Shown: piece after piece, positions 1 to 57,988 of the stretch
Numbering within the stretch: position 1 is the first letter of the stretch
Layout: the number at the start of each line of letters is the position of its first letter
Origin: Patescibacteria group bacterium
GTDB lineage: Bacteria; Patescibacteriota; Minisyncoccia; 2-02-FULL-40-12
Direction: 5' to 3'
Assembly: GCA_038065855.1 (NCBI GenBank)
Contig: JBBTQD010000013.1
Span: 1 to 57,988, forward strand
Length of the DNA stretch: 57,988 nt
Position numbers and translations under genes: made by a program
Notes under the pieces: generated by a model
Told to the model about the DNA's origin: nothing
Database searches by the model: none
The model's input: the letters and a program-made list of their open reading frames with translations, nothing else

Positions 1-1020
1 ACCAGTATTACCACTACTGGAAGTCTTACGGTTAATAGCGCTTCTGGGACAGCAGTTCGATTTCAAAACGGTTCAGGCACTAATTTATTTATTTTTGACA
101 CTTCCAATACCAGATTCGGGATAAATTCCGGTGGCGCCGTAGATACTAAACTTGATGTGGGCGGCACCGCCTCGGTTGCTTACTTTTTGAGTTCTGGCGC
201 GGTTCAATTCGCCAGCAATGTGGCTTCGGTGGCTTATTCCAGATTCGGCGCTTCTACCACAAAAAGATCTAATTATATCACTGCTTCAAATGACCTTTTA
301 GTTTCTGGCGACCTTGAAACTGTAGGTTCTGTCGCTTTTGGCGGAACTGCTTCGGTTTCCGGTATCTTCTTTATGACTGACGGTCAGTTCCGGCCCAGCG
401 CCAACTCAACAACTGCTTTCCGTTTCCAGAACGCGGCTGGCTCCACCAATGTTTTGACCATTGATACGACAAATACCAGAGTAGGTGTTGGCACTACTCC
501 AGTAACAACTTTTGAAGTCCAGGGCACTGCTTCGGCCTCATACTTTATTGCTTCCGGCTCCGTCCAGTTCGGTTCCAATGTAGCTACCGCTTCTTATTCA
601 AGATTCGGCGGCACTGCCACCACCCATGTTGGTACTATCTCTACGGCTAAGGATCTCTTGATCTCCGGCGGCTTGGAAGTTAACGGTTCTACCGCTTTTG
701 ACGGTTTTGTTTTGTTTGGTTCCGGGGCCTCAATTTCTACTAATTTTGAGGTAACTGGAAGCAGCAACAGAGTAGGAATTAATGCCGGAGGTCTTACTGA
801 CACCAGTTTTGAAGTCGGCGGTGCGGCTTCTGTTGGAACAAACTTCAATGTTGGTGAAAACTCAGCAGCAACCACAAGCGTTACTTTTGAGACAAAAGGC
901 GCCACCAAGGGTGTTTGCTTTGTCATAACAGATTCTGCCGGGACAGTTTGGTATGCAAGAATCGTCGCCTCTGTCGCTAGTCAGGGAAAATGGTGGATAA
1001 CTTCAATTAGTTGTCTGTAG
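1..1020 (+). CDS. Repeat-containing secreted/surface protein, C-terminal part (5' end lies outside the window)
   Basis: Frame 1 is open from nt 1 (TSITTTGSLTVNSASGTAVRFQN...) and runs into the listed ORF 157..1020. The protein is rich in Gly/Ser/Thr/Ala/Val. A ~121-aa unit (A[VF]RFQN..GS.N...DT.NTR.G...GTAS..YF..SG.VQF.SNVA..YSRFG) occurs twice, followed by a degenerate third copy. Confidence 0.6.
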   Translation, partial: TSITTTGSLTVNSASGTAVRFQNGSGTNLFIFDTSNTRFGINSGGAVDTKLDVGGTASVAYFLSSGAVQFASNVASVAYSRFGASTTKRSNYITASNDLLVSGDLETVGSVAFGGTASVSGIFFMTDGQFRPSANSTTAFRFQNAAGSTNVLTIDTTNTRVGVGTTPVTTFEVQGTASASYFIASGSVQFGSNVATASYSRFGGTATTHVGTISTAKDLLISGGLEVNGSTAFDGFVLFGSGASISTNFEVTGSSNRVGINAGGLTDTSFEVGGAASVGTNFNVGENSAATTSVTFETKGATKGVCFVITDSAGTVWYARIVASVASQGKWWITSISCL

Positions 1021-1052
1021 TCTGATTTAGAGAATTGTAGCTGATAAAAGGA

Positions 1053-1481
1053 ATGCCTTGGATATTTAAAAAGAATCAATTCTCCAAAATTTTAGCGGCA
1101 GTGGCTGTTATAATAGGTTTGCTGTTAGCCATTATACTTGGATTTGCGGTTTATTCTTTGTTTTCTAAAAACGCCGAAGAAGAAGAAACAGAAAGGATTG
1201 ACCGGGCAACTTATCAGGCGGTTTTTCTTGCCAATGATCAAATTTATTTCGGCAAATTAAGAGGCATTGGTTCGCATTATCCGATTTTAGACGATGTATA
1301 TTATGTAAAATTGGAAGACGAGAAAGCTACATCCGGCAGATTAGTGAAATTAGGCATAATAGAACCGCATGGCCCTAGAGATCAGATGATTATTAACCAG
1401 GAGCACATTCTTTTTTGGGAAAATTTAAAACCTGATTCATCGATAGTCCAGACAATTCGTAATCTGAAACTTAATCAATGA
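1053..1481 (+). CDS. Small membrane-anchored protein, unknown function
   Basis: 142-aa ORF with one N-terminal hydrophobic helix (ILAAVAVIIGLLLAIILGFAVYSLF) followed by a soluble domain. Its stop overlaps the next start (ATGA at 1478-1481). Confidence 0.55.
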   Translation: MPWIFKKNQFSKILAAVAVIIGLLLAIILGFAVYSLFSKNAEEEETERIDRATYQAVFLANDQIYFGKLRGIGSHYPILDDVYYVKLEDEKATSGRLVKLGIIEPHGPRDQMIINQEHILFWENLKPDSSIVQTIRNLKLNQ

Positions 1482-2590
1482 TTAAATCAATTAAAAAGTC
1501 TTACATCTTATTAGTTTTTTCTCTATTTCTGATTCCGGTTATTGTTTCAGCCGCTCCAGTTACTTTTTCGGAAACTACCACAATTAATTTAACCATAGGC
1601 GGAACTAGTACAGATTTTACGATCATTGGCGGATCAAACGCCGATGAAATAAGTACCGAGACTTCTGCTCTTACTTTTAAAATTTCAGGAGGACAGACTT
1701 TTACTTTAAGATCAGCAGACCGGAAAATTTTGACGAATGACGGAGGGCTCGACCAGAATTGTCCCAGCAGTTATTCGGAAATATCAATTACTTTGCCTTC
1801 TGGTTCCGGGCAAAGAACAATAAAAGTAACGCCTAGTTCGTCTAATTGTTCTACTCTTACCGGCGGCGGAGGAGGTGGTGGCGGCGGCGGCGGAGGGGGA
1901 TCGCCAAGTTCTTCAACTTCTTCAGCAACACCAACTGCGATTCCGGCTACAAACGCACAAACAATAGCTTCCCAGATAGCCGCTTTGCAGGCAAAGATAG
2001 CTGGATTATCAGGTTCAGCGCCTTCTGTCTCTCAATTTGCTAGAAATCTAACCATTGGTTCAAGCGGTGAAGACGTTAAAAATTTACAAAAATTCCTTAA
2101 TTCTGCCGGTTTCAAAATTACCAATTCCGGCCCTGGTTCTCCGGGTAATGAAACCAGTTTATTCGGTTCTTTAACTAAGGTTGCTTTAGCGAAATGGCAA
2201 GCCGCCAACGGTGTTTCACCAGCCAGCGGTTACTTTGGACCGTTAACAAGAGCGAAGATAACTTCAGTTTCTATTCTGGCTGTTTCTCCGGTTGCGAGTC
2301 CAGCCGCAAGTCCGTCTGCGACGCCGGTCCAGACGCCTCAAATTTCCGGTGCAGTTTATAATTTCACTCGCAGTTTGACTGTCGGTTCTCAAGGAGCCGA
2401 TGTTAAGGTTTTGCAGGATTATTTGACTGGCACCGGTCATTTTAAGTATTCTGGCGGTTCAAGTGGAATTTTCGGTCCGGTAACTCAAGCCGCCGTAGCG
2501 GCTTGGCAAAAAGCGAATAGTGTTTCGCCGGCGACTGGCTATTTCGGGCCTGTTTCAAAAGCTAAGTATCTTGAATTAATCGGTAAATAA
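1478..2590 (+). CDS. Secreted protein with two peptidoglycan-binding (PG_binding_1-like) repeats and a Gly13 tract
   Basis: Signal-peptide-like N-terminus (LLVFSLFLIPVIVSAAP). Two copies of the pattern L.[IV]GS.G.DVK.LQ.[FY]L...G...G..G.FGP.T..A...WQ.ANGVSPA.GYFGP. A run of 13 Gly codons lies at 1862-1900. Confidence 0.75.
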   Translation: MIKSIKKSYILLVFSLFLIPVIVSAAPVTFSETTTINLTIGGTSTDFTIIGGSNADEISTETSALTFKISGGQTFTLRSADRKILTNDGGLDQNCPSSYSEISITLPSGSGQRTIKVTPSSSNCSTLTGGGGGGGGGGGGGSPSSSTSSATPTAIPATNAQTIASQIAALQAKIAGLSGSAPSVSQFARNLTIGSSGEDVKNLQKFLNSAGFKITNSGPGSPGNETSLFGSLTKVALAKWQAANGVSPASGYFGPLTRAKITSVSILAVSPVASPAASPSATPVQTPQISGAVYNFTRSLTVGSQGADVKVLQDYLTGTGHFKYSGGSSGIFGPVTQAAVAAWQKANSVSPATGYFGPVSKAKYLELIGK

Positions 2591-2605
2591 ACAAATGAAA
2601 CTAAA

Positions 2606-2636
2606 GTAAAAAATGGGCCAACGCCCATTTTTTACT
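2606..2636 (+). terminator. Rho-independent terminator candidate
   Basis: aaatgggc-caac-gcccattt hairpin (2611-2630) followed by a T-run, 16 nt after the stop at 2590. Confidence 0.6.
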
Positions 2637-2663
2637 TCGCGCCTTTTGTGCTTAAATTGAAGA

Positions 2664-4343
2664 ATGGTTATTAAGAATCAATGGGTTTTGGTTCTGTTTT
2701 TTATCGTTGGATTTTTAATTTTTTCCAATGCTTTGAACGGCGATTTCGTCCACGATGACCTTTTGGTTTTATCGCATAGTTTTTTCGGCCAGCTAGGTAA
2801 GATATTCAGTTTTTTCGGCCAGCCCTATTTTGAAGGTTTTTATCAAGCTGGACTTTATCGGCCTTTGACTCAATTCAGTTTTGGCCTTAACTTTTTAGTT
2901 TCTTCTTCGCCGTTTGGTTTTCATCTTGTTAATATTTTTCTTCATATCATCAATTCTTTTCTGATCTACTTGTTTTTAAGGAAATTTTCTAACCGATTCA
3001 CCCTTTCTTTAATTGCTGCTTTGTTATTTTTAGTTCTGCCGATTCACGTGGAAGCCGTGACTTCGATCGTGGGCCGGGCCGAACTGCTTTTCTTTCTGTT
3101 TGGCATGCTGACATTGCTTTTATGGCTCGATTCGCAATATTTTTATTCAGCTGTAACATTAGTTTTGGCTCTTTTGAGTAAAGAAACGGCTGTAGCAATT
3201 CCGGCAATTGTTTTTTTGTTCGGTTGGCACTATCGTCGCAATTGGCATTGGCTGATTTATTATTTAGGGGCGCTTGTTTTCTATTTTATTTTAAGAATTC
3301 TTGTTTTAGGCCAATATGCCTTTAAAACAAAAGTAGAATTTATTTTTAATCCTTTGGCTTATGTTTCTTTTTTCGAACGCTTTTTTACAGCATTAAAAAT
3401 TATGATTTTGTACTTGGCAAAATTTTTCGTGCCCTATAAGCTTTCGGCCGATTATTCTTATGATCAGATTCCGATAGTAAAAAGTTTATTTTCTTCGCCG
3501 TTGTCTTTAATTGGTTTGGTATTTTTATGTTTGATGCTTTGGAGGGTTTACCGGATTTTGCGAAGGGAGAAAAGTGTGATTTTGGACTGGATTTTATTAT
3601 TTTTCTTTCTGCCTTTTCTTATAGTTTCAAATATTATTTTTCCGACCGGAACAATAATGGCTGAACGGCTTATGTATTTTCCTTCATTCGGCGGTCTGAT
3701 GATTTTAGCTGTAGCCCTTGAACAGCTATTAAAATCGTCAAAACGACTTGGTTTGTCCATTTTATTGATTTTACTGGCTATTTATGGTTTATTGACCATT
3801 AGTCAGAACCGCGTTTGGGCCAGCCGCGAGACGCTTTTGACTGATAGTTTTAAGAAATCGCCGAATAGCGTTGTGGCTAAGACTGATTATGGGATTTTGA
3901 TGTTTGAACGCGATAAAGAACTGGCTAAAAAATTATCCCTTGAGGTTTACGAAAAATATCCTGACTATATTCAAAACCTCAATCTTAGAGGAGTGGTTGA
4001 AGTTCAGGAGGGCGACTTTACCAGAGCGGAAAAATTTTTGGAAAGGGCGTTGGAGCTAAGACCAAAGCACCAAAATACTTTGCAGAATTTAAGCCGGGTT
4101 TATTTCACTTTGGGCAAGTATTCGGAAACCGAAGAAATGCTTAAAGTTTTAGTCTCTGAATATGGCGGCAAAGGCAATGTGATTTTTTACGCTTTGGTTC
4201 AGGCGAAGAACAATCATTTTGATCAGTCCCGCCAGACAATCTATGACTTTTTCGGTCCTGATGTAAAAGATGAGTCAGCTTTAAAGATTTTAAGAAAAGA
4301 ATTTGAAGAGGTGGAAGACCTTTTTATTTTTCACAAGCAATGA
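2664..4343 (+). CDS. Polytopic GT-C-type glycosyltransferase (PMT_2/TMTC-like) fused to C-terminal TPR repeats
   Basis: 559 aa with about 10-11 hydrophobic helices. The first loop carries FVHDD, the acidic motif typical of PMT/TMTC-like polyprenyl-phosphate-sugar transferases. The C-terminal ~170 aa has TPR-like repeats (AEKFLERALELRPKHQNTLQNLSRVYFTLGKY). Confidence 0.65.
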   Translation: MVIKNQWVLVLFFIVGFLIFSNALNGDFVHDDLLVLSHSFFGQLGKIFSFFGQPYFEGFYQAGLYRPLTQFSFGLNFLVSSSPFGFHLVNIFLHIINSFLIYLFLRKFSNRFTLSLIAALLFLVLPIHVEAVTSIVGRAELLFFLFGMLTLLLWLDSQYFYSAVTLVLALLSKETAVAIPAIVFLFGWHYRRNWHWLIYYLGALVFYFILRILVLGQYAFKTKVEFIFNPLAYVSFFERFFTALKIMILYLAKFFVPYKLSADYSYDQIPIVKSLFSSPLSLIGLVFLCLMLWRVYRILRREKSVILDWILLFFFLPFLIVSNIIFPTGTIMAERLMYFPSFGGLMILAVALEQLLKSSKRLGLSILLILLAIYGLLTISQNRVWASRETLLTDSFKKSPNSVVAKTDYGILMFERDKELAKKLSLEVYEKYPDYIQNLNLRGVVEVQEGDFTRAEKFLERALELRPKHQNTLQNLSRVYFTLGKYSETEEMLKVLVSEYGGKGNVIFYALVQAKNNHFDQSRQTIYDFFGPDVKDESALKILRKEFEEVEDLFIFHKQ

Positions 4344-5404
4344 GGAATATTTTGATTATTACTCAAAGGGTCGACGAGAATGACGACTTGCTTGGTTTTT
4401 TTGTTTCTTGGATTAGAGAATTCTCAAAACACTTTGATAAAGTTTTTGTGATTACTTTAACAAAAGGCAGATATGAATTGCCGGCTAATGTTTTTGTGTA
4501 TTCTTTAGGCAAAGAAAGAGGCAGTAATAGAATTTTAAGATTTTTTACTTTTTACAGGCTTTTGTTTAAGTTGGCTCCAAAATCAAAAGGAATTTTTGCC
4601 CATATGTCTCCGATTTTTGCGGTGGCTTCGTGGCCACTAGCTGCACTTTTTAGTAAAAGAATAGTTTTATGGTATCTTCACCGTTCAGTTACCTTAAAAT
4701 TGAAATTAGCAGAAAAAATTTGTTATAAAATTGCAACATCCACCAAAGAAAGCTTAAACATAAAAAGCAAAAAGATAATTGAATTGGGGCATGGTATTGA
4801 TATAGAAAAATTTAGAACAACCCAAAGAAATTGGAATAATTTGATTTTATCAAAAAAGCTTAATATTTTGAGCGTTGGTAGGATATCAAAAATAAAAGAC
4901 TACGAAACTCTAATCAAAGCAACTAAGATTTTAAAAGACAGAGGATTGGATTTCAGATTAAAAATAGTGGGCCGACCAGTAATGTTTTATGATTTTGATT
5001 ATTTTGAAAAATTAAAAAAACTTGTTGGTGATTTAAGACTAGAAAATTTTATCGAATTTAGTGGGTTTATTCCCTATAGCAAAATTAATGATTTTTACAA
5101 AAAGTCAGATATTTTAATAAATCTTTCTCCGAAGGGCGGAATTGATAAGACCGTTTTAGAAGCAATGTCTGCTGGTTGTTTGATTTTAGTAGCTAATGAA
5201 GTTTTTAAAAAGTATTTTGGCGATTTTAGTCAGTTTTTAATTTTTAGATATGATAGCCCTGAAGACTTATTTCAAAAGATAAAAAATTTACTAAAGTTGT
5301 CTGAAGATAGATTAAAAAATATCAGTAATTTTCTTCAAGAATCAGTTGAAAAAAGTCATAATGTGTCTAATGTGGTAAATAAAATTTCAGAATTATTCGG
5401 CTAA
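4340..5404 (+). CDS. GT-B glycosyltransferase (GT4-like)
   Basis: C-terminal Rossmann half: ILSVGRISKIKDYETLIKA ... GFIPYSKINDFYKKSDILINLSPKGGIDKTVLEAMSAGCLIL. ATGA overlap with the upstream gene. Very AT-rich (a sampled line is about 22% GC). Confidence 0.75.
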   Translation: MRNILIITQRVDENDDLLGFFVSWIREFSKHFDKVFVITLTKGRYELPANVFVYSLGKERGSNRILRFFTFYRLLFKLAPKSKGIFAHMSPIFAVASWPLAALFSKRIVLWYLHRSVTLKLKLAEKICYKIATSTKESLNIKSKKIIELGHGIDIEKFRTTQRNWNNLILSKKLNILSVGRISKIKDYETLIKATKILKDRGLDFRLKIVGRPVMFYDFDYFEKLKKLVGDLRLENFIEFSGFIPYSKINDFYKKSDILINLSPKGGIDKTVLEAMSAGCLILVANEVFKKYFGDFSQFLIFRYDSPEDLFQKIKNLLKLSEDRLKNISNFLQESVEKSHNVSNVVNKISELFG

Positions 5405-5411
5405 ATTAAAA

Positions 5412-6692
5412 ATGTCTAATCTTCTAAAAAAATTTATAAAACTCGCGACAAAATATGCCCAGATCGACATACATTACATTGCTAAAAGCAGTCTTTGGAC
5501 AAGCATAGATTTCACGGTGGGATCTTTTCTTTCGATAATTTTAGTGGTTGTATTCGCCAATTTTCTTCCAAAAGAAACTTACGGAGTTTACAAATATATT
5601 CTTTCTCTTGTTGGAGCGCTTTCTTTCCTGACTTTAAGCGGCATAAATACCGCCGTGATTCAGGCAACCGCTAAAAGCGGCAATAACGGCATTTTGCCCT
5701 ACGCGGTAAAGCTGCAATTCAGATGGAATTTTCTTTATACGTTAGCGATGGCTGGGCTGGGTATTTATTATTTTTTGAACGGTAATAATTTACTCGCTTA
5801 TGCTTTGTGGCTTATGGCCGTTTTATTTCCATTGGATGTCGTTTTTAATACTTACGGTTCTTTTTTAGCCGGTAAAAAAGAATTTAAAAGAGTTTCTATT
5901 TATAGTTCAATATCAAACACGATTCAGATGTCTATCTTGATAACCGCAGCGTTTCTTTCCGATAATGTGGTTCTTCTTATAGGGGTTTACTCTCTTTTTC
6001 GAATCGTTCCGAATTTTTACTTTTATCTGAGGACCGTCAGAATTTTTAAGTCTCAGCCTTTAAGCCAGCCGGAGAAAAAAGAAATTTTCAAGTTTGCTAA
6101 GCATCTAAGTTTCGTTCATGTACTTTCTATTTTAGCCCAGCATATAGACAAAATAGTAGTTTTCCATTATTTGGGTGCGGTTGAACTCGCTGTTTATGGA
6201 ATTGCTGTTTCTATTCCAGAAAGAATTCGTGGCTACTTTAAAAGTATCGAAACAATCATGCTGCCGAAAATTTCCGGAAAGACCGTTGAGGAAATAAAGG
6301 CCGTTTTTTACAAAAGAATTTGGCAGGGGGTTCTTTTGGGTTTAAGTGTCAGTTTGGTTTATATTTTGGGTGCGCCCGTCATATTCAAAATATTTTTCCC
6401 GGCTTATTTGGAGTCTGTGCCTTATTCCCAGATTTTTTCACTTGTTCTCATTTTCATCATTCCGGCAACTTATTTTAGCAACATAGTTAAGGGTCATAAA
6501 ATGTTAAAAGTGATTTACGCAAGCAGTTTGGGAGCCAATATTCTAAGGATTATTTTATACGTGATTTTTGGCAGATTATGGGGAATATGGGGAGTTATTA
6601 CTGCGAACCTGTCGCTTTATTTTTTCGGCACCATTTATAATTTTATTTTGTGGGAGGTCGAAATGAAAAAACGGAGAACGAGATTTCCTTAG
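5412..6692 (+). CDS. Polysaccharide/oligosaccharide flippase (Wzx-like, MOP superfamily)
   Basis: 426 aa, about 12 hydrophobic helices, basic loops, sitting inside a glycosyltransferase operon. The architecture matches the polysaccharide-biosynthesis-protein family. Confidence 0.6.
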   Translation: MSNLLKKFIKLATKYAQIDIHYIAKSSLWTSIDFTVGSFLSIILVVVFANFLPKETYGVYKYILSLVGALSFLTLSGINTAVIQATAKSGNNGILPYAVKLQFRWNFLYTLAMAGLGIYYFLNGNNLLAYALWLMAVLFPLDVVFNTYGSFLAGKKEFKRVSIYSSISNTIQMSILITAAFLSDNVVLLIGVYSLFRIVPNFYFYLRTVRIFKSQPLSQPEKKEIFKFAKHLSFVHVLSILAQHIDKIVVFHYLGAVELAVYGIAVSIPERIRGYFKSIETIMLPKISGKTVEEIKAVFYKRIWQGVLLGLSVSLVYILGAPVIFKIFFPAYLESVPYSQIFSLVLIFIIPATYFSNIVKGHKMLKVIYASSLGANILRIILYVIFGRLWGIWGVITANLSLYFFGTIYNFILWEVEMKKRRTRFP

Positions 6693-6695
6693 AAT

Positions 6696-7343
6696 ATGAA
6701 AACCGTTCTCATCACTGGAAGTAGGGGTTTTGTAGGTTCGGCATTGGCAGATCATTTAAGAAGCAGGGGTTACCGCGTTAAAGATTGCTTGGTAAGATTG
6801 AATCATTTCAACTCCCTAGAACAAATATTTGATTCTGCTGGTCCAGATATTGTTGTTCATTTAGCCGCCAAGGTAGATAAAATTAGGGCCGGTCACGAAC
6901 AAGACGACTTTTTCGAAGTCAACGTGATGGGGACTTTGAATGTAATAAGATTATGCTTAAAGCACAAAGCTAAACTGATCTATTTCAGTTCTGCAATGGT
7001 CAGGCATTCTCGAAATAAGTACGGTAATAAGTATGGCATCAGTAAGGCTCTGGCTGAAGATCTGGTATGGTCTTTCACTAAAAACCAGGGATTGAAAGCC
7101 ATTACCATCAGGCCCTGCACCATCTACAAAAATGTTGGCGGAGCCAATATTAACCGTTTCTGGAAAGAAGAGGATATCTCAAAAGGAGAATGGTATTCTC
7201 TTGAGAGGATTTGCGTTTTAGTTGAAAAGATAATAAGAAATGAAGATTTCGAAAAGTATAAGATCTACAAGACGAGGTCGATCACCCATTATTTTAATTT
7301 CTTAAAGACGATTCCAAAGCGTATTTTGAGTTATTTAAAATAA
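6696..7343 (+). CDS. NAD(P)-dependent epimerase/dehydratase family protein, unusually short
   Basis: Rossmann motif VLITGSRGFVGSAL and catalytic YGISK (YxxxK). At 215 aa, most of the usual C-terminal substrate-binding domain is missing. Confidence 0.6.
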   Translation: MKTVLITGSRGFVGSALADHLRSRGYRVKDCLVRLNHFNSLEQIFDSAGPDIVVHLAAKVDKIRAGHEQDDFFEVNVMGTLNVIRLCLKHKAKLIYFSSAMVRHSRNKYGNKYGISKALAEDLVWSFTKNQGLKAITIRPCTIYKNVGGANINRFWKEEDISKGEWYSLERICVLVEKIIRNEDFEKYKIYKTRSITHYFNFLKTIPKRILSYLK

Positions 7344-7355
7344 GCAATAAATGAA

Positions 7356-8429
7356 ATGAGAATTCTTTTTTTCGGTACTTATAAACCTGAATATTCCCGG
7401 AACCGGGTTTTAATAAAGGGACTTAAACAAAACGGAGTTGAAATTTTAGAATGCCGTTCATCCATCAAGGGTTTTTTGGCTTTTATTGATTTGTTTTTTA
7501 AATATTTTAAATTCCGGGGGAAGTACGATTTTATACTAGTTGCTTTCCCGGGGCAGGAAGTAATGTTTCTGGCAAGATTTTTAACCCTTCGATTATTCTC
7601 AGGGCAAGCCAGAAAGCCGATAATTTTTGATGCTTTCACTTCTCATTTTGGCGGTTATATTTTAGATAGACAATATTACTCGCCGGAAAGTTTAAGGGCA
7701 AAATATTACAGGTTTTTGGATAAATGGTCATGCAGATTAGCTGATTTAGTGCTTTTGGATACTAATACTCATATAGATTTTTTTGTCAGGGAGTTTGGCT
7801 TATCGAAAGAAAAATTCAAAAGAATTTTTGTCGGCACCGATTCTGATATTTTTTACCCTCGAGACGGTAAAAAAAGTAATGATAAATTTTTGGTCCATTT
7901 TCATGGCCACTATATTCCACTTCAAGGAGTTAAATACATAATTGAAGCGGCTAAAATTCTTGAAAAAGAGAATATTTTATTTAATTTAATCGGCCGAGGC
8001 CAGACATTTGAAGAGGACAAAAAACTTGCCGAGAAACTCGGATTAAAAAACATAAATTTTATTGACTCGGTTTCTTATGAAAAACTCCCAGATTATATTG
8101 CTCAAGCAGATATTTGTCTGGGTATTTTCGGCGATAGTCCTAAAATAGATCTTGTAATACCTAATAAAATATTTGAAGCATTAGCTGTCGGGAAACCTGT
8201 AATTACAAGTGACACCAATGCTATAAGAGAGCTATTAACAGATAGAGAAGATGTTATTCTTTGTAAGGTTGCTGATACAGAGGACTTGGCCGGGAAAATT
8301 ATTGAGTTAAGAGATAATTTAGAGTTAAGATTGAAAATCGGCAAAAATGGGAGAAGTGTATTTATTAATAATGCTACCCCTAAAATATTAGGAAGACAAT
8401 TACTGGATTATATACAGGAACGGTTCTAA
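7356..8429 (+). CDS. GT-B glycosyltransferase (GT4/GT1-like)
   Basis: HFHGHYIPLQGVKYIIEAAKIL ... PNKIFEALAVGKPVITSDTNAIRELL, the typical C-terminal nucleotide-sugar-binding half. Confidence 0.7.
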   Translation: MRILFFGTYKPEYSRNRVLIKGLKQNGVEILECRSSIKGFLAFIDLFFKYFKFRGKYDFILVAFPGQEVMFLARFLTLRLFSGQARKPIIFDAFTSHFGGYILDRQYYSPESLRAKYYRFLDKWSCRLADLVLLDTNTHIDFFVREFGLSKEKFKRIFVGTDSDIFYPRDGKKSNDKFLVHFHGHYIPLQGVKYIIEAAKILEKENILFNLIGRGQTFEEDKKLAEKLGLKNINFIDSVSYEKLPDYIAQADICLGIFGDSPKIDLVIPNKIFEALAVGKPVITSDTNAIRELLTDREDVILCKVADTEDLAGKIIELRDNLELRLKIGKNGRSVFINNATPKILGRQLLDYIQERF

Positions 8430-8487
8430 ATTTGCAAAAAATCATTCCTTGCGGAATTCGTGGTTTTTTGGAAGAATTAGTTCAATT

Positions 8488-9516
8488 ATGGAAAATATAG
8501 TTAAAAGAAATAAAATCCTTGTTGTAAGCGCGGGTTACTCATTTTTTACCGAACCCCACGTAAAAGCTCTCACTGAACTGGGTTACAATTGTTTGGTATT
8601 TAATTATCGGAGCGGGATTGTATACACTAATCCTTATATGCGCAAAGCGCTTAGGGTTTTTCCTTGGATAAAAGTCGCTAAGAGATTTACTATTGCAAGA
8701 ACAAATAAAAGGCTTCTAGAATTGGTAAAAGAGTTTAAGCCAGAGTATCTATTTTCACTAAAAGCTGAAAATATTACGCCAGAGACGATTAATAAAATTA
8801 GGAGCATGGGAATAATTACCATGAATTTTTATAATGATTTCATAAATCAATGGGAAGGAATAGTACGTATAGCTCCGGCTTATGACTATTTTTTTTCTCC
8901 TGATCACTATGTGCTCAAGAAATTATGGGGGATGGGATTAAAAAATTCATTTTATCTTCCGCATGCGGTAGAAACTCTTTTTGAAAGTTCCCCGTTTGAT
9001 AAAAGAGAAAATAAGTACAATATTTCGTTTATCGGCTCTTATAATAAAATTCTCTATCCTAACCGTGAAAAATTTCTCCTTGCCATTAAAGATTTAGGTC
9101 TGCATGTTTGGGGAACCGATGAATGGTATGAAACGCCATTGAAAGATGTTTTTCACGGTCAATCCAAGGGTTTAGAGCGGTTCGATATTTATAGGAAAAG
9201 CAAGATTGTAGTCGATATTAATTGGAATAACCTTCCTGCCGAAGGAATAAATGTTAGGCCATTTGAGGTGGGATACTCCGGAGCTTGTCTTTTTAGCGAT
9301 TTAGTGCGCGCCGATATAAAACGGGTTTTTAATGAAGGCAAGGAATTCGTTTCATTTAATAATGAAAACGAATTACGGCAGAAAATTCAATATTATTTAA
9401 GCCACGATTCTGAACGAGAAACGATTGCCCGAGCCTGTTATGAAAAGATTATTAAAAAACACACATATCAGGCACGAATGCGAGAAATGTTTAATATAGT
9501 AAATTCTGTTTTATGA
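8488..9516 (+). CDS. CgeB-family glycosyltransferase-like protein
   Basis: C-terminal RPFEVGYSGACLFSD...GKEFVSFNNENELRQKIQYYLSHDSERETIARACYEKIIKKHTYQARM resembles the CgeB/Glyco_trans_1_2 family. I prefer the ATG at 8488 over the listed TTG at 8449. Confidence 0.5.
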   Translation: MENIVKRNKILVVSAGYSFFTEPHVKALTELGYNCLVFNYRSGIVYTNPYMRKALRVFPWIKVAKRFTIARTNKRLLELVKEFKPEYLFSLKAENITPETINKIRSMGIITMNFYNDFINQWEGIVRIAPAYDYFFSPDHYVLKKLWGMGLKNSFYLPHAVETLFESSPFDKRENKYNISFIGSYNKILYPNREKFLLAIKDLGLHVWGTDEWYETPLKDVFHGQSKGLERFDIYRKSKIVVDINWNNLPAEGINVRPFEVGYSGACLFSDLVRADIKRVFNEGKEFVSFNNENELRQKIQYYLSHDSERETIARACYEKIIKKHTYQARMREMFNIVNSVL

Positions 9517-10766
9517 AAAAGAATGTAGAAAGAATTAAACGATGTCGATTTTGCAAAAAATCAGGATTGAAAATTTTTCTGAAATTACGGCCGATGCCAA
9601 AGCCGAATGCCTTTTTAACAAGTCCTCATGAAGAAGAACCTTTATATCCTTTGCAGATTTGTCGCTGTAATCGTTGTGGGTTAGTTCAGCTTACGCATAT
9701 GGTTAATCCACAGGAGATGTTTTCTCATTATCTTTATATGTCATCGATGTCTCAAATGATGTTGAAACATTTCGAAGATTCAGCAGCAAAACTTGTTAAT
9801 TATAGCCCTACTAAAGACAAGCCACTTGTTATTGATATTGGAAGTAATGATGGAAGTTTTTTAAAGGCGTTCCAAAGGCAAAAGGTTAATGTATTAGGAG
9901 TTGATCCGGCAAAAAATATAGCAAGAAAGGCTCAAAATGAAGGAGTTCCGACCCATAATGATTTTTTTTCCAAAAAAACATCTGAATATATTAAGAAAAA
10001 ATATGGATTTGCAGATCTTATTGTAGGGGTCAATGTATTTGCTCATATAGATGATTTAGGTGATGCACTTGAAGGAGTTGATCTTTTGTTAAAAAATAAC
10101 GGTGTTTTGATAATGGAATTTCCCTATCTCGTTGATCTTATTGAAAATAATGAATTCGATACTATTTATCACGAACATCGCTATTACTTTCTTTTAAAAC
10201 CTGTTGCCTGGATTTTAGAAAAAAACGGTTTTGAAGTATTTGATTGTGAACGTTTTAGTATTCATGGAGGTACTATACGATTATATGTTAAAAGAATTGG
10301 GGATACTCGATATACTGTTTCAGCTAAGGTAACTGACCTTTATAAACAAGAGGTCAAAAAGAAGATGTATATTCAAAAAACCTATGATGATTTTGCGAAA
10401 AGAATATATAAAATGAAAGATGATCTTTTGAAAGTATTACATAGACTAAAATCTCAAAATAAAAGAATCATTGGTTATGGAGCTTCGGCTAAAGGCAATG
10501 TGCTTCTTAATTTCTGTGGCATCGGACCCGAATTAATTGATTATATTGTTGATTCAACTCCGTATAAACAGGGTTTATTTACTCCGGGAACGCATATCCC
10601 GGTCCTTCCTGAAGATCAATTACTTAAAGATAAACCGGATTACGCTCTTTTACTTATCTGGAATTTTAAAGAAGAAGTTTTTAAAAAACAAAAAAAGTTC
10701 TTAGCCAACGGCTCTAAATTTATAATTCCGGTCCCGCGCGTAGAAATTATTTCTACCAAGGTATGA
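9513..10766 (+). CDS. NDP-hexose C-methyltransferase (TylC3-like; Zn-ribbon + class I MTase + C-methyltransferase C-terminal domain)
   Basis: N-terminal CRFC...CNRCGLVQL zinc ribbon followed by F.HYLYMSSMS. SAM motif VIDIGSNDGSFL. C-terminal IIGYGASAKGNVLLNFCG...DSTPYKQGLFTPGTHIPV...DYALLLIWNFKEEV, matching the three-domain sugar C-methyltransferase family. Confidence 0.8.
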   Translation: MKKNVERIKRCRFCKKSGLKIFLKLRPMPKPNAFLTSPHEEEPLYPLQICRCNRCGLVQLTHMVNPQEMFSHYLYMSSMSQMMLKHFEDSAAKLVNYSPTKDKPLVIDIGSNDGSFLKAFQRQKVNVLGVDPAKNIARKAQNEGVPTHNDFFSKKTSEYIKKKYGFADLIVGVNVFAHIDDLGDALEGVDLLLKNNGVLIMEFPYLVDLIENNEFDTIYHEHRYYFLLKPVAWILEKNGFEVFDCERFSIHGGTIRLYVKRIGDTRYTVSAKVTDLYKQEVKKKMYIQKTYDDFAKRIYKMKDDLLKVLHRLKSQNKRIIGYGASAKGNVLLNFCGIGPELIDYIVDSTPYKQGLFTPGTHIPVLPEDQLLKDKPDYALLLIWNFKEEVFKKQKKFLANGSKFIIPVPRVEIISTKV

Positions 10767-11416
10767 TAAAAACTGGGTATTATAGAAAAAAGAGCGTTGC
10801 ATACGGGATGAGTCATACGCGTCTAAAGAGAATTTTGGAATTAATCCCGCGTGATCGTAAATTACGAGTGTTGGAGGTTGGTTGTGCCAATGGCCGTTTA
10901 GGGCAAGAGATAAAAAGACTCGGCCATTTTGTGGCTGGAGTTGAGATATCTTTTGAAGCCGCGCAAAATGCCCGCCAGGTGCTCGATGAAGTTTATATTT
11001 TTGACGTTGAACAGGACTGGCCGGTTGAACTTTTAAACCAAAAGTTTGATTTAGTTGTTCTGTCCGAGATTCTGGAACATACTTTTGATCCGGTTTATGT
11101 TTTAAAAAAATCAGCTGCCGTTTTAAAACCGGTCGGAGAAATTATTATCACAACGCCGAATTTTATGACTTGGACAAATCGGGTTCGTTTTCTTTTTGGT
11201 TTTTTCAAATATGAAGAACAAGGGATGTTTGATTTTGGGCATATTCGATGGTTTACCTATAATTATTTGAAAGAAGTTCTGTATGAAAGCGGTTTTACAA
11301 TTACGGCCGAGAAGCATATTATTTTCCCTGGCAAACTGACCTGGATCCTAAAATTTTTCCCCAGTCTTTTTACTTTCCAGTTTGTAATCAAAGCAAAAAA
11401 GACCGGATATGTTTAA
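10763..11416 (+). CDS. Class I SAM-dependent methyltransferase (MetW-like architecture)
   Basis: VLEVGCANGRLG SAM motif, FDLVVLSEILEH, and TPNFMTWTNRVRFLFG, which is characteristic of MetW-like methyltransferases. Confidence 0.7.
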   Translation: MIKTGYYRKKSVAYGMSHTRLKRILELIPRDRKLRVLEVGCANGRLGQEIKRLGHFVAGVEISFEAAQNARQVLDEVYIFDVEQDWPVELLNQKFDLVVLSEILEHTFDPVYVLKKSAAVLKPVGEIIITTPNFMTWTNRVRFLFGFFKYEEQGMFDFGHIRWFTYNYLKEVLYESGFTITAEKHIIFPGKLTWILKFFPSLFTFQFVIKAKKTGYV

Positions 11417-12176
11417 AACAAACAAAAAAATTTTACTTACCGGGGGATCAGGAAGATTAGGTTTTAATATCAGGAAATTAATAAAGTGCGATGCTTCTGA
11501 TGAATCAATATTTATAAATCCAAGCAATCTTACACCGGCTGAAATTGAGCTTGACATCAGGGACCATAAAAAATGCCTGCGGGTCATAAAAAAATACAAG
11601 CCCGATATTATAATCCATTGTGCGGCCTGGACCGATGTAGCTGGTGCTGAAAAAAACAAAAAAGAATGTTGGGACACAAATGTTATCGGAACTCAAAATA
11701 TGGTTCGAGTAGCTCAAGGTCGGCGTTTCATCTATATTTCCACCGAATACGTATTCGACGGCGAAAAGGGAAATTATAAAGAAACCGACACGCCTAATCC
11801 GGTTAATTTTTACTCATTGACAAAACTGGTCGGCGAATTTATTGTAAGTCAGTATAAAAATACTTTAATAATCAGGACTTCTTTCAAACAGGACGGCCCT
11901 TGGCAATATCCGAAAGCGTTCGTCGATCAGTGGACCGGCGCCGATTTTGCCCGCGAGCGGGCGCCGGATATAATAAGGGCTGCTTTAATGACTGATTTGA
12001 CGGGGTTGATCCATATTACCGGGAAAAGAAAAAGCATTTACGATTTGGCAAGGTGCGCTTCGCCAGATGTTGGCAGAACGTCCATAAAAGATGTTAAAGT
12101 GAAATTACCAAAAGACACTTCATTAGATATTTCACTATGGAAACGGATATTAAAATCAAGCCGTGTAAAAAAGTAG
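11409..12176 (+). CDS. RmlD-like NDP-4-keto-6-deoxyhexose reductase (short form)
   Basis: ILLTGGSGRLG; IIHCAAWTDVAGAEKNKKECWDTNVIGTQN; FIYISTEYVFDGEKGNYKETDTPNPVNFYSLTKLVGE (YxxxK). This is the classical RmlD substrate-binding-domain pattern. Confidence 0.7.
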   Translation: MFKTNKKILLTGGSGRLGFNIRKLIKCDASDESIFINPSNLTPAEIELDIRDHKKCLRVIKKYKPDIIIHCAAWTDVAGAEKNKKECWDTNVIGTQNMVRVAQGRRFIYISTEYVFDGEKGNYKETDTPNPVNFYSLTKLVGEFIVSQYKNTLIIRTSFKQDGPWQYPKAFVDQWTGADFARERAPDIIRAALMTDLTGLIHITGKRKSIYDLARCASPDVGRTSIKDVKVKLPKDTSLDISLWKRILKSSRVKK

Positions 12177-12628
12177 AAACCTTTGATTCAAATAAGAAAC
12201 CGAACGGATGGCTGCTGGAAATAATCAGTGACCGGGATGCTTTTACCGAAAATCTAACAGGGCAAGTATATTTAACCACTATCAAGCCCGGAGAAGAGAA
12301 GGGTTTTCATGTCCATGCCGGCGCAAAATATTTTGTTACTTGTCTTAAGGGCCGGATTAAATCAGTGATTTATACTGATAGGTTTAATAAGCAGGAGATA
12401 CAGTCGGGAGACGGCAATTTCAAGACCTATGAATTGCCGCTCGGCTCGGCTCATTTACTTTCCAATAAAGGAGACAAAGAAGAGGCTTATGTTTTAATTT
12501 ATCGTTTTCCTTCCTGGAGTCCTGACTTTAAAGAACAGCTGGATATTTCGCCTGAAGAAATAGATACGGAAGAGACTTGGCGCAAAATAAATTCTTTTGT
12601 AAAAAAAATTCAATTGCAGGCGTTTTGA
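12137..12628 (+). CDS. Cupin-fold sugar epimerase/isomerase-like protein
   Basis: KPNGWLLEI...GQVYLTTIKPGEEKGFHVHAGAKYFVTCLKGRIKSVIY is a cupin barrel with a His motif. Sits beside the RmlD-like and C-methyltransferase genes and overlaps the upstream gene by 40 nt. Confidence 0.5.
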   Translation: METDIKIKPCKKVETFDSNKKPNGWLLEIISDRDAFTENLTGQVYLTTIKPGEEKGFHVHAGAKYFVTCLKGRIKSVIYTDRFNKQEIQSGDGNFKTYELPLGSAHLLSNKGDKEEAYVLIYRFPSWSPDFKEQLDISPEEIDTEETWRKINSFVKKIQLQAF

Positions 12629-12668
12629 CGGATTCCTCTTTAGGTATTAATTTAAACTTGCCATTTTG

Positions 12669-13847
12669 ATGAATATATTGGTTATCGGTTTTCCTTATGT
12701 CAGAGAGAGTTATTTAGAAACTTTCAGGTGCTATCCCAAAAAGGAAAGTGTGTTTTTTTTATTGCCGGAGGCCTGGAAAGTGAAGAAAGGCAAAGTAATT
12801 TTCCGGCCGCCGAAAGAAAAGAACATATTTACCACAAAAACTTTTTTTCATCACTCCCTTTATCCGATTATTGGCGGATCACTTAAAGGTTGGATGCCGG
12901 CAGTTCCTTTGTTTTTATTGAAAAACAGAAGAAAGTTTGATTTAGTTTATAACTGCAGCGAACCGGTTCTTTTGACAACTTTATATAATTCTTTATGGAT
13001 TAAGTTTTTCGGATTAAAAAATATAATTTTTTCGTGGGAGAACATTCCATATGAGCAGAAATTAAAAGGCATCAACCGCCTGATTAAAAAATCTATCTTA
13101 AAATTAAATATTTTATTTTGCGATGGCATAATTTGTGGAAACAAAAAAGGATTTGAGATTTTCAGAAAGACTGCAAAAAAACCGATGTCAATTATTCCAA
13201 TGAGCGGGGTAGACACGAATTTTTTTGTACCTGCTGAAAAAAGCGGCAAAGCCCGATTTTTTAAAGATATAAATTTAAACGATAAAATCGTTTTTACTTT
13301 TGCTGGAGCAATAGATTACAGAAAGGGCGTTCATCTCATATTAAAGTCGTTAAAAGAAGTTTTAATCGAACTGTCTAATTCTTTTTTTATAATTGCCGGC
13401 AGCGGAGAATACGAAAAAGAAATTGACGGTTTGATAGAAAAACTGGGATTAAAAAATTATGTTTTGAGGGTTTCATGGCTGAACCAATCAGAGCTTAAAG
13501 AACTTTTATCGGTTTCCGACGTGTTTTTATATCCCAGCCTGCCTTTTAAAGGCTGGGAAGAACAATTCGGCTATTCAATGGCCGAGGCCTCGCTTATGGA
13601 GCTTCCTATAATATCCACCCGTTCCGGCTCAATAGAAGACGTAGTAAAAGACAATCATACGGGAATTTTAATAAAACCGGACAATGCAGAAGAACTTAAA
13701 AACGCTATGATTAAATTGGGTAATGACCGAAATCTAAGAAATTTATTAGGCAAAGAGGGTAGAGAATATATAGTTGAGAATTTCAGCCACAAAGTTATTG
13801 CCGAGAAATTTTATAAATTCTTTGAAAGTTTCAATTTTAAAACATGA
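12669..13847 (+). CDS. GT4 glycosyltransferase
   Basis: FTFAGAIDYRKGVHLILKS...; EQFGYSMAEASLMELPIISTRSGSIEDVV (EX7E region). I prefer the ATG at 12669 over the listed TTG at 12666. Confidence 0.8.
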   Translation: MNILVIGFPYVRESYLETFRCYPKKESVFFLLPEAWKVKKGKVIFRPPKEKNIFTTKTFFHHSLYPIIGGSLKGWMPAVPLFLLKNRRKFDLVYNCSEPVLLTTLYNSLWIKFFGLKNIIFSWENIPYEQKLKGINRLIKKSILKLNILFCDGIICGNKKGFEIFRKTAKKPMSIIPMSGVDTNFFVPAEKSGKARFFKDINLNDKIVFTFAGAIDYRKGVHLILKSLKEVLIELSNSFFIIAGSGEYEKEIDGLIEKLGLKNYVLRVSWLNQSELKELLSVSDVFLYPSLPFKGWEEQFGYSMAEASLMELPIISTRSGSIEDVVKDNHTGILIKPDNAEELKNAMIKLGNDRNLRNLLGKEGREYIVENFSHKVIAEKFYKFFESFNFKT

Positions 13848-15025
13848 AAATGATTTATATTTCCAACCAACGCCTTCCGACGGAGAAAGCATATGGAGTC
13901 CAGATTGCCAAGATGTGCGAGGTTTTTGGCAGTTTGGGATTGGATGTTTTTTTAATCGCGCCATACAGAATAAGCAGAATAAAAAATAATTTATTTGAAT
14001 ACTACGGCGTCAAAATCAATTTTAAGTTCAAAAAGATTTTTTCTCCTGATTTTTATTTGCTGGGCAAATTAAATTGGGTTGCTTTTCAAATTAAGAATTT
14101 TATTTCCACCGTCATTTTAGTAATTTATGTTTTAGTTCAGAAATCGGACATTATTTATTCCCGCGATGAACTGCCTTTGTATTTATTAAGTTTTTTTAAA
14201 AAAAATATATTTTTTGAGCTCCACAAATTTTCCAAAAGAAAAAAGATGTTTTACAGAAGATTTAAAAAATTAAACCTTAAAATTATAGTTATTTCCAAAG
14301 GGAATAGAGAAGAACTTTTGAAACTCGGTTTTAAAGAAAACAATATAGCAGTTGCTCCCGACGGAGTGGATCTGGAGAAATTTTCAAATTTAGCGTCGGA
14401 TGACCCATTCGATAAAACTCAGGGTCATCCTGAGCGAAGTCGAACGGATGACAGATCAGCAATTCGGAAACAGCTGAATCTGCCCCAAAACAAGAAAATA
14501 ATCGGATACGTAGGCCAGTTAAAGACAATGGGAATGGAGAAGGGGATAGGCACGCTTATTAAAGCTTTTAAAATAATTAATCTGCAAAATAAAGACTTAA
14601 TGTTAGTGATAGTCGGGGGCAGAGAAGAAGACCTTAGGGAGTATGAACCAAGCGAAGATATTTTATTTTTAGGCCATAAACCATATAATTTAATTCCTTG
14701 CTACTTAAAAGCTTTTGATGTCTTAACAATGCCGTTTCCCTATAATCATCATTATGCTTTTTATATGTCTCCCTTAAAGCTTTTTGAATATATGGCGATG
14801 AATCGGCCGATTGTGGCCACCGATTTGCCGGCCACCAGAGAGATTCTTAATGAAAATAACGCCATTTTGGTAAAAGCTGATAGTGTTCAAAGTCTTTCCG
14901 AAGGTATAAAAAAATTATTGGAAGATGAAGATTTGGCTAAAAAATTATCAGAGCAGGCTTTTCAAGACGTTCAAAATTATACTTGGTTAAAAAGAGCTGG
15001 AATAATTTTGGAATTTATAAAATGA
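13844..15025 (+). CDS. GT4 glycosyltransferase carrying an in-frame palindromic insertion in the interdomain linker
   Basis: IGYVGQLKTMGMEKGIGTLIKAF...; SPLKLFEYMAMNRPIVATDLPATREIL. The linker between GVDLEKF and IRKQLNLP is about 20 aa longer than in the paralogue at 12669..13847. Confidence 0.75.
   Translation: MKMIYISNQRLPTEKAYGVQIAKMCEVFGSLGLDVFLIAPYRISRIKNNLFEYYGVKINFKFKKIFSPDFYLLGKLNWVAFQIKNFISTVILVIYVLVQKSDIIYSRDELPLYLLSFFKKNIFFELHKFSKRKKMFYRRFKKLNLKIIVISKGNREELLKLGFKENNIAVAPDGVDLEKFSNLASDDPFDKTQGHPERSRTDDRSAIRKQLNLPQNKKIIGYVGQLKTMGMEKGIGTLIKAFKIINLQNKDLMLVIVGGREEDLREYEPSEDILFLGHKPYNLIPCYLKAFDVLTMPFPYNHHYAFYMSPLKLFEYMAMNRPIVATDLPATREILNENNAILVKADSVQSLSEGIKKLLEDEDLAKKLSEQAFQDVQNYTWLKRAGIILEFIK
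14396..14455. repeat. GC-rich palindromic mini-element (nested inverted repeats) inside the GT4 coding sequence
   Basis: ggatgaccc (14398-14406) pairs with gggtcatcc (14422-14430). gtcatcc (14424-14430) pairs with ggatgac (14446-14452). About 50% GC in a gene of about 28% GC. Translates as DDPFDKTQGHPERSRTDD on + and HPFDFAQDDP on -. Confidence 0.7.
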
Positions 15026-15723
15026 AAATCATTATCATTATCCCTACTTACAATGAAAAAGAAAACATTGTTTCTCTAGCCCATAGTATTTTTGAACATC
15101 ATCCCGATGTTTCAATTTTAGTGGTTGATGATAATTCTCCTGATGGGACTGCTGATTTGGTTAAAGAATTACAGAAGAAACTTCCCCGGCTGGCCCTTCA
15201 CCAAAGATTAAGTGATAAAGGTTTCGGCAAGTCCTATATCGATGGTTTCAAAAAGATTATCTTCGATAGTGAATATGAAACAATAGTGATGATGGATGCC
15301 GATTTTTCCCATGACCACAAAGAGATTTCGGAAATGGTTAGAAAACTTTCAGAATATGATGCAGCCATAGGTTCAAGATATGTCCGGGGTGGCAGGATTG
15401 AGAATTGGAACTGGCGGCGCCGGTTTTTAAGCAGATTCGCGAATTTTTACGCCAAGACGATTTTAGGAGTGACGATTTTTGATTTGACCACCGGTTTTAT
15501 GTGTTTTCGAAAAGATATTTTAAAAAACATTGATTTGGATTCTATAAAGTCGGAAGGCTACGCTTTTTTAGTGGAGTTGAAGTATAAGATGTTTAAATCC
15601 GGCCTAAAAATTATAGAACATCCGATTATTTTTACCGAAAGAAGAGAGGGGCAATCCAAAATGTCTTTTAGGAATATTTGGGAAGCAATCTGGCTGCCAT
15701 GGAAACTAAGATTTTCAAAATAA
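15022..15723 (+). CDS. Polyprenol-phosphate mannose/glycose synthase (Dpm1-like GT2)
   Basis: MKIIIIIPTYNEKENI...ILVVDDNSPDGTADLV...MDADFSHD (DxD)...GSRY. ATG at 15022 forms an ATGA overlap with the upstream stop. The listed ORF start 14983 is an in-frame read-through extension. Confidence 0.8.
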   Translation: MKIIIIIPTYNEKENIVSLAHSIFEHHPDVSILVVDDNSPDGTADLVKELQKKLPRLALHQRLSDKGFGKSYIDGFKKIIFDSEYETIVMMDADFSHDHKEISEMVRKLSEYDAAIGSRYVRGGRIENWNWRRRFLSRFANFYAKTILGVTIFDLTTGFMCFRKDILKNIDLDSIKSEGYAFLVELKYKMFKSGLKIIEHPIIFTERREGQSKMSFRNIWEAIWLPWKLRFSK

Positions 15724-17390
15724 TCAAAGAACATTGGTTTGCAGTGATAACAGTCGTGATTCTGGCTATTTTGATGATTCTGCCGTTTTTTTATTTTCAG
15801 ATATCGCTTGGCGATGAATATAAGGGAATACTTAATCAAGTTATAGATGATGAACTATTTTACATGGCCAGAATTAAAGACGTTATGGACGGTTACCCGA
15901 CTTTAGGCAACGTCTATTTATTGGAACATAAGGATCAATTACCTCAGCAGTTGTTTTTGCCGGAATTTCTTCTGGCTCAGCCGCTTAAACTTTTAAACCT
16001 TGATATTATTCAGGGCAGAGTTATTTATAATTTTGTCCTGCCAGCTATTGCTTTAATTTTAACTTATTTAGCTTTTTACCTAATTTATCCTTCGAGATTT
16101 TGGGCTAGCATTTTCACCACATTTTTATTTTTCGGTCTTTATCTTTTTAAATTTACCAGGCCGGTTATCCCGCAATTTGTCTTTATTTTCTGGCTCTCGC
16201 AATTTATTTTTCTTTGGCAGCTCCTAAAAAATCATTCGAATAAAACTTTTATATTTTTAAACATTTTAAACTTTGGTTTGCTGTTTTATTTATATCCTTT
16301 TTACTGGACTTTCTATTTTGTGTTTCTGGCGATTTTAACGGCTGTTTATTTTTTTAATGATAAATTATTATCAAAACAGTTCTTAAAGATTTTAATCGGC
16401 GGGCTGATCATTGGTTCTTTATATTTTTATTTCACTTTTTTAGCCAGTCAGCTTCCAGAGTACAAAGAAACTTTGACCCGGCTACAATTAGTTTTTTCCC
16501 GTTCGCCTTCTGAAATAAAAACAGTTCTCCCGGCATTTATTGTTTTAATTCTAGTTAGCATTCTTTACCGGTTAAAGGCGATAGAAATAAACAGAGAGGT
16601 TTTATTTTTCATTGCCGGCATTATTTCAATATTCTTGGTTACCAATCAAAATATCATAACCGGCCAGAAGTTTGAATTCGGCCATTACCGCATGCTGGCC
16701 GTATTTTTTATGGTTTTTGTGATTTATTATTTATTGAATCAAGTTAAACTTTTAAACTTTAAACTTAAATTTCTTGCCGTTTCTTTAATAATTATTTTTA
16801 GCGCCTACGGCACGTACGATTATACTCAAAGGATTTTTAAAGTTTCTGAACGGGATATTTATATCCAAAGATACGGAGCGGTCTTTGACTGGCTTAATAA
16901 AAATACTCCTCTTGATTCAGTGGTTTATGCCAACGAAGAAATTTCTGAACTAATCCCTGTATATACCTCTAATAATGTTTTTTACTCACGCTATGCTAAT
17001 TTATTCATAATGCCTGATAAAGAAGCCGAAGAAAGGTTTATCCTTAATAATTTTTTTGAAGAATTTGATAAAGATTTTGTGATTAAAAACGAAAGAGCGA
17101 TTTTCGGCGTCAGATACATTGATCGATACGGCGATGCGGTTCAGGCAAATAAATGGCGGAGATTGTTAAGCCTTGGATTAAAAGATGAAATTCGTCTGCC
17201 TGAAAATGAAATTGAAAAAGTTTTAACCAAAGCCGGAGAAATTCAGATAAGCCCGCTTGATAAAAGCTTAAAAAAATACCAAGTTGATTACTTTATTTGG
17301 GATAAAAATAAAAATCCGAATTGGAAGCCGGAAGAGTTTAAATTAAAACCGGCATATAATTTTGAAAATATTTATATTTTTAGAAGATGA
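15699..17390 (+). CDS. Large polytopic membrane protein, GT-C-like by architecture only
   Basis: About 560 aa with about 12 hydrophobic helices and a ~180-aa soluble C-terminal domain. Immediately downstream of, and overlapping, the Dpm1-like gene. The start (15678 or 15699) is uncertain. Confidence 0.45.
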   Translation: METKIFKIIKEHWFAVITVVILAILMILPFFYFQISLGDEYKGILNQVIDDELFYMARIKDVMDGYPTLGNVYLLEHKDQLPQQLFLPEFLLAQPLKLLNLDIIQGRVIYNFVLPAIALILTYLAFYLIYPSRFWASIFTTFLFFGLYLFKFTRPVIPQFVFIFWLSQFIFLWQLLKNHSNKTFIFLNILNFGLLFYLYPFYWTFYFVFLAILTAVYFFNDKLLSKQFLKILIGGLIIGSLYFYFTFLASQLPEYKETLTRLQLVFSRSPSEIKTVLPAFIVLILVSILYRLKAIEINREVLFFIAGIISIFLVTNQNIITGQKFEFGHYRMLAVFFMVFVIYYLLNQVKLLNFKLKFLAVSLIIIFSAYGTYDYTQRIFKVSERDIYIQRYGAVFDWLNKNTPLDSVVYANEEISELIPVYTSNNVFYSRYANLFIMPDKEAEERFILNNFFEEFDKDFVIKNERAIFGVRYIDRYGDAVQANKWRRLLSLGLKDEIRLPENEIEKVLTKAGEIQISPLDKSLKKYQVDYFIWDKNKNPNWKPEEFKLKPAYNFENIYIFRR

Positions 17391-18076
17391 AAATATCAAT
17401 CATTATTCCTGTATTCAATGAGCGGAAGACCATTAATCAAATTATCCAGGCGGTGGAGCGGGTGGATTTAGGCCCGATTGAAAAGGAGCTCATTATCGTG
17501 GATGACGGGTCTACGGATGGGACAAAAGAAATCCTTGCCGGATTCGAGAAGCGCCACCGCGTTATCCATCAGCCCAAAAATATGGGCAAGGGAGCGGCTC
17601 TTCGCCGGGGCTTTCAAGAAGCGTCCGGAGATTATATATTAAATCAGGATGCGGACTTGGAATATGACCCGGCCGATTATGTCTTACTGGCCAAGCCAAT
17701 AGTAAATGGCACTGCGGATGTCGTGTTTGGTTCCCGCCATCTTGATCCGGCAAAAAATAAGTATGTGTATAAGCGCTATCTCTGGGGGGGATTGTTTCTG
17801 AATTTCGTTGTTAACGCGTGCACCGGTATCGGGATAAACGACATTTTTTCCGGCAGTAAGCTGTTCCCGCGCTCGGCCTTAAAGCGTATTTCCTTGACCA
17901 GCAACGGGTTTGAAATTGAAACCGAACTGGCCATTAAACTAGCGCGCGCCAGATACAAAATTTTAGAGGTTCCCATTTCATATAAAGCGCGCCGGATTGA
18001 AGAGGGCAAGAAAATACGCCCCATAGATGGTATAAAAATTCTAAAGGCCGCGATTAAAAGCCGATGGTTCGATTAA
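17387..18076 (+). CDS. GT2 polyprenol-phosphate glycosyltransferase (ArnC/Dpm1-like)
   Basis: KISIIIPVFNERKTI...IIVDDGSTDGT...QDADLEYDP...GSRH. GC steps from about 30% to about 50% exactly at the ATGA junction. Confidence 0.8.
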   Translation: MKISIIIPVFNERKTINQIIQAVERVDLGPIEKELIIVDDGSTDGTKEILAGFEKRHRVIHQPKNMGKGAALRRGFQEASGDYILNQDADLEYDPADYVLLAKPIVNGTADVVFGSRHLDPAKNKYVYKRYLWGGLFLNFVVNACTGIGINDIFSGSKLFPRSALKRISLTSNGFEIETELAIKLARARYKILEVPISYKARRIEEGKKIRPIDGIKILKAAIKSRWFD

Positions 18077-18089
18077 CAACTCACCATAA

Positions 18090-19412
18090 ATGGTTCAAAT
18101 AAAAAAACACAAACTCATTGCGATTATATTACTGCTTGGTTTTATTGCTACTGTTTCGTATGCGTTTTATTTTCATGTAAAGCCGTCGGTTGACGCCAAG
18201 GCCTATGATAGTATCGCTTGGAGCATAGTCCAGGGCACTGGCTATACTGAAACTACTAGTCTGTTGCCTGATTCGGCTATCGGTCGTCTCGGCCCGGGAT
18301 ATGAATTTTTCCTGGCGGCCATATATTGGGTTTTTGGCCATCAGCTTTGGATCGTCTGGATAATACAGTCAATTTTACACACTGCTTCCGCGTTCATTGT
18401 TTATTGCCTGATCCGCCGGCTCTATTTTAACGATAACGCGGAAAAATACGCGGCCATCGGAGCCGGTTTCTATATTTTTTTTATTGATCTTCTGGAGTTC
18501 CCGGCCATGCTTCTGACCGAGACCCTCTACCTATTTCTTGTGTTATCAGGGATTTATTTTGCTCTTTTAATGTGGGAAAAGCCCGCCTTGCGGAATGTTC
18601 TGACGACAAGCGCGCTTTTTACCCTTGCGCTTTTAGTGCGTCCGCCGGTTACTATTTTAATGCTGGTGGCTTTCGGGTTTTTGATGTCCAGACGCCTTTG
18701 GCGCTACGCGGCTATTTTTGCTGTTACGGCGGTGATTATACTTACGCCATGGACGGTGCGCAATTATTTAAAGTACCAGCGATTCATTGTTACCAGCGCC
18801 ATTCTGGGCTATGACGTTTGGGTTGGTAACAGCCCTGATTCAAAATATATCGGGGAATTAACCGCGACAGAAGAAATTGATCGTTATACCGCGGAAGAAG
18901 GCCTTTTTGCGGCGAATAAAAGAGGAATAAGGGAAGTGTTGAATCTGGCGCTCAAACATCCCTTGGAGTTTATCAAACTTCAGCTCGTCAAGACCTCCAT
19001 TTATTTCAGCGCCGCGAGGCCGGCCGCTTTCTGGTTTCATTTATCAGGAATTTCCAGATTGTTGACCATTATATTCTCCAGCATTTTTGCTTTTGTTATT
19101 TTTACGTTTGGGTTTTCCGGTTTGTGGATGTATATAAAAAAGCGTGATCTTATATCGCGGATGATGGTGCTAACCACACTGGCGGCGCCAGCCGGGATTA
19201 TTTGGATCGTGGCTGAAACCCGCTATCGGTACCAGATTTACCCGATGATGATAATTCTGGGGGTGTTGTTTCTCGCAGAATTATTAAAAGATTGGCGAAA
19301 ATATAAGACTACTATTATTACCGCAGCTCTTATTATCAGTGTTAATACAGCTTTTGATGTTATTTTTAATATTCCTCGGGTGCTTGAGAGATTTCATCGT
19401 CTATTCTTATGA
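18090..19412 (+). CDS. ArnT/PMT_2-family membrane glycosyltransferase (GT-C)
   Basis: 440 aa, polytopic. The first periplasmic loop carries DAKAYDSIAWSIVQGTGY, the D-x-x-Y...G-x-G pattern typical of GT83/PMT_2. Confidence 0.7.
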   Translation: MVQIKKHKLIAIILLLGFIATVSYAFYFHVKPSVDAKAYDSIAWSIVQGTGYTETTSLLPDSAIGRLGPGYEFFLAAIYWVFGHQLWIVWIIQSILHTASAFIVYCLIRRLYFNDNAEKYAAIGAGFYIFFIDLLEFPAMLLTETLYLFLVLSGIYFALLMWEKPALRNVLTTSALFTLALLVRPPVTILMLVAFGFLMSRRLWRYAAIFAVTAVIILTPWTVRNYLKYQRFIVTSAILGYDVWVGNSPDSKYIGELTATEEIDRYTAEEGLFAANKRGIREVLNLALKHPLEFIKLQLVKTSIYFSAARPAAFWFHLSGISRLLTIIFSSIFAFVIFTFGFSGLWMYIKKRDLISRMMVLTTLAAPAGIIWIVAETRYRYQIYPMMIILGVLFLAELLKDWRKYKTTIITAALIISVNTAFDVIFNIPRVLERFHRLFL

Positions 19413-20293
19413 GTAACCATTCAACCATCATAATTACAGGAAGTAGTGGGTTTATTGGATCAAGCCTAGTTTCTTATTTTCTTAAATTAGGATTTCGGGT
19501 AAGAGCTTTTCAGCGTAGTCTGCCTAAACAAAAAAGTCCCCCAGCCGCTTATTATTCTTTTGATTTGGCCGATGTTCAAGATCAAGGATTTGCCGGGGCT
19601 AATTATTTGATTCATTGCGCTTATCGGCCCATTATTAGTAGGCAAGACAAAGAATCAGATGTAAATATAGACATAGAAGGAACGAAAAAAATTATTTCTC
19701 TTTCAAGAAAACATGCCATCAAAATGGTTTTTCTATCAACTGTATCCGCTCACTCAAACGCCGAGTCCTATTATGCAAGACACAAATTATTGGCTGAAGA
19801 CCTGTTTGATATTAAGAAAGATTTGATTTTGAAGCTTGGGCTAGTTCTTGGATCGGGCGGCGGACTTTTTGGGAAAATCGTATCCAGCTTGAAAAATCAT
19901 AAAATAGTTCCTTTGGTTGGCGGAGGACGGCAGAGGATTCAAACCATAGCTCTTGACGACCTCTGTCGGATTATCGAAATAGGGATTAACAAAAATATTG
20001 TCGGCAATTTTACTATTGCCCACCCCTCTATTATTACTATGAATGAATTATATCGGAAGATGGCTCATTGTATTGGCGTCCAACCATTATTTATACCAGT
20101 GCCCTTAGCAGTTACCTATCGATTCTCGCAATTAATGGAAAAGATGGATTTCAAGTTGCCGTTTACTTCAGAGAATGTTTTGGGGCTCAAAGATTTAAAA
20201 ACTTTTAACACAAATCCAGGCTTAGAGGTGTTCGGATTAAAAATCAAGGACTATAAAACAACATTGAATCAATTAAACCCTCACATTATCTAA
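19409..20293 (+). CDS. NAD-dependent epimerase/dehydratase family protein
   Basis: IIITGSSGFIGSSL Rossmann motif; YYARHK (YxxxK). Confidence 0.7.
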   Translation: MSNHSTIIITGSSGFIGSSLVSYFLKLGFRVRAFQRSLPKQKSPPAAYYSFDLADVQDQGFAGANYLIHCAYRPIISRQDKESDVNIDIEGTKKIISLSRKHAIKMVFLSTVSAHSNAESYYARHKLLAEDLFDIKKDLILKLGLVLGSGGGLFGKIVSSLKNHKIVPLVGGGRQRIQTIALDDLCRIIEIGINKNIVGNFTIAHPSIITMNELYRKMAHCIGVQPLFIPVPLAVTYRFSQLMEKMDFKLPFTSENVLGLKDLKTFNTNPGLEVFGLKIKDYKTTLNQLNPHII

Positions 20294-21048
20294 TGCAAAC
20301 CAGTGATACTCATACGAGTCTGAAAAAGATAGAAGATAAGCCAGAATTATCCGTGGTGGTTTTATGTTATAAAAGTGGCGAGACGATAATTTCTTATGTG
20401 GAACAAATGGAAAAGGAATTCCGTGAGGGGGGAATGAATAATTACGAATTAGTATTAGTTGGGAATTATTTTCCAGGAACTAACGATAAAACTCCTTTGA
20501 TAATTCGTAAGCTTGCAGAAAAGAATCCCAAGATAGTCCCGATAACATTAGAGAAAAAAGGGATGCTGGGTTGGGACGTGATAACGGGATTCAAGGCGGC
20601 TAACGGGGAAGCAATTGCGTTTATCGATGGAGACGGGCAGATGCCGTCTCGGGACATTGTCCGGCTATACCGAGTCCTTAAAAGCGGTGAATTTGATCTC
20701 GTAAAAACATTTCGGAAAACGCGGATGGACGGAGCTTATCGAAAATTTATTTCTAGCTGGTATAATATGATTTTCCATATTCTTTTTCCGGGGGCGTCCT
20801 TTAGAGATGTAAATGCAAAGCCAAAATTAATGACTAGGGAAGCCTACAATAAAATGAATCTTTCTTGTGATGGTTGGTTTATTGACGGGGAGATTATGCT
20901 CGAATCTATCCGTTTAGATATGAATGTGGCCGAAGTGCCCACTGTTTTTCAGAAAAATGAATGGCGGGGAAGTTTCGTCAAAATATGGACGATTTTCGAA
21001 TTCTTGGCTTATATGATTTTTTATAGGATTAAATACTGGTTCAAATAA
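20293..21048 (+). CDS. GT2 glycosyltransferase (polyprenol-phosphate sugar synthase-like)
   Basis: LSVVVLCYKSGETI...; FIDGDGQMP (DxD). A C-terminal hydrophobic segment resembles ArnC/GtrB-type enzymes. TAATG junction with the upstream gene. Confidence 0.7.
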   Translation: MQTSDTHTSLKKIEDKPELSVVVLCYKSGETIISYVEQMEKEFREGGMNNYELVLVGNYFPGTNDKTPLIIRKLAEKNPKIVPITLEKKGMLGWDVITGFKAANGEAIAFIDGDGQMPSRDIVRLYRVLKSGEFDLVKTFRKTRMDGAYRKFISSWYNMIFHILFPGASFRDVNAKPKLMTREAYNKMNLSCDGWFIDGEIMLESIRLDMNVAEVPTVFQKNEWRGSFVKIWTIFEFLAYMIFYRIKYWFK

Positions 21049-21785
21049 TGGAGGCGCAATCAATAAAAGAATACGAACAATTAGAAAAATATTATTGGTG
21101 GTTTGTCGGCCGCCGCAGGATCATAGATGGGATCTTAAAAAAGTATTTTTTTGAAGCACAATTAAGAATTCTTGATTGGGGCTGCGGTCCGGGAGGCAAC
21201 TTTCAGTTTTTGGAAAAGTATGGTCAGGTTTTAGGTGTTGATGCATCAGACGAAGCAATAAGAGCCTGCAGAGAAAAAGGGATTCAACAAGTAATCAAGG
21301 CAGGGGATTTGAGCGAATTCAAGTCTGATATCAAATTTGATCTGATTACTAATTTTGATGTTTTGGAACATATTCAAGAAGATGATAAGTTTCTCTTGGA
21401 TTTGAGAAAATTTTTAATCCCCGGTGGTTATGTTTTGGTCACTGTGCCAGCGTATCAATTCTTGTGGACCGGACTTGATGAGGTTTTGGGGCATAAGAGA
21501 AGATATACAAAAAATGAAATTTGCCAAAAATTTAGACGCTCCGGCTATCAGGTTGTCATGGCTTCATATTTTATTTTTTTTCTTAGTCCTGCCTTTATTT
21601 TATACAGGATGATTCAGAAGATAAAAAAGAGTAACACGATTAGTTTAAATCAATCCGTCTCCAAGCTTCCTAAAATAGTTAATTGGCTATTTACTAAAGT
21701 CTTGTTCTTAGAAGCTTTAATTGTGCCTCATCTAAATTTACCATTCGGCACTTCAATAATAATTTTAGCTAAGCGAGATAGTTGA
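21048..21785 (+). CDS. Class I SAM-dependent methyltransferase with C-terminal membrane segment
   Basis: ILDWGCGPGGNFQFL; FDLITNFDVLEHI; hydrophobic C-terminal helices. Confidence 0.7.
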   Translation: MEAQSIKEYEQLEKYYWWFVGRRRIIDGILKKYFFEAQLRILDWGCGPGGNFQFLEKYGQVLGVDASDEAIRACREKGIQQVIKAGDLSEFKSDIKFDLITNFDVLEHIQEDDKFLLDLRKFLIPGGYVLVTVPAYQFLWTGLDEVLGHKRRYTKNEICQKFRRSGYQVVMASYFIFFLSPAFILYRMIQKIKKSNTISLNQSVSKLPKIVNWLFTKVLFLEALIVPHLNLPFGTSIIILAKRDS

Positions 21786-21789
21786 GCTA

Positions 21790-23250
21790 TTATGGGCTCA
21801 ATTTATAGATTTCCCACTTTCCGTTAAGTACGAGCGCGTAACGCCCCAATTGTTTTAATTGAGTGTCTGAAAGCAGACTGTTTTGATCGTAACCGGCTGG
21901 CATAACCAATAGGTTAGGCAGTTCTTCCTGGTCTAGATCAAGCGGGTTAAAGCCAAAAATAACCTGATCTGTCTCCCGGATATAATGGATTTTTTTCTCC
22001 GGTGGGAGGAAGGCCGCAATATGGGGGCTATTTAAAACGCCTATCACTTCGGTTTGGTATTGAGCCAGAAATTTCAGCGCCTCAAGATGGCTAGTATTTT
22101 TGTAAATTACATTGGAGAAAAATATAAATTGGACAAGGTGCAAAAGACTTAGGCCCCCGATTGCGATAGTCCACAAATAACGAAATGGAAGTTTTCTAAA
22201 GAGAATTAGACGCAGTTGCAGTTTTTGGATAAGCCAAGCGGCTGTAAATGGCAGAAAAAGCAGGATAAGAAGCTGGAGGGGAAGAAGATAGCGAATCCTG
22301 CCGGGACTTTTCAGGAAATACAATAGGTCTAAAATCCCGTACATGGATACAAATAAAACCAATAAATCCTTCTTGGCGAATTTTGTTTTTAGGGCTGATA
22401 TTACTAGTATTGCGAGAAGTGAGAAGTATATAAGTGTAGTTTGTGAGATAAAACTTTTAATATTATTTAGAATACTTAGCCGGGCCGAGTATGAACTGCC
22501 AAAAGCGTTCTGATAGAAATTAATTACATTTTGCCATGTGTTTAATAGTAATGGTTGGGGGAGTTGGAAAATAATCCAAAATATAATAGGAATAGTTATG
22601 CCAAACCCGATAGGTATAAGATTACGAAAAGAACGCCGCCAATCCGCTATAAGGTATGTGAGAATAAGGGCCGGTATAATAAACAAATAGACTGATGGTT
22701 TTGCGGCAACTGCCAGACCAAAAAATATTCCGGCCAGGAATTTCCTTTCTTTTTTAAGCAATAGAAGAAGCGCTAGAAGAAGCAATGCAAATCCTGGAAT
22801 ATCACCCATCACTTTTCGTCCGCTGTCATGAAACGATGCAAATCCGGCAATGAGCGCTATCGCGCCCGCCGCATATGAAGCATTCCAGAAATTCTTGACG
22901 AAAAACCAGGCGGTGACAAGAAATATAACTAGCCAGATTAATGCATAGATACGTGCTTGGGTAAATCCGAAACCGAAGATTTTAAAAAATGCCGCTAGCG
23001 GCAGAGTAACTGGAAAACCGGTACTACCAGTGATGTATGGAAAGCCAGAAAATTGACCAGGCGCCGTGAGCACGTCGAGCACTCCAAAAAGCTGGAAATT
23101 TCTCGCCACTTCAATAGCAGAAGCTTCATCATAAAATATGCGTGGGAATACTGTAAGATATTGAATGGATATAATGGTAACAACAATCAAAATAATCCAA
23201 AAAATAAAAATAGAAGGCAGATTAGTTTTAAACATTGTATCATTTATCAT
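21790..23250 (-). CDS. ArnT/PMT_2-family membrane glycosyltransferase (GT-C)
   Basis: 486 aa, polytopic. The first loop carries FYDEASAIEVARNF, the DE..Y/A motif of PMT_2-like enzymes. An alternative start lies at 23235 (MFKTNL). Confidence 0.65.
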   Translation of the reverse strand: MINDTMFKTNLPSIFIFWIILIVVTIISIQYLTVFPRIFYDEASAIEVARNFQLFGVLDVLTAPGQFSGFPYITGSTGFPVTLPLAAFFKIFGFGFTQARIYALIWLVIFLVTAWFFVKNFWNASYAAGAIALIAGFASFHDSGRKVMGDIPGFALLLLALLLLLKKERKFLAGIFFGLAVAAKPSVYLFIIPALILTYLIADWRRSFRNLIPIGFGITIPIIFWIIFQLPQPLLLNTWQNVINFYQNAFGSSYSARLSILNNIKSFISQTTLIYFSLLAILVISALKTKFAKKDLLVLFVSMYGILDLLYFLKSPGRIRYLLPLQLLILLFLPFTAAWLIQKLQLRLILFRKLPFRYLWTIAIGGLSLLHLVQFIFFSNVIYKNTSHLEALKFLAQYQTEVIGVLNSPHIAAFLPPEKKIHYIRETDQVIFGFNPLDLDQEELPNLLVMPAGYDQNSLLSDTQLKQLGRYALVLNGKWEIYKLSP

Positions 23251-23255
23251 ATAGT

Positions 23256-24314
23256 ATGAAATCTATCATTTCCAGAGTTTCTATTATTTTATTCGGATGC
23301 CTCCTTGCTTTTATTGTGGGAGAAATAACTTTGCGCCGGCTCGGTTATGCGGCTAGTGATATTTATACCCAAGGACATGCGGGACTTTTAATCTTGAATC
23401 CAAATAAGAATATTCATATCCGCGGAGGTTGTTTTCAAAATAATGTAAAAACAAATAGTTATGGATTTCATTCTCGGGAATATTCATTGGAAAAACCAGA
23501 AGGAGTGTTCCGGGTAGCTCTCATTGGAGATTCATATATAGAAGCGATGCAAATTAAGCAGGACAAAACGGTAGCGTCATTGCTTGAGCAAAAACTTAAT
23601 TCTTTGAATCCTCGTTCTTATAGATATGAAGTTATTCCGTTTGGTATTTCAAGCCACGGGACTTACAAGAGCATATTATATTTTGAAAAATATGCCATTG
23701 AGTTCTCGCCGGATTTAGTAATTGCCGCTTTTTCTTTGAATGATGCTCAAGATGATGCCTTTGAACCCAGCGTTACGCCTTCTCCGGGTATCTCTAAGTC
23801 GGTTAAGAAGATTCTTCGGAAATCTGTGCTTATTACAACATTGCGGAAAAGCTATCTGACTGCTATATCAAATCCAGAGAAAAATTCCGATAAATTATCA
23901 GCAGAAGTTGAAATTTTACTGCCGGAATATAATGATTTTTGGCGAAACGCGTGGATTCGAGAAGAAAAATTACTAAAAAACTTCAAGGACGAGGTCACTA
24001 AAAATAATTCCAATTTTATGCTAGTATCTCTTACGGACGGATATAGAGTCCATAAAGAGCTATTAGAGAAATTTAAGGATACAACTCAAGGTAATTCTAT
24101 TGATCTGGATAAGCCCGAAAAGATTTTAAGTCTGATTGCCCGAGAAAATTCCTTCCCTTATCTGGCTCTTACTCAATTATTCAGAGAGCGGGCGCAAAAA
24201 GAGGATGAGATGACTGTCTGGTCCTGTGATGGGCATTGGAATGAAGAGGGGCATAAGTGGGCTAGCGATGCCTTGTTTGATTATTTGGTATCGCAAAAAC
24301 TTATAGGCAATTAA
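23256..24314 (+). CDS. SGNH/AlgX-AlgJ-like hydrolase or O-acyltransferase-like protein, membrane anchored
   Basis: N-terminal TM helix; VALIGDSYIE (GDS block); SLNDAQDD; CDGHWNEEGHKW (DxHW-type block). I prefer the ATG at 23256 over the listed TTG at 23235. Confidence 0.5.
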   Translation: MKSIISRVSIILFGCLLAFIVGEITLRRLGYAASDIYTQGHAGLLILNPNKNIHIRGGCFQNNVKTNSYGFHSREYSLEKPEGVFRVALIGDSYIEAMQIKQDKTVASLLEQKLNSLNPRSYRYEVIPFGISSHGTYKSILYFEKYAIEFSPDLVIAAFSLNDAQDDAFEPSVTPSPGISKSVKKILRKSVLITTLRKSYLTAISNPEKNSDKLSAEVEILLPEYNDFWRNAWIREEKLLKNFKDEVTKNNSNFMLVSLTDGYRVHKELLEKFKDTTQGNSIDLDKPEKILSLIARENSFPYLALTQLFRERAQKEDEMTVWSCDGHWNEEGHKWASDALFDYLVSQKLIGN

Positions 24315-24315
24315 T

Positions 24316-24495
24316 ATGAATTTTTTTCAATCATTTAAAACAAGATTTGTCATACTGGGGTATTTATTGGAGTTTTTAGCGAAGAATAAGCTTTGGTGGA
24401 TGATTCCGATGGTGCTTCTTCTATTTCTCTTCTTTATAATTATTATTCTTGGGCAAAGTACGCCTCTGGGCCCGTTTATTTATACAATTTTTTAA
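24316..24495 (+). CDS. 59-aa membrane protein resembling the DUF5989 family that accompanies carbamoyltransferases (below the ORF-track length cutoff)
   Basis: ATG at 24316, TAA at 24493-24495. Translation: MNFFQSFKTRFVILGYLLEFLAKNKLWWMIPMVLLLFLFFIIIILGQSTPLGPFIYTIF. The ...F[LM]...K[KL]WW[LM].P....L...G.L.....S...PFIY..F pattern matches my recollection of DUF5989. Confidence 0.6.
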   Translation: MNFFQSFKTRFVILGYLLEFLAKNKLWWMIPMVLLLFLFFIIIILGQSTPLGPFIYTIF

Positions 24496-24710
24496 TGCTT
24501 TCTTGTCTGTGGAAAAATTGGAAAAGATTCGGATTTTTTATCGGAAATATAATTTCCAATGTTTTTTTAACCATTTTTTATTTTACCATCTTTGCTTTAT
24601 TTGCCATTCCCTATAAGATAATTACCTACTATAAAAAATCTTCAGGTTCTAATTTTAAGTTGCCTCGAAAACAAATGCGCACGCTTGAGGATTTTCAAAA
24701 AGAGTTTTGA
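24495..24710 (+). CDS. 71-aa membrane protein, possibly an SxtJ-like fragment
   Basis: ATG at 24495 overlaps the previous TAA (TAATG), and the gene ends 1 nt before the carbamoyltransferase ATG. Contains one long hydrophobic hairpin (FGFFIGNIISNVFLTIFYFTIFALFAIPYKII). The listed ORF 24393..24710 extends the N-terminus across the previous gene. Confidence 0.45.
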   Translation: MLSCLWKNWKRFGFFIGNIISNVFLTIFYFTIFALFAIPYKIITYYKKSSGSNFKLPRKQMRTLEDFQKEF

Positions 24711-24711
24711 C

Positions 24712-26418
24712 ATGAAAATCCTTGGGCTTTCTTTTTTCTATCATGATGCCGCCGCTTGTCTCCTTATTGACGGAGTTCCTGCGGCTATGGCAGAAGAGGA
24801 ACGGTTTTCCAGAAAAAAACACGATTCCGGATTTCCTTCATTTGCAATTGATTTTGTTTTGAAAAAAGCAAATGTAAAAGCATGCGATGTTGATTGGGTG
24901 GTTTTCTATGAAAAACCGTTTATAAAATTTGAGCGGATTATTAAAACTGCGCTGAAAACTTTCCCTTGGGCTCCGGGAGTATTTCGCGAATCAATAAAGC
25001 ATTTATTTCTTAATAAACTTTGGATCAGGCATCTTATAGCCGTCGAGCTCGGCATCAGTCCCCAGAAAGTGCTTTTTTCAAACCATCATCTTTCCCATGC
25101 TGCATCCGCGTTTTTTTGTTCGCCTTGGGACAAGGCCGCAATTTTAACAGTTGATGGAGTAGGAGAATGGGCAACAGCGGCCTTGGCGCTTGGACAAGGA
25201 AATAAAATTGAGATTTTAAAGGAAATACATTTTCCGCACTCATTAGGTTTATTATATTCGGCTTTTACTGCATTTCTTGGATTTGAGGTAAATGAAGGGG
25301 AATACAAAGTTATGGGCATGGCTCCATACGGAACTCCGCGCTATACCGATAAAATAAAACAGTTAATCACACTTGCTGACGATTCTTCTTTCAAATTAAA
25401 CTTGGATTATTTTAATTTTCAGAGTTCGCTTTCGGAAACTTTTTCAAATAAAATGATTGAATTATTCGGGAAACCCCGGGATAAAAATTCTCATTTACAG
25501 GAATTTTATGCTGATATTGCCGCCTCAATTCAAGCGGTTTTAGAGGAGCATCTAGTTGCTTTAGCTAAGCACCTCTACAAATTAACCGGGCTAGATAAAT
25601 TATGTCTTGCCGGAGGAGTGGCGTTGAATTCTGTCACGAATTGGAAAATTAGGGAGCAAACTCCATTTAAGCAGATTTACATCCAACCCGCAGCCGGAGA
25701 TGGCGGCGGCTCTTTGGGAGCGGCTCTGGCCGTATATCGCATTGCGTTTAATAATGATAAGAGGTTTGTTATGGAGCATGCTTATTATGGGGCTTCGTAT
25801 TCTTCTCAAGAGATTGAGGCTGTTTTACAAGATAAAAATTTAAGGTTTGAATATATTAATTCGGAAGATAATCTTTTGGAAAAAGTATCTAGTTTTATAG
25901 TGGAAGGAAAAGTCATCGGATGGTTTAATGGGCCTTTTGAGTGGGGACCTCGCGCTCTTGGAGCCCGATCAATTCTTGCGGATCCCCGGCGGGAAGAGAT
26001 GAAAAATATTGTTAATACAAAAATAAAATTCCGAGAGCCGTATCGGCCTTTTGCTCCATCGGTATTAGTAGAATATGCTGAAGAATTTTTTGAATTGCCA
26101 AACGCCCAATCTCATTATCCTAGCCGCTTTATGCTCTATGTGGTGTCGGTTAAAAAAGATAAGCAAGAACTTGTCCCAGCCATTACTCATGTTGACGGGA
26201 CTAGCCGCCCTCAATTAGTATATCGGGAATATTCGCCCCGGTATTGGAAATTAATTGACCGATTCAGGCAGAAGACTTCTATCCCGATGCTCTTGAACAC
26301 TTCATTTAATCTTCGGGGAGAGCCGATTGTAAATACTCCTGAAAATGCTATAAATACGTTTTTAAGAAGCGGAATGGATATATTGGTTTTGGAGAATTTT
26401 ATCGTGTACAAAACATGA
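24712..26418 (+). CDS. Carbamoyltransferase (NodU/CmcH family)
   Basis: MKILGLSFFYHDAAACLLIDG...AMAEEERFSRKKHD...; HHLSHAASAFF; C-terminal GPRALGARSILADPR...KFREPYRPFAPSV...HVDGTSRPQ...LLNTSFN. Confidence 0.9.
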   Translation: MKILGLSFFYHDAAACLLIDGVPAAMAEEERFSRKKHDSGFPSFAIDFVLKKANVKACDVDWVVFYEKPFIKFERIIKTALKTFPWAPGVFRESIKHLFLNKLWIRHLIAVELGISPQKVLFSNHHLSHAASAFFCSPWDKAAILTVDGVGEWATAALALGQGNKIEILKEIHFPHSLGLLYSAFTAFLGFEVNEGEYKVMGMAPYGTPRYTDKIKQLITLADDSSFKLNLDYFNFQSSLSETFSNKMIELFGKPRDKNSHLQEFYADIAASIQAVLEEHLVALAKHLYKLTGLDKLCLAGGVALNSVTNWKIREQTPFKQIYIQPAAGDGGGSLGAALAVYRIAFNNDKRFVMEHAYYGASYSSQEIEAVLQDKNLRFEYINSEDNLLEKVSSFIVEGKVIGWFNGPFEWGPRALGARSILADPRREEMKNIVNTKIKFREPYRPFAPSVLVEYAEEFFELPNAQSHYPSRFMLYVVSVKKDKQELVPAITHVDGTSRPQLVYREYSPRYWKLIDRFRQKTSIPMLLNTSFNLRGEPIVNTPENAINTFLRSGMDILVLENFIVYKT

Positions 26419-27551
26419 TTCAAAAAATTACAATCACACTTGCCGCATTGATTAGGGGGGTCATTTTCGGCCCTGCTCGTTTGATACCCCAGAATCCGCG
26501 CCGGATTGTTGTGGCCCAAATGGGACGCTTAGGTGATATGGTATGTACGACGCCGATCTTTCGGGCGCTAAAAGACCGGTATCCCGAGTGCGAAGTGTTG
26601 GTGGTGGGGATGCCCGGCAATGCCGGGGTTTTAGCCGATCACCCAGATGTTAATCAGTATTATCCGTATTCCGGCAATGCATGGCAACTTGTCAGAATTT
26701 TGCGTACTATGAATGCCGATGCAGCTATTCTTTGCGGTCCTCACGGTTTAGTATTGGCCGTGATGCTTGCTGCCGGAATCCCGGCAGTTATTACTCCGGA
26801 AGTGGTCGGCGGACATAGTCCTTATGAAACCCGAATTTATAAATTCCTGCGGCGTTTTGCTGTAACCAAGCCGCATGACATGCTTAAATACGCCCCGCGG
26901 GAGTATCTAAATCTTTTAGAACCGTTTGGCATCCAGACTGATGATACGCGCAAGGAACTGGCGTATTCATCCTCGGCGCGGCAGTATGTTCAGACAAAGG
27001 CGATTGAAGCCGGCATAACTCTTGGGACAGACATTTGTATCGGTATCACTCCAACAGCCGGCAATAAAATAAAAGAGTGGCCGGCAGAAAGGTTTGGCAA
27101 GTTGGCTAGTATGATTGCCAAAGAGTATGGGACGAAAATAGTTGTGCTTGGCTCGCAGAATGATCACGCGCGAGTTAAAGAGATGCTAACAGCGGTTGAT
27201 TCGGGTGTTAAGATTTGGAATACTTGCGGCCAAATGGATTTAGATCAACTCAAGGCGCTGATTGATAATTTGGATTGTGTTATTGCCGTGGACACGGGGC
27301 CGATTTATATTGCTGAAGCATTTGGTGTCCCTACCATCGATATTGTGGGGCCGATGGATGAGAATGGCCAACCGCCGCGAGGTTCAAAACATATTATCGT
27401 GAAAGCAGATGTTCCCGGGTATCCATTTTTACGGATTATGAATGCCCGGATATATGATCCTATCGGCGCCCGGCAGGCAGTTGAGGCGATCACCCCGGAA
27501 ATGGTTCTGGAAAAATCTAGAGAGCTTTTAAATGATTTAAAAAATAAATGA
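26415..27551 (+). CDS. GT9 glycosyltransferase (ADP-heptose:acceptor heptosyltransferase-like)
   Basis: RRIVVAQMGRLGDMVCTTPIFRALKDRYPECEVLVV (the hallmark GT9 N-terminus); ...KEWPAERFGKLA...VVLGSQND...; DTGPIYIAEAFGVPTI. A sampled line is about 60% GC. Confidence 0.8.
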   Translation: MIQKITITLAALIRGVIFGPARLIPQNPRRIVVAQMGRLGDMVCTTPIFRALKDRYPECEVLVVGMPGNAGVLADHPDVNQYYPYSGNAWQLVRILRTMNADAAILCGPHGLVLAVMLAAGIPAVITPEVVGGHSPYETRIYKFLRRFAVTKPHDMLKYAPREYLNLLEPFGIQTDDTRKELAYSSSARQYVQTKAIEAGITLGTDICIGITPTAGNKIKEWPAERFGKLASMIAKEYGTKIVVLGSQNDHARVKEMLTAVDSGVKIWNTCGQMDLDQLKALIDNLDCVIAVDTGPIYIAEAFGVPTIDIVGPMDENGQPPRGSKHIIVKADVPGYPFLRIMNARIYDPIGARQAVEAITPEMVLEKSRELLNDLKNK

Positions 27552-28918
27552 AAAAAACCATATTTATATCGGCTTATAATCCTTTTATTGCCAGGAATAT
27601 TTTCAATACCGGTGTTTTAGGAGATTTGCGTAAACAAACTGATCTTCAGATCGTTTTATTGGTTCCAGCCGACAAAAAAGATTTTATGGAAAAATATTAT
27701 GGCGGCGATAATATCTTTGTAGAGGCAAGAGATTTTGAGGAATATATAAATAAAAATAAATTTTGGTATCGGCTGGCTTTTTTGCTTCAAAATACTCGGT
27801 ATGTCAAAGACCAGCGAGCCGAACGCCTTTGGAAGAATAAAAATCTCTTCAGATACTTGAATTATTGGTTAGTAAGTTTATCAGCTTTGATTTTAAGCAA
27901 TCTACCTTTAGCCAGAAAAATCTATCGGAATCTGGATTATCATTTTTCATCACAAAACGCCTTTAGTGAATTTTTTGAAAAGCATCAGCCTTTGCTTGTT
28001 TTTTCGACCGACATTTTTGGAGAGACTGATATATTTTTGATAAGAGAGGCTAGAAGCCGGGCTATTCCCATAATCGGGATGGTTCGTTCCTGGGATAACC
28101 CTACTACTAAGGGTATTTTGAGAGTTATACCAGAGAAAATTATCGTAAACAGTCCGGTAATGAAAGAAGAGCTTATAAAATTTCATGATTGCAAAGAAGA
28201 AAATATTTTAGTTGCTGGCTATCCGCAATTTGACAATTGGCTAAATGACCAGACTTTATCCAGAGATGATTTTTTTAAAAAAATAGGAGCTGATCCAGTA
28301 AAGCAGCTTATTTTGTTTGCTCCAGCCGGGAAGGTTCTTTCTGATACTGACTGGCAGCTTTGTCAGATATTGAAAGAAGCGCTTGACGACGGTTCATTGT
28401 CCGTCAATATCCAATTTTTAGTCCGTAACCATCCTCATCACCCGGCTGATCTTTCTATGTTTAAAAAAGATCCCCGGTTTATTATCGAAATTCCGGGCAT
28501 GAGAAATAAAGATTGGAGTGATAAAAAAGTTGAGTACGGGCCGGAAGAAAACGATCATTTGAAAAATTCTATTTACTACTCTGATATCATTATGTATGTC
28601 GCCACCACCTTGGGCTTGGATGCCACCGTTTTTAATAAGCCCCAGATCATGGTGAGCTTCGATGGCTGGGAATCAAAATCATATGTCCAAAGCGTCAGGC
28701 GCTATAACCGAGAAGACTGTTTGCAAAACTTAGTCAGGTGCGGAGGGACTCGAGTGGTTAAAAGCAAAAAAGAATGGATAAAATCAATCAACGAGTATCT
28801 TAGAGATCCGTCTCTTGATCAAGCCGGACGAGACAAAACAGTTACAGAACATTTATATAGAATAGACGGTAAGGCCGGCGAGAGAATAGCTAATTTCATA
28901 TCAGAATTTATTAAATGA
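27548..28918 (+). CDS. Hypothetical protein, possibly a GT-B-fold glycosyl- or glycerophospho-transferase
   Basis: 456 aa with two Rossmann-like halves (KKTIFISAYNPF...; LILFAPAGKV...RNHPHHP...). I recognise no diagnostic motif. Confidence 0.35.
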   Translation: MKKTIFISAYNPFIARNIFNTGVLGDLRKQTDLQIVLLVPADKKDFMEKYYGGDNIFVEARDFEEYINKNKFWYRLAFLLQNTRYVKDQRAERLWKNKNLFRYLNYWLVSLSALILSNLPLARKIYRNLDYHFSSQNAFSEFFEKHQPLLVFSTDIFGETDIFLIREARSRAIPIIGMVRSWDNPTTKGILRVIPEKIIVNSPVMKEELIKFHDCKEENILVAGYPQFDNWLNDQTLSRDDFFKKIGADPVKQLILFAPAGKVLSDTDWQLCQILKEALDDGSLSVNIQFLVRNHPHHPADLSMFKKDPRFIIEIPGMRNKDWSDKKVEYGPEENDHLKNSIYYSDIIMYVATTLGLDATVFNKPQIMVSFDGWESKSYVQSVRRYNREDCLQNLVRCGGTRVVKSKKEWIKSINEYLRDPSLDQAGRDKTVTEHLYRIDGKAGERIANFISEFIK

Positions 28919-30102
28919 TATTCAATGGAGTTAAGATTGAAAACATATTACAATCTTCAAGATTAAGCTTATTAGGGTTGGATGAGAAAGTGCCGTTTGA
29001 AGGTTGGGTTACTTGTCCTTGTTGTGAAAATAGCTTAAAGCCAGTTTGCCAACTAGTTAGCGGTTCCGGCAAAGAAATTAGGTTCGGCCTTTGCGAAAAT
29101 TGCGGATATATGGGCTATATGGATAGACCCACCAAGGATTGGATGAACGATTTTTATAGCCGCGAGTGGGATAAGAGTTTCCCAAAAACCATAGCCGAGA
29201 TTAAAAAAGGGACTATCTTGCCAGGCAAGGGTATTAAGCCATCCCGTTATTTAGCCGCTTCATTGATAGAAGAGATAAAACCAAATAAAGAAAAACCTGT
29301 CTGTGAGATAGGTAGTGGCTATGGCGAGGTTCTTAAATATTTTAGGGACTTCGGATTCAAAAATGTTATTGGTGTCGAAAACTCGAAACACCGAGCCGAA
29401 CTGGTGAGGCGGGTTTTGGGCTTTAATGTTTTGTATGGAGGATTTGAAGATAAAAAGATACAAAATGAGTTATCTAAACAAAAACCAATTGGATTAATTT
29501 TTAGCCACCATGTCCTTGAACATACTTATGATCCGGCCGAGGTTCTGAAAAAAATTTCATCTTTGCAAGAGGAAGGAGATTATTTAATTCTGGCTCTGCC
29601 TAATGTCGATGGAGAACATATAGATTACTCGTTACTTTATCTAGTTCATTTGCATTCGTTTACTAAAGAATCTTTAGAACTACTTTTAAATAAAAACGGC
29701 TACGAAATTATAGCCGACAATTCTCCTGATAATTCCAATATGATAATTGCCGCTCGGAAAACTTTAGATCCCCAGCCAAAATTTAAAGTTAAGCAGAATT
29801 ATTATGATTTAGTTTCAAAGCGCATAAGAAAGGGCTTAGCCATTGATGAAATGAAAAAAACGGTTTTGTATGAACTTTACTGGGAGCAAGGGATTGAAAG
29901 AGATATAGCCGAGATTACAGAAATCGGTTCAGACGGTGTTTTACAAAAAGTTAGCTGGTATTTCAAAAATAAGATTGCTTATATCCGCTCTAGATTTTTC
30001 AAACGATTCACTGCAGGATATACTATGCTTGTATTTCCTATTATCAGCAACTACAATTTTGAAATAAGATTTTCTGATAAAATTACTTTTTTGGTTAAAT
30101 GA
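28915..30102 (+). CDS. SAM-dependent methyltransferase with N-terminal Zn-ribbon
   Basis: CPCCENSL...CENCGYMGY (4-Cys ribbon); CEIGSGYGEVLKYF SAM motif; LIFSHHVLEHTYDP. Confidence 0.65.
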   Translation: MIFNGVKIENILQSSRLSLLGLDEKVPFEGWVTCPCCENSLKPVCQLVSGSGKEIRFGLCENCGYMGYMDRPTKDWMNDFYSREWDKSFPKTIAEIKKGTILPGKGIKPSRYLAASLIEEIKPNKEKPVCEIGSGYGEVLKYFRDFGFKNVIGVENSKHRAELVRRVLGFNVLYGGFEDKKIQNELSKQKPIGLIFSHHVLEHTYDPAEVLKKISSLQEEGDYLILALPNVDGEHIDYSLLYLVHLHSFTKESLELLLNKNGYEIIADNSPDNSNMIIAARKTLDPQPKFKVKQNYYDLVSKRIRKGLAIDEMKKTVLYELYWEQGIERDIAEITEIGSDGVLQKVSWYFKNKIAYIRSRFFKRFTAGYTMLVFPIISNYNFEIRFSDKITFLVK

Positions 30103-30845
30103 TTGAATTATTCGATACTAATTCAATAGAATCCGCTAAAAAAAATATTCGAGTTGCCGCCGGTGGTTTTCGATACGGTTTTATAGTAGATATTTTTCCA
30201 GAAAATATTTATCAAGAACTCGTGGCAACCTTTCCTGATGTTCGCGAGTTTAAATTGGTGGATAAAATGTCAGGTGGAGGGCACAAGCGTTTCTATATCG
30301 CGCCTCATTACGATGTTTCTAAGAATTTCGGCTGCTGGTGTCACTTACGTTTCTTCCCGGCGATATGGAAAAAAGTTTTACAAGAGTCGGCTTCGCCGGA
30401 ATTCATTTCTTTTTTATCTGATGTTATTGGTGTTAAGTTTAATTCATTAGCCACTTTTGGCCATACTTACGGCAATGAGGGTTGCGTTCAAGAACCTCAT
30501 ATTGACGGCGCGGTCCGGGAGGACAGGGGAGAATATCCTTCGACTCTGGCTACTTTGCTTTATTTCAACGAAAGACCGGACAACACCGGCGGGACCTGCG
30601 TTTACGCCACCGACCGGAAGACAGTTTTGTTCCAGGCGCCGAGCCTGCGAAACGGGATGTTATTCTTTGAACAGCATCCCGACGCCTGGCACGGATTTCC
30701 AGTAATGCCTCAAGGAGCTGAAAGGCGGTTGGTCAGTTTGGCTTACGGTTTGGAAGAGCTGCCGATTAATTTAAAAAGCTCTTTATTCCATCGTCTTACC
30801 TGTGTTCCAAGCTATAAAAGAGTAATCAAAAAATTAGTCAGATAA
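30099..30845 (+). CDS. 2OG-Fe(II) oxygenase-superfamily protein
   Basis: EPHIDG (HxD) ... DAWHGF (distal His) ... RRLVSLAY (2OG-binding Arg), with spacing typical of the double-stranded beta-helix fold. Confidence 0.55.
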   Translation: MIELFDTNSIESAKKNIRVAAGGFRYGFIVDIFPENIYQELVATFPDVREFKLVDKMSGGGHKRFYIAPHYDVSKNFGCWCHLRFFPAIWKKVLQESASPEFISFLSDVIGVKFNSLATFGHTYGNEGCVQEPHIDGAVREDRGEYPSTLATLLYFNERPDNTGGTCVYATDRKTVLFQAPSLRNGMLFFEQHPDAWHGFPVMPQGAERRLVSLAYGLEELPINLKSSLFHRLTCVPSYKRVIKKLVR

Positions 30846-30903
30846 CTAGAGTGGATAAGTATTTTGTTGTTTGCTTGATACTTTAATAAAATAGGAATAA
30901 AGC

Positions 30904-32391
30904 ATGCTTAAATTCATTTTACCTCTTTTGATCCTTGGTAGTCTTTTATTTGTCTCTCTTTCCTCTGCCCAAACCGTCCCGGATCTCGGAACTCTTGTAA
31001 AACAGCTCCAAGATCAGATTAAGCTTCTTAATCAGCAGATAGCCGACCTCCAATCTCGCCTTAAACAAACCGAGGAAGAAGTTAAAGTAGTCAAAGCCGA
31101 ATTAAAACTAACCAGGTCTCTAAGAAAGGGCGATTCTAACGATGAAGTAAAACAACTCCAGGAATTTCTTAAACAATTCCCAGATATATACCCAGAGGGC
31201 ATAGCAAGTGGTTTTTTCGGAGAACTAACCGAGAGAGCAGTAAAGAAATTCCAGGAAAAACACGGTATTGAGTCAATCGGTATTGTCGGCCCAAAGACCA
31301 TTCAGAAGTTAAGCGAGTTTTCAGTCAGCGCCCCACCGGGAATTCCGGCTATCCCCGCTATTCCAGCGATTTCGGCCTCACCTTCTTTGCCTTTTCAGCC
31401 GGCTTCAGCATCTCTGCCCACGGTTACTCCGATTACAACCCTAGCCATTCCTGCAACTACAGTAACACCAGCTATACCAGCGGTTTCTGGCGTATCTCCG
31501 GCAGTCCCAGCTCAACCGGCAATACCGGTAACTCCAGCTTCTGCATCAGTATCAAAAACCCCAACCCCAACTCCGACCCCTATCCCAAGTCCAACCCCAA
31601 TTCCGACGCCCACGCCAAGTTCTGCTAAACCATCAGTTGTAACTTTTTCAGGCAATGACGGCACTTGGTGTTATAAATCTGATTATTATCCCGAAGCGCC
31701 CTGGTCCCACAGAGTAACCACAAAGGGTTATTGTCAGGATAATACTGGCGCTTACTTTAATGATTCTTGTCAGAGTGATGGGAAGACTATTGATGAATAT
31801 TCCTGTTTTTATAGCTCTTATTATGATGCCGGAGTTATAAAGAGCACTACTAGATGCGAACGCGACGGCTTAGCTTGTTCAAGCGGTTTAGGCAGTAATG
31901 TCGGCAATGCCTGTTCTAACGGAGTCTGTGCAGCTGCGGCAACTCCGACCCCGACCCCAACCCCAACACCTACTCCTACTCCAACTCCGGCAGCAAGTTC
32001 TCAATATACTATGCAAGGTTCTGACGGTACCTGGTGCATTGACGGCGACTATGGCACTTCCACCCCTGATGGTTCATGGGGGCCGGTTTATATAAAGAGT
32101 GATTGTCAAGATCAATCAGGAACTCTTTATGATTATTGCGATGCCTCCGGCAATGTTCATGACTGGGGCTGCGTTGGCCTGTCGGACGGAACCGGCCGCA
32201 AAGATGTAAAATGTTCTGAATCCGGTTATCAGGTTAGCGGGACAAGTTACGGCAACCGTGGTTATACCTGTTCAGGCGGAGGATTGATAAAGACTAGCTT
32301 GTCTTCAACCCCCGCCACCGCCAATATCCTATACGCTCTGAAAGCAATTCTGCAGAATCTCAGTAACCTTCTCTTTCAGTTGAATCCCTAA
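30904..32391 (+). CDS. Secreted protein: signal peptide, coiled coil, PG_binding_1 domain, Pro/Thr linkers, two Cys-rich modules
   Basis: LILGSLLFVSLSSAQ signal; LRKGDSNDEVKQLQEFL...GFFGELTERAVKKFQEKHGI; PTPTPTP linkers (31558-31620, 31941-31990). The G.DGTWC...CQD..G...D.C pattern is duplicated. Confidence 0.7.
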   Translation: MLKFILPLLILGSLLFVSLSSAQTVPDLGTLVKQLQDQIKLLNQQIADLQSRLKQTEEEVKVVKAELKLTRSLRKGDSNDEVKQLQEFLKQFPDIYPEGIASGFFGELTERAVKKFQEKHGIESIGIVGPKTIQKLSEFSVSAPPGIPAIPAIPAISASPSLPFQPASASLPTVTPITTLAIPATTVTPAIPAVSGVSPAVPAQPAIPVTPASASVSKTPTPTPTPIPSPTPIPTPTPSSAKPSVVTFSGNDGTWCYKSDYYPEAPWSHRVTTKGYCQDNTGAYFNDSCQSDGKTIDEYSCFYSSYYDAGVIKSTTRCERDGLACSSGLGSNVGNACSNGVCAAAATPTPTPTPTPTPTPTPAASSQYTMQGSDGTWCIDGDYGTSTPDGSWGPVYIKSDCQDQSGTLYDYCDASGNVHDWGCVGLSDGTGRKDVKCSESGYQVSGTSYGNRGYTCSGGGLIKTSLSSTPATANILYALKAILQNLSNLLFQLNP

Positions 32392-32445
32392 TCCTAAAAA
32401 TCAAAGTCTTGACTTCTAAAGACTGCGGGTTTTTAATTGCCAAAT

Positions 32446-33021
32446 ATGGCAAAAATCTCTGATCAGATATTTAAGTCAATTCAGGCAAAAATTGATTTAT
32501 TAAAGGATTTTGACCAAATCATGAATATTGATCTAGCCGGCCGTCAGATTATAGATGTTTTGAATAAGGGCAATAAGATTTTAATTGCCGGAAACGGCGG
32601 ATCAGCCGCTGATGCCCAGCATTTTTCGGCGGAACTGGCCGGGAAATTCATATCTGTAAGAAAAGGCCTTCCGGCAGTTGCTTTGACTACTAATTCTTCA
32701 AATATAACTGCGATAGCCAATGACTTTGGCTATGATCAAGTTTTTGTCAGACAGCTTGAAGCTTTAGCAAAACCAGGCGATGTATTTTTTGGGATTTCAA
32801 CCAGCGGCAATTCTGAAAATTTAATAAAAGCTTTGGAATGGGGAAGAAATAATAATTTGATTAATATAGGATTACTTGGCAAAGGCGGCGGGAAAATGAA
32901 AGACTATTGCGATGTTTCAATAATCGTGCCTTCAGACAACACTCAAAACATCCAAGAATCACATATTATGATTATTCATATCCTTTGTCAGATGATTGAT
33001 GAAGCGTTTAGTGGAAAATAA
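32446..33021 (+). CDS. gmhA: D-sedoheptulose-7-phosphate isomerase (SIS domain)
   Basis: ILIAGNGGSAADAQHFSAELAGKF...LPAVALT...TAIANDFGYDQVF.RQL...GDVFFGISTSGNS.N is the classical GmhA signature. I prefer the ATG at 32446 over the listed TTG at 32437. Confidence 0.85.
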   Translation: MAKISDQIFKSIQAKIDLLKDFDQIMNIDLAGRQIIDVLNKGNKILIAGNGGSAADAQHFSAELAGKFISVRKGLPAVALTTNSSNITAIANDFGYDQVFVRQLEALAKPGDVFFGISTSGNSENLIKALEWGRNNNLINIGLLGKGGGKMKDYCDVSIIVPSDNTQNIQESHIMIIHILCQMIDEAFSGK

Positions 33022-33023
33022 AG

Positions 33024-33059
33024 AAGGCCTTGCAAATCGGGAGTGATTTGCAAGGCCTT
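33024..33059 (-). terminator. Perfect 15-bp hairpin between convergent gmhA and the radical SAM gene
   Basis: aaggccttgcaaatc-gggagt-gatttgcaaggcctt. On the minus strand it is followed by ttctttatttt. It lies 27 nt downstream of the rSAM stop. Confidence 0.6.
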
Positions 33060-33086
33060 GAGGATTCATCCCCACGCTGTCGGGGG

Positions 33087-34856
33087 CTACATGTCCAGAA
33101 TTCGGAGGGTTTGGCCGGAGTCGACGTACTCGCGGGCTTGCAGGAACACGTCATTAGGCATGTCGCTGAAGTTCAGCGGTTCGCCGTCCGGGCCGTGAAG
33201 GAGCTTGGTGGCGTCGTCCAGTTCCAGGCAGTAGTTGTAGAACGCTTCGTCGCAGACAGGTTCCCACTTGCCATCGGCCAGTTGGAAGTTCAGGCCAAAG
33301 ACTCGTGTGAGCTCGGCCCGCACCTTGGGGTGATTAATTAGCTCCGTCCCCGGATACCAGGTGAGAGTGAACATGTTTTTGTTCACTGCTTCCTCCGGTA
33401 TGCCGAAGGTTGCGTAGTAATCAATTTGCCACTTCATGAAAGCAACCGTTTGCTTAAGCCGTTCCAACGTTTCGCTGGGGTTGCCCATAATCCAGGTGCA
33501 GTTAGAGTGGATTCCCGCTTCCATGGTGTGCTTGATGCCGTAGACCATGGCTTTGGGAAACCAGTACCTGCGGCCGTCAATCGATACCGGAATCAGGCCG
33601 GCTCTGGTGGTAAATCCTCCTTTACCGAGTTCTTCAAGGGTGTCCAGGTGGGCGCTTTCAGGCCCGAAGCCGATGTAGCGACAGCCGGCCTCGGCCATGA
33701 GATTAACCCTAAGCGGATCCTCAAAGATATAGTCAGTAAAAAAGTTTCTTTCCTTGGACGACTGGGCTGGGTTAGGTTTCAAACCAGCGGCTTCGTCGAG
33801 ACGGGTGTGGGTGCCCCAAGGAATCTTAATGCCTTCCGCGACAATGATATCACGGAGCTCCTTGATCCTCTTGAATGTCACCGCAAAGTTGTCATCCGGC
33901 CAGCTTTTAAAGGCAATGCCGTACTTTGCGGTGTGTTCTTTGATCTCCTCGACCAGATGGCGGGCGGATCTTACATGCCATTTGCGTTCTCCTTGGGCCC
34001 CTCGGTAGCAGTACTTGCAGCCGTAGGGACAACCGCGGGAAGAAACGGAAGTGGTTTTCGGCGCGGTTACAAACGGAGCAGCCGAGCTGTTGTTGGCGCT
34101 CAACCCCCAGGCTTCTGTTTGGATGTACTTTTCGAGGACTTTTTCTCCGTCAACATCTTCTTTTAGAAGCTCGAGATCAGCCCAAGGGAATCTGTCGAGG
34201 TCATCAGGCCTGTCGCCTTCATACATCAGGCGGCCGGAGCCGTCTTTCAGGAGATACGGTTCTAGTTTGCCTGAATTGAGAGCGTGCCGTCTGCTGAATC
34301 GTCGTATGGTCGCCGCGTCGCAGCAGATTTTGACGATGATATCGTCGCCTTCGGAGTGGGCTACCGCATCAAGTTCGGGAATGTAGTTAAACAACCCCGT
34401 CTTCAATTCAGTGGCCAGTCCTCCGCCGGAAACGAGCATCGTATGAGGCACAAGCCGACGGACCATCTTTGCCACAGCTTTCTGCCATTTCAAGGTGGTG
34501 ATCATGCCAGAGAGACAAACAAGATCCGGCTCTCCAAATCTGACGAAGTGGCGTTTGATTTTGTCAAAAGCCTCTTCTTGGGTGAGATGGCGACCATTCA
34601 CTAACCCACGTTTTTGAGCGAGTTCGTCTTTTCTCCGGTAAGCATTGAGGTCGATGAGAGATGCATTGACCCCGTAGTTCCGGATTAGGTTAGTTGCCAT
34701 CAACAATGGTCCCTCGGGTGTGGTGTTTGGTACCGCTGTTTCCCGAAGCGGCATATTGATAAAAACAACGTTTAGCCCCTCAACATCTCTTGTTGCAATG
34801 CCCCTTATCACCTCTGAAGGATGGATATGGGGCTGGATTACGTTTAGATTCGTCAT
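33087..34856 (-). CDS. B12-binding-domain radical SAM enzyme (class B rSAM)
   Basis: N-terminal Rossmann-like cobalamin domain (VVFINMPLRE...PDLVCLSGMITTLKWQKAVAKMVRRLVPHTMLVSGGG). CX3CX2C cluster motif SSRGCPYGCKYCY. ATG at 34856 sits 6 nt after AAGGAGG (34863-34869, rc). The listed TTG at 34862 lies inside the SD spacer. Sampled GC is about 57%. Confidence 0.85.
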   Translation of the reverse strand: MTNLNVIQPHIHPSEVIRGIATRDVEGLNVVFINMPLRETAVPNTTPEGPLLMATNLIRNYGVNASLIDLNAYRRKDELAQKRGLVNGRHLTQEEAFDKIKRHFVRFGEPDLVCLSGMITTLKWQKAVAKMVRRLVPHTMLVSGGGLATELKTGLFNYIPELDAVAHSEGDDIIVKICCDAATIRRFSRRHALNSGKLEPYLLKDGSGRLMYEGDRPDDLDRFPWADLELLKEDVDGEKVLEKYIQTEAWGLSANNSSAAPFVTAPKTTSVSSRGCPYGCKYCYRGAQGERKWHVRSARHLVEEIKEHTAKYGIAFKSWPDDNFAVTFKRIKELRDIIVAEGIKIPWGTHTRLDEAAGLKPNPAQSSKERNFFTDYIFEDPLRVNLMAEAGCRYIGFGPESAHLDTLEELGKGGFTTRAGLIPVSIDGRRYWFPKAMVYGIKHTMEAGIHSNCTWIMGNPSETLERLKQTVAFMKWQIDYYATFGIPEEAVNKNMFTLTWYPGTELINHPKVRAELTRVFGLNFQLADGKWEPVCDEAFYNYCLELDDATKLLHGPDGEPLNFSDMPNDVFLQAREYVDSGQTLRILDM

Positions 34857-34965
34857 TTCCAACCTCCTTGGTAAGGTGCGAAAAGTTCAGAATTATATTA
34901 TCTATTATTTTTTCAAAAATTACAACAATTGACGCGGACTCAAATTATTGTTATTTAAATCTAAT

Positions 34966-35529
34966 ATGACTAAAAAACTTTTAGAGAAATTCAGAAAAGT
35001 AAAAATTCTTGCCCTTGATAATGACGGTGTGCTTACGCCTTTGTATCTTGATACAGGTGTGATTATGACCAAAGAAGCGGCCAGTCAGCATACTGGCCGG
35101 GATTTCGTTTATGTTTTTGAATCAGCCAGATACTCTCATAAAGACGGCCAGGGCATTGATTTAGTGCGTAAGGAAAATGTTGGAGTATCAGTTTTTATTT
35201 TAACGACCCAAAGAAGCGGTTACGTTCAAGCTCGGGCTTGGAAGCTCGGTGTGCCTTTAGTTCAGAATAAAGATAAGGTTGTTGGATTAAAAGAATACTT
35301 AAAAGAAAATTATCCTAAAGTGAGTATGAAAGAAATTTGTTTTGTTGGCGATAGTACCGGCGATATTGAGATAATGAAACTAGTTGGCGTTTCAGCCTGC
35401 GTGGCTGACGGTGCCAAAGAAGCAAAAAAAGTCGCTGATTATGTTACCAAGGCAAAAGGCGGCGATGGAGCAGTAAGAGAAGTCTGTGATTTAATTATTG
35501 AAGCTAAAACTGGCTCCAAAAGAAAATAA
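34966..35529 (+). CDS. KdsC-type HAD-IIIA sugar-acid phosphate phosphatase, divergent copy (#1)
   Basis: ILALDNDGVLT (DxD motif I); VGDSTGDIE (motif IV); C-terminal ADYVTKAKGGDGAVREVCDLII. Carries a ~30-aa insertion after motif I relative to copies #2 and #3. Confidence 0.65.
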   Translation: MTKKLLEKFRKVKILALDNDGVLTPLYLDTGVIMTKEAASQHTGRDFVYVFESARYSHKDGQGIDLVRKENVGVSVFILTTQRSGYVQARAWKLGVPLVQNKDKVVGLKEYLKENYPKVSMKEICFVGDSTGDIEIMKLVGVSACVADGAKEAKKVADYVTKAKGGDGAVREVCDLIIEAKTGSKRK

Positions 35530-35536
35530 TTAGTTA

Positions 35537-36421
35537 ATGGAAAATATTAAACTGTTTCTGCTTTTTATGATTCCCGGCACTTTTTTCGCCGGGCTTTTAG
35601 ACGTAGTAATTCGGTACGCTTTAAGAGAAGGGAAAATAAATGAGAGGCTGCTCCTTGCTTTTAATTTTTTGTTTTCCGGAATTTTGATTTCTTTTCTTTT
35701 TATTTTTTTCTTTGATTTTCCAGAAATCAAACAAGGTTTTTGGCTGGCTTTATTTATGACTTCTGTTATAGGGATGTTCGGCCACTGGACTTACTACAAG
35801 GCCTTTAGTCAGGATGATGCTTCGGTAATTTCTCCAACCAGATTATTGACTCCGCCGTTTGTTTTGATAACCGGTTTTTTTATTTTGGGTGAGAAAGCAT
35901 CTTTTTGGGGTATGGTCGGTGTTTTAACTACAATAGCCGGGCTTTGGTTTTTAGTTAATCCTGAAGGTAAAAAACTTAGCTTGGCTGGAGTTTTTGAGCA
36001 TAAAGGCATACTATTAGGGATACTAGGTGCTTTGTTTTTCGCATTCTCGTTTCCTTTTGATAAAAAAGCAGTAGTAACATCATCGGCTTTGTTTTTCTCG
36101 GCTGTTTATTTGGTTGTTGTTGGATTTGCTAGTCTGATCATTTACGCCGTTCAGAAAAAAGATTTTTCTATTTATAGAAATTTAAAAGCGAACTGGCGGA
36201 TTATTTTTTTGATGGTTGCGGTGAATATCGCCGGTTTTTTCCTGACTGCCCAGGCTCTCAATTATACATTGGCCGCTTATGCCGCCAGCGTTAAACGGCT
36301 TTGGTCATTTTGGGCGGTTGTGTTAAGCGGCCAACTTTTGGGCGAGAAAGATATAGGCCGAAGGTTAGCTGCTACCAGTATAATGCTTAGCGGCATAGTG
36401 ATAACGACTTTGTTTGGATGA
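35537..36421 (+). CDS. EamA/DMT-family transporter
   Basis: 294 aa with about 10 TM helices in two similar halves; the ends match typical EamA repeats (...ISPTRLLTPPFVLITGFFILGEK...; ...ASVKRLWSFWAVVLSGQLLGEK...). Confidence 0.65.
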   Translation: MENIKLFLLFMIPGTFFAGLLDVVIRYALREGKINERLLLAFNFLFSGILISFLFIFFFDFPEIKQGFWLALFMTSVIGMFGHWTYYKAFSQDDASVISPTRLLTPPFVLITGFFILGEKASFWGMVGVLTTIAGLWFLVNPEGKKLSLAGVFEHKGILLGILGALFFAFSFPFDKKAVVTSSALFFSAVYLVVVGFASLIIYAVQKKDFSIYRNLKANWRIIFLMVAVNIAGFFLTAQALNYTLAAYAASVKRLWSFWAVVLSGQLLGEKDIGRRLAATSIMLSGIVITTLFG

Positions 36422-36423
36422 AT

Positions 36424-36948
36424 TTATTTAATTTTTCCTTCTTTGGCTAAAACAACTAAATCGCAGATTTCTCTTACTGCATGATCCCCGCCTTTTCTTT
36501 TAGTTATATAATCAGCTACTTTTTTACAATTCGGATTAGCGTCAGCAACAGTAAAAGACAGTCCAGCATATTGCATACATTCTAAATCGTTCCAGTCATC
36601 ACCCATAAAAGCCGCCTCCGAGGGGTTTATCTTTTTTTCTTTAAGGATTTTTTTAAAGAGAGTTAATTTATCGTTTATCCCGTGAGCATATTCAGTTTTA
36701 AGTTTTTTACTTCGCGTGGCCACTATTTTGTTTGGTTCTTTTGAAATAACTATTAATTTAAGGCCAAGACGTTGCAATTCATTAATACCCAGTCCGTCTT
36801 TGCGACTACAAACAACATGTTCAATTCCATCTTCGCTCAATATAACCTTTCCATCAGTAAAGATGCCATCAAAATCAAAACCGATGAGTTTAAGTTTTTT
36901 AAGTTTTAGTAAAAGTTTTTTAGGAATTTTTATATAGTTGTTTGACAT
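36424..36948 (-). CDS. KdsC-type HAD-IIIA phosphatase (#2)
   Basis: LIGFDFDGIFTDG...CSRKDGLGI...ISKEPN...MGDDWNDLECMQYAGLSFTVADA...ADYITKRKGGDHAVREICDLV. Confidence 0.8.
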   Translation of the reverse strand: MSNNYIKIPKKLLLKLKKLKLIGFDFDGIFTDGKVILSEDGIEHVVCSRKDGLGINELQRLGLKLIVISKEPNKIVATRSKKLKTEYAHGINDKLTLFKKILKEKKINPSEAAFMGDDWNDLECMQYAGLSFTVADANPNCKKVADYITKRKGGDHAVREICDLVVLAKEGKIK

Positions 36949-36970
36949 ATTATTGATTTAATTATATAAG
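36942..36970 (+). promoter_or_regulatory. Sigma70-like promoter candidate for the P-loop gene
   Basis: TTGACA (36942-36947), 17-nt spacer, TATAAG (36965-36970). About 48 nt upstream of the ATG at 37019, with AAGGAGG at 37007-37013. Confidence 0.45.
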
Positions 36971-37018
36971 TTATTAGTTCGAAAAAGTCAATAGTAATTT
37001 ACCAAAAAGGAGGATGAG

Positions 37019-37753
37019 ATGGATAGTAATCAAAGAATCTTGGTTGGGGTTTTTTCCGGATTGGTCTTCAGCGGTAAGTCGTTCTTTCGGACTTGGGTGA
37101 TGAGTCTGCCCGATTACAAGGACGCCGTGTTTGTAGCCATGGATGACATCCGTCAGCGCTTCTGGCCGAAGAGAAGCGACACTCACATCGTTAAGACCGA
37201 GCATGTTTTCAAGAACGAGGCGACTCGGTTTGAAGTGAAGACCAAGTTGATAATAGAGAGGCCGCTAGCTGTGTTTCTGGAAATGGTGATGCTGACTCGT
37301 GAGGCTCATCAGCGGCCATTTGTGGAGATGATTAAGAGCGTGAATGAGTACCTTCAGACCATCGGAAGAGAAGAGGCCCAGAGAGACGGCAAGCCAGCTT
37401 CCGAATCACCAGTTGAAGTGGATTTCAGGTGCATCTACTTTTACTGTGATTTAGAGACGGTAAAACGGCGAATCGGTTATCGCCAGCGGGAGTTGGAAAC
37501 CGTCGGTAATATATTTAATGCCAGCGTGTTCGATTTCAGCGGTTTCCTGCGCGGAGCCCAACAGATTGAGATTCCGCCGGCTGGCTACATCCCTTTGTAC
37601 CTTGATACTTCAGACGAGTCGGAAGCGGCACTGACTCGCCAGCGCGAAGAGATTCTTTCTTTTTTGAGAGGCGAGATGCCGATCAGTGAAGAAGAACTTC
37701 AGAGACGCGCTGTCGATGCAGTCAGTTTTCTTGACGAAGCTCGTCGTGCCTAA
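37019..37753 (+). CDS. P-loop NTPase / putative small-molecule kinase
   Basis: Walker A GLVFSGKS at the N-terminus (ILVGVFSGLVFSGKS), 244 aa, acidic C-terminal tail. Sampled GC is about 53%. Strong SD. Confidence 0.5.
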   Translation: MDSNQRILVGVFSGLVFSGKSFFRTWVMSLPDYKDAVFVAMDDIRQRFWPKRSDTHIVKTEHVFKNEATRFEVKTKLIIERPLAVFLEMVMLTREAHQRPFVEMIKSVNEYLQTIGREEAQRDGKPASESPVEVDFRCIYFYCDLETVKRRIGYRQRELETVGNIFNASVFDFSGFLRGAQQIEIPPAGYIPLYLDTSDESEAALTRQREEILSFLRGEMPISEEELQRRAVDAVSFLDEARRA

Positions 37754-37780
37754 AATGGTGAATAGGTCGGTAAGAGGCCA

Positions 37781-37816
37781 AAGGCGGAATCTGAAATTTG
37801 ATTCCGCCTTTTTAAT
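37781..37816 (+). terminator. Rho-independent terminator
   Basis: aaggcggaatc-tgaaattt-gattccgcctt followed by tttaatt. Confidence 0.7.
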
Positions 37817-37846
37817 TATGTTAGCTTATATAAATTAAGTAAATTT

Positions 37847-38668
37847 ATGAAGAAGATTCACTTTTCTTACTTTAATATTAAACTTAAGGCTTCAAAGGTT
37901 AAATTAAGTTACTTTGATCGTCCTGGCAAAAAAGGGACGATTGTTTTCATCCACGGTTTAGGCTGTTCAAAAGAAGATTTTATCAATGCCGTAAAAGTTA
38001 AAGGACTTAAAGATTATGAAATTTTTGTTTTTGATTGGCCGGGAGCGGGCAGATCTTCTTACCCTTCTAAAAAGAGTTTAGGGATTAATGATTTAGTTGA
38101 AGTTATTGATTATGTTGTTAAGAAATTTTCATTTAAAAAGTTTATTTTGGTTGGCCATAGTCTTGGTGGAGTAGTCGGTCTTTTATACAGCGTGAAGCAC
38201 CCCCGAAAAGTAGCTGGTTTCATAAATATAGAAGGTAGTTTAGTTTCTCGGAATGCCCGATGGTCTCGAAAGATTAGAAAAATGGGTTTTAGAATCTTTA
38301 AAAATGGGCCGTTTCAGGAATTGAAATCTGCTTTAAAAAAATCTAAAAATTTTGGTTTCAGAAAATACGCCAAAACTTTAGATTCGGTTTTAATAAAATC
38401 TTACTTTGATTTTAGTGTTTCTCACGCCAAAATTTGTAAAAATGAATATCTTCTCAAAAAGTTTTTGGAACTAAAATTACCCAAAATTTTTATTCATGGC
38501 GCAGAAAATAAAAACTGGGTGCCAGTTATAAAGAAATTAAAAAAGAGCGGATGTTCAGTTGCAGGCATATCTAAAAGTCATCACTTTTCATTTATTGATA
38601 ATCCGTCTCTATTTTATAAAGTATTGGCTAAATTTGCTGATGAAGTTTTTGCCAACCAAAAATCTTGA
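37847..38668 (+). CDS. Alpha/beta-fold hydrolase
   Basis: IVFIHGLGCSKEDF (oxyanion region); LVGHSLGG nucleophile elbow; C-terminal SHHFSFIDNP (His). Sampled GC is about 30%. Confidence 0.75.
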   Translation: MKKIHFSYFNIKLKASKVKLSYFDRPGKKGTIVFIHGLGCSKEDFINAVKVKGLKDYEIFVFDWPGAGRSSYPSKKSLGINDLVEVIDYVVKKFSFKKFILVGHSLGGVVGLLYSVKHPRKVAGFINIEGSLVSRNARWSRKIRKMGFRIFKNGPFQELKSALKKSKNFGFRKYAKTLDSVLIKSYFDFSVSHAKICKNEYLLKKFLELKLPKIFIHGAENKNWVPVIKKLKKSGCSVAGISKSHHFSFIDNPSLFYKVLAKFADEVFANQKS

Positions 38669-38693
38669 CAAAAACATTTTATTCTTTTATATT
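38665..38693 (+). promoter_or_regulatory. Sigma70-like promoter candidate for the methyltransferase-cupin pair
   Basis: TTGACA (38665-38670, overlapping the hydrolase stop codon), 17-nt spacer, TATATT (38688-38693). About 70 nt upstream of the ATG at 38766. Confidence 0.5.
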
Positions 38694-38765
38694 CTTTCAA
38701 GCTTCGAGGGATTAAAACCAGCCTCGTTTTAAAAATTAAAGATGAGTTCTAAAGGAAGGTGAAAA

Positions 38766-39845
38766 ATGAACAGCGGTCCGATTCACGCCTATGATCCCAA
38801 AGGCGATCTTTTTGAAGGTTTGTTCCCGGTCATTTATTCTGTTGAAGGCTGGGTTCGCGGTTCGTATCTGCGTCAATCTCAGAATTCAGCACTTCTAGCC
38901 GAAATGGCAAGCGGCGGTCTGAGAGGCAAGGATATTTTAGACATCGGCTGTGGCTACGGTACCACCGCCTTTGCTATTTCTAGCTTCTTCCCGGCCTCAA
39001 TAACGGCTATTGATAGCTCCAAGGCAATGATCGAAATGATGAGGTTTTTGCTTTTGGAGAATGGCGATATTGAGGTATGGTTGATTCAGAGAGGAGCTAA
39101 AGAGGTTTTGGGCCGGCGGTTTGAGCGTACGGCCGAGTACCTGAAGTTTTTCCGGCGATGCTTTCGTCAGAACAGCTTCTGGGCTGAATCCGCTAATCTC
39201 AAAGTAGTCAACTCACTCTTGATGGATTTTTCTTCAAATGTTCCTTTTGATGTGGCTATCGCCAATAATGTTCTTCATTGGCCGGTCAACCAACTCAAGA
39301 AGAAGCACGAAGAAGGGGGACGCAAGCCTGAAACCGACGACTGTATCGTGGAGGCGTTGTTGAAAGTCAAGACTCTTTTGAAGCCTGGCGGAACTCTAGT
39401 GATGATGGAGCCCCGCCAGGTTACCGCCTTAGATACAGATTCTTCTCGAGCAAAAAACTTCGACAAGTTCGGTTCCAACAGCAATCCTGTGTTCGTTAAG
39501 CTGAACCTAACTCTGAATAGGATTCTTATGGAGAGGTACTCTATCGAAAGAGGTGCTCCAAAGGACATCGAGATGTTTAGGACCAGCCGGATGCGGGATT
39601 TGGGCAATAAAGCCGGTTTTGAACTTGAGAGGATGGTTGTGATTGAAGAACCGTCCTTCATCAGGTCGGTTGATTTTTATCCGACCATCATTCCAATCAA
39701 TCTGGCGACTGTGGGTCTGCCATTGACAGAAAAAGTCAAAATCATTCGTGAAGCCGAGGCTGAACTGAATGACACTTTGACTGAAGAAGAAAAGAATCTG
39801 CCAATGCAATCCCAAGCCTTCTACTTCGTTTTCCGGACGGTTTAG
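38766..39845 (+). CDS. Class I SAM-dependent methyltransferase with large insertions
   Basis: ILDIGCGYGTTAFAI (motif I), ITAIDSSKAMIE, FDVAIANNVLHW, LKPGGTLVMMEP. 359 aa. Confidence 0.7.
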   Translation: MNSGPIHAYDPKGDLFEGLFPVIYSVEGWVRGSYLRQSQNSALLAEMASGGLRGKDILDIGCGYGTTAFAISSFFPASITAIDSSKAMIEMMRFLLLENGDIEVWLIQRGAKEVLGRRFERTAEYLKFFRRCFRQNSFWAESANLKVVNSLLMDFSSNVPFDVAIANNVLHWPVNQLKKKHEEGGRKPETDDCIVEALLKVKTLLKPGGTLVMMEPRQVTALDTDSSRAKNFDKFGSNSNPVFVKLNLTLNRILMERYSIERGAPKDIEMFRTSRMRDLGNKAGFELERMVVIEEPSFIRSVDFYPTIIPINLATVGLPLTEKVKIIREAEAELNDTLTEEEKNLPMQSQAFYFVFRTV

Positions 39846-39860
39846 CCCGAAGGAGAAAAA

Positions 39861-40322
39861 ATGAGCGAGCTAAGACCATTCAGGTATGTGTTAGCTAAAA
39901 CAGTCAAAGATTTTTTTGACTGTCCTCTAGAACGGGGAAGCCGCGTTCTGGAAGGATCGAAGAAACTCTACGAAGAGGGGTTTCCGGCCAGATTCGTCCG
40001 GAACTTTCACGTGGAGCATCGGCTGGCCGAAGTTCATCTTCACGAGGATGATGTTTTTTTCTGCATGTACGGTAGTGTTCGCTTCGTTCTCGGTGGCCGG
40101 CTCGTTGATCCTTGGACAAAGAATGGCCTGACTTTCCTTGCAGACAGCATCGAGGGCGGCGAGGAAGTTGTTCTTTCCGATGGCGACTGGCTGCACATCC
40201 CGGCTGGCCAGGCCCATCAGCACTTTACTTCAAACTTTTGCCACTTGATGGTGGTGAAGACAGCTCCGCCGGAAGGCAAGGTCCGGTTGGAGTATTTAGA
40301 GGGCATCGAGATCAAAACCTGA
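39861..40322 (+). CDS. Cupin-fold protein
   Basis: HLHEDDVFFCMYGSVRFVLGG...GDWLHIPAGQAHQH resembles a two-motif cupin. GAAGGAG SD lies 5 nt upstream of the start. Confidence 0.55.
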   Translation: MSELRPFRYVLAKTVKDFFDCPLERGSRVLEGSKKLYEEGFPARFVRNFHVEHRLAEVHLHEDDVFFCMYGSVRFVLGGRLVDPWTKNGLTFLADSIEGGEEVVLSDGDWLHIPAGQAHQHFTSNFCHLMVVKTAPPEGKVRLEYLEGIEIKT

Positions 40323-40333
40323 TCTTAATTGCG

Positions 40334-40366
40334 AACGGGTTCGCCAGATGGCGAACCCGTTTTACT
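40334..40366 (+). terminator. Rho-independent terminator at a convergent junction
   Basis: aacgggttcgcc-agat-ggcgaacccgtt followed by ttactttta. The T-tract runs into the stop codon of the convergent cytidylyltransferase gene. Confidence 0.65.
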
Positions 40367-40367
40367 T

Positions 40368-41105
40368 TTATATCTTTAGAATCCCTTTCTTTCTTAGTTT
40401 CTGAAATTTCATTTCTGCGTCAGCCCACTCATCAGGAGTATTGATGTCAGCCTCGTAATTTGACGGGTCGGGGATGATATAAAGTTCCACTTTATTGCCG
40501 TAAAGATTAGATTTTTTCTCAAAAAGATTTTTTGGCTTTAAGACATAGATAAGGTCATTCCGGGCATAGCACTTTTGCGGAAAGTCCTGGCTCCGGGTAA
40601 TGATATTTTTCAAACTTACTCCGCCCCAGAGACTGACTTTTCCTTTTGGAGAGCGAATTAGAGTCCAATAAGGTGTATGATTGGCTGGAGTTTCATTGAC
40701 TGCCACGACCGAGCTAACCTTCTTCTTTTTGAAAATTTCAATTGCTTCGTCAATGTGGCGGGTTTGTCTTAAGGGGGCAGTAGGCATTAAAAGAACCAAA
40801 GCATTGGCCTTGTAATTCTCGTTTTTCAAAAGCCATTCATAAGCGTGTTTCAAAGTCGGCTCGATACCAATAGTCGGGATAGCTAACTCGGCTGGTCTTA
40901 AAAACGGGACTTCAGCACCGTATTTTTTGGCGATTCTGGCGATTTCTTTATCGTCGGTGGAAACGATTACTCGATCTAGCTGTTTGCTTTTAAGGGCGTT
41001 TAAAATAGTCCAGGCAATCATTGGCTTGCCGCAGAAGTTCCTTATATTTTTTTTCGGTATTCTCTTTGACCCGCCCCGCGCCGGGATAACTGCTACGATT
41101 TTCAT
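40368..41105 (-). CDS. Acylneuraminate/ulosonate cytidylyltransferase (CTP_transf_3 family)
   Basis: MKIVAVIPARGGSKRIPKKNIRNFCGKPMIAWTI...VIVSTDD...LRPAELA.... Confidence 0.85.
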   Translation of the reverse strand: MKIVAVIPARGGSKRIPKKNIRNFCGKPMIAWTILNALKSKQLDRVIVSTDDKEIARIAKKYGAEVPFLRPAELAIPTIGIEPTLKHAYEWLLKNENYKANALVLLMPTAPLRQTRHIDEAIEIFKKKKVSSVVAVNETPANHTPYWTLIRSPKGKVSLWGGVSLKNIITRSQDFPQKCYARNDLIYVLKPKNLFEKKSNLYGNKVELYIIPDPSNYEADINTPDEWADAEMKFQKLRKKGILKI

Positions 41106-41145
41106 GATGCGTTAACTTTAAATCATTCTTATTTGTAAATCAATA

Positions 41146-41694
41146 TTGGACAAAAATAACGATATATTTTATAGTGTTTCAGTGAAAAAAGTTTCTTCTG
41201 TTTTGGAGAAAAAATTAAAAAACATTAAATTCATCGGCTTTGATTTTGACGGGGTTTTTACTGATGCCAGAGTTTATCTTAACCAAGATGGTGTTGAAAC
41301 TATAGTTTGCAGCCGGCGTGACAGCTTGGGCCTTAATCAGATTCGGAAACTTGGGATAAAGCTTGCCGTCATCTCTATGGAGCCGAATCCGGTCATTACC
41401 AAGCGCTGCGAAAAACTAAATATCCCTTGTCATACAGGTAAAGAAAAACTGCCGATGTTTAAGGAAGTTATAAAGTCAGAAAAATTAAAACCAAACCAAG
41501 TCGCTTATTTTGGCGATGACTTGAATGATTTGGAGTGTCTGAAATATGCTGGTTTAGCTTTTACCGTCGCCGATGGCGCGCCGGCCTGCTTAAAAGAAGC
41601 CGACTACGTGACCGAAAGGCGAAGCGGAGATCATGCTGTCAGAGAAGTTTGCGACCTTATTCTCAAAGCCCACAAAGTTAGCCGCTACTTATAA
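41146..41694 (+). CDS. KdsC-type HAD-IIIA phosphatase (#3)
   Basis: FIGFDFDGVFTDA...CSRRDSLGL...ISMEPN...FGDDLNDLECLKYAGLAFTVADG...ADYVTERRSGDHAVREVCDLI. About half the residues are identical to copy #2 by eye. The listed start is TTG, so the exact start is uncertain. Confidence 0.8.
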   Translation: MDKNNDIFYSVSVKKVSSVLEKKLKNIKFIGFDFDGVFTDARVYLNQDGVETIVCSRRDSLGLNQIRKLGIKLAVISMEPNPVITKRCEKLNIPCHTGKEKLPMFKEVIKSEKLKPNQVAYFGDDLNDLECLKYAGLAFTVADGAPACLKEADYVTERRSGDHAVREVCDLILKAHKVSRYL

Positions 41695-42506
41695 TGAAAA
41701 ATCCAATCGGCATAATGCAGGGGCGGTTATCGCCTTCACTTGACGGAAGATTTCAGTTTTTCCCCAGTGACTGGCAGGCCGAATTTAAAATTGCCAAAGA
41801 GTTAGGCTTTGATTTGATTGAGTGGTTTGTTGATTATAGAGACGACGAGCCAAACTCGGTCGGTTTATGGACAGACGATTCAACCAGAAAAAAGATTGAG
41901 GAAGCTTCTAAAATAGTTTCGGTTGTTTCGGCTGATTGCGGCCGACTGGGTCTTTCCGGTAAAAGTTTTTCTGAAAAGTTATTCAAAGATTTTATCTCTT
42001 CGGCTTCCGGAAAAATAAAAACATTCAATATCCCGCTTCTGGAAGAAGCTTCAATTAAGGATGAATTAGCCAGAAAAGAGGCGCTTCAAAACATTGAACA
42101 AATTTTGGAATACGCCGATAAATTTGATGTCCGGATTGGTTTGGAGGTGGATCTAAGAGCCGAAGAACTACTGGATTTTATAAATAAGATCAATTCTTCA
42201 AGAATAGGAGTTTGCTATGATATTGGGAACTGCACTTCCTACGGTTTTAATTGTCCGGAAGAAATAAGAATTTTGGGCGATAAAATATTTGAAGTTCATT
42301 TAAAAGACCGGAAAGTCGGCGGCAATCAGTCGATGACTTTAGGAGAGGCCGATGCCGACTTTGATGGTTGCTTTTTGGCTCTAAAAGAGATAGGATATAA
42401 AGGCAATTATATCTTACAGGCTTGGCGCGGTAAGGATTATCTTGACGATGCCAGAAAACAGCTTGAATTTACCAAAAATAAACTAAATAACCCTGAAAAT
42501 GTCTAA
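41694..42506 (+). CDS. Xylose-isomerase-like TIM-barrel sugar(-phosphate) isomerase/epimerase
   Basis: PIGIMQGRLSP...AKELGFDLIEW...GLEVD...CYDIGN...EVHLKD... gives the metal-ligand spacing of the AP_endonuc_2 / UlaE-SgbU-like family. Confidence 0.65.
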   Translation: MKNPIGIMQGRLSPSLDGRFQFFPSDWQAEFKIAKELGFDLIEWFVDYRDDEPNSVGLWTDDSTRKKIEEASKIVSVVSADCGRLGLSGKSFSEKLFKDFISSASGKIKTFNIPLLEEASIKDELARKEALQNIEQILEYADKFDVRIGLEVDLRAEELLDFINKINSSRIGVCYDIGNCTSYGFNCPEEIRILGDKIFEVHLKDRKVGGNQSMTLGEADADFDGCFLALKEIGYKGNYILQAWRGKDYLDDARKQLEFTKNKLNNPENV

Positions 42507-43320
42507 ATCATTGGAATCTTTTTCACTGAAAGACAAAGTTATAATTATTACCGGCGGAACCGGGAATTTGGGAGTTGATTATTGCGCCGGCCTTTTAAAA
42601 GCCGGAGCCACGGTTATATCTTGGGATTTAAATCCTAAAACAGAAGAAGTTTCAAATAAACTTAAAGAACGCGGCGCCGACACAAATAGGTTTCACAATC
42701 TTAAGGTTGACATTACCAGCGAATCAGAAGTTCAGGCGGCGGTTCAAAATTGTCTTAATTCTTTCGGAAAGATTGACGCATTGATAAATAATGCGGCCAT
42801 GAATCCGGCTGTCGGCATTGACGAGTCAAAAAAATTGTTTGTTCCTTATGAAGAATACCCGATAGAGCTTTGGGAAAAGGAGCTGAAGGTCAATCTTACC
42901 GGGATGATGATTTGTACCAAATCGGTGGCGCCGACAATGATGAAACAGAAAAACGGCTCAATAGTGAATATTGCTTCTGAAGTGGCTAACATTGCCCATG
43001 ATCACAGAGTTTATAACGAACCGGATAAATTTAAGTCGGTTGCCTATGTGACCACCAAGACCGGTATTTTGGGATTTACTCGGCAATGGGCCGCCCGGCT
43101 CGGTTCTTACAATATCCGAGTAAACGCTTTTTCTCCGGGTGGTGTTCAATCGCCGAATGTGCCTAAAGACTTTGCTGAAAGATTCGGCCGGATGAATATG
43201 TTCGGCCGGATGGCCCAACCAGGTGAGTATAACGGCGTGATTATTTTTCTCTGTTCTGATGCTTCTTCTTTTATGACCGGCGCCAATCTGACCGTTGACG
43301 GTGGCAAAAGTGCCTGGTAA
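42499..43320 (+). CDS. Short-chain dehydrogenase/reductase
   Basis: VIIITGGTGNLG; NNAAMNP; S...YVTTK (Ser-Tyr-Lys triad). Confidence 0.85.
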   Translation: MSKSLESFSLKDKVIIITGGTGNLGVDYCAGLLKAGATVISWDLNPKTEEVSNKLKERGADTNRFHNLKVDITSESEVQAAVQNCLNSFGKIDALINNAAMNPAVGIDESKKLFVPYEEYPIELWEKELKVNLTGMMICTKSVAPTMMKQKNGSIVNIASEVANIAHDHRVYNEPDKFKSVAYVTTKTGILGFTRQWAARLGSYNIRVNAFSPGGVQSPNVPKDFAERFGRMNMFGRMAQPGEYNGVIIFLCSDASSFMTGANLTVDGGKSAW

Positions 43321-43400
43321 ATTTAATTTGATGCTTAATCCTCTTGCCAAGTTGGCGAACTTTCTTCGTCTGCGCCCCTCTTTAGAAACAGGAGATGTCC

Positions 43401-43436
43401 AAGGCGCGATGCCCCCATCGCGCCTTTCTTTTTTAT
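43401..43436 (+). terminator. Rho-independent terminator after the SDR gene
   Basis: aaggcgcgatg-cccc-catcgcgcctt followed by tctttttt. It lies inside the listed ORF 43395..44474, which argues that ORF really starts downstream. Confidence 0.7.
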
Positions 43437-43460
43437 ATTGCATTTGGTAAGATTATTTTA

Positions 43461-44474
43461 ATGCCTCTATTTCCTAAGAGATTTTTCCCTCGCCTGGTCC
43501 GGTTCATTACCGGCCGTTCTGCCGAAACCACTCAAGACGTATATATTAATGGTATTGCAGTCGGTCGAGCCAAGTCCTGTTTTTTTGTCGCCGAAATAGG
43601 GATTAATCATAATGGTTCGATTGAAATAGCCAAGAAGCTTATTGATGTAGCAAAAGATGCCGGCGCCCAAGCAGTTAAATTCCAAAAGCGGACTGTACCG
43701 GTTGTATATTCGGTCGAAGAGCTGGCCAAGCTCAGAGCCGTGGATAGGGGAGTTTTGGAAAATGCAATTAAGCGCGGAGTTTTGTCAAAAGAAGCAGTCG
43801 AACGTTTGAAAAAATCAGATTTTAAAGATTCGACCAATGGCGATTTGAAATGGGCTTTGGAATTCACTGAAGCCGAATATAGGGAAATTGACCGATACTC
43901 TAAAGAAAAAGGAATTTTCTGGTTTGCCTCACCTTGGGATGAAGCCAGTGTTGATTTTCTGGAAAAATTAAATCCACCCTGTCACAAAGTTGCTTCAGCT
44001 ATGCTTACCCACACTGGAATTTTGAGAAAACTTAGAGAAGCTGGGAAACCGGTGATCGCATCAACTGGCATGAGTACAATGGAAGAAGTTAAAAATGCGG
44101 TCAATCTTTTATCCGGCATTCCTTTAGTTTTACTTCATACTGTTTCAACTTATCCGGCTAAAGAGGAAGAAGTGAATTTAAGGACGATTGCTAAATTTAG
44201 ACAGGAGTTTCCGAAAATCCCGATAGGTTATAGCGGCCACGAACAAGGAATTGCAGCAACTTTAGCAGCTGCTACTTTAGGCGCCCATGTGATTGAAAGA
44301 CATATCACTCTTGATAAAAAAATGTTCGGTACCGATCAGTCAGCTAGCTTAGAGCCTCAGGAATTTGGCCAAGTTATTAAAGAAGTCCGGGAGATTGAGA
44401 AAGCTTGGGGAGATGGCGTCAAAAGAGTCTGGCCCTCGGAGATTCCGATTAAAGAAAAACTCCGAAAAGTTTAA
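43461..44474 (+). CDS. NeuB-family PEP-condensing sugar-acid synthase, without the C-terminal SAF domain
   Basis: CFFVAEIGINHNGSIEIAKKLIDVAKDAGAQAVKFQKR...FASPWDEASVDFL...KVASAML...STGMSTMEEV...LLHTVSTYPA...NLRTI...IGYSGHEQGIA...GAHVIERHITLDK...DQSASLEP. Ends about 20 aa after the TIM barrel. ATG at 43461 chosen because the terminator lies upstream. Confidence 0.8.
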   Translation: MPLFPKRFFPRLVRFITGRSAETTQDVYINGIAVGRAKSCFFVAEIGINHNGSIEIAKKLIDVAKDAGAQAVKFQKRTVPVVYSVEELAKLRAVDRGVLENAIKRGVLSKEAVERLKKSDFKDSTNGDLKWALEFTEAEYREIDRYSKEKGIFWFASPWDEASVDFLEKLNPPCHKVASAMLTHTGILRKLREAGKPVIASTGMSTMEEVKNAVNLLSGIPLVLLHTVSTYPAKEEEVNLRTIAKFRQEFPKIPIGYSGHEQGIAATLAAATLGAHVIERHITLDKKMFGTDQSASLEPQEFGQVIKEVREIEKAWGDGVKRVWPSEIPIKEKLRKV

Positions 44475-44517
44475 TAAGCTTTAAAGTTTTTCAGTTATCC
44501 GCTAAGGCGGTTTTTTG

Positions 44518-44546
44518 TTGACAGATTTTAGTTATTCTTATACTCT
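44518..44546 (+). promoter_or_regulatory. Weak sigma70-like promoter candidate for the GT-B-like gene
   Basis: TTGACA (44518-44523), 17-nt spacer, TACTCT (44541-44546). Then AAGGAGG (44564-44570) and TTG start at 44577. Confidence 0.35.
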
Positions 44547-44576
44547 ATATGTGGTAATTTCACAAGGAGGTGATAA

Positions 44577-45686
44577 TTGGGAAAGAACTTTTTGTTTGTT
44601 TGCGGCGATATCGGTGGAGCTAGTATGATGGTCTCGGTGGTTCACTCTCTTCAATCCGCCGGCCATAATATCAAGTTTGTGGTTGATGGAGAAGGTGTCG
44701 GTTATCAAGTTTTGCTTGGAGTTCGAATCAGCTTTGAAGTTCAGTTCGAACCGACTTCTTCGGGATCATTTCACATCCCCGCTGATGAAGCAGACCTTGT
44801 TTTTATTAGCACTTGCGCCAGTACCAATAAGATTGGGAAGGCCTATGCCCGAGCTTTTCGTGGCGTCAAGCCGGTAGTTTTCGGTGCTGATGGCTTTTTC
44901 AACCACGGCTACAAGTGGCGCGAAGACGAAGCCGATTTCTGGTTTGCCATCAACGAAGCACACGCCGAGGCGATTCGTTCTCTCCGGCCGCAGCTTGATT
45001 CCGGCCGGGTGAGAGTTGTCGGTCAGCCGGCGTTTGACTCATTGATGGAATTTATTCCGAGGAAGGAACAGATCAGGAATGAACAGCGTCAAGCCTTGGG
45101 AATCGGAGAAAATAAGAAGATGTTTCTTTGGTTTTCTCAAGGTATGCCCGAGGTGATCGAAGAAGACCTGGAGATGATGGCAGAAGGTATAAAATTGTTA
45201 GAACCACTGGCGCCCTACTCTGTTTTCATCCCAAGAGTTCATCCTAAATTGGATAAGCTCAAGTCCGGTTGGGTTGAGAAGATCTACGGCGACTTCGAGC
45301 ATCTCTGTCAGCTCTACGGCATACAGTTTATCAGGGCTGACAAAATCAAAGGCGAAGAGCTATGTCTGGCTTCCGATGTCATTCTTTCAATCACCGCAAC
45401 TGATGACATCAAAAACTGGATGATGGGCGGTCCGCCGGTGATTCACCTGATGGGTCCGCGCGTCAGGCAGTGGTTTGAAAAGGATCTCTTGCTTTCGCCG
45501 CCTTTTTACTTGCCAGATGTTAAATCTGGTGAGGCGCTGGCTGTAACGTCAAGTGAAGAATGGGAAAAAGTGTTGAGGCAAGCACTCGACCCTTCTACCT
45601 GTCAGTTGCTTAGAGAGAAATGGCAGGCACCGCGAGAAAAAGCGACTAAAAAGGTTGCTCGTACTCTAGTTGAACTTGCTTTTTGA
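44577..45686 (+). CDS. Hypothetical GT-B-like protein (glycosyltransferase or NDP-sugar hydrolase/epimerase-like)
   Basis: 369 aa. N-terminal FLFVCGDIGGASMMVSVVHSLQSAGH resembles the first Rossmann beta-alpha of GT-B enzymes, and VRVVGQPAFDSL sits at the domain junction. TTG start lies 6 nt after AAGGAGG. Sampled GC is about 60%. Confidence 0.4.
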   Translation: MGKNFLFVCGDIGGASMMVSVVHSLQSAGHNIKFVVDGEGVGYQVLLGVRISFEVQFEPTSSGSFHIPADEADLVFISTCASTNKIGKAYARAFRGVKPVVFGADGFFNHGYKWREDEADFWFAINEAHAEAIRSLRPQLDSGRVRVVGQPAFDSLMEFIPRKEQIRNEQRQALGIGENKKMFLWFSQGMPEVIEEDLEMMAEGIKLLEPLAPYSVFIPRVHPKLDKLKSGWVEKIYGDFEHLCQLYGIQFIRADKIKGEELCLASDVILSITATDDIKNWMMGGPPVIHLMGPRVRQWFEKDLLLSPPFYLPDVKSGEALAVTSSEEWEKVLRQALDPSTCQLLREKWQAPREKATKKVARTLVELAF

Positions 45687-45697
45687 AATTGTCTCAT

Positions 45698-45729
45698 AAA
45701 GGCCGCTTCGGCGGCCTTTCGTCTTTTTA
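45698..45729 (+). terminator. Rho-independent terminator
   Basis: aaaggccgc-ttcg-gcggccttt (GNRA-like/UUCG loop) followed by cgtcttttt. Confidence 0.7.
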
Positions 45730-45752
45730 TAAAAGTTGATATTATTGGGCAG

Positions 45753-46700
45753 ATGGAAATAATGCATTGGTTCATATATAAGGATCTTAAAAAATCAGCC
45801 GAAGAGCATTATCGGACTCGATTTGCCGTAAGTTTGAAAGACAAAGACCCTCCTACGATTATTAGACATATTACTTTTGATGGAGTAGCCCCGGAAGTCA
45901 CAATAAGGGATATAGATAATCTTTTTAATTTTGTTGAAAAAAGAATTTTAAAAAGAAAAATAAAAGGGACAGGCCTTGAAGTCGGGGCCGGGCCAGCTAC
46001 TTTCAGCTCGGTTTTGGCTAAAAAAGATTCGGTTGAAAAAATGTACGCGGTCGAGGTCTGCCGGCCGATTGTTGAGTTATTAATTCCAAAAGTGGCCGAG
46101 TATGTTTTAGGCGGTAAGTCAGATAAAGTGGCTGGAGTCGTGGGTAGTTTTGACAATATGGAACTGCCGGACGGATCAGTTGATTTTGTTTTTGATTTTT
46201 TTTCCTTGCATCATTCGGATAATCTTGAAACAACCCTTAAAGAATGCCGCCGGGTTTTGAAAAAAGACGGCTTTATTTTTTGTTTTGATAAAGCCCGGCC
46301 AGATTATTTTATCAGAGAAGATTTGGATGAGCTGCTTGACGCTGAATACGACGAAAATTTCAAAAAAAAGATGGGGATGCCGTTGAATCAAAAATTCACC
46401 CGGAGAATGAACGATGAAAAAGAGTATCGGTTGAAAGATTGGTTTTCAGCGTTTCAAAATAGCGGTTTCGCCCAAAAAGATTATTTTTATTTGGCCAAGA
46501 CAGAAAGCCGGAATCCGGTTTTCGGGAAAGTAAAAAGTTTTTTATCGGCTTTGCCGGCTCCGGTTCAATTATTTTTAAACAGATTTTTACCTTCGCCGAA
46601 ATTCAATCACAAATTCATTTTAGCTTCTCAAAATAGGATTTTCGCCAAAGAAATAAACTCTTTTCCAAAAGAAATTTCTTTTTTAACGGCTTGCAAGTAA
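45753..46700 (+). CDS. Class I SAM-dependent methyltransferase
   Basis: GLEVGAGPATFSSVLA (motif I); VDFVFDFFSLHH; LKKDGFIFCFD. Confidence 0.7.
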   Translation: MEIMHWFIYKDLKKSAEEHYRTRFAVSLKDKDPPTIIRHITFDGVAPEVTIRDIDNLFNFVEKRILKRKIKGTGLEVGAGPATFSSVLAKKDSVEKMYAVEVCRPIVELLIPKVAEYVLGGKSDKVAGVVGSFDNMELPDGSVDFVFDFFSLHHSDNLETTLKECRRVLKKDGFIFCFDKARPDYFIREDLDELLDAEYDENFKKKMGMPLNQKFTRRMNDEKEYRLKDWFSAFQNSGFAQKDYFYLAKTESRNPVFGKVKSFLSALPAPVQLFLNRFLPSPKFNHKFILASQNRIFAKEINSFPKEISFLTACK

Positions 46701-46704
46701 ATTT

Positions 46705-47406
46705 ATGTCAAAATTGAAGGAATGGTTAAAACTTATTTTCAGCTATCCTAAATTGGGTGTTCACGATTTTTCTTACGACGTTTATTGGCAGGCCCGGGGG
46801 CTTAATTCAAAAACAAGTTTGAATTCTTTTCAGAAAAAAAGAGCCAACTTAACTCTTCAGTATTTGGAAAAAAATAGTCTAGTATTAGATGTTGGCTGTG
46901 GGAACGGAGCCTTACTTTCTTATATTAATAATATTAAACCGATGAAAAAGCTCATCGGAATTGACGTTTCTGAAAAAGCTTTGGCTTTTGCAAAAGATAA
47001 TAATATAGAGACGATAAACGGCGATATTTCCAAATTTGATACGCTTAAAAATTTACCCTCGGCTGATTATATTTTGATGTTTGAAGTTATTGAACATTTT
47101 CCTAATTCAGAAGATTTAATCAGATGGGCTGTTATAAATGCTAAAAAGGGGGTATTTTTTTCAGTCCCAAACACTGGTTTTTTTGTTCATCGGCTTCGTC
47201 TTTTGTTTGGAAAATTCCCTCTTCAGTGGAGAGTTAATCCATCCGAGCATTTAAGATTTTGGACAGTCAAAGATATAAGATGGTGGCTTCGCGAACTAGG
47301 TCTTAATAGTTATAATTTGAAATTATATGAAGGGATACCATTACTGAATAAAATTTGGCCTTCTTTATTCGGCCAAGGTATCTGGGTTTTTATTCCTACT
47401 GTATGA
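46705..47406 (+). CDS. Class I SAM-dependent methyltransferase (MetW-like architecture)
   Basis: VLDVGCGNGALLSYI; ADYILMFEVIEH; SVPNTGFFVHRLRLLFGKFP. Confidence 0.7.
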   Translation: MSKLKEWLKLIFSYPKLGVHDFSYDVYWQARGLNSKTSLNSFQKKRANLTLQYLEKNSLVLDVGCGNGALLSYINNIKPMKKLIGIDVSEKALAFAKDNNIETINGDISKFDTLKNLPSADYILMFEVIEHFPNSEDLIRWAVINAKKGVFFSVPNTGFFVHRLRLLFGKFPLQWRVNPSEHLRFWTVKDIRWWLRELGLNSYNLKLYEGIPLLNKIWPSLFGQGIWVFIPTV

Positions 47407-47425
47407 ATATGGAAAATATGAATAT

Positions 47426-47459
47426 AAAAAAAAGAGATGGGACTTGATTAGAGTCCCAT
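47426..47459 (-). terminator. Terminator candidate for the minus-strand sugar transferase gene
   Basis: atgggact-tgattag-agtcccat hairpin (47437-47459). On the minus strand it is followed by ctc and eight T residues. Confidence 0.55.
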
Positions 47460-47500
47460 ATCAGTTGGAAATCGTTTATTCCTAATGTTGATAACTTATT

Positions 47501-48862
47501 TCACCAACCAGTTGCCGATAAAACTGTTTTTATAGTTTTTAAAATTACTGCCATGTCAATCGTAAACGATCTGTTTTTTATGTAATATAAATCATACTGA
47601 AGTTTTTCTCTAGTGTCGTTATGATTTAGATCTTTCCCGTAATTTACCTGGGCCCAGCCGGTCAGTCCTGGTCTTATTAAAAGCCGCTCTTCGTAAAAAT
47701 TGATTTCTTTTTTCAGTTTTTCCACGAACTCCGGCCGTTCGGCTCTTGGCCCGACAATGGACATTTCTCCCTTGAGTATATTTATTACCTGAGGCAGTTC
47801 ATCGAGCCTGGTCTTTCTTAAGAATTTTCCAAATTTTGTGACCCTGGCGTCTTCTTTTGTTGCCCAAACCGCTCCGTTTTTTTCGGCTCCTTCTATCATC
47901 GTTCTGAATTTTATCACTTCGAAAATCCGGCCGCCTTTGCCGGTCCTTTTTTGCCTATAAAATAAGGGGCCAGGCGATGTAATCTTTATTGCCGGAGCAA
48001 CAAACGGAAAAATGACGATTAAAGGGGCCAAGCCGATTAAAGATAAAACTAGGTCAATCAGCCGCTTTACGAATTCATAAAATCTCTTTTCCGTCCGGGA
48101 AACTTTTTCCAAAAACCAGAGCTGGCTTATTGCTTCCAGAGGAACTTTTTTAAGAATTCTTTCATAAGCCGTGGCCAGGTTCACGAACTGAATTCCTTTT
48201 TTGCTGGCTTTGTAGAAAAAATCTATAATATTGGGAAGGCGGTAAGCCTCCGGACTCAAAATTATGGTGTTGATATGCTCGTCGTTCAAAATTCTTTCCA
48301 TGTCTCTTGTCCCCCGGAGCTGCCTGAAATCAATGTCCCGAAAAGAAAAAGCGGCTTGTTCGGAAATATCAAAAGCGTATCTTAGGTTATAGCCATATTG
48401 AGGGTTGCGGTTTAAAAATTTGGCGAATTCAAATGAAATTTGATCAAAACCCACGATGATGGTATTATTTTTAAAGGTTTTCTCCAAAAGCCGGTTATAA
48501 AGATAGCGCCATAAAGAGATAAGGCCGGTAAAGACAAAAAGGTATATTAAAAGATTTCTTCTCGGAGCGATTTGGACTATTTCAAGAGTGATCAGATAGA
48601 AAAAAATTACGGATAAGGTTATAGAAATAGCGATTGATTTGAACAGGGAAGAATAGAAATCAGGCAGATTTTTTGATAAATTAAGTTCATAAAGCCCGGC
48701 AATGTAAAAAATAATAATCCAGAAGATGAAAAGCAAAGAGAAGGGAGCGAGGTGGATTGAAATTTGGGAGTTGAAGTCAGTTCCGTATCGGAAAAATAAG
48801 GTTAAATAAAGAGAAAGGTAAAGGATTAGAACGTCACCCAAGAAAAGGAAGAATCGTTTCAT
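47501..48862 (-). CDS. Polyprenyl-phosphate hexose-1-phosphate transferase (WbaP/bacterial sugar transferase family), initiating enzyme
   Basis: Four or five N-terminal TM helices and a central Rossmann-like domain. C-terminal catalytic domain KRLIDLVLS...PLFYRQKRTGKGGRIFEVIKFRTM...LDELPQVINILKGEMSIVGPR...RPGLTGWAQVN. Confidence 0.85.
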   Translation of the reverse strand: MKRFFLFLGDVLILYLSLYLTLFFRYGTDFNSQISIHLAPFSLLFIFWIIIFYIAGLYELNLSKNLPDFYSSLFKSIAISITLSVIFFYLITLEIVQIAPRRNLLIYLFVFTGLISLWRYLYNRLLEKTFKNNTIIVGFDQISFEFAKFLNRNPQYGYNLRYAFDISEQAAFSFRDIDFRQLRGTRDMERILNDEHINTIILSPEAYRLPNIIDFFYKASKKGIQFVNLATAYERILKKVPLEAISQLWFLEKVSRTEKRFYEFVKRLIDLVLSLIGLAPLIVIFPFVAPAIKITSPGPLFYRQKRTGKGGRIFEVIKFRTMIEGAEKNGAVWATKEDARVTKFGKFLRKTRLDELPQVINILKGEMSIVGPRAERPEFVEKLKKEINFYEERLLIRPGLTGWAQVNYGKDLNHNDTREKLQYDLYYIKNRSFTIDMAVILKTIKTVLSATGW

Positions 48863-48893
48863 TCTATTAATTAAATATCACCTAACTTTATAT

Positions 48894-51134
48894 ATGTCAA
48901 CCAACCAAAAAAGCAAATTCAATCTGGCAAATATCATAAAATACGGGATTTATCTCTCGGCTTTCATCCCGCTGGTTATTTTTAGCCAGTTTATTTCTCC
49001 TTTCCATTTCGGGAAAGTAATTGTTTTTCGTTCTCTAATTGAGATATTGGTGGTTTTTTATGTCATTTTATTAGTTAAACACGGCCGGCAATTTCTGCCT
49101 CCGCGAACGCCGCTATTTTGGGCAATAACAATTTTTACCGCCGCATTTGGCCTTACGACTTTTACGAGCGTTAATATTTACCAAAGTTTTTTTGGAACGC
49201 TTGAAAGAATGGGTGGTTGGTTCAGTCTCGTTCATTTTTGGGGCTTCTTCGTTATTGCCACAGGCGTTTTGAGAAAAAAGGAGGAGTGGCTGACTTTTAT
49301 TAAATTGTCATTGTTTGTCAGTTTGCTTTCAGCATTTTACGGGTTTCTTCAGAAAACAGATATTCCTTGGATTATTGGTTCCGGCGGCAGAGCAAAGATT
49401 TTTGGAACAATCGGTAATCCGGCTCTTTTTGCCGGCTACATAATAATTAATGCTTTTTTGGCTTTAATGCTTTATTTTAAGCCTGGGAATTCTAAGAATG
49501 AGAAAAGATTTTATGCCGCCGCGTTTTTGATTGATGCCTTTGCCGTTTTACTCACCGGAGTGAGAGGTTCTGTTTTGGGAGTTGCAGTCGGCATAGTTTT
49601 GTTCGGTTTTCTTTATTCAATTGATTTTGGTTCTCTAAAAATTAAAAAATACACCACTTATTTTTTAATTTTGGTAGTTGTCGCTGTCGGAGTTTTGTAT
49701 TCTCTTCGTAATACGGATTTTGTGAAAAACAATCAGTATCTTTCCCGTTATGCTGATATTTCTCCGAAAGCCAGAACGGTTCAAACCAGAATGTGGGCTT
49801 GGCAAGCCGGATTCGACGGCTGGAATGATTCTTTTAAATATATGGTTTTAGGTTGGGGGCCGGAAATGTTTAACGTTCCGTTTTCAAAACACTTTAATCC
49901 GAATTTTATCAGTTTAGGTTCAGAAACTTTATTTGACCGGGCCCATAACCAGTTTTTGGAAGTTCTGTTCACTATGGGTTTAATCGGTTTTACCGCCTAT
50001 GTTTTAATTTATATTTACGCATTCAAAGGTTTAAATAAATTAAATTCTAATCCGGAAAACAAGGTCTTTAAGATAGGCCTTATATCCGCGCTTGTTGCCT
50101 ATATGATTCATAATTTTTTTATTTTTGATACCTCGGCAAATTATATAATGTTTTTTATTGTGTTGGGATTTATTAATTTACTGACCGTTGCCAATAATCA
50201 GATATCAGCAGTCAGTTCAATAGCAGTAAAATCTAAAAATATTCTGGCGAATTTTGTAGGCACAATTTTAATGATTGCCATAATTTTTTCTATTTATTTT
50301 TTTGAAATCATACCGGCCAAAGCCAACTATACAACTACTCGGGCAATAGTTGCTTCCTGGAATGGTAATCATGATTTGGCTTTTGAGAAGTTCAAAGAAG
50401 CAATGAGCTACGATACTTTTGGGAAGTATGATATTCGCCATCGTTATGGCCAGTATATCTTGGAGCAGGGGACAAGACAGGGGCAGGTTGATCAAAAAAC
50501 AAAAGAAAGGCTTCTTGTAGCCATAGAAAATATTAAAAAGAACGCTGAAGAATCTCCTGAAGATTATTTGCCTTACCTCTATATCAGCCGTTCTTATATC
50601 TTGCTTGGCAAAGAAGGACCTAATTCTCCTTATAACGATTTGGCTTTGGAAAATAGTCTTAAGGCTCTTGAGATTTCACCAACTTTTGTCAGGACTTACT
50701 ACGAAGTTGCCCAGGCTTATCTGAATAAAAAAGATTTACCCAAGGCCATAGAATGGTTTGAAAGGGTAGTTGAATTAAATCCTCAAGTTCCTCTTTCTCA
50801 TTGGTATTTAGGAATAACTTATGCTCAAGCCGGCCAGCTTCAGCGTGGCGCCCGGATTATAGAAAATTCCGGATACAATTATAAGTCTAGCGAAGTTGAC
50901 GCATTAAGGATGAGTGAGATTTATTTTAGGATGAAGAATTTTCATAAAATCGCCGAAGTTTATGAGGCTTTGATAAAACTTAATCCTAAAGATCCCCAGT
51001 ATCACGCCTCTTTGGCCGTGGCTTATCGGGAAATAGGGGAGAGAGATAAAGCCATTAAAGAAGCTCAAACTGCCGCTCAGCTTGACCCGGCTTTCGTCAA
51101 AGAAGCTCAGGATTTCATAAATAGTTTGAAATGA
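48894..51134 (+). CDS. O-antigen ligase/polymerase-like (Wzy_C) membrane protein fused to C-terminal TPR repeats
   Basis: LLTGVRGSVLGVAVGIVLF and FDRAHNQFLEVLFTMGLIGF (typical Wzy_C loop/helix motifs). The C-terminal ~280 aa has TPR repeats (YYEVAQAYLNKKDLPKAIEWFERVVELNPQ...). Confidence 0.75.
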   Translation: MSTNQKSKFNLANIIKYGIYLSAFIPLVIFSQFISPFHFGKVIVFRSLIEILVVFYVILLVKHGRQFLPPRTPLFWAITIFTAAFGLTTFTSVNIYQSFFGTLERMGGWFSLVHFWGFFVIATGVLRKKEEWLTFIKLSLFVSLLSAFYGFLQKTDIPWIIGSGGRAKIFGTIGNPALFAGYIIINAFLALMLYFKPGNSKNEKRFYAAAFLIDAFAVLLTGVRGSVLGVAVGIVLFGFLYSIDFGSLKIKKYTTYFLILVVVAVGVLYSLRNTDFVKNNQYLSRYADISPKARTVQTRMWAWQAGFDGWNDSFKYMVLGWGPEMFNVPFSKHFNPNFISLGSETLFDRAHNQFLEVLFTMGLIGFTAYVLIYIYAFKGLNKLNSNPENKVFKIGLISALVAYMIHNFFIFDTSANYIMFFIVLGFINLLTVANNQISAVSSIAVKSKNILANFVGTILMIAIIFSIYFFEIIPAKANYTTTRAIVASWNGNHDLAFEKFKEAMSYDTFGKYDIRHRYGQYILEQGTRQGQVDQKTKERLLVAIENIKKNAEESPEDYLPYLYISRSYILLGKEGPNSPYNDLALENSLKALEISPTFVRTYYEVAQAYLNKKDLPKAIEWFERVVELNPQVPLSHWYLGITYAQAGQLQRGARIIENSGYNYKSSEVDALRMSEIYFRMKNFHKIAEVYEALIKLNPKDPQYHASLAVAYREIGERDKAIKEAQTAAQLDPAFVKEAQDFINSLK

Positions 51135-52855
51135 GATTTAAAATTGTAAATTTAAAATTTCTCTTTGTTCTACTTTCTATTTTCCACTTTCTGTCTTCTA
51201 ATTCCGTTTCCGCCGATTCTCTCGGCCAGACTGTTTTATTCAACGTTAATCCGGAATATGAGTATTTTCAAAAAAGCCAGATCAGCGCTACCTTGAGGAA
51301 AATTTCCGGCAGAGCCTATTGGTATATTTCCGATGATTATTTAGCCGGTATTTCCGAGCCGGAAAAAAACTTGTTTTTGTCGAAATTAGACGAACTGGCT
51401 TTAGAATTCGACAATAAGATTTATCCAATCCAGACTCAATTCTGGGGTTCAGAGCCAAAACCCGGGATCGATGATGATTTAAGAACTACGATTTTCATCA
51501 TTCGTCTGATTGATCAGGCCGGAGGCTACTTTGATACTAGTCATTTGTATTCAAAGACTTCGATTCCTGAATCCAACCAGAGAGAAATGGTTTTTATAAA
51601 CGCTGGATCAATAATCAACGGAAGAGCAAAAATATTCTTGGCTCATGAGTTTCAGCATTTGATCGGATTCAACCAGAAAGAGATTTTAAGAGGAGTCTCC
51701 GAAGATATTTGGTTAAGCGAGATCCGGGCGGAATACGCGCCGCGGCTTCTGGGCTATGACGATGCTTACGAAAATTCCAATATCAGGAGAAGAGTTTTCG
51801 CCTTTGAACAAAACCCATCCGATCCTTTGGCCGAATGGCAGAATCTCGGCTCTGATTACGGCGCGGCCGCGCTTTTTATGTTTTATCTGGTTGACCATTA
51901 TGGCGAAAAAATCATCAATGATTCGCAGAGAATCAATAAGATTGGAATTGAATCGTTGAATCAAACCTTGCTTTCAAGCGGTTTTGCCGAATCTTTTTCT
52001 GATATTTTTTTGAATTGGACTATCGCCAATGTTTTGAATGACGAAACAGTTAATTCCAAATTCGCCTATAAATTTACGCATCTTAAAAATTTAAGGATTC
52101 CTTCAAGTCAAAGTTATGTTGTTTCCGGGCCTGAAACGACAGTTTCCATTCTAAACACGGTCAAGGACTGGCAGCCGGTTTGGTATGAATTCAGCACGCC
52201 AATCGGCTTAGGTTCGAATTTAAATCTTAAAGTTGATTTCTCGGCTGACCCAGGGACTAAATTCAGGATTCCTTATATCTCTTTCAAGAAAAATGGCCAA
52301 AAAGAAATCGGCTTTCTCTTGTTAAACGGAACCAGCGGAAAGTTATTCATCAAGAATTTCGGCTCCGATATATATAAAGTCGTTTTAATTCCGGCTAACC
52401 ATTCGAAAATATCCAATTTCACCAAGAACGATCCGTCTTCCCGATTCACCTTTAAAGTTCAGATGACTTCTGAATTTGAAGAAGCGACGCCAACTCCAAC
52501 AACTGCTCTTCAGGCTTCAGTTCAAACATCAATCCAAAATCTTCTTGACCAAATTTCGGTTTTGCAAAAACAAATTACTCAATTAAGGCAAAAGACAGCT
52601 TCGCCTTCTCCGGCTTCAAAGTCACCCGGCGCGCTTAATCGGGATTTATCGCTCGGTTCGCAGGGTGAAGACGTCAGCTGGCTTCAGAGATTCTTAATTA
52701 AAGAAAGTGTTTATCCGGAGGCACGAATAACCGGATACTTTGGTGTTCTGACTAAAGCCGCAGTCATAAGATTTCAGCAAAAACATGGCATCTCGCCGCA
52801 GATCGGCTATGTCGGGATAAAAACAAAAGCGAAGATTCAGGAACTTGGAAAGTAA
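51131..52855 (+). CDS. Secreted HExxH protein (putative zinc metallopeptidase) with C-terminal PG_binding_1 domain
   Basis: Signal-like N-terminus; LAHEFQHLIGF (HExxH); C-terminal LSLGSQGEDVSWLQRFL...GYFGVLTKAAVIRFQQKHGI. Confidence 0.6.
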   Translation: MRFKIVNLKFLFVLLSIFHFLSSNSVSADSLGQTVLFNVNPEYEYFQKSQISATLRKISGRAYWYISDDYLAGISEPEKNLFLSKLDELALEFDNKIYPIQTQFWGSEPKPGIDDDLRTTIFIIRLIDQAGGYFDTSHLYSKTSIPESNQREMVFINAGSIINGRAKIFLAHEFQHLIGFNQKEILRGVSEDIWLSEIRAEYAPRLLGYDDAYENSNIRRRVFAFEQNPSDPLAEWQNLGSDYGAAALFMFYLVDHYGEKIINDSQRINKIGIESLNQTLLSSGFAESFSDIFLNWTIANVLNDETVNSKFAYKFTHLKNLRIPSSQSYVVSGPETTVSILNTVKDWQPVWYEFSTPIGLGSNLNLKVDFSADPGTKFRIPYISFKKNGQKEIGFLLLNGTSGKLFIKNFGSDIYKVVLIPANHSKISNFTKNDPSSRFTFKVQMTSEFEEATPTPTTALQASVQTSIQNLLDQISVLQKQITQLRQKTASPSPASKSPGALNRDLSLGSQGEDVSWLQRFLIKESVYPEARITGYFGVLTKAAVIRFQQKHGISPQIGYVGIKTKAKIQELGK

Positions 52856-52882
52856 GTCATTTTTTGCTATGATTTTTGAGCT

Positions 52883-55450
52883 ATGTCAGTATTTTCTAAA
52901 CTCTTCGGCGATGCTAATGAGCGCTATATAAAAAAGGTTCAGCCGTTGGTGGAGGAGATAGGTAAGCTTGAAAAAGAGTTTGAGCGGTTTTCGGATGATC
53001 AATTAAAAGAAAAGACTGGCGAATTTCGCGAGAGATTTAAAAAAGGTGAAAGTTTAAGTGATTTGCTGACCGAGGCTTTTGCTTTGGTCCGCGAGGCGGC
53101 CAAGAGAACGCTTAACCAGCGGCATTTTGACGTTCAGCTAATCGGCGGAATTGCCTTGCATGAAGGAAAAATCGCTGAAATGAAAACCGGCGAAGGGAAA
53201 ACCTTGACCGCGACTCTGGCAGTTTACCTTAATGCTCTTGCCTCTAATGGTGTACACGTTATCACTGTGAATGATTATCTGGCTCGCCGCGATACGGTCT
53301 GGATGGGACAGATCTATAATGCGTTAGGCATGAGCGTCGGGGGTATTAATCATGATGCGAGTTATATTTACGATCCGACACACAAAGAGAAAGATCAAGC
53401 CAGAGATGAATTGGGAGCTTTTAAAGTAGTTCATGATTTTTTAAGACCGGTCACGAGGCGTGAAGCTTATGAAACCGACATTACCTATGGCACGAACAAT
53501 GAATTCGGCTTCGATTATCTTCGGGATAATATGGCCTACTCTCAAGACCTGATGAGCCAGCGCCCGGAAGCAGGCTATAACTTTGCGATAGTAGACGAAG
53601 TTGATTCAATTTTAATCGATGAAGCCAGAACGCCGTTAATCATTTCCGCGCCTGACGCCGAATCAGGAGAACTTTATAAAACTTTTGCCAAAATCGCGCC
53701 GCGGCTTCATGAAAACGAAGATTATAACATTGATGAAAAACTGAAGGCCGTGACCATTACCGATGCCGGAATCGACAAAGTCGAAAAGATGCTGGGCCTT
53801 CAGAATATTTATGATCAGGCTGGGATGCGCCACGTTCATCACCTTGAAGAGGCCCTAAAAGCCGATGTTTTGTTTAAGCGCGACCGCGACTATGTGGTGA
53901 AAAACGGCGAAGTAATAATTGTTGATGAATTCACGGGGCGCCTGATGCCGGGCCGGCGCTGGTCAGAAGGGCTTCATCAGGCCGTGGAAGCAAAAGAAGG
54001 CGTGGCAGTCCAAAAAGAATCGCGAACTCTGGCCACGATCACTTTCCAAAATTATTTCCGGATGTATAAAAAATTGGCCGGCATGACCGGAACTGCGGCC
54101 ACATCTTCCGAGGAATTCCATAAAGTTTATAATCTTGATGTTATCGTGGTGCCGACTAATATGCCGATGATAAGAAAAGACTTGCCTGACCGGATTTACA
54201 AAACCGTAAGCGCCAAATGGAAAGCAGTGGTTGAAGAAATTAAAGGAAGGCATTCAAGGGGTCAGCCAATTTTAGTCGGCACGGTTTCGATTGAAAAAAA
54301 CGAACTGCTTTCGGCGATGTTGAAACGGGAAGGGGTTCCCCATAGCGTTTTAAACGCCAAAAACCATGAGTCAGAAGGCCAGATTATCGCTCAGGCCGGC
54401 CGTTTGGGCCAGGTGACGGTGGCGACCAATATGGCCGGCCGGGGAGTAGATATTATTCTTGGCGGTAACCCGCCAAGCGCGGAAAATGCGGAAAATGTAA
54501 AAGAATTGGGCGGGCTTCACGTTATCGGCACGGAAAGACACGAGGCGCGGAGAATCGATAATCAGCTTCGGGGCCGTTCCGGCCGGCAGGGCGACTCGGG
54601 CTCATCGCAATTTTTCGTTTCTTTGGATGACGACGTCATCAGGATTTTCGGCGGAGAAAGAATTAAAAACATGATGGAGACGCTTGGTTTTCCCGAGGAC
54701 GAAGCAATTGAGCATGGTTTAGTCAGCCGGGCTATCGAACAGGCCCAAAGCAAAATCGAAGGTCATCATTTTGACGCCCGAAAATATGTTTTAGAATTTG
54801 ACAATGTGATGAATAAGCATCGGGAAGCCGTATACGGTCTAAGAAAAGAAATTCTTGATGGAAAGGCGGCCAAAGATAAAATTTTAGGATTTGTTGAAAA
54901 AGTTATTAATGAATTGATTCAGGTTCATACTATCGGACCGGAACCGAATCTCAAAGAAATCGAAGAAACCGTCAGCGCAATTACAAATTTTCAATTTTCA
55001 ATTTTAAGTGAAATTAAAAACAAAGAAAATATAAAAGAAGAAATTTTAGAAGTTTTCAAAAAAGCTTACGAAGAAAAAGAGAAACAGACCGGCGAGGAAG
55101 GAATGAGAAACCTTGAAAAATTTGTTTTGCTTCGGGTGATTGACGAGCTTTGGGTTGACCATCTGGAAGCCATGGATTATTTGAGAAATTCGGTCAATCT
55201 GCGGGCATACGGCCAGCGCGACCCTCTAGTGGAATACCGCATCGAGGGACAAAAGATGTTCGACCAGTTGTTAAAAGGCATAAAGTATCAGGTGGTGAAT
55301 ATGATTTTTAAGGTTGGGATAGCGCCGCAGGCTACGCAGCTACAAGAAAAACCCTCCTTCGCTAAAGCTTCGGAGGGCAGGGATATTGGCCGCAATGACC
55401 CCTGTTGGTGTAAGAGCGGTAAAAAGTTTAAAAAGTGCCATGGGAAATAA
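52883..55450 (+). CDS. secA: Preprotein translocase ATPase SecA
   Basis: MKTGEGKTL (Walker A), DEVDSILIDEARTPLIIS (DEAD-like), TNMAGRGVDI, and the C-terminal Zn finger CWCKSGKKFKKCHG. Confidence 0.97.
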   Translation: MSVFSKLFGDANERYIKKVQPLVEEIGKLEKEFERFSDDQLKEKTGEFRERFKKGESLSDLLTEAFALVREAAKRTLNQRHFDVQLIGGIALHEGKIAEMKTGEGKTLTATLAVYLNALASNGVHVITVNDYLARRDTVWMGQIYNALGMSVGGINHDASYIYDPTHKEKDQARDELGAFKVVHDFLRPVTRREAYETDITYGTNNEFGFDYLRDNMAYSQDLMSQRPEAGYNFAIVDEVDSILIDEARTPLIISAPDAESGELYKTFAKIAPRLHENEDYNIDEKLKAVTITDAGIDKVEKMLGLQNIYDQAGMRHVHHLEEALKADVLFKRDRDYVVKNGEVIIVDEFTGRLMPGRRWSEGLHQAVEAKEGVAVQKESRTLATITFQNYFRMYKKLAGMTGTAATSSEEFHKVYNLDVIVVPTNMPMIRKDLPDRIYKTVSAKWKAVVEEIKGRHSRGQPILVGTVSIEKNELLSAMLKREGVPHSVLNAKNHESEGQIIAQAGRLGQVTVATNMAGRGVDIILGGNPPSAENAENVKELGGLHVIGTERHEARRIDNQLRGRSGRQGDSGSSQFFVSLDDDVIRIFGGERIKNMMETLGFPEDEAIEHGLVSRAIEQAQSKIEGHHFDARKYVLEFDNVMNKHREAVYGLRKEILDGKAAKDKILGFVEKVINELIQVHTIGPEPNLKEIEETVSAITNFQFSILSEIKNKENIKEEILEVFKKAYEEKEKQTGEEGMRNLEKFVLLRVIDELWVDHLEAMDYLRNSVNLRAYGQRDPLVEYRIEGQKMFDQLLKGIKYQVVNMIFKVGIAPQATQLQEKPSFAKASEGRDIGRNDPCWCKSGKKFKKCHGK

Positions 55451-55456
55451 AATAAA

Positions 55457-55837
55457 ATGAAAAAAGACGAAGAATTATCGCCGGAATTATACGAAGTAGC
55501 GAGGCGCAAGGGGACAGAAGCGCCGTTTTCGGGTAAATATTGGAATAACCACGAAAAAGGGATGTACAAATGCGCTGTTTGCGGGGCGGAACTTTTTTCT
55601 TCAGAAACCAAATTTTATTCAGGAACCGGTTGGCCTAGTTTTACGGAGCCGATAAATCTGGAAAATATAGAGTTGAAGCAAAACCTAAGCGGTGGCATGA
55701 TTAGGACAGAAGTTTTATGCAGAAAATGTGGGGGCCATCTGGGGCATGTATTTGATGACGGGCCAAAAGAGAGGGGCGGGAAAAGATATTGCATTAATTC
55801 GGTTTGCCTTGATTTAGATAAAAAATTCAATGCCTAA
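55457..55837 (+). CDS. msrB: Peptide-methionine (R)-S-oxide reductase
   Basis: CAVCGAELF...GWPSF...[16 protein letters not shown]...RYCINS. Confidence 0.95.
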
Positions 55838-56699
55838 AATATATAAAATATTTTTCATAATTTCTCTTGTTTTAATGGTTGTGTCGCTTGGTTTATTTTT
55901 GATTTACGGTCTTAACTTGGGGACTGATTTTACCGGCGGTTCAATTTTGGAGATTGAATTTTTAGAGTCGAGGCCGCAGGCGGGTGAAATAAAAGAAAAG
56001 TTGGATGGCCTTAATATTAGCGAAGTTTCAATTTCTACTACAGGGGAAAGCGGATTAATTTTGAAAATGCCCGAAATAACAGAGGAAACTCACCAGAAAA
56101 TTCTAACTGAATTAAAAAAATTAGGAGAGCTTGAGGAAAAACGTTTTGATTCAATCGGTTCGGTTTTGGGCAATGAGTTAAAAAGAAAAAGCATCATTGC
56201 CATAACCTCCGCTTTGATTTTTATTTCTTTATACTTGGCTGTTGTTTTTTCAAAGATCGGCGGCCAAGTTAGCCCTTTTGTTTTAGCTTTGGGGGCGATT
56301 ATGGCTTTAATCCATGACTTGCTTTTGCCGATCGGTGTTTTTTCGTGGCTTGGCCAGTTTAAAGGAACGGCCATTGATGCGCCGCTTATTGCCGCGGCTT
56401 TGGCGATTTTAGGCTATTCAATAAATGATACTGTGGTTGTGTATGATCGGATTAGAGAGAATGTTTTAAAAAATAAGGGAGAGGATTTTAATCAGACCGT
56501 TCATAAAAGCATTAAGCAAACTTTGGCGCGATCAATAAACACGACTTTAACCACTCTTTTTGCCGTAATCGCCATTTATGTTTTTGGCGGGCCGACTTTA
56601 AAAAACTTCTCACTAGCATTGATTATCGGCATCGCTTCCGGGGCTTATTCATCTATTTTTGTAGCTAGTCCGATTTTGATGATGATGCATAGAAAATGA
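55830..56699 (+). CDS. secF: Protein-export membrane protein SecF
   Basis: [16 protein letters not shown]...; [17 protein letters not shown]; six TM helices. Overlaps msrB by 8 nt. Confidence 0.9.
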
Positions 56700-56700
56700 G

Positions 56701-56729
56701 AAGAGCCTGCGCAAGCGCAGGCTCTTTTT
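56701..56729 (+). terminator. Rho-independent terminator after secF
   Basis: aagagcctgcg-caag-cgcaggctctt followed by tttg. Confidence 0.7.
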
Positions 56730-56753
56730 GGAAAAGTCTCCGGGGCCAGATCT

Positions 56754-57020
56754 TCATCTGGTAAATTCGGTCATGCGCAGTTCCACGGATGCGCCGACTT
56801 CCTCCATTTGGATCTTCATTTCTTCGACGTCATACAGAAATCTGGTTCTTGAGCCCTCATCGTCAGAGTCAGGCCCACAGATGTCGCCTTCGAGTTTCAT
56901 CGAATTTCCGTCTTTTTCCCACCTAGTGTGGTGGAATAAGTGCTTGAATTCTTTGACTATTTCCCGTATGACCGGACCTTTTTCGATAGGGAACCTTGCA
57001 ACTAAGGAATCTTTTCCCAT
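56754..57020 (-). CDS. Hypothetical 88-aa protein translationally coupled to murD
   Basis: Its ATG overlaps the murD stop (TAATG at 57018-57022, rc). The sequence has a balanced, charged composition, unlike the Ser-rich antisense ORF 56728..57057. Confidence 0.4.
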   Translation of the reverse strand: MGKDSLVARFPIEKGPVIREIVKEFKHLFHHTRWEKDGNSMKLEGDICGPDSDDEGSRTRFLYDVEEMKIQMEEVGASVELRMTEFTR

Positions 57021-57988
57021 TAACGCATCCTTTCCAGTTGTCGAACGAGTTTTTTGAATTCATCCCCCCGGTCGGTATAGTTTTGGAACATATCAAAACT
57101 TGCCGCCCCCGGAGACAAAAGGACCACTTCATTTTTAGCAGCTTTTTTATACAGTGTCAAGACCGCTTCTTTTAAATTTTTAAATTTTTTAATTTTAACT
57201 CCGGTTTTAGACTTTAAAATTTTGTATAACTTATTTTTTAGCTGTCCGATTAACGCCACTGTTTTAATATTTTCTGACTTTGAAATATGGTTAGTCAGTT
57301 CTTTATAATCCAAACCTTTATCATATCCACCTAAGATTAAATGAACTGGCTCTGTAAACGATTTCAGTGCTGCCAAAGTTGCGTCAGGATTAGTGGCGGC
57401 TGAATCGTTGTAAAATGAGACGCCGTTTATTTTGACAACGAATTCAAGCCGGTGCTCGACTCCTCTAAAATTTTTAACCGCTTTTATTATTTTTTTCATC
57501 GGTACTTTCAAGATTTTTCCGACTTGAACCGCCAAAGCGATATTTTCAAAATTGTGAGCGCCTTTTAATCCGGTTTTTAAGAGTAGGGGATTGGGGAATA
57601 TTTTTTCGCCCCCGCCGATTTTTTTAGTTTTATTTTTGAGCAAAGGGTTGATTACGGCAAAATTTTTGGCAGATTGAAATTTAATTATATTTATTTTGGC
57701 TTTAAAATACTCGCCGGCATCTTGGTGAGTTGAAGGCGCGAATTTTCCGGAAGGATCAAGATGATCAATAGTAATATTGGTAATTACGGCGATATGAGGG
57801 CTTTTGTCTAAATCCTGGAGCTGGAAACTGGAAAGTTCTAAAACCGCCAGGGAATTATTTTTTAATTTTGGCAGAATATCCAGAGCCGGTTTTCCGAAAT
57901 TCCCGGCGGCAAAAACCGAATTTCTATACTTGCTTTTTAATATCCGATAAATCAAAAAAGCAGTGGTGGTTTTGCCTTTGGTTCCGGT
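57020..57988 (-). CDS. murD: UDP-N-acetylmuramoylalanine--D-glutamate ligase, C-terminal ~320 aa (5' end outside the window)
   Basis: The frame stays open to the window edge, which encodes TGTKGKTTTAF (P-loop of Mur ligases). ...NITIDHLD...; HRLEFV...NGVSFYNDS.ATNP...; LSPGAASFDMFQNYTDRGDEF. Confidence 0.85.
   Translation of the reverse strand, partial: TGTKGKTTTAFLIYRILKSKYRNSVFAAGNFGKPALDILPKLKNNSLAVLELSSFQLQDLDKSPHIAVITNITIDHLDPSGKFAPSTHQDAGEYFKAKINIIKFQSAKNFAVINPLLKNKTKKIGGGEKIFPNPLLLKTGLKGAHNFENIALAVQVGKILKVPMKKIIKAVKNFRGVEHRLEFVVKINGVSFYNDSAATNPDATLAALKSFTEPVHLILGGYDKGLDYKELTNHISKSENIKTVALIGQLKNKLYKILKSKTGVKIKKFKNLKEAVLTLYKKAAKNEVVLLSPGAASFDMFQNYTDRGDEFKKLVRQLERMR

Follow-up and report, generated by a model that had tools for sequence, protein, structure and literature searches.

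Rickettsia palindromic elements (RPEs) are credited to Ogata et al. 2000 in PMC3733652 and PMC1779305; RPE-1 measures roughly 100–150 bp. GTAG- and CGTC-tagged REPs and the REPIN/RAYT system were surveyed by Di Nocera et al. 2013 (PMC3733652), CGTC-tagged REPs being listed without a dedicated transposase. NTS/SRM hairpin repeats and Ssn single-strand nucleases were described by Chenal et al. 2025, and Ssn modulates natural transformation (PMC11893778).

The locus described here lies in a stretch of 57,988 nt (the window) from a genome of the Patescibacteria, designated G000. Positions 14405-14452 are probably a copy of a minute hairpin-forming repeat that is non-coding and without a gene of its own, copied into the inter-domain linker of a working glycosyltransferase gene after the split from the nearest sequenced relative. 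Rickettsia palindromic elements and intragenic REPs are known examples of this kind of element; neither this family nor its architecture appears to have been described in Rfam or in the literature searched.

Host gene and the 48-nt insertion

The gene and its insertion are as follows.

13844..15025, + strand: host gene, GT4-type (GT-B fold) glycosyltransferase of 393 aa (ORF list, Pfam, AlphaFold).
14405..14452, + strand: net insertion relative to the orthologues, 48 nt or 16 codons, DDPFDKTQGHPERSRT or an equivalent register.

Precomputed Pfam matches of the host gene are PF00534, PF13439, PF13692 and PF13524. The gene sits within a glycan-synthesis gene cluster. The element is in frame within the ORF 13844-15025, as the original prediction had it, and is translated as ..SDDPFDKTQGHPERSRTDDR... 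Four of the six frames of the insert are stop-free. Peptides derived from the frame in use include FSNLASDDPFDK and TQGHPER. The G+C content of the insert is 50%, as originally given; that of the host gene is 33.8%, where about 28% had been given. The linker had been put at about 20 aa longer than in a paralogue; the extra length relative to the orthologues is 16 aa.

Alignment of orthologous GT4 genes, proposed as a check, gave a uniform result: the 48-nt segment is missing in 18/18 aligned orthologues, including one with 87% amino acid identity. The two nearest among 1,609 database homologues have 377 aa, that is, 393 minus 16. The exact 393-aa protein occurs on several groundwater-metagenome contigs, and the insert is therefore not a one-off assembly error. 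In the closest orthologue (87% amino acid identity) the site reads ..TTTCGAGC CGGATGAC AAATC... In the DNA alignment of G000 with the relative G007, the empty site of G007 has exactly one copy of CGGATGAC. DNA identity between G000 and G007 is only about 73%, so most junctions are blurred; the clean ones are those of the GT4 insert and of two or three others only. The direction of each insertion event is polarised by outgroups only.

The layout of the insert is T - arm B - T' - arm A' - T. Two inverted arms of about 19 nt carry the motif TTCGA-N4-6-CTCAGG and flank a centre, T', of 4–7 nt, which is complementary to the copies of T on both sides.

14397..14404, + strand: T1, target copy CGGATGAC already present before insertion (G000/G007 DNA alignment, direct repeat).
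14405..14423, + strand: arm B, CCATTCGATAAAACTCAGG, forward unit of TTCGA-N4-6-CTCAGG (conserved in 25 double elements, 17 genomes).
14424..14428, + strand: centre T', GTCAT, or GGGTCATCC with the closing pairs; complementary to T1 and T2 (inverted repeats, covariation test).
14429..14447, + strand: arm A', CCTGAGCGAAGTCGAACGG, inverted motif unit; 13/19 positions match the reverse complement of arm B.
14445..14452, + strand: T2, second copy of CGGATGAC (direct repeat, G000/G007 alignment).

T2 begins within arm A', its first 3 nt being the last of the arm; what it has in common with other copies is ATGAC (14448-14452). CGTC stands directly upstream of the GT4 copy and is not common to other copies. 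The nested inverted repeats claimed in the original prediction are exactly in place: GGATGACCC (14398-14406) pairs with GGGTCATCC (14422-14430), and GTCATCC (14424-14430) pairs with GGATGAC (14446-14452). The 8-nt direct repeat CGGATGAC (14397-14404 and 14445-14452) had gone unmentioned. Inverted repeats of 9 bp with loops of 3–20 nt number 48 in the window, against about 6 in shuffled sequences. The three-part T/T'/T arrangement, counted with 7-mers, occurs once in the window and 0–1 times per shuffle (20 shuffles).

The commonness of 9-bp inverted repeats in the window is the one point in favour of an ancestral linker or a chance palindrome in place of an insertion. This reading has a negligible probability. 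The segment has no counterpart in the 18 orthologues, the two nearest homologues are 16 aa shorter, the GT4 junction is clean with its 8-nt direct repeat, and the segment is part of a family with significant covariation (below). The reading is thereby refuted. Insertion, as originally proposed, agrees both with the orthologues devoid of the segment and with the further copies that exist.

The AlphaFold model of the protein has a mean pLDDT of 90.7. Values below 50 are confined to residues 185-201, which correspond to the insert. In the model the insert forms a disordered loop that separates helix 177-181 from helix 202-210, the remaining fold being predicted as unaffected; the proposal of a tolerated surface loop with preserved reading frame is in line with this model. 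The GT4 insert is an in-frame copy, the outcome of a known type of event, and adds a floppy loop of 16 residues. It is most likely without function for the cell. For annotators, the peptide DDPFDK..HPERSR is the product of an insert and is not to be taken for a motif.

Copies, distribution and pairing of the family

The element had been thought the only copy in the window. Two further units are present.

7585..7608, + strand: second family member, single unit CCCTTCGATTATTCTCAGGGCAAG, in frame (..TLRLFSGQARK..) in another glycosyltransferase gene (7356-8429).
18064..18093, + strand: related unit ATGG-TTCGATTAACAACTCA-CCAT-AA-ATGG, spanning the stop of ORF 17387-18076 and the start of ORF 18090-19412.

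G007 has the unit of 7585-7608 in the same place, with about 5 substitutions, which makes this insertion an older one. The G007 site orthologous to 18064-18093 holds an extra double element of 45–48 nt; the site in the window is thus the empty site for an event in G007.

A genome search with the core, proposed as a check, was misleading in its exact form: the exact 16-mer is single-copy in the genome, and searches with short-word BLAST and with the motif then revealed the diverged family. The 515-kb genome contains 14 occurrences of the motif; about 2.5 are expected, and a control pattern gives 4. In 41 relatives the count is roughly 230, against roughly 30 for the control pattern. A sequence-only model has matches in 68/105 genomes of the order. 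More than 120 contigs from many phyla contain the consensus 20-mer CCCTTCGACAAGCTCAGGGC without a mismatch, against a chance expectation of about 1. The 19-nt core is present in more than 120 viral contigs. The core of about 20 nt is identical in Actinomycetota, Proteobacteria, Acidobacteriota, Chloroflexota, Saccharibacteria, Chlamydiota and other phyla. A dispersed short palindromic repeat in many uncultivated bacteria, as proposed in the original prediction, is thus borne out, and extends to cultivated bacteria; the peptide strings named there (FDKLR.., HPERSR.., FDFAQDD..) are translations of the family motif. The family inflates ORF calls and seeds the recurrent pseudo-peptides FDKLR, SLSKG, PELVEG and SGQA in protein databases.

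Copies are spread over unrelated genes and intergenic stretches, in several frames and in both orientations. Other in-frame copies are those of rpiB (+18), prfB (+24) and a histidyl-tRNA synthetase-like gene (+27). The 'DPERSRG' stretch of RpiB was rejected as an insertion, its length being equal to that in G007; it looks like an overwritten patch, or chance. The 5' end of 16S rRNA (TTTGATCCTGGCTCAGGATGAAC) resembles the motif. Rfam 15 gave nothing relevant at E <= 10 in 14250-14600, and no gathering-score match to Rfam was obtained in 16 motif-bearing loci of other phyla. No paper turned up for the peptide strings or the DNA cores, and a literature search on in-frame insertion and palindromic elements in the CPR found nothing specific.

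Double elements were compared in 25 copies from 17 genomes with 18 distinct centres. The arms are conserved while T and T' co-vary. Stems formed with the element's own flanks have means of 6.5 and 5.5 bp; with the flanks of other copies, 4.0 and 1.7 bp. In a permutation test of T/T' pairing, 0/10,000 permutations reach the observed total. Compensatory changes at the closing pairs are CC:GG, GG:CC, AC:GT and GC:GC. The hairpin itself is therefore under constraint.

Compensatory changes that preserve the hairpin would also be expected if the insert were functional in place, as a regulatory or stabilising hairpin of the mRNA, as a selected flexible linker, or as a gap bypassed by the ribosome between identical GAT GAC codon pairs. 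In phage T4 gene 60 and in mitochondrial 'byp' elements, matching codons surround a bypassed coding gap; matching codons flanking the 48-nt hairpin here are loosely similar. Bypassing is not needed, since the insert keeps the frame and contains no stop. The z-scores of the RNA fold are modest: -2.49 for the - strand, somewhat better than shuffles, and an unexceptional -1.84 for the sense (+) strand. The structure within the mRNA that had been offered as an alternative gains little from these values. Moreover, all orthologues work without the segment, and the scatter of family copies over unrelated genes, frames, strands and intergenic positions does not suit a local role. Function in place is very improbable.

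Mode of spread

New copies are tentatively held to arise by homology-seeded, non-reciprocal copying from other copies, a reading favoured over classical transposition. The empty target TCGAGCCGGATGAC matches the right end of the element, TCGAAC-GGATGAC, at 11/13 positions. Two further double elements are embedded in motif units similar to the arms they carry. Across copies the direct repeat ranges from 4 to 8 nt, and net inserts measure 18, 24, 27 and 48 nt. At three sites a native stretch is replaced by the motif consensus with its length unchanged, for example ALAKALKEGW to ALVLSLSKGW. Homology-seeded copying is favoured because the target resembled the end of the element before insertion and because some related sites are overwritten at constant length. 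The junctions, with their variable microhomology, constant-length overwriting and flank-complementary centre, point to spread without a transposase.

Copies would be made by template switching or short-patch conversion while DNA is replicated or breaks are repaired, and hairpins in single-stranded DNA may aid the process. The direct repeat would be the microhomology for switching into and out of the donor. No cut-and-paste by a dedicated transposase would be involved. Within genes, selection would keep only stop-free insertions whose length is a multiple of three. If transposase-free spread is true, short sequences would have a simple and general way to colonise even 0.5-Mb genomes and to remodel protein loops.

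Inverted arms and direct repeats at the flanks would also suit a classical miniature transposon (MITE or REPIN-like). A transposase acting in trans would then recognise the arms or the hairpin, introduce a staggered cut and so move the element. Under such a transposon the CGGATGAC repeat would be a true target-site duplication, and T' would guide the choice of target by base pairing, as the guides of IS200/IS605 do. The centre is complementary to the duplicated target in all 25 copies with their 18 distinct centres; one change in a guiding loop would retarget the element, which would explain the three-way consistency. A transposase could act in trans from a phage or from unsampled DNA. However, no gene of the Y1/RAYT type (PF01797) was found in G000, G007, G003 or G018, all with many motif copies. 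Mean motif copy number is 5.4 in genomes with PF01797 and 5.3 in those without. A RAYT/Y1 transposase was rejected as the mobiliser, PF01797 being absent here and copy number unrelated to its presence. The varying length of the direct repeat, the extension of its homology into the arm, the varying insert lengths and the constant-length overwriting at some sites also speak against such a transposon. At least 7 near-identical copies in the genome G054 suggest recent bursts, but they are parts of a composite repeat of 80–215 nt without an ORF, and were rejected as independent fresh insertions. A longer element combining these arms with a gene was seen neither in G000 and G007 nor in the composite copies of G054. 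Movement by a transposase is judged unlikely.

Template switching alone does not explain the cross-phylum identity of a motif of about 15–20 nt; this conservation argues for a sequence-specific partner, protein or vector. The constraint on the hairpin fits a hairpin-recognising enzyme equally well as it fits homology-seeded copying. The evidence lies on both sides as to whether the centre is always newly made from the target or is borne by the element and chooses matching targets. ATGAC-type stems that recur across many genomes and phyla speak for the element-borne centre, the GGCGGC and CGAC/GTCG variants for a centre derived from the target.

A further reading involves the small stand-alone GIY-YIG nucleases, which are common in these genomes. 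The hairpins would be their cognate ssDNA sites, in parallel to the NTS/SRM repeats and Ssn of Neisseria and other bacteria, and a nick near the hairpin would drive spread via repair, or the repeats would act in the handling of ssDNA. This role is compatible with homology-seeded copying, as its trigger. Ssn are GIY-YIG proteins of 94 aa that cut ssDNA beside hairpin repeats flanking their own genes (PMC11893778). GIY-YIG matches are present in 41/41 relatives, many in open frames of 80–130 aa; G000 has a 95-aa frame at contig C11:1902-2186. Motif copy number correlates with the count of GIY-YIG matches (Spearman rho 0.42, p = 0.006; a raw value that ignores genome size and phylogeny). At least four small GIY-YIG genes lie 20–270 nt from a motif unit (G022:C13, G039:C2, G039:C1, G030:C5). 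Against this, no motif unit occurs within about 500 nt of the small GIY-YIG gene of G000, and six GIY-YIG loci chosen regardless of proximity have only degenerate motif-like matches, not above chance. NCBIfam assigns the GIY-YIG proteins to no family, and the GT4 element misses the published SRM search pattern. A part for these nucleases is doubtful, and somewhat less credible than a transposase.

The broadest form of homology-seeded copying is speculative and on balance improbable, about on a par with the transposon. It regards the TTCGACAAGCTCAGG hairpin as a pan-bacterial, phage-borne selfish sequence without transposase, which would spread by homology-seeded templated copying in ssDNA, possibly started by small Ssn-like GIY-YIG nucleases. 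Stems would be built or chosen for each target, essential genes could be both inserted into and overwritten, and letter-perfect conservation in more than 15 phyla would be due to recognition by a conserved partner.

Comparison with described systems

The SRM/Ssn system is similar in having a dispersed hairpin repeat in genomes with single-domain GIY-YIG proteins of about 90 aa, some of whose genes are here repeat-flanked. It differs in that the GIY-YIG association is weak here and that Ssn is described without a role in spreading repeats. Adjacency of a GIY-YIG gene and a repeat was seen in four relatives; the unbiased sample of six loci is not enriched. The SRM pattern HGTCWYN(0-2)YYVSBRHN(0-5)WNVSBRGN(0-2)RNCYNB has no match on either strand in 14361-14490, and its 3 matches in G000 equal those in shuffled sequence. 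On sequence grounds the element was rejected as a member of the SRM/Ssn repeat class; the GIY-YIG link stays a weak lead.

IS200/IS605-type elements, known from Barabas et al. 2008 and Guynet et al. 2009, reportedly use 4-nt guides, make no target duplication and require a Y1 transposase. An internal sequence complementary to the flank at the element end, and ssDNA hairpins as the working form, are points of likeness. Here, in contrast, the complementarity spans 5–9 bp, the element has a direct repeat and the genome lacks a Y1 gene; the fixed 4–5-nt target without duplication is likewise lacking, and only the principle of an internal guide is held in common.

Terminal inverted repeats and a target duplication are traits of MITEs. 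The inverted arms (13/19) and the 8-nt direct repeat may correspond to these, but the repeat varies from 4 to 8 nt and overlaps an arm. The element measures 43–48 nt, not 70–300 bp, and a gene-bearing version, as an autonomous IS sharing its ends would be, was seen neither in G000 and G007 nor in the G054 composites.

The 'byp' elements of yeast mitochondria, the subject of Lang et al. 2014, are said to be bypassed by the ribosome. Mobile G+C clusters and 'byp' elements are similar as very short GC-rich hairpins that enter AT-rich genomes, coding sequence included, with no recognisable transposase. They differ in being organellar and unrelated in sequence, and byps are bypassed, not translated.

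REPs are alike as hairpins of 20–40 nt, often in inverted dimers, located downstream of genes and sometimes inside ORFs (PMC3733652). In REPs the stem is conserved and the loop has 2–5 nt, whereas here a loop of 13–15 nt is conserved and the stems vary between copies. The alignment shows no common terminal GTAG or CGTC tag, and G000, G007, G003 and G018 have no RAYT gene (PF01797).

RPEs are alike as small gene-less palindromic repeats, in frame in working genes of a reduced genome, translated, tolerated and also intergenic. RPE-1 has about 100–150 bp, against 43–48 nt for the GT4-type element and about 20–27 nt for single units. The host lineage here is Patescibacteria/CPR; formal membership, which implies a host of the Rickettsiales, is unlikely for a Parcubacteria-type groundwater genome. 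RPEs being compared by description, two further differences are a core motif that is letter-identical in many phyla and an element centre that matches the repeat at its flanks. An in-frame dispersed palindromic repeat in functional ORFs is common to both, as seen in GT4, rpiB, prfB and the histidyl-tRNA synthetase-like gene. For the GT4 gene alone the finding is an ordinary one: junk DNA of the RPE type, inserted in frame and tolerated.

In-frame insert in the GT4 gene

The GT4 glycosyltransferase ORF (13844–15025, 393 aa) carries an in-frame insert of 48 nt at 14405–14452, in a stretch translated as ..SNLASDDPFDKTQGHPERSRTDDRSAIRK... The host genome, G000, is characterized by a size of 514,712 bp, 97.8% completeness and a G + C content of 41%; the window is its contig C13. 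Positions 14397–14452 read CGGATGAC-CCATTCGATAAAACTCAGG-GTCAT-CCTGAGCGAAGTCGAACGG-ATGAC. Both inverted repeats of the original prediction are recovered by a repeat search of the window, one of 9 bp (14398–14406 with 14422–14430) and one of 7 bp (14424–14430 with 14446–14452), together with a direct repeat of the 8-nt CGGATGAC in two copies 48 nt apart. Perfect 9-bp inverted repeats with loops of 3–20 nt number 48 in the window versus about 6 in base-shuffled sequence. The arrangement T/T'/T, in which a central T' is complementary to both outer T copies, occurs in the window only here. The G + C content of the insert is 50%, as predicted; that of the gene is 33.8%, not about 28%.

The segment is missing from the orthologues of 18 of 18 relatives in the protein alignment, which marks it as a derived insertion. 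The closest orthologue, from genome G007, is 87% identical and reads ..FEP----DDKSAIRK.. at the site. Its DNA, ..AAATTTCGAGC CGGATGAC AAATCG.., has a single copy of the 8-mer; G000 is therefore longer by 48 bases, which the duplicated 8-mer delimits. Among 1,609 homologues in the database, the two nearest have a length of 377 aa (393 minus 16). An 83% identical homologue is named as from a 'Parcubacteria group bacterium', and the exact protein is also encoded by a Hainich groundwater metagenome contig.

An AlphaFold2 model built from a 19-sequence alignment has a mean pLDDT of 90.7 and a pTM of 0.88, with both Rossmann-like halves intact. Its sole segment of pLDDT below 50, residues 185–201, is the insert, modelled as coil between helices 177–181 and 202–210. 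RNA folding is only modestly better than that of shuffled sequence (z = -1.84 for the sense strand, -2.49 for the antisense). A tolerated, disordered surface loop, one of the two predicted outcomes, is the simplest reading; an mRNA structure, the other, is less likely. The gene overlaps the upstream GT4 paralogue (12666–13847) by 4 nt and the downstream GT2-family gene (14983–15723) by about 43 nt, if the TTG start at 14983 is used. Together the three make up a closely packed operon for glycan synthesis.

Repeat family and element structure

The exact 16-mer core of the insert is present once in G000, but diverged relatives are recovered by short-word BLAST of the genome. Their common core is TTCGA-N4-6-CTCAG(G). 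It occurs 14 times in G000, versus about 2.5 expected and 4 for a reversed control pattern. About 230 matches, versus about 30 for the control, are present in 41 related genomes (0 to 20 per genome). Of 105 genomes of the order, 68 have matches to a sequence-only covariance model of the double element (T1, arm B, T', arm A', T2). Copies include the following.

Family copies in G000 and in the window
rpiB, G000: in frame, +18 nt relative to G007, read ..SPSTSSGQAG..
prfB, G000: in frame, +24 nt relative to G007, read ..DDPSTSLGQ..
Histidyl-tRNA synthetase-like gene, G000: in frame, +27 nt relative to G007, read ..SSTGSGQGG..
prfB stop to ftsE start, G000: gap filled by a double element
Window 7585–7608: single unit, in frame in another glycosyltransferase gene, common to G007
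Window 18064–18093: related unit, bridging one gene's stop codon and the start codon of the next

The last two units correct the earlier impression that the window holds a single copy. The original reading as an in-frame copy from a dispersed short palindromic repeat family is upheld by the orthologues lacking the segment and by the diverged copies in the genome. The GT4 gene tolerates an in-frame copy of this widespread hairpin repeat, which most likely has no function at its site.

Anatomy was parsed in a set of 25 full-length double elements, drawn from 17 genomes. Across these, arm B is conserved as approximately CCRTTCGAYAAAACTCAGG and arm A' as approximately CCTGAGCGAAGYCGAAYGG. T and T' vary between copies: ATGAC/GTCAT is most frequent; ATTGAC, GTTGAC, ATAAC, ATTAAC, ATCAAC and GGCGGC are rarer; CGAC or GTCG is seen in either orientation with respect to the arms. 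Within each copy T1 and T2 agree with one another and with the complement of T'. Paired with its own flanks, a copy forms stems of 6.5 and 5.5 bp on average, versus 4.0 and 1.7 bp with the flanks of other copies; the observed stem total is 300 versus 149 ± 11 when permuted, and none of 10,000 permutations reached 300. Two base pairs inside the element, closing hairpin 2, co-vary (CC:GG, GG:CC, AC:GT, GC:GC), so the hairpin is constrained in its own right. Many Ts include TGA, TAA or an ATGA stop/start overlap, where insertion keeps both adjacent genes intact.

Composite repeats and other palindrome families are also present. A short tandem array of about 24-nt units (TTCGACAAGCTCACTATAAATAG) at C8:18990–19125 of G000 adjoins a tRNA gene and a LAGLIDADG-type ORF (C8:19508–20284) and has a double element inserted within one unit. 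In genome G054, at least 7 loci (L272–L278, L292–L298) have the double element embedded in an 80–215-nt composite repeat with a CCGCC..GGCGG hairpin, in at least 7 near-identical copies without an ORF. In G000 a palindrome of another family (GCCACGCTTAGCGTGGC..GGGACGCTTAGCGTCCC, read ..TLSVPNGHAKRGGNQ..) is inserted in frame at the ftsE start (C30:21160–21215); it is missing there in G007, which has a 98% identical 42-nt copy at C20:29826. At least 3 further families of small palindromes show presence differences between G000 and G007 in the genome-wide alignment: a 30-nt TCCGCC..GGCGGATCCGCC..GGCGGA double hairpin, inserted cleanly (30 nt) at several G007 sites; CCCCCACACTCAnnnTGAGTGTGGGGG; and CCTCCGAAGCTTTAGCGnAGGAGG. 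Small palindromic elements abound in these tiny genomes.

Origin of new copies

The whole G007 assembly (545 kb) was aligned with G000 (mean nucleotide identity 73% over aligned blocks); each event was polarized by comparison with outgroups at a DNA identity of about 73%. One clean insertion is of 24 nt (CCCTTCGACAGGCTCAGGGCGAGC), at G007 C30:16814. Other motif-family insertions are of 12, 18, 27, 33, 45–48 and 47 nt. Three sites show motif consensus in place of native sequence, with length unchanged: ALVLSLSKGW in G007 versus ALAKALKEGW in G000, FALSLSKGFD in G007 versus FAEDLAKNFD in G000, and the DPERSRG stretch of G000 rpiB, which looks overwritten or may be due to chance. At G007 C14:9221 and C6:22008 (G000 C8:~30300 and C27:~15500) about 20 nt of native sequence give way to the motif consensus at unchanged length, changing 5–6 residues in a conserved region; one gene is 2-hydroxyacid dehydrogenase-like, the other presumably phosphoglycerate kinase-like, from its motif.

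The empty GT4 target TCGAGCCGGATGAC and the element's right end, TCGAAC-GGATGAC, are alike at 11 of 13 positions, beyond the 5 nt common to all ATGAC-type copies. Double elements at G000 C8:19019 and G007 C36:1335 sit within motif units resembling their own arms; the empty site for the latter is in the window, at about 18073. Variable junctions, graded target–element homology and same-length overwriting are unlike the products of a fixed-stagger transposase. They would be expected if an ectopic donor were copied by template switching or short-patch conversion. Homology-seeded copying, dependent on hairpin formation, is inferred to be the most likely mode of spread.

A transposase acting in trans is another possibility. 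PF01797, the Y1 transposase family including RAYTs, is absent from G000, G007, G003 and G018; G003 has 11 motif hits and G018 has 20. Genomes with PF01797 have 5.4 motifs on average, versus 5.3 in those without. A nuclease partner could also act in the spread. Small stand-alone GIY-YIG genes are frequent in the order, genomes with more of them tend to have more motifs (uncorrected correlation, rho 0.42, p = 0.006), and at least 4 lie within 20–270 nt of a motif unit. Such an arrangement recalls the Ssn nucleases, GIY-YIG proteins of 94 aa whose own genes are flanked by hairpin repeats, next to which they cleave single-stranded DNA (PMC11893778). However, the element fails the published SRM pattern, G000 has no SRM enrichment and no motif unit near its own small GIY-YIG gene, and six GIY-YIG loci from an unbiased sample lack clear motif enrichment. 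NCBIfam gives no classification for these small proteins. The GIY-YIG/Ssn link is a lead, not a finding. The 95-aa stand-alone GIY-YIG ORF at G000 C11:1902–2186 has an apparent in-frame palindromic insert (..HNWHTASLKLRSTSEARYTK..) where relatives have a short loop.

Distribution and relation to known repeats

The 20-mer CCCTTCGACAAGCTCAGGGC has exact matches in more than 120 contigs (chance expectation about 1 in 596 Gb). Among matches listed are Actinomycetota, Alpha-, Beta- and Gammaproteobacteria, Acidobacteriota, Chloroflexota, NC10, Armatimonadota, Saccharibacteria, Verrucomicrobiota, Planctomycetota, Chlamydiota, Bacteroidota, Campylobacterota and others, and cultured isolates of Microbacterium, Microlunatus, Sphingomonas, Sphingopyxis, Moraxella and Pelomonas. 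The motif in those phyla is mostly part of a longer palindrome, for example CCGTTCGGGCTGAGCCTGTCGAAGCCC..GCCCTTCGACAAGCTCAGGGCGAACGG, and at times forms tandem arrays of 24-nt units. Viral contigs of IMG/VR that carry the 19-nt core number more than 120. Perfect tandem arrays of the 20-mer core are present in the Actinomycetota contig CAVSUP010000003.1 (7515–7606, period 24 nt) and in a viral contig (L349, 4018–4082, period 23 nt). The 5' end of the 16S rRNA gene of G000 (C22:16573–16595, TTTGATCCTGGCTCAGGATGAAC) resembles the motif plus the commonest stem (TTCGACAAGCTCAGGATGAC), with an identical 11-mer, which may be coincidence.

No Rfam family is matched by the element or by 16 other-phyla loci carrying the motif, and neither the core sequence nor the peptides it encodes turned up in any paper of the literature search. 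The phenomenon, functional genes with short palindromic repeats translated within them, is already known from Rickettsia palindromic elements and intragenic REPs (PMC3733652; PMC1779305). Unlike REPs, this family has a conserved long 'loop' and variable stems, has no GTAG or CGTC tag common to its copies, and occurs in G000 without a RAYT gene. It is smaller than MITEs, with no known autonomous parent. With IS200/IS605 it has only a principle in common, internal sequence complementary to the flank. The family is therefore kept apart from all named ones and is filed as a member of none.

Follow-up and report, generated by a model that had tools for sequence, protein, structure and literature searches.

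Gene content of the locus

The window (the whole stretch of DNA analysed, 57,988 nucleotides) is one entire contig of a tiny groundwater Patescibacteria (Parcubacteria) bacterium, whose metagenome-assembled genome (MAG) comprises 514,712 bp (0.51 Mb) in 32 contigs, with 97.8% completeness and 0.07% contamination. A GT9 glycosyltransferase gene (26415–27551, + strand, 47.8% G+C) lies in an island that holds about a dozen other glycosyltransferases. Its 378-aa product matches PF01075 (Glyco_transf_9; E = 1.5e-24, 87 bits, cut-off 22), and its best NCBIfam models are heptosyltransferases III, II, and I (99, 92, and 62 bits), far under all of the equivalog cut-offs (170, 135, and 185). Among solved structures, WaaF (1PSW) and 3TOV come closest. 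In the alignment, D13, K192, E222, D261-T-G, and M242 of E. coli WaaC correspond to D41, K220, D250, D293-T294-G295, and M274. The protein shares with LPS-core heptosyltransferases the Pfam family, the catalytic Asp, the donor-site Lys, the Asp/Glu, and the Asp-Thr-Gly motif. The start of the gene is overlapped by a NodU/CmcH-type carbamoyltransferase gene (24685..26418, +; Carbam_trans_N E = 1e-80, Carbam_trans_C E = 2e-67), and its end overlaps by 4 bp a Glyphos_transf/BFO_1060-like gene (27548..28918, +; PF04464 E = 1.4e-9, NF046086 51 bits), a candidate CMP-ulosonate transferase. Pfam matches then identify a methyltransferase (28915–30102, +) and a 2OG-Fe(II) oxygenase-like gene (30099–30845, +), and the order of these last three genes recurs in the comparison loci L083, L084, and L103.

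The gene for the sedoheptulose-7-P isomerase GmhA (32446..33021, +) starts with ATG, with an alternative TTG upstream at 32437. The protein scores 205.3 bits on TIGR00441, 4 bits below the cut-off of 209.45, and its best solved relative is the C. jejuni GmhA (1TK9, 186 bits). The Zn/catalytic His, Glu, Gln, and His are invariant in an alignment of 24 sequences and, judged by its sequence, this is a genuine, functional-looking isomerase. Profile matches thus bear out both genes on which a sequence-only reading of this DNA had focused.

Downstream of GmhA lie genes for a B12-binding radical SAM enzyme (33087..34862, −; Pfam matches), which also adjoins GmhA in L077, L081, and L100, a KdsC-like phosphatase (34948..35529, +; TIGR01670 82 bits, NF007019 93 bits), an EamA/DMT-family transporter (35537..36421, +; PF00892 99 bits), and a second KdsC-like phosphatase (36424..36948, −; TIGR01670 131 bits, above the cut-off of 107). 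A P-loop protein follows (37019..37753, +), for which only 27 homologues were found, every one with a given source name being from the CPR. Its AlphaFold model (pLDDT 89.8) has APS kinase, gluconate kinase, and the 6-phosphofructo-2-kinase domain as best Foldseek matches (E = 2e-6), which mark it by fold as a small-molecule kinase. The remaining genes encode a CMP-ulosonate synthetase (CTP_transf_3, PseF/KdsB-like; 40368..41105, −; PF02348 90 bits, TIGR03584 175 bits), a third KdsC-like phosphatase (41146..41694, +; TIGR01670 109 bits, above cut-off), a xylose-isomerase-like TIM barrel (41694–42506, +) and an SDR oxidoreductase (42499–43320, +), both from Pfam matches, and a NeuB-like PEP-condensing synthase (43395..44474, +; PF03102 246 bits). 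The synthase lacks the C-terminal SAF domain, carries an insert, and reaches 253 bits on TIGR03569, under the cut-off of 400. The TIM-SDR-NeuB order recurs in L103.

Heptose and lipopolysaccharide genes in the genome

Profile searches of the window found no heptose-pathway genes besides the GT9 and GmhA, as the sequence-only reading had noted, and the absence extends to the whole assembly, where HldE/HldA, HddA, GmhB, HldC/HddC, and HldD are not recognisable. E. coli HldD, HldE, and GmhB as phmmer queries returned nothing at E < 0.1 in the whole genome, the HldE model had no match, and HMM searches detected no NTP_transferase (PF00483), CTP_transf_like (PF01467), GmhB, or GHMP kinase. The sole PfkB protein in the HMM search is encoded by a ribokinase-like gene adjoining rpe on another contig, with only 45 bits on rfaE_dom_I and 22% identity to a CPR HldA. 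The three HAD phosphatases of the window had been proposed to complete a variant pathway; all three match KdsC/YrbI-type rather than GmhB-type NCBIfam profiles. Transketolase and Rpe are encoded, and transketolase supplies sedoheptulose-7-P, so a substrate for GmhA is available.

Whole-genome phmmer searches with E. coli LpxA/B/C/D/K, KdsA, KdsD, and WaaA found no lipid A or Kdo genes at E < 0.1, in agreement with the earlier suspicion that the organism lacks LPS; neither these genes nor a canonical heptose operon lie elsewhere in the assembly. A role in LPS-core synthesis is thereby ruled out for the GT9, whose acceptor cannot be Kdo2-lipid A. In a phylogenetic tree, the CPR GT9s form a separate clade (support 99/96) on a long branch, and the window protein falls within a subclade that includes kinase-adjacent GT9s of Azambacteria and Giovannonibacteria. 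Other Patescibacteria have a gene with an HldE kinase domain beside the GT9: an HldA-type kinase gene flanks orthologues in L012/L085, L018, L049, L056, L061, and L066, the Azambacteria neighbour reaches 336 bits on rfaE_dom_I, and 6 of 58 loci have a PfkB kinase motif no more than 3.5 kb from the GT9. A carbamoyltransferase gene adjoins the GT9 in L083, L084, and L085, and is also near GmhA in L071, L078, L094, and L096. This pairing recalls Pseudomonas, where WapO/PA5005 adds a carbamoyl group to heptose II (PMC8005017). Paceibacteria are reported to synthesise ADP-heptose (PMC9166423). Because the WaaC catalytic residues are kept, heptose-7-P kinase genes are adjacent in several lineages, and a carbamoyltransferase is the usual partner, the window GT9 is probably a heptosyltransferase, although a heptosyltransferase without a supply of heptose nucleotide makes an incomplete account.

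Inheritance of the GT9 and GmhA genes

The GT9 and GmhA had been read as a single heptose signature, but their co-occurrence is at chance level. Of 41 relatives, 3 carry both, where chance alone predicts 3.2 (odds ratio 0.9, p = 1.0), any GmhA is found in only 7 of the 50 genomes with a homologue of the window GT9, and the flanks of 61 other GT9 loci (fetched up to 10 kb) contain no GmhA motif. L083, from a close relative whose GT9 is 86% identical to that of the window, keeps the locus in the same order yet shows no GmhA in the region seen. The two genes are not co-inherited; they have been inherited separately within one large and variable surface-glycan island.

GmhA instead travels with a cassette of SAF-less NeuB-like synthase, phosphatase, and CMP-transferase genes. 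In L077 and L081, where GmhA is 79–80% identical to that of the window, the order is Glyphos_transf-GmhA-(rSAM)-KdsC-(CTP_transf_3)-SDR-NeuB, with no GT9; in L103 it is (CTP_transf_3)-TIM-SDR-NeuB-GmhA-MT, and in L115 it is EamA-CTP_transf_3-His_Phos_1-GmhA-NeuB. The non-homologous phosphatase that takes the place of KdsC in L115 argues for a phosphorylated intermediate. The Glyphos_transf/BFO_1060-like gene accompanies the NeuB-like cassette in L077, L081, L083, L085, L100, L103, and L115. In three further genomes (G059, G065, and G088), the synthase is 49–54% identical to that of the window (54% for G065 and 49% for G088) and has GmhA as its direct upstream neighbour, alongside KdsC-like, rSAM, EamA, and Glyphos_transf genes. 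Their GmhAs are only 40% identical to the window GmhA and form a separate clade, so the linkage to the synthase arose at least twice. In total, at least three independent lineages, with GmhAs from two clades, have GmhA and the synthase as immediate neighbours.

GmhA is not an obligate part of the cassette. Among metagenome loci of the synthase with usable flanks, GmhA lies within 10 kb in only 4 of 38; G051, of the same genus, has the synthase and lacks GmhA, as L083 does in the region seen; and co-occurrence per genome is not significant (odds ratio 2.8, p = 0.28). Since GmhA and NeuB both belong to glycan islands, proximity alone is weak evidence; what exceeds our rough expectation is immediate adjacency alone, seen in about three independent events.

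Proposed pathway and alternatives

Of the three suggestions in the sequence-only reading, the comparative data agree best with the one in which the NeuB-like synthase uses heptose-7-P, with GmhA inside or adjoining orthologous cassettes in several lineages. GmhA would convert sedoheptulose-7-P to D-glycero-D-manno-heptose-7-P, which the synthase would condense with PEP; a KdsC-like phosphatase would remove the terminal phosphate, the CTP_transf_3 enzyme would form the CMP-sugar, and the Glyphos_transf/BFO_1060-like enzyme would transfer it. We regard this Kdo-like four-step route to a ten-carbon 3-deoxy-2-ulosonic acid as a tentative proposal, drawn from gene content, with a likelihood short of one-half. 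The SDR, the TIM-barrel enzyme, the radical SAM enzyme, and the methyltransferases may then tailor the acid further. The acceptor of WaaC is itself an ulosonic acid, Kdo, and the GT9 would most likely attach a heptose-type sugar beside the ulosonic acid, on an acceptor other than LPS. Two points count against the product: the literature searched describes no ten-carbon ulosonic acid, and the sister clade of the window GmhA consists of GmhAs from ordinary modules for heptose nucleotides, where an HddA-like kinase and an HldC-like transferase accompany them. In other Patescibacteria, GmhA is found alongside an HddA-like kinase and an HldC-like transferase as well as Gmd/Fcl-like enzymes.

Alternatively, a cryptic nucleotide-heptose pathway could feed the GT9, with the GmhA product turned into heptose-1-P by the P-loop kinase and one of the two extra KdsC-like phosphatases, or in one step by a ManB-like phosphomutase encoded on another contig (194 bits to CpsG), followed by an unrecognised nucleotidyltransferase. 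The kinase-like fold of the P-loop protein, the mutase, the ties of the GT9 clade to heptose kinases in other genomes, and the number of KdsC-like phosphatases (three, compared to one in the compact cassettes L077, L081, and L083) are in its favor, as is a Wildermuthbacteria locus where the P-loop gene stands with a HAD phosphatase and a cupin, beside epimerases and a GHMP kinase. However, the CTP_transf_3 enzyme is the only sugar nucleotidyltransferase recognised genome-wide; in addition to PF00483 and PF01467, GlmU, ManC, and a CPR RmlA-like enzyme have no match in the genome. The P-loop gene is also missing from the other GmhA-bearing cassettes (L077, L081, L103, L115, L098, and L100), and together with the separate inheritance of GT9 and GmhA this leaves the cryptic pathway unlikely.

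It is also conceivable, if rather improbable, that the organism makes almost no nucleotide sugars and that the GT9 and other glycosyltransferases of the island use those of a host or partner, including the ADP-heptose of a Gram-negative host. This would account for the GT9 donor only; GmhA would be unrelated to the GT9, which is compatible with our preferred reading of GmhA. Every recognised sugar-1-P nucleotidyltransferase is missing, as are GlmS, GlmU, ManA, ManC, and Pgi, and nevertheless MurA and many GT1, GT2, GT4, GT9, and GT-C genes are kept; GmhA and HldA are both missing from most genomes that carry a GT9 of this clade, and an EamA/DMT-family transporter gene is part of the cassette in the window, L100, and L115. 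On the other hand, nucleotide-sugar uptake by bacteria is to our knowledge not an established process, we found no evidence of a nucleotide-sugar transporter, and divergent nucleotidyltransferases may have evaded the profile searches.

We give little credence to an assembly or binning artefact, in which the kinase, phosphatase, and nucleotidyltransferase genes of an ordinary ADP- or GDP-heptose pathway would lie in DNA absent from the MAG. The MAG is fragmented, related Patescibacteria carry gmhA-hldA-hldC operons (G035) or HddA-type modules, G055, a member of the family, encodes a strong HldA, and identical GT9 and GmhA proteins are also found on a 147.8-kb contig. Yet the completeness estimate is high, and the kinase of relatives lies within ~3.5 kb of the GT9, whereas the contig here extends 26 kb upstream of the GT9 and 30 kb downstream without one. 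The kinase is missing from L083 and L084 too, and many relatives with an estimated completeness of 95–100% likewise have GmhA but no kinase, or GT9 but no GmhA. A six-carbon substrate, with GmhA replacing phosphomannose isomerase (Fru-6-P to Man-6-P) and the NeuB-like product being a nine-carbon Kdn-type acid, would suit the lack of a ManA or ManC-type isomerase, the Bacteroides Kdn route with its Man-6-P and KdsC-type phosphatase, and the fact that most NeuB-like cassettes work without a nearby GmhA, as expected if a common hexose phosphate is the usual substrate, but it is distinctly improbable given that the window GmhA is close to that of C. jejuni with all conserved active-site positions kept, and that we know of no GmhA that isomerises fructose-6-P.

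Comparison with known systems

The window GmhA is orthologous to that of the LPS-core heptose system, from which the genome otherwise differs in having no lipid A, Kdo, WaaA, HldE, GmhB, or HldD genes. The proposed route follows the same four-step logic as the Kdo pathway (ketose-phosphate isomerase, PEP condensation, phosphatase, and CMP activation), its phosphatases are KdsC-type, and its cytidylyltransferase belongs to the Pfam family of KdsB. However, the isomerase is GmhA-type rather than KdsD, the synthase is NeuB-type rather than KdsA, homologues of KdsA and KdsD are missing from the genome, and the predicted sugar would be C10 rather than C8. A NeuB-family synthase with a KdsC-type phosphatase and a CMP-synthetase is also known from the animal Neu5Ac-9-P (NANS) and Bacteroides thetaiotaomicron Kdn-9-P pathways, and this combination implies a phosphorylated aldose substrate. 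The window synthase differs from these in its missing SAF domain and its insert, in the radical SAM, TIM-barrel, and several methyltransferase genes that accompany it, and in its recurrent partner, which is a heptose-7-P-forming isomerase and not a source of mannose or ManNAc. Non-LPS use of heptose starting from GmhA has a precedent in the GDP-D-glycero-D-manno-heptose and 6-deoxyheptose pathways of Campylobacter capsules and Aneurinibacillus S-layer glycans (GmhA, HddA, GmhB, and HddC, plus Gmd-like enzymes), but this genome lacks the GHMP kinase, NTP_transferase, and GmhB.

The GT9 clade found across Patescibacteria was probably ancestrally a heptosyltransferase. For this bacterium, the best explanation, which we hold with somewhat less than even confidence, is that GmhA would provide the entry step of the NeuB-like cassette, and that the separately inherited GT9 would add a heptose-type sugar to a non-LPS acceptor.

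Identity and setting of the two genes

The gene at 26415–27551 (forward strand, 378 aa) encodes a GT9 glycosyltransferase and that at 32446–33021 (forward strand) is best assigned to GmhA, the sedoheptulose-7-P isomerase family, both as the sequence-only reading had placed and named them. GT9 scores 87.1 bits against PF01075 (cut-off 22), and a six-frame search of the genome recovers the same gene. GmhA scores 205.3 bits on TIGR00441 (equivalog cut-off 209.45), and its closest solved structures are all GmhA (140–186 bits), the top one being Campylobacter jejuni GmhA (1TK9, 186 bits). Residues H59, E63, Q170, and H178, the active-site positions of GmhA, are invariant in a 24-sequence alignment that includes Escherichia coli GmhA, and the 1TK9 alignment is concordant. 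A DiaA-like replication factor was rejected on score (DiaA 124–130 bits, with 124 for the solved structure, versus 186–205 for GmhA) and on the glycan gene context.

Contig C13, which the window covers in full, belongs to a genome of 514,712 bp and 32 contigs rated 97.8% complete with 0.07% contamination. Nearly the full 58 kb is a surface-glycan island, with GT1, GT2, GT4, and GT-C transferases, flippases, epimerases, methyltransferases, and peptidoglycan-binding secreted proteins, and relatives of its proteins are almost all from groundwater Patescibacteria/Parcubacteria MAGs. A 147.8-kb contig in a large sequence collection encodes GT9 and GmhA identical to those of the window. At 47.8%, the G+C content of the GT9 gene exceeds that of the two genes flanking it (40% and 37%). 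Values of up to 50–53% occur in the radical SAM, P-loop, and cupin genes, and GmhA has only 37%.

No functional pairing between GT9 and GmhA

The two genes had been read together as one heptose signature, a pairing that comparison across genomes does not sustain. Any GmhA-like gene is found in 7 of 50 genomes with a GT9 homologue, and a strong GmhA in only four. Among 41 relatives of the same order, ten have a strong GmhA, 13 have GT9, and three have both, compared with a random expectation of 3.2 (odds ratio 0.9, p = 1.0). Loci were also compared by degenerate DNA motifs; the GmhA motif, which recovers all known GmhA loci including that of E. coli, is missing from all 61 other GT9 loci, whose fetched flanks extend to at most 10 kb. 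The nearest relative with long flanks (L083, GT9 86% identical) keeps the gene order of the window: carbamoyltransferase, GT9, Glyphos_transf, methyltransferase, a 248-aa protein, radical SAM, KdsC, CMP-transferase, SDR, NeuB. GmhA is absent from this order, and a genome of the same genus (G051) lacks both GT9 and GmhA. GT9 and GmhA are thus not co-inherited, and the signature consists of two unrelated pieces.

Two relatives that do have both genes carry ORFs of 510–515 aa (G065:C3:258236–259714 and G059:C1:158000–159538) in which a cytidylyl/adenylyltransferase-like domain precedes a PfkB kinase domain, the reverse of the domain order in HldE.

A Patescibacteria clade of heptosyltransferase-type enzymes

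On the NCBIfam models for heptosyltransferases III, II, and I, GT9 scores 99, 92, and 62 bits, far below all three equivalog cut-offs for the LPS enzymes WaaQ, WaaF, and WaaC (170, 135, and 185). Its D41, K220, D250, and D293-T294-G295 align with WaaC D13, K192, E222, and D261-T-G, the catalytic Asp and the donor-binding Lys, acidic residue, and Asp-Thr-Gly of that enzyme. Homologues occur at 58 loci, nearly all in Patescibacteria, at 27–46% identity with one at 80%. In a maximum-likelihood tree with E. coli WaaC, WaaF, WaaQ, and WaaU, the Patescibacteria proteins form one clade (support 99/96) far from these enzymes, and the window's GT9 falls with those of L083 and L084 (a further homologue locus) in a subclade (100/95) that includes Azambacteria and Giovannonibacteria proteins. 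One GT9 41% identical to the window's (L021 10001–11107) is nested deep in the clade although its MAG is labelled Candidatus Nanoarchaeia, which means that either the MAG was mis-binned or the gene has passed between bacterial and archaeal ultra-small cells.

In Azambacteria, a gene overlapping the 3′ end of GT9 scores 336 bits on rfaE_dom_I, the heptose-7-P kinase model (cut-off 345), a score that identifies its product by sequence as a heptose-7-P kinase. Similar kinase genes lie 0–3.5 kb from GT9 in Giovannonibacteria and further genomes, and the PfkB motif DxxGAGDT occurs near GT9 at 6 of the 58 loci, with both subclades represented. One relative (G035) has a contiguous gmhA-hldA-hldC operon, and ADP-heptose biosynthesis has been noted in freshwater Paceibacteria (PMC9166423). 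The most constant neighbor of GT9 is a carbamoyltransferase gene. The kinase genes beside orthologues in other lineages are the contextual support for ADP-heptose as a candidate donor; most genomes with this clade, the window's included, have no recognisable heptose-nucleotide supply. Differing from the LPS heptosyltransferases both in its separate clade and in a genome without genes for the Kdo2-lipid A acceptor, GT9 is probably a heptosyltransferase-type enzyme acting on a non-LPS glycan. The type of enzyme is known; to find a new member of it in such a setting is unexpected.

Heptose, LPS, and nucleotide-sugar genes across the assembly

The canonical heptose steps had been reported missing from the window, and a search of the whole assembly, with HMM profiles on all six frames and phmmer with E. 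coli queries (E < 0.1), extends this absence to the genome: it contains neither a complete heptose operon nor lipid A/Kdo genes elsewhere. The phmmer queries HldD, HldE, and GmhB, and likewise LpxA, LpxB, LpxC, LpxD, LpxK, KdsA, KdsD, and WaaA, have no match in the genome at E < 0.1. The six-frame searches recovered no NTP_transferase, CTP_transf_like, GmhB, or GHMP kinase domain, and the bifunctional HldE model has no match. Neither the ADP-heptose set (HldE or HldA plus HldC, with GmhB and HldD) nor the GDP-heptose set (HddA GHMP kinase, GmhB, and HddC NTP_transferase) is present in the genome. Since the genome has no matches to Lpx, KdsA, and WaaA or to HldE, GmhB, and HldD, the GT9/GmhA locus is not one of LPS core synthesis.

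The absence reaches beyond heptose. GlmS, GlmU, ManA, ManC, Pgi, and the Patescibacteria RmlA-like enzyme have no matches in the genome, and no nucleotidyltransferase of the GalU/RmlA/ManC type is recognisable there. MurA (C11:4612–5895), a ManB-like phosphomutase, a split transketolase, and more than a dozen glycosyltransferases are retained, and the sole sugar nucleotidyltransferase recognised genome-wide is the PseF/KdsB-like CMP-transferase at 40368–41105. The single PfkB kinase, on contig C8, was rejected as a candidate for the missing kinase of the heptose route: a ribokinase-like protein encoded beside rpe, it reaches 45 bits on rfaE_dom_I and shares 22% identity with a CPR HldA. The three KdsC-like phosphatases were also set aside as GmhB, each having KdsC as its best match and the GmhB profile matching nothing in the genome, with GmhB-like activity still conceivable.

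GmhA as a possible feeder of a NeuB-like cassette

Proteins of the window's GmhA clade (79–83% identical) are located within an ulosonic-acid cassette, with the order Glyphos_transf, GmhA, (radical SAM), KdsC, (CMP-transferase), SDR, NeuB in two homologous loci (L077 and L081), neither of which has GT9 within 10 kb. In three genomes from a different family of this order (G059, G065, and G088), GmhA lies directly upstream of a NeuB-like gene whose product has 49–54% identity to that of the window and the same unusual insert, in company with KdsC-like, radical SAM, EamA, and Glyphos_transf genes. The GmhAs of these three genomes fall in a long-branch clade of their own, at only 40% identity to the window's, which implies that GmhA and the synthase became linked at least twice. 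A metagenome scan with the window's synthase as query returned 80 loci, among them L103 ((CMP-transferase), TIM barrel, SDR, NeuB, GmhA, methyltransferase) and L115 (Glyphos_transf, methyltransferase, EamA, CMP-transferase, His_Phos_1 phosphatase, GmhA, NeuB).

In the L115 operon, GmhA is the only enzyme making a phosphorylated aldose. A gene of the histidine-phosphatase superfamily (His_Phos_1, 8601–9218) sits there between the CMP-transferase and GmhA-NeuB, the slot of the KdsC-type HAD elsewhere, which looks like non-orthologous displacement. That a non-homologous phosphatase replaces KdsC argues that the pathway needs a phosphatase, and hence a phosphorylated aldose.

Proximity is less telling than adjacency. 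Of the 38 synthase loci flanked on each side by 3 kb or more, only 4 have GmhA within 10 kb; the cassette occurs without GmhA in G051 and L083; and GmhA and NeuB show no significant co-occurrence across genomes (odds ratio 2.8, p = 0.28). Because both genes reside in glycan islands, proximity within 10 kb is close to chance expectation. Immediate adjacency, at about three independent events versus a rough expectation of well under one, is what makes the case for a GmhA-synthase link, and it makes it alone. Feeding the cassette as an accessory enzyme is the best-supported role for GmhA here, and we give it nearly, if not quite, an even chance.

In the route that we propose, GmhA would convert sedoheptulose-7-P to D-glycero-D-manno-heptose-7-phosphate, which the NeuB-like synthase without a SAF domain (43395–44474) would condense with PEP; a phosphatase and then the cytidylyltransferase would yield a CMP-activated sugar, and, starting from sedoheptulose-7-P, the sequence would lead to a ten-carbon 3-deoxy-2-ulosonic acid. 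Both the use of GmhA's product by the synthase and the ten-carbon acid are what we infer from the gene content. Isomerase, PEP-condensing synthase, phosphatase, and cytidylyltransferase all lie within 32446–44474 of the window, and form contiguous operons in L115, L103, and L077/L081. The Kdo pathway has the same four steps, whereas the families here are different, and the presence of GmhA probably signals a novel version of the Kdo/Kdn-type pathway. The literature searched gives no description of a ten-carbon acidic sugar or of a route to one.

Alternative explanations

If activated sugars were scavenged from a host, the lack of nucleotidyltransferases across the genome would be accounted for. 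This absence sharpens the question of whether ultra-small cells obtain UDP-GlcNAc and other activated sugars from the host or make them with novel enzymes.

A cryptic heptose-1-P route, in which the P-loop protein at 37019–37753 would act as kinase together with two extra KdsC paralogues, we consider unlikely. A fold search with the confident predicted structure of the P-loop protein (pLDDT 89.8) gives APS kinase, gluconate kinase, and the 6-phosphofructo-2-kinase (PFK-2) domain as similar folds, which makes it a predicted small-molecule kinase. However, no other GmhA-bearing cassette examined contains the P-loop gene, and the genome offers no nucleotidyltransferase candidate. The P-loop protein has only 27 homologues (38–83% identical), every source name given being a CPR lineage, and a sequence search against the PDB gave no match. 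Its gene in Wildermuthbacteria (L097 8001–9857) has HAD phosphatase and cupin genes as partners, and epimerase and GHMP kinase genes adjoin the group.

That the missing heptose genes were lost in binning is possible but unlikely, as the GT9 neighborhood is fully assembled and relatives rated 95–100% complete show the same partial patterns.

Against the feeder role, the window's GmhA is sister to GmhAs of ordinary heptose-nucleotide modules, in which an HddA-like kinase (143 bits) is encoded together with Gmd, Fcl-like enzymes, a NUDIX hydrolase, and an HldC-like transferase. At five Patescibacteria glycan loci (L078, L082, L094, L096, and L097), a split transketolase-like pair (E1_dh and Transket_pyr) lies beside GmhA, HddA-like kinase, and Gmd-like genes, which hints that the heptose may undergo two-carbon branching or chain extension. 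At L095 (5771–9025), the gene adjoining GmhA encodes a 1084-aa Gmd-like dehydratase with faint intein and LAGLIDADG matches, and may be an intein-bearing sugar dehydratase.

Implications

Heptosyltransferase-type enzymes are usually taken as LPS markers, and here they form a large clade in Patescibacteria that lack LPS; GT9 genes are therefore unsafe for inferring an outer membrane. A joint reading, which we hold only tentatively and rate as rather improbable, is that lineages with the SAF-less NeuB clade, in Patescibacteria and others, make a CMP-activated ten-carbon acid from D-glycero-D-manno-heptose-7-phosphate and PEP, and that here the clade-specific GT9 and the carbamoyltransferase build a heptose-ulosonate unit on a non-LPS acceptor. 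Such a unit would correspond to the Hep-Kdo inner core, although the cell has no outer membrane. If GmhA feeds the NeuB-like synthase, this would amount to a biosynthetic route to a ten-carbon acidic sugar, through a NeuB-like enzyme family that is widespread in uncultured bacteria.

Follow-up and report, generated by a model that had tools for sequence, protein, structure and literature searches.

Five GC-rich, Shine-Dalgarno-led genes in a Parcubacteria sugar locus are compositional outliers yet native pathway genes

Introduction

The question raised by this locus is whether five genes that stand out from their surroundings in base composition and expression signals are imported DNA or belong to the pathway in which they lie. 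The window (the whole stretch analysed, 57,988 nt) is a contig of Hainich groundwater Parcubacteria (candidate phyla radiation) with 55 genes. The five outliers are:

33087-34856, minus strand: class-B-type radical SAM (rSAM) gene, 589 aa, GC3 0.62, N-terminal cobalamin-domain-like Rossmann fold
37019-37753, plus strand: P-loop gene, AAA_33-like putative kinase (weak Pfam AAA_33 match), 244 aa, GC3 0.57
38766-39845, plus strand: class I SAM methyltransferase gene (Pfam), 359 aa, GC3 0.53, first of a two-gene unit
39861-40322, plus strand: cupin-fold gene (weak Pfam Cupin_2 match), 153 aa, GC3 0.58
44577-45686, plus strand: GT-B-fold protein gene, 369 aa, GC3 0.51

A first-pass annotation had read them as foreign tailoring enzymes or, alternatively, as a separately regulated set. 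Our data show that the five genes are real outliers, yet native and conserved pathway genes and not recently imported foreign DNA.

Results

The locus and its proteins

The surrounding genes lack a Shine-Dalgarno (SD) site and were assigned from Pfam/NCBIfam:

32446-33021, plus strand: GmhA-like SIS
34966-35529 (plus strand), 36424-36948 (minus strand) and 41146-41694: KdsC-like HADs
35537-36421: EamA
37847-38668: alpha/beta hydrolase
40368-41105, minus strand: PseF-like cytidylyltransferase
41694-42506: TIM-barrel epimerase
42499-43320: SDR
43461-44474: NeuB, AT-rich
45753-46700 and 46705-47406: two methyltransferases outside the five

As a whole (32446-47406) these SD-less pathway genes are native, with synteny across 59 genome and 8 metagenome loci. 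The locus probably builds a sialic-acid-like (ulosonic/nonulosonic) sugar, with NeuB, CMP-transferase, KdsC-type phosphatases, TIM-barrel epimerase, dehydrogenase and GmhA-like isomerase as its predicted enzymes. Assemblies from two independent samples gave the same gene arrangement, and sister genomes have it as well, which rules out an assembly artefact as origin of the pattern.

The rSAM protein matches Pfam Radical_SAM and, weakly, B12-binding, and its CxxxCxxC motif (C276/C280/C283) is invariant; the top PDB matches of its AF2 model (pLDDT 85) are TsrM, AprD4, OxsB, TokK and CysS. No Pfam family matched the GT-B-fold protein. Its AF2 model (pLDDT 90) gave Foldseek E = 1e-11 to 6vlb, 3dzc and 1f6d, and the solved structures closest to this predicted model are UDP-GlcNAc 2-epimerases (WecB/NeuC type); in the loci compared (L numbers) the gene usually lies directly 3' of NeuB. 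The cupin has weak PDB matches to bicupin dioxygenases and homologues in L003, L014, L015 and L030. The P-loop family is small: a set of 1.84 billion proteins contained only 80 representative clusters of it. In L003, L013 and L078 its members lie beside the HAD and the rSAM gene.

Codon choice

Whole-gene GC was 0.53 (rSAM), 0.50 (P-loop), 0.47 (methyltransferase), 0.52 (cupin) and 0.48 (GT-B-fold), against a window mean of 0.397, so the earlier figure of 50-60% G+C was slightly overstated for whole genes. The GC3 of the other 50 genes has a mean of 0.365 (sd 0.061); the five lie at z = 2.3-4.2 and hold five of the top six values among the 55 genes. The compositional distinctness claimed for them was thus confirmed, and the per-gene GC and GC3 comparison that had been suggested put all five above the background means.

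GC1, GC2 and GC3 are all above those of the neighbours. This is in favour of foreign, laterally acquired cassettes which stem from an SD-using donor of higher GC, brought along their own promoter, SD and terminator and are still unameliorated, or, in a softer version, of repeated plug-and-play exchange among Parcubacteria of differing GC. We consider such an origin unlikely. The fourfold-site GC argues against it: the GT-B-fold gene does not depart from background (0.45 vs 0.43), and the methyltransferase gene, in which the shift in two-fold codons is much larger, exceeds it only modestly (0.50 vs 0.43); overall, fourfold-site GC is about background in two genes, modestly up in two and clearly up only in rSAM. 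Each of the five genes exceeds the background relation of two-fold to fourfold GC by 2.4-3.7 sd, and SD-less GC-rich genes (17387, 18090, 26415 and secA) have the opposite pattern. C-ending NNY codons and G-ending Lys, Glu and Gln codons are preferred in the five, and TTA, ATA and AGA are avoided. The G+C excess is mostly synonymous two-fold codon choice and partly fourfold base composition, with a contribution from the amino-acid make-up typical of each family. In the P-loop family the shifts are dC(NNY) +0.15 (7/8 members), dG(NNR) +0.21 (8/8) and +0.04 at fourfold sites.

GC-biased gene conversion, with the units as recombination hot spots in a hypervariable glycan locus and GC raised repeatedly, would find some agreement in the mosaic nature of the locus with its discordant identities, and in the recurrence of the GC3 rise in independent lineages. 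Conversion bias should, however, affect all site classes and both G and C, and a shift that is concentrated in two-fold codons and, at fourfold sites across loci, involves C and not G counts against it. Moreover, the shift is bounded by the start and stop codons, the leaders remaining AT-rich, and neighbours that share an indel block with these genes lack the shift or are AT-richer, the hydrolase having a GC3 difference of -0.12 to -0.14 (AT-richer than average). Gene conversion is therefore a very improbable cause.

Translation signals

SD strength was scored for the 55 genes as hybridisation energy to CACCUCCUU. The energies of the five genes, -8.1 to -15.2 kcal/mol, are the five best, the background median being +0.3, and a strong SD was associated with GC3 >= 0.5 (Fisher test, p = 1e-5). 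The sites are:

34863-34869, minus strand: rSAM SD, AAGGAGG, 6 nt 5' of ATG, -12.1 kcal/mol; kept in L003, L004, L070 and L068
37007-37013, plus strand: P-loop SD, AAGGAGG, -10.9 kcal/mol; SD in 7/8 family members (all loci, window included)
38752-38762, plus strand: methyltransferase SD-like AAGGAAGGTGA, -11.4 kcal/mol; conserved in L003
39849-39855, plus strand: cupin SD, GAAGGAG, within the 15-nt gap 3' of the methyltransferase gene, -8.1 kcal/mol; AAGGAGG in L003
44564-44570, plus strand: GT-B-fold SD, AAGGAGG(TGA), 6 nt 5' of a TTG start, -15.2 kcal/mol; kept in L004 and L074

This agrees with the first-pass annotation, which had noted canonical SDs before four of the genes, a weaker AAGGAAGGTGA before 38766, and none before the neighbouring starts inspected; positions -20 to -1 of the other genes are depleted in G (5-19% G). 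Outside the window clade, an SD was called before 55% of the rSAM and 83% (5/6) of the P-loop genes of Parcubacteria loci, compared with 4% of CMP-transferase genes and 11% of other ORFs, the latter rate coming from a permissive caller. The pattern is repeated in L015, where a methyltransferase with SD, an AT-rich hydrolase (-0.14) without SD and a cupin with SD are found. SD and terminator persist at 40-60% identity, i.e. conservation is at the family level. The anti-SD motif is reportedly missing in a Parcubacteria subgroup (PMC9297842); the 16S anti-SD of the present host is probably intact.

Transcription signals

The promoter-like sites and terminators of the five genes are:

34897-34925, minus strand: putative rSAM promoter, TTGTAA-17-GATAAT, then a leader of ~33 nt
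36942-36970, plus strand: P-loop promoter-like TTGACA-17-TATAAG, ~88% conserved vs L003
38665-38693, plus strand: methyltransferase promoter-like TTGACA-17-TATATT, overlapping the alpha/beta-hydrolase stop codon
44518-44546, plus strand: putative GT-B-fold promoter, TTGACA with weak -10, directly 3' of the NeuB terminator (44495-44516)
33024-33059, bidirectional: terminator, perfect 15-bp hairpin flanked on either side by a T-run, between convergent SIS (plus) and rSAM (minus)
37780-37816, plus strand: P-loop terminator, 12-bp hairpin and T-run; another hairpin in its place in L003
40333-40362, bidirectional: terminator, 13-bp hairpin with T-runs, between convergent cupin (plus) and cytidylyltransferase (minus)
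45698-45729, plus strand: GT-B-fold terminator, 9-bp GC hairpin and T-run; identical hairpin in L004 and L073

Judged from these sequence signals, each of the five genes appears to be, or to head, a short transcription unit with a leader of 23-65 nt, an SD and a hairpin terminator, as the earlier description of separate, self-sufficient expression units had it. The rSAM promoter-like site overlaps the promoter box TTGACG (34929-34934, plus strand) of the divergent HAD gene, and in five genomes this intergenic region is conserved far above the level of fourfold sites. Read on the opposite strand, the P-loop -35 box forms the first codons (ATG TCA A) of its divergent HAD. The site at 38665 has 11/12 matches and the top promoter-like score in 20-40 kb; the ensuing leader of ~65 nt contains a small hairpin with T-run (about 38705-38730). 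The GT-B-fold TTGACA box is conserved in L004 and L074. All three TTGACA boxes reported previously (36942, 38665, 44518) are thus present, the -10 at 44518 being weak. TTGAC-type -35 boxes are also found at native genes (SIS, HAD 34966, HAD 36948, sugar transferase 48862), and promoters of this shared type count for a native origin; that leaders and promoters are AT-rich and host-type likewise speaks against foreign cassettes.

Seven long-stem hairpins with T-run occur in the window and four adjoin the five genes; the total promoter-like and terminator-like counts in the window were not above those of shuffles. All four hairpins said to close the units exist, but two of them (33024-33059, 40333-40362) are each flanked by convergent genes and therefore act for the AT-rich SIS and cytidylyltransferase genes as well. 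Of the same-strand junctions in the rest of the segment, 21/48 overlap (mostly ATGA). The AT-rich, SD-less NeuB is likewise flanked by terminators (43401-43426, 44495-44516). The equivalents of 33024-33059 in L003, L004 and L068 are unrelated hairpins, and therefore function is conserved and sequence is not, whereas the cupin/cytidylyltransferase hairpin is homologous in L003, with compensatory changes. Unrelated terminators at orthologous positions, as well as self-contained units, would also be in line with imported cassettes.

Divergence and gene content in relatives

Orthologues of the five genes occupy the same positions in sister genomes and have diverged to the same extent as the AT-rich neighbours, which argues against import. 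Identity between window and L003 is 86% for rSAM, 79% for P-loop, 76% for methyltransferase and 79% for cupin, compared with 71-92% for AT-rich neighbours; at fourfold sites the five genes are at 0.53-0.61 and neighbours at 0.41-0.63. Between close relatives, the set of genes in this part of the locus varies in a modular way: the window and L003 share the EamA-to-cupin block, which is different in L074 and missing in L004, L070 and L068. The modular part of the proposed modular, piecemeal recruitment therefore stands and would suit cassettes; recent piecemeal import is unsupported, and the indel units contain AT-rich and GC-rich genes together, which does not suit them. The window was found to be free of mobility genes, attC-like sites and flanking repeats, in agreement with the reported absence of integrase and transposase.

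The genes of the locus disagree in their trees, e.g. in L012, where neighbours are 72-79% identical and rSAM only 56%; lateral exchange therefore occurs within Parcubacteria. Such discordant histories favour the cassette reading, as do rSAM homologues of 44-51% identity in Polyangiaceae, Planctomycetota, Opitutia, Sphingomonadales and Gammaproteobacteria. A close homologue outside the CPR was, however, not found for rSAM, methyltransferase or GT-B-fold. The methyltransferase has 16 homologues, of which the only two with names are Patescibacteria, and the GT-B-fold protein has 36, the named ones being Patescibacteria/Parcubacteria or unclassified 'bacterium'; most homologues of both are unnamed and the taxonomy rests on the named ones. 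Nearest relatives in other phyla were thus not seen for these three proteins.

The rSAM gene across Parcubacteria

Among the 745 rSAM homologues, the named ones in the best 120 are all Patescibacteria/Parcubacteria or unclassified 'bacterium', and the family has hundreds of members in Parcubacteria. The gene adjoins NeuB, SDR/dehydrogenase, TIM-barrel epimerase, KdsC-HAD and CMP-transferase in 59 genome loci, with the same neighbourhood in 8 metagenome loci; it is a core, conserved syntenic member of the ulosonic-acid module across Parcubacteria. Its GC3 exceeds the flank median in 41/45 Parcubacteria loci (p = 9e-9), GC-rich hosts included. Across 38 loci the shift is from T to C, with fourfold dC +0.068 (p = 1e-7), fourfold dG -0.006 (not significant) and NNY dC +0.16 (34/38). 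Random donor-recipient pairs would not produce a C-specific excess in 41/45 hosts. The rSAM gene of L068, 79% identical and syntenic, has kept SD and terminator at a GC3 of 0.37, with GC1 and GC2 similar to the window's; background GC3 with similar GC1/GC2 means that the excess is synonymous and lineage-tunable, and it is a further point against a foreign source. The equilibrium GC3 implied by per-site synonymous rates is 0.57 for rSAM and 0.35 for the adjacent HAD.

Three rSAM observations point the other way. Between the window clade and L068, G rose as well as C at fourfold sites, which would fit gene conversion; S-to-W changes exceed W-to-S changes (94 vs 61), which fits slow decay from a higher GC and hence cassettes; and in L040 (Opitutia) an rSAM GC3 of 0.29 against flanks of 0.52 is a clearly foreign-looking mismatch.

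Discussion

The five genes are native and co-inherited with their neighbours, their SD and terminators are conserved at the family level, and the codon shift is site-class specific and recurrent. The description as foreign tailoring enzymes is not supported, in view of orthologues in place, neighbour-like divergence, Patescibacteria relatives and a GC excess that lies mostly in codon choice, while the data agree with the alternative of a separately regulated set. We lean, with somewhat more confidence than doubt, towards a class of pathway genes that is conserved, transcribed separately, translated from an SD and selected in its codons, within a genome that is otherwise SD-independent. The five would be set apart by their mode of expression, each having its own unit and an SD start, whereas the other genes of the segment would start SD-independently behind A/U-rich, G-poor upstream regions. 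Selection for efficient independent translation most likely maintains SD and codon bias together, and selection on expression is the probable cause of the codon bias. The signature is strongest and most widespread in rSAM, an enzyme class known for slow turnover, and we propose that more rSAM protein is needed than the neighbours supply because of this slow turnover. Against selection on codons stand the absence of SD-GC3 coupling among unrelated ORFs in Parcubacteria loci, and an SD-led HAD-like gene in L074 with GC3 of ~0.28. Strong selected codon bias is also unexpected in slow growers with a single rRNA operon.

It is tempting to add to this conserved class a specific control mechanism, with which it is compatible, namely a co-regulated, ribosome-state-dependent translational regulon in which an SD-led gene would be translated only while the anti-SD is accessible. 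In Parcubacteria loci the SD is rare (~11% of ORFs, permissive caller), yet strictly kept on few families with 5-9-nt spacing, and Parcubacteria are unusual in their anti-SD and in the make-up of their ribosomes (PMC9297842). On the other hand, the leaders of the SD-led genes have no significant structure, and the SD-led set is drawn from one locus type only; we regard the regulon as quite improbable. Its precedent is found in Bacteroidia, where most ribosomes ignore the SD and a few rare SD-led genes are under such control (PMC7797042, PMC9976891); under this reading the five genes would be alike.

Codon usage and ribosome-binding sites of the five genes

Five genes of the window stand apart from the rest in third-position composition and in their ribosome-binding sites:

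33087-34856, minus strand, radical SAM (rSAM) gene
37019-37753, P-loop gene
38766-39845, methyltransferase gene
39861-40322, cupin gene
44577-45686, GT-B-fold gene

Their GC content at third codon positions (GC3) is 0.62, 0.57, 0.53, 0.58 and 0.51, respectively, compared with a mean of 0.365 (sd 0.061) for the remaining 50 window genes. The first-pass annotation was right to single them out as GC-rich, but its figure of 50-60% G+C was too high, whole-gene values being 47-53%. Its Shine-Dalgarno (SD) sites hold as well. The five genes rank 1-5 of 55 in predicted SD/anti-SD duplex strength. Their predicted hybridisation energies range from -8.1 to -15.2 kcal/mol (background median +0.3), and a strong SD goes with a GC3 of at least 0.5 (Fisher p = 1e-5). 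All five SDs are purine-rich, complementary to CCUCC at 5-6-nt spacing (criterion 5-10 nt), and kept in orthologues. Regions upstream of the other window genes are G-depleted, and overlaps occur at 21 of 48 same-strand junctions. The anti-SD state of the host's 16S rRNA matters because, in a published survey, just 48% of Parcubacteria have a detectable anti-SD motif (PMC9297842); 16S rRNA was found neither in the window nor in the 1.6 Mb of compared loci, and our literature search on SD use in these bacteria returned nothing beyond that survey.

Several longest-ORF starts in the window (TTG; ATG at 43395) are doubtful and probably wrong, namely those at 34948-34966, 43395-43461, 8449-8488, 23235-23331 and 24685-24712. 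Public gene calls place the NeuB start at 43461, and cross-genome alignment suggests 34966 for the adjacent KdsC-like HAD gene. An apparent SD before 43395 lies upstream of the NeuB call at 43461, with a terminator hairpin (43401-43426) in between.

Transcription signals and leaders

Long-stem hairpins followed by T-runs are found at seven sites in the 58 kb, and four of the seven adjoin the five genes, in line with the earlier description; the TTGACA boxes placed ahead of three of the units (36942, 38665 and 44518) are likewise present. The total counts of promoter-like and terminator-like sites in the window show no excess over shuffled sequence. Promoters do not, as had been proposed, distinguish the five genes, since TTGAC-type -35 boxes also occur on native genes, and promoter type is therefore no mark of them. 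Convergent genes flank two of these four terminators, so AT-rich native genes are predicted to use them too, and NeuB, AT-rich and SD-less, is likewise flanked by terminators (43401-43426 and 44495-44516). The promoters and terminators assigned to the five units are predicted from consensus matches and cross-genome conservation.

A riboswitch or structured leader was rejected, as Rfam gave no matches for riboswitches or structured leaders and the leaders of the five genes fold with insignificant z-scores of -1.1 to +0.9. The rSAM leader (window 34870-34890, CTGAACTTTTCGCACCTTACCAAGGAGG) is near-invariant across four genomes, and in five genomes the rSAM promoter and leader are far more conserved than synonymous sites. 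This leader holds CACCTT (CACCUU), able to pair with the SD AAGGAGG, in a fold that is insignificant (z = -0.8). In L074, a sister genome, an extra hairpin of about 35 nt is inserted in the rSAM leader (about 1340-1420). A small hairpin with T-run at 38705-38730, within the methyltransferase leader and directly 3' of the hydrolase stop codon, might either terminate the hydrolase transcript or act as an attenuator of the methyltransferase-cupin unit; the sister genome L003 has a different hairpin at the equivalent place. In two divergent pairs, HAD/P-loop (36942-36948) and Wzy-like/sugar transferase (48888-48896), the start ATGTCAA of one gene, read on the opposite strand, is the -35 box TTGACAT of its partner, which makes a very compact common control region in both.

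By eye, TTGAnn motifs stand 37-38 nt before the start of the SD-less, unit-first SIS, HAD 34966, cytidylyltransferase, sugar transferase and secA genes, and 43 nt before HAD 36948, while extended -10 boxes stand 7-9 nt before NeuB and secA:

32409, 34929, 40368-41145, 43425-43460, 48863-48900, 52845-52882, TTGAnn or extended -10 sites before SD-less genes, located by eye

This spacing suggests leaderless or near-leaderless mRNAs for the SD-less unit-first genes, although the formal enrichment of leaderless boxes is insignificant (1 of 24 genes, null rate 0.016). Among 225 Parcubacteria ORFs, boxes of the leaderless type gave no positional peak.

Nature of the GC excess

The GC3 of rSAM lies above the flank median in 41 of the 45 Parcubacteria loci compared (p = 9e-9), GC-rich hosts included, and GC3-elevated rSAM genes are scattered over the protein tree beside non-elevated sisters. 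In the compared locus L068 a syntenic orthologue, 79% identical, has kept the SD and the terminator at a GC3 of 0.37, equal to background, with GC1/GC2 of 0.53/0.39 against 0.56/0.40 in the window; judged from this sequence comparison, the rSAM excess is synonymous and tunable. Relative to the flanks the shift is from T to C. Over 38 loci, C at fourfold sites rises by 0.068 (p = 1e-7) and T falls by 0.052, the changes in G and A are not significant, and C in two-fold NNY boxes rises by 0.16, in 34 of the 38.

Fourfold GC in the window (background 0.43) is clearly raised in rSAM only (0.65). The values for the methyltransferase (0.50), the P-loop gene (0.55) and the cupin gene (0.57) represent a modest increase, and the GT-B-fold gene (0.45) is at background level. 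The excess of the five genes lies chiefly in two-fold boxes, where NNY codons move to C and Lys, Glu and Gln codons to G, with TTA, ATA and AGA avoided. When two-fold GC is related to fourfold GC, all five exceed the background relation by 2.4-3.7 sd. A shift of this two-fold-specific kind is also seen in the P-loop family, in 7-8 of 8 genomes, compared with zero or negative shifts in its neighbour families. Recent import of the five genes from a GC-richer donor, not yet ameliorated, would be expected to raise both G and C and to show first at fourfold sites; we regard such an import as unlikely. Fourfold sites of rSAM in the window clade do show a rise in G as well, and in this gene S-to-W changes outnumber W-to-S changes. 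A still weaker candidate is GC-biased gene conversion, which might have raised the GC of the five units and should not halt at start and stop codons; we consider it very improbable. The equilibrium GC3 implied by per-site synonymous rates is 0.57 for rSAM and 0.35 for the adjacent HAD, values that are noisy and prone to parsimony bias, and the same polarised substitution counts give 0.48-0.49 for two other neighbours.

The SD-less GC-richer genes of the window (17387, 18090, 26415 and secA) have high fourfold GC and no two-fold shift. The signature of the GT2, PMT_2, heptosyltransferase-like GT9 and secA genes (17387-19412, 26415-27551, 52883-55450) is thus opposite to that of the five, and the GC-richer glycosyltransferases are closer to true compositional outliers, possibly of lateral origin. 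Four proteins with high GC at second codon positions (157-1020, 1478-2590, 30904-32391 and 51131-52855; 0.52-0.57 in three of them), three of which have peptidoglycan-binding PG_binding_1 domains, are probably low-complexity cell-surface proteins.

Native or foreign origin

The rSAM protein of the window is encoded on an ENA contig of 147.8 kb that was assembled from the 0.1-µm fraction of groundwater at Hainich well H51, and the gene arrangement is identical in a second, independently assembled replicate. The genome bin is that of ENA contig Hain_H51_01um_R2_29 (ERZ1292627; NCBI locus-tag prefix AAB338), and NCBI assigns the protein to a 'Patescibacteria group bacterium'. Named relatives among the best 120 of 745 matches to this protein are Yanofskybacteria, Azambacteria and Parcubacteria. 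The two assemblies and the Parcubacteria-named relatives show that the window is a real piece of a genome of the Parcubacteria (candidate phyla radiation, CPR), and an assembly chimera is ruled out by the same arrangement in both assemblies and in sister genomes. According to Pfam scans nearly all of the window is taken up by one giant region of glycan-biosynthesis genes, after which come secA, msrB, secF and a Mur ligase; an ulosonic-type locus is embedded in this large cluster together with a flippase, a Wzy-like ligase and an initiating transferase, and the leftward extension beyond the window holds further glycosyltransferases and zero SD-led genes; to the right of the window, the look-up yielded just a short contig unrelated to it. 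L006, a species-representative genome with a sister locus, is labelled 'uncultured Candidatus Saccharibacteria', probably an automatic mislabel, as its proteins group with Yanofskybacteria/Parcubacteria.

Sister genomes were located by exact-protein look-ups and collection scans. In L003/L006, rSAM, P-loop, methyltransferase and cupin genes occur in the same order amid the same AT-rich genes; in L004, L005 and L070 rSAM lies between the same KdsC-like HAD and SIS genes, and in L004 and L074 the GT-B-fold gene is present after NeuB. In all of these genomes the same families are again GC3-high, SD-led and hairpin-terminated. Compared with the sister genomes, the five genes retain 72-87% amino-acid identity and the neighbours 66-92%, and fourfold-site identity is 0.53-0.61 and 0.41-0.63, respectively; as these ranges are alike, the five genes have co-diverged with their flanks. 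The units that are present or absent mix AT-rich and GC-rich genes, with EamA, HAD, P-loop, hydrolase, methyltransferase and cupin gained or lost together, and the variable slot is filled differently in L074. Searches detected 16 relatives of the methyltransferase and 36 of the GT-B-fold protein, and all that carry a source name are Patescibacteria/Parcubacteria or an unclassified 'bacterium'; the P-loop family has only 80 representative clusters in 1.84 billion proteins.

The proposal that the five genes are foreign cassettes, with closest homologues possibly in other phyla, is contradicted by these findings: orthologues sit at the same positions in L003, L004, L070 and L074, divergence equals that of the flanks, and the nearest named relatives of rSAM, the methyltransferase and the GT-B-fold protein are Patescibacteria. 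On this sequence evidence the five genes are most probably not recently acquired foreign DNA. Discordant gene histories indicate that lateral exchange among Parcubacteria adds to the mosaic, though it does not explain the signature. In the compared locus L012 the neighbours are 72-79% identical to those of the window and rSAM (GC3 0.71) only 56%, which indicates an allele replacement inside the locus.

The units resemble genomic islets, phage morons and integron cassettes in being small, self-contained, of atypical composition, variably present and ended by hairpins. In contrast to such elements, the orthologues are syntenic and co-diverged, the composition shift is mainly in two-fold codons, with fourfold sites clearly raised in rSAM only, and the terminators are ordinary intrinsic ones, two of them common to native convergent genes. 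Pfam scans gave no integrase or transposase families, in agreement with the earlier reading, and no flanking repeats bracketing the units, attC-like sites or tRNA genes were found; an integron, transposon or moron was rejected on these grounds. Integron cassettes, which are promoterless ORFs with an attC site behind them, are further disfavoured by the units' own promoter-like sites and by hairpins that are perfect GC stems with T-runs, i.e. of terminator geometry.

Signals as traits of gene families

Among Parcubacteria loci outside the window clade, scored with a permissive caller, an SD precedes 55% of rSAM genes and 83% of P-loop genes (5/6), compared with 11% of unrelated ORFs and 4% of CMP-transferase genes. 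In the compared locus L015, where rSAM is 57% identical, methyltransferase and cupin have SDs, and the hydrolase has none and a GC3 0.14 under the locus median. In additional metagenome loci an SD precedes most GT-B-fold relatives, and these are located after NeuB. The terminator at an orthologous position is always a hairpin, in many cases one of unrelated sequence.

In L074 the variable slot (3709-4446) holds another SD-led unit, with TTGACA-17-TATTTT, AAGGAGG and an ATG at 3766 before a HAD-like protein. The GC3 of this gene is about 0.28, so SD-led units are not always GC-rich. A general coupling of SD and GC3 in Parcubacteria was rejected, as it is absent among unrelated Parcubacteria ORFs and the gene in L074 is a counter-example.

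Pathway, rSAM and GT-B-fold proteins

When each species was represented by one genome, the scan gave 59 loci, and in nearly all of them rSAM adjoins NeuB, an SDR, a xylose-isomerase-like TIM-barrel epimerase, a KdsC-like phosphatase, a PseF-like CMP-transferase and a methyltransferase:

33087-47406, conserved rSAM/NeuB module, by synteny with loci L007-L064 and L072-L081 of other genomes and metagenomes

The five genes had been taken for tailoring add-ons; gene context and structural matches indicate instead that they are pathway members, with rSAM a core member. The module is widespread in Parcubacteria, among them Yanofsky-, Azam-, Harrison-, Zambryski-, Vogel-, Taylor- and Ryanbacteria. Elsewhere it occurs sporadically, in Myxococcota, Planctomycetota, Verrucomicrobiota and Proteobacteria, the few non-CPR genomes being from Polyangiaceae, Planctomycetota, Opitutia, Sphingomonadales and Gammaproteobacteria. 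We found no description in the literature of such a module or of an rSAM-containing ulosonic or nonulosonic pathway. In the Opitutia locus (L040) rSAM has a GC3 of 0.29 in flanks of 0.52 and looks foreign in the opposite direction.

The locus appears to work like a nonulosonic or ulosonic-acid pathway and fits no equivalog definition, as no module member reaches an NCBIfam equivalog cut-off. The NeuB-family synthase (PF03102, E = 6e-73) scores 253 bits with TIGR03569 (cut-off 400), and the CMP-activating cytidylyltransferase (PF02348, E = 3e-25) 175 bits as PseF (cut-off 206). In common with nonulosonic and Kdo loci (NeuB/NeuC/NeuA, PseI/PseF, KdsC) are the NeuB-family synthase, the PseF-like CMP-transferase, three KdsC-like phosphatases and, after NeuB, the GT-B-fold protein, to which UDP-GlcNAc 2-epimerases are closest among solved structures. 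Unlike these loci, the module always has a class-B-type rSAM and often a TIM-barrel epimerase, a GmhA-like isomerase, a P-loop kinase-like protein and methyltransferases. Given these extra genes and the lack of an equivalog, the locus matches none of the specific product pathways considered (Neu5Ac, Pse, Leg or Kdo).

The rSAM protein matches PF04055 and has an invariant CxxxCxxC motif (C276, C280, C283). Its model (pLDDT 85) matches only enzymes of class B architecture, i.e. TsrM, AprD4, OxsB, TokK and CysS (E = 5e-15 to 1e-8), with which it shares domain order and motif, while differing from them in an identity of only 13-16% and in a sub-threshold B12-binding match (PF02310, 26 bits, cut-off 32) of the N-terminal domain, whose fold matches TsrM, TokK, OxsB and also AprD4. 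AprD4 is a sugar diol-dehydratase and is not known to use cobalamin, and methylation by the rSAM protein should therefore not be assumed. The GT-B-fold protein matches no Pfam family; its model (pLDDT 90) has a GT-B fold closest to UDP-GlcNAc 2-epimerases, which, with the place of the gene right after NeuB, suggests a NeuC/LegG-type step feeding the synthase.

A proposed conserved expression class and its relation to known systems

Our preferred reading, held with little more than even confidence, is that a shared mode of expression makes the five genes a conserved class. They would be transcribed separately, with leaders, translated from SDs and subject to codon selection, in an otherwise SD-less segment with coupled initiation. 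The likely driver would be a need for high or independent output of the five proteins, high output being most plausible for rSAM, whose enzyme class is known for slow turnover. Wobble rules are an established basis for reading decoding from two-fold and fourfold codons; if single tRNAs of a reduced set read whole fourfold boxes, selection on decoding would give the preference of the SD-led genes, which lies mainly in two-fold boxes. Against a codon-selected class stand the uncoupled SD and GC3 in unrelated ORFs, the low-GC3 SD-led gene of L074, the fourfold G rise and S-to-W excess in rSAM of the window clade, and the discordant locus histories. Motif search found no highly expressed reference genes (ribosomal-protein, EF-Tu) in the 1.6 Mb of compared loci.

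Two modes of translation initiation would operate side by side within a single locus of this ultra-small bacterium. Taken jointly, composition, ribosome-binding sites and terminators resemble textbook imported DNA, and here they are conserved expression traits of gene families. This calls for caution in island-calling in candidate-phyla genomes, and the chief immediate value of the locus is as a worked counter-example to calls made from composition and signals only.

The pattern is similar to the selected codon bias of highly expressed genes, being directional, site-class-specific, synonymous and conserved per family, with NNY codons moving to C, ATA, TTA and AGA avoided and little fourfold change. 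In the known class, C-ending NNY codons are matched to G34 tRNAs. Here, in contrast, G-ending Lys, Glu and Gln codons are favoured as well, and the likeness, at the level of codon pattern, concerns accessory genes of a sugar pathway in a bacterium that is ultra-small and presumably grows slowly.

The second parallel is SD-independent initiation in Bacteroidia, with its rare SD-led genes and the rpsU/bS21 circuit (PMC7797042, PMC9976891, PMC13000453). In both cases most genes are SD-less with A/U-rich, G-poor upstream regions, and a tiny conserved set has strong SDs. The phylum differs, the SD-led genes here encode sugar-pathway enzymes and not a ribosomal protein, and the anti-SD is sequestered in Bacteroidia, whereas here the likeness is at the sequence level and part of the Parcubacteria may have no anti-SD at all (PMC9297842). 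It is tempting, if decidedly speculative and in our estimate improbable, to suppose that Parcubacteria, having largely abandoned SD initiation, keep a deeply conserved, codon-optimised, SD-led translational regulon for a particular ribosome state, comparable to the bS21 circuit, and that its best-conserved member is the class-B-type rSAM of an undescribed sialic-acid-like pathway making a radical-modified surface sugar important for episymbiosis. Compared with these systems, the five genes are not a categorically new element; they are a variant on known kinds.
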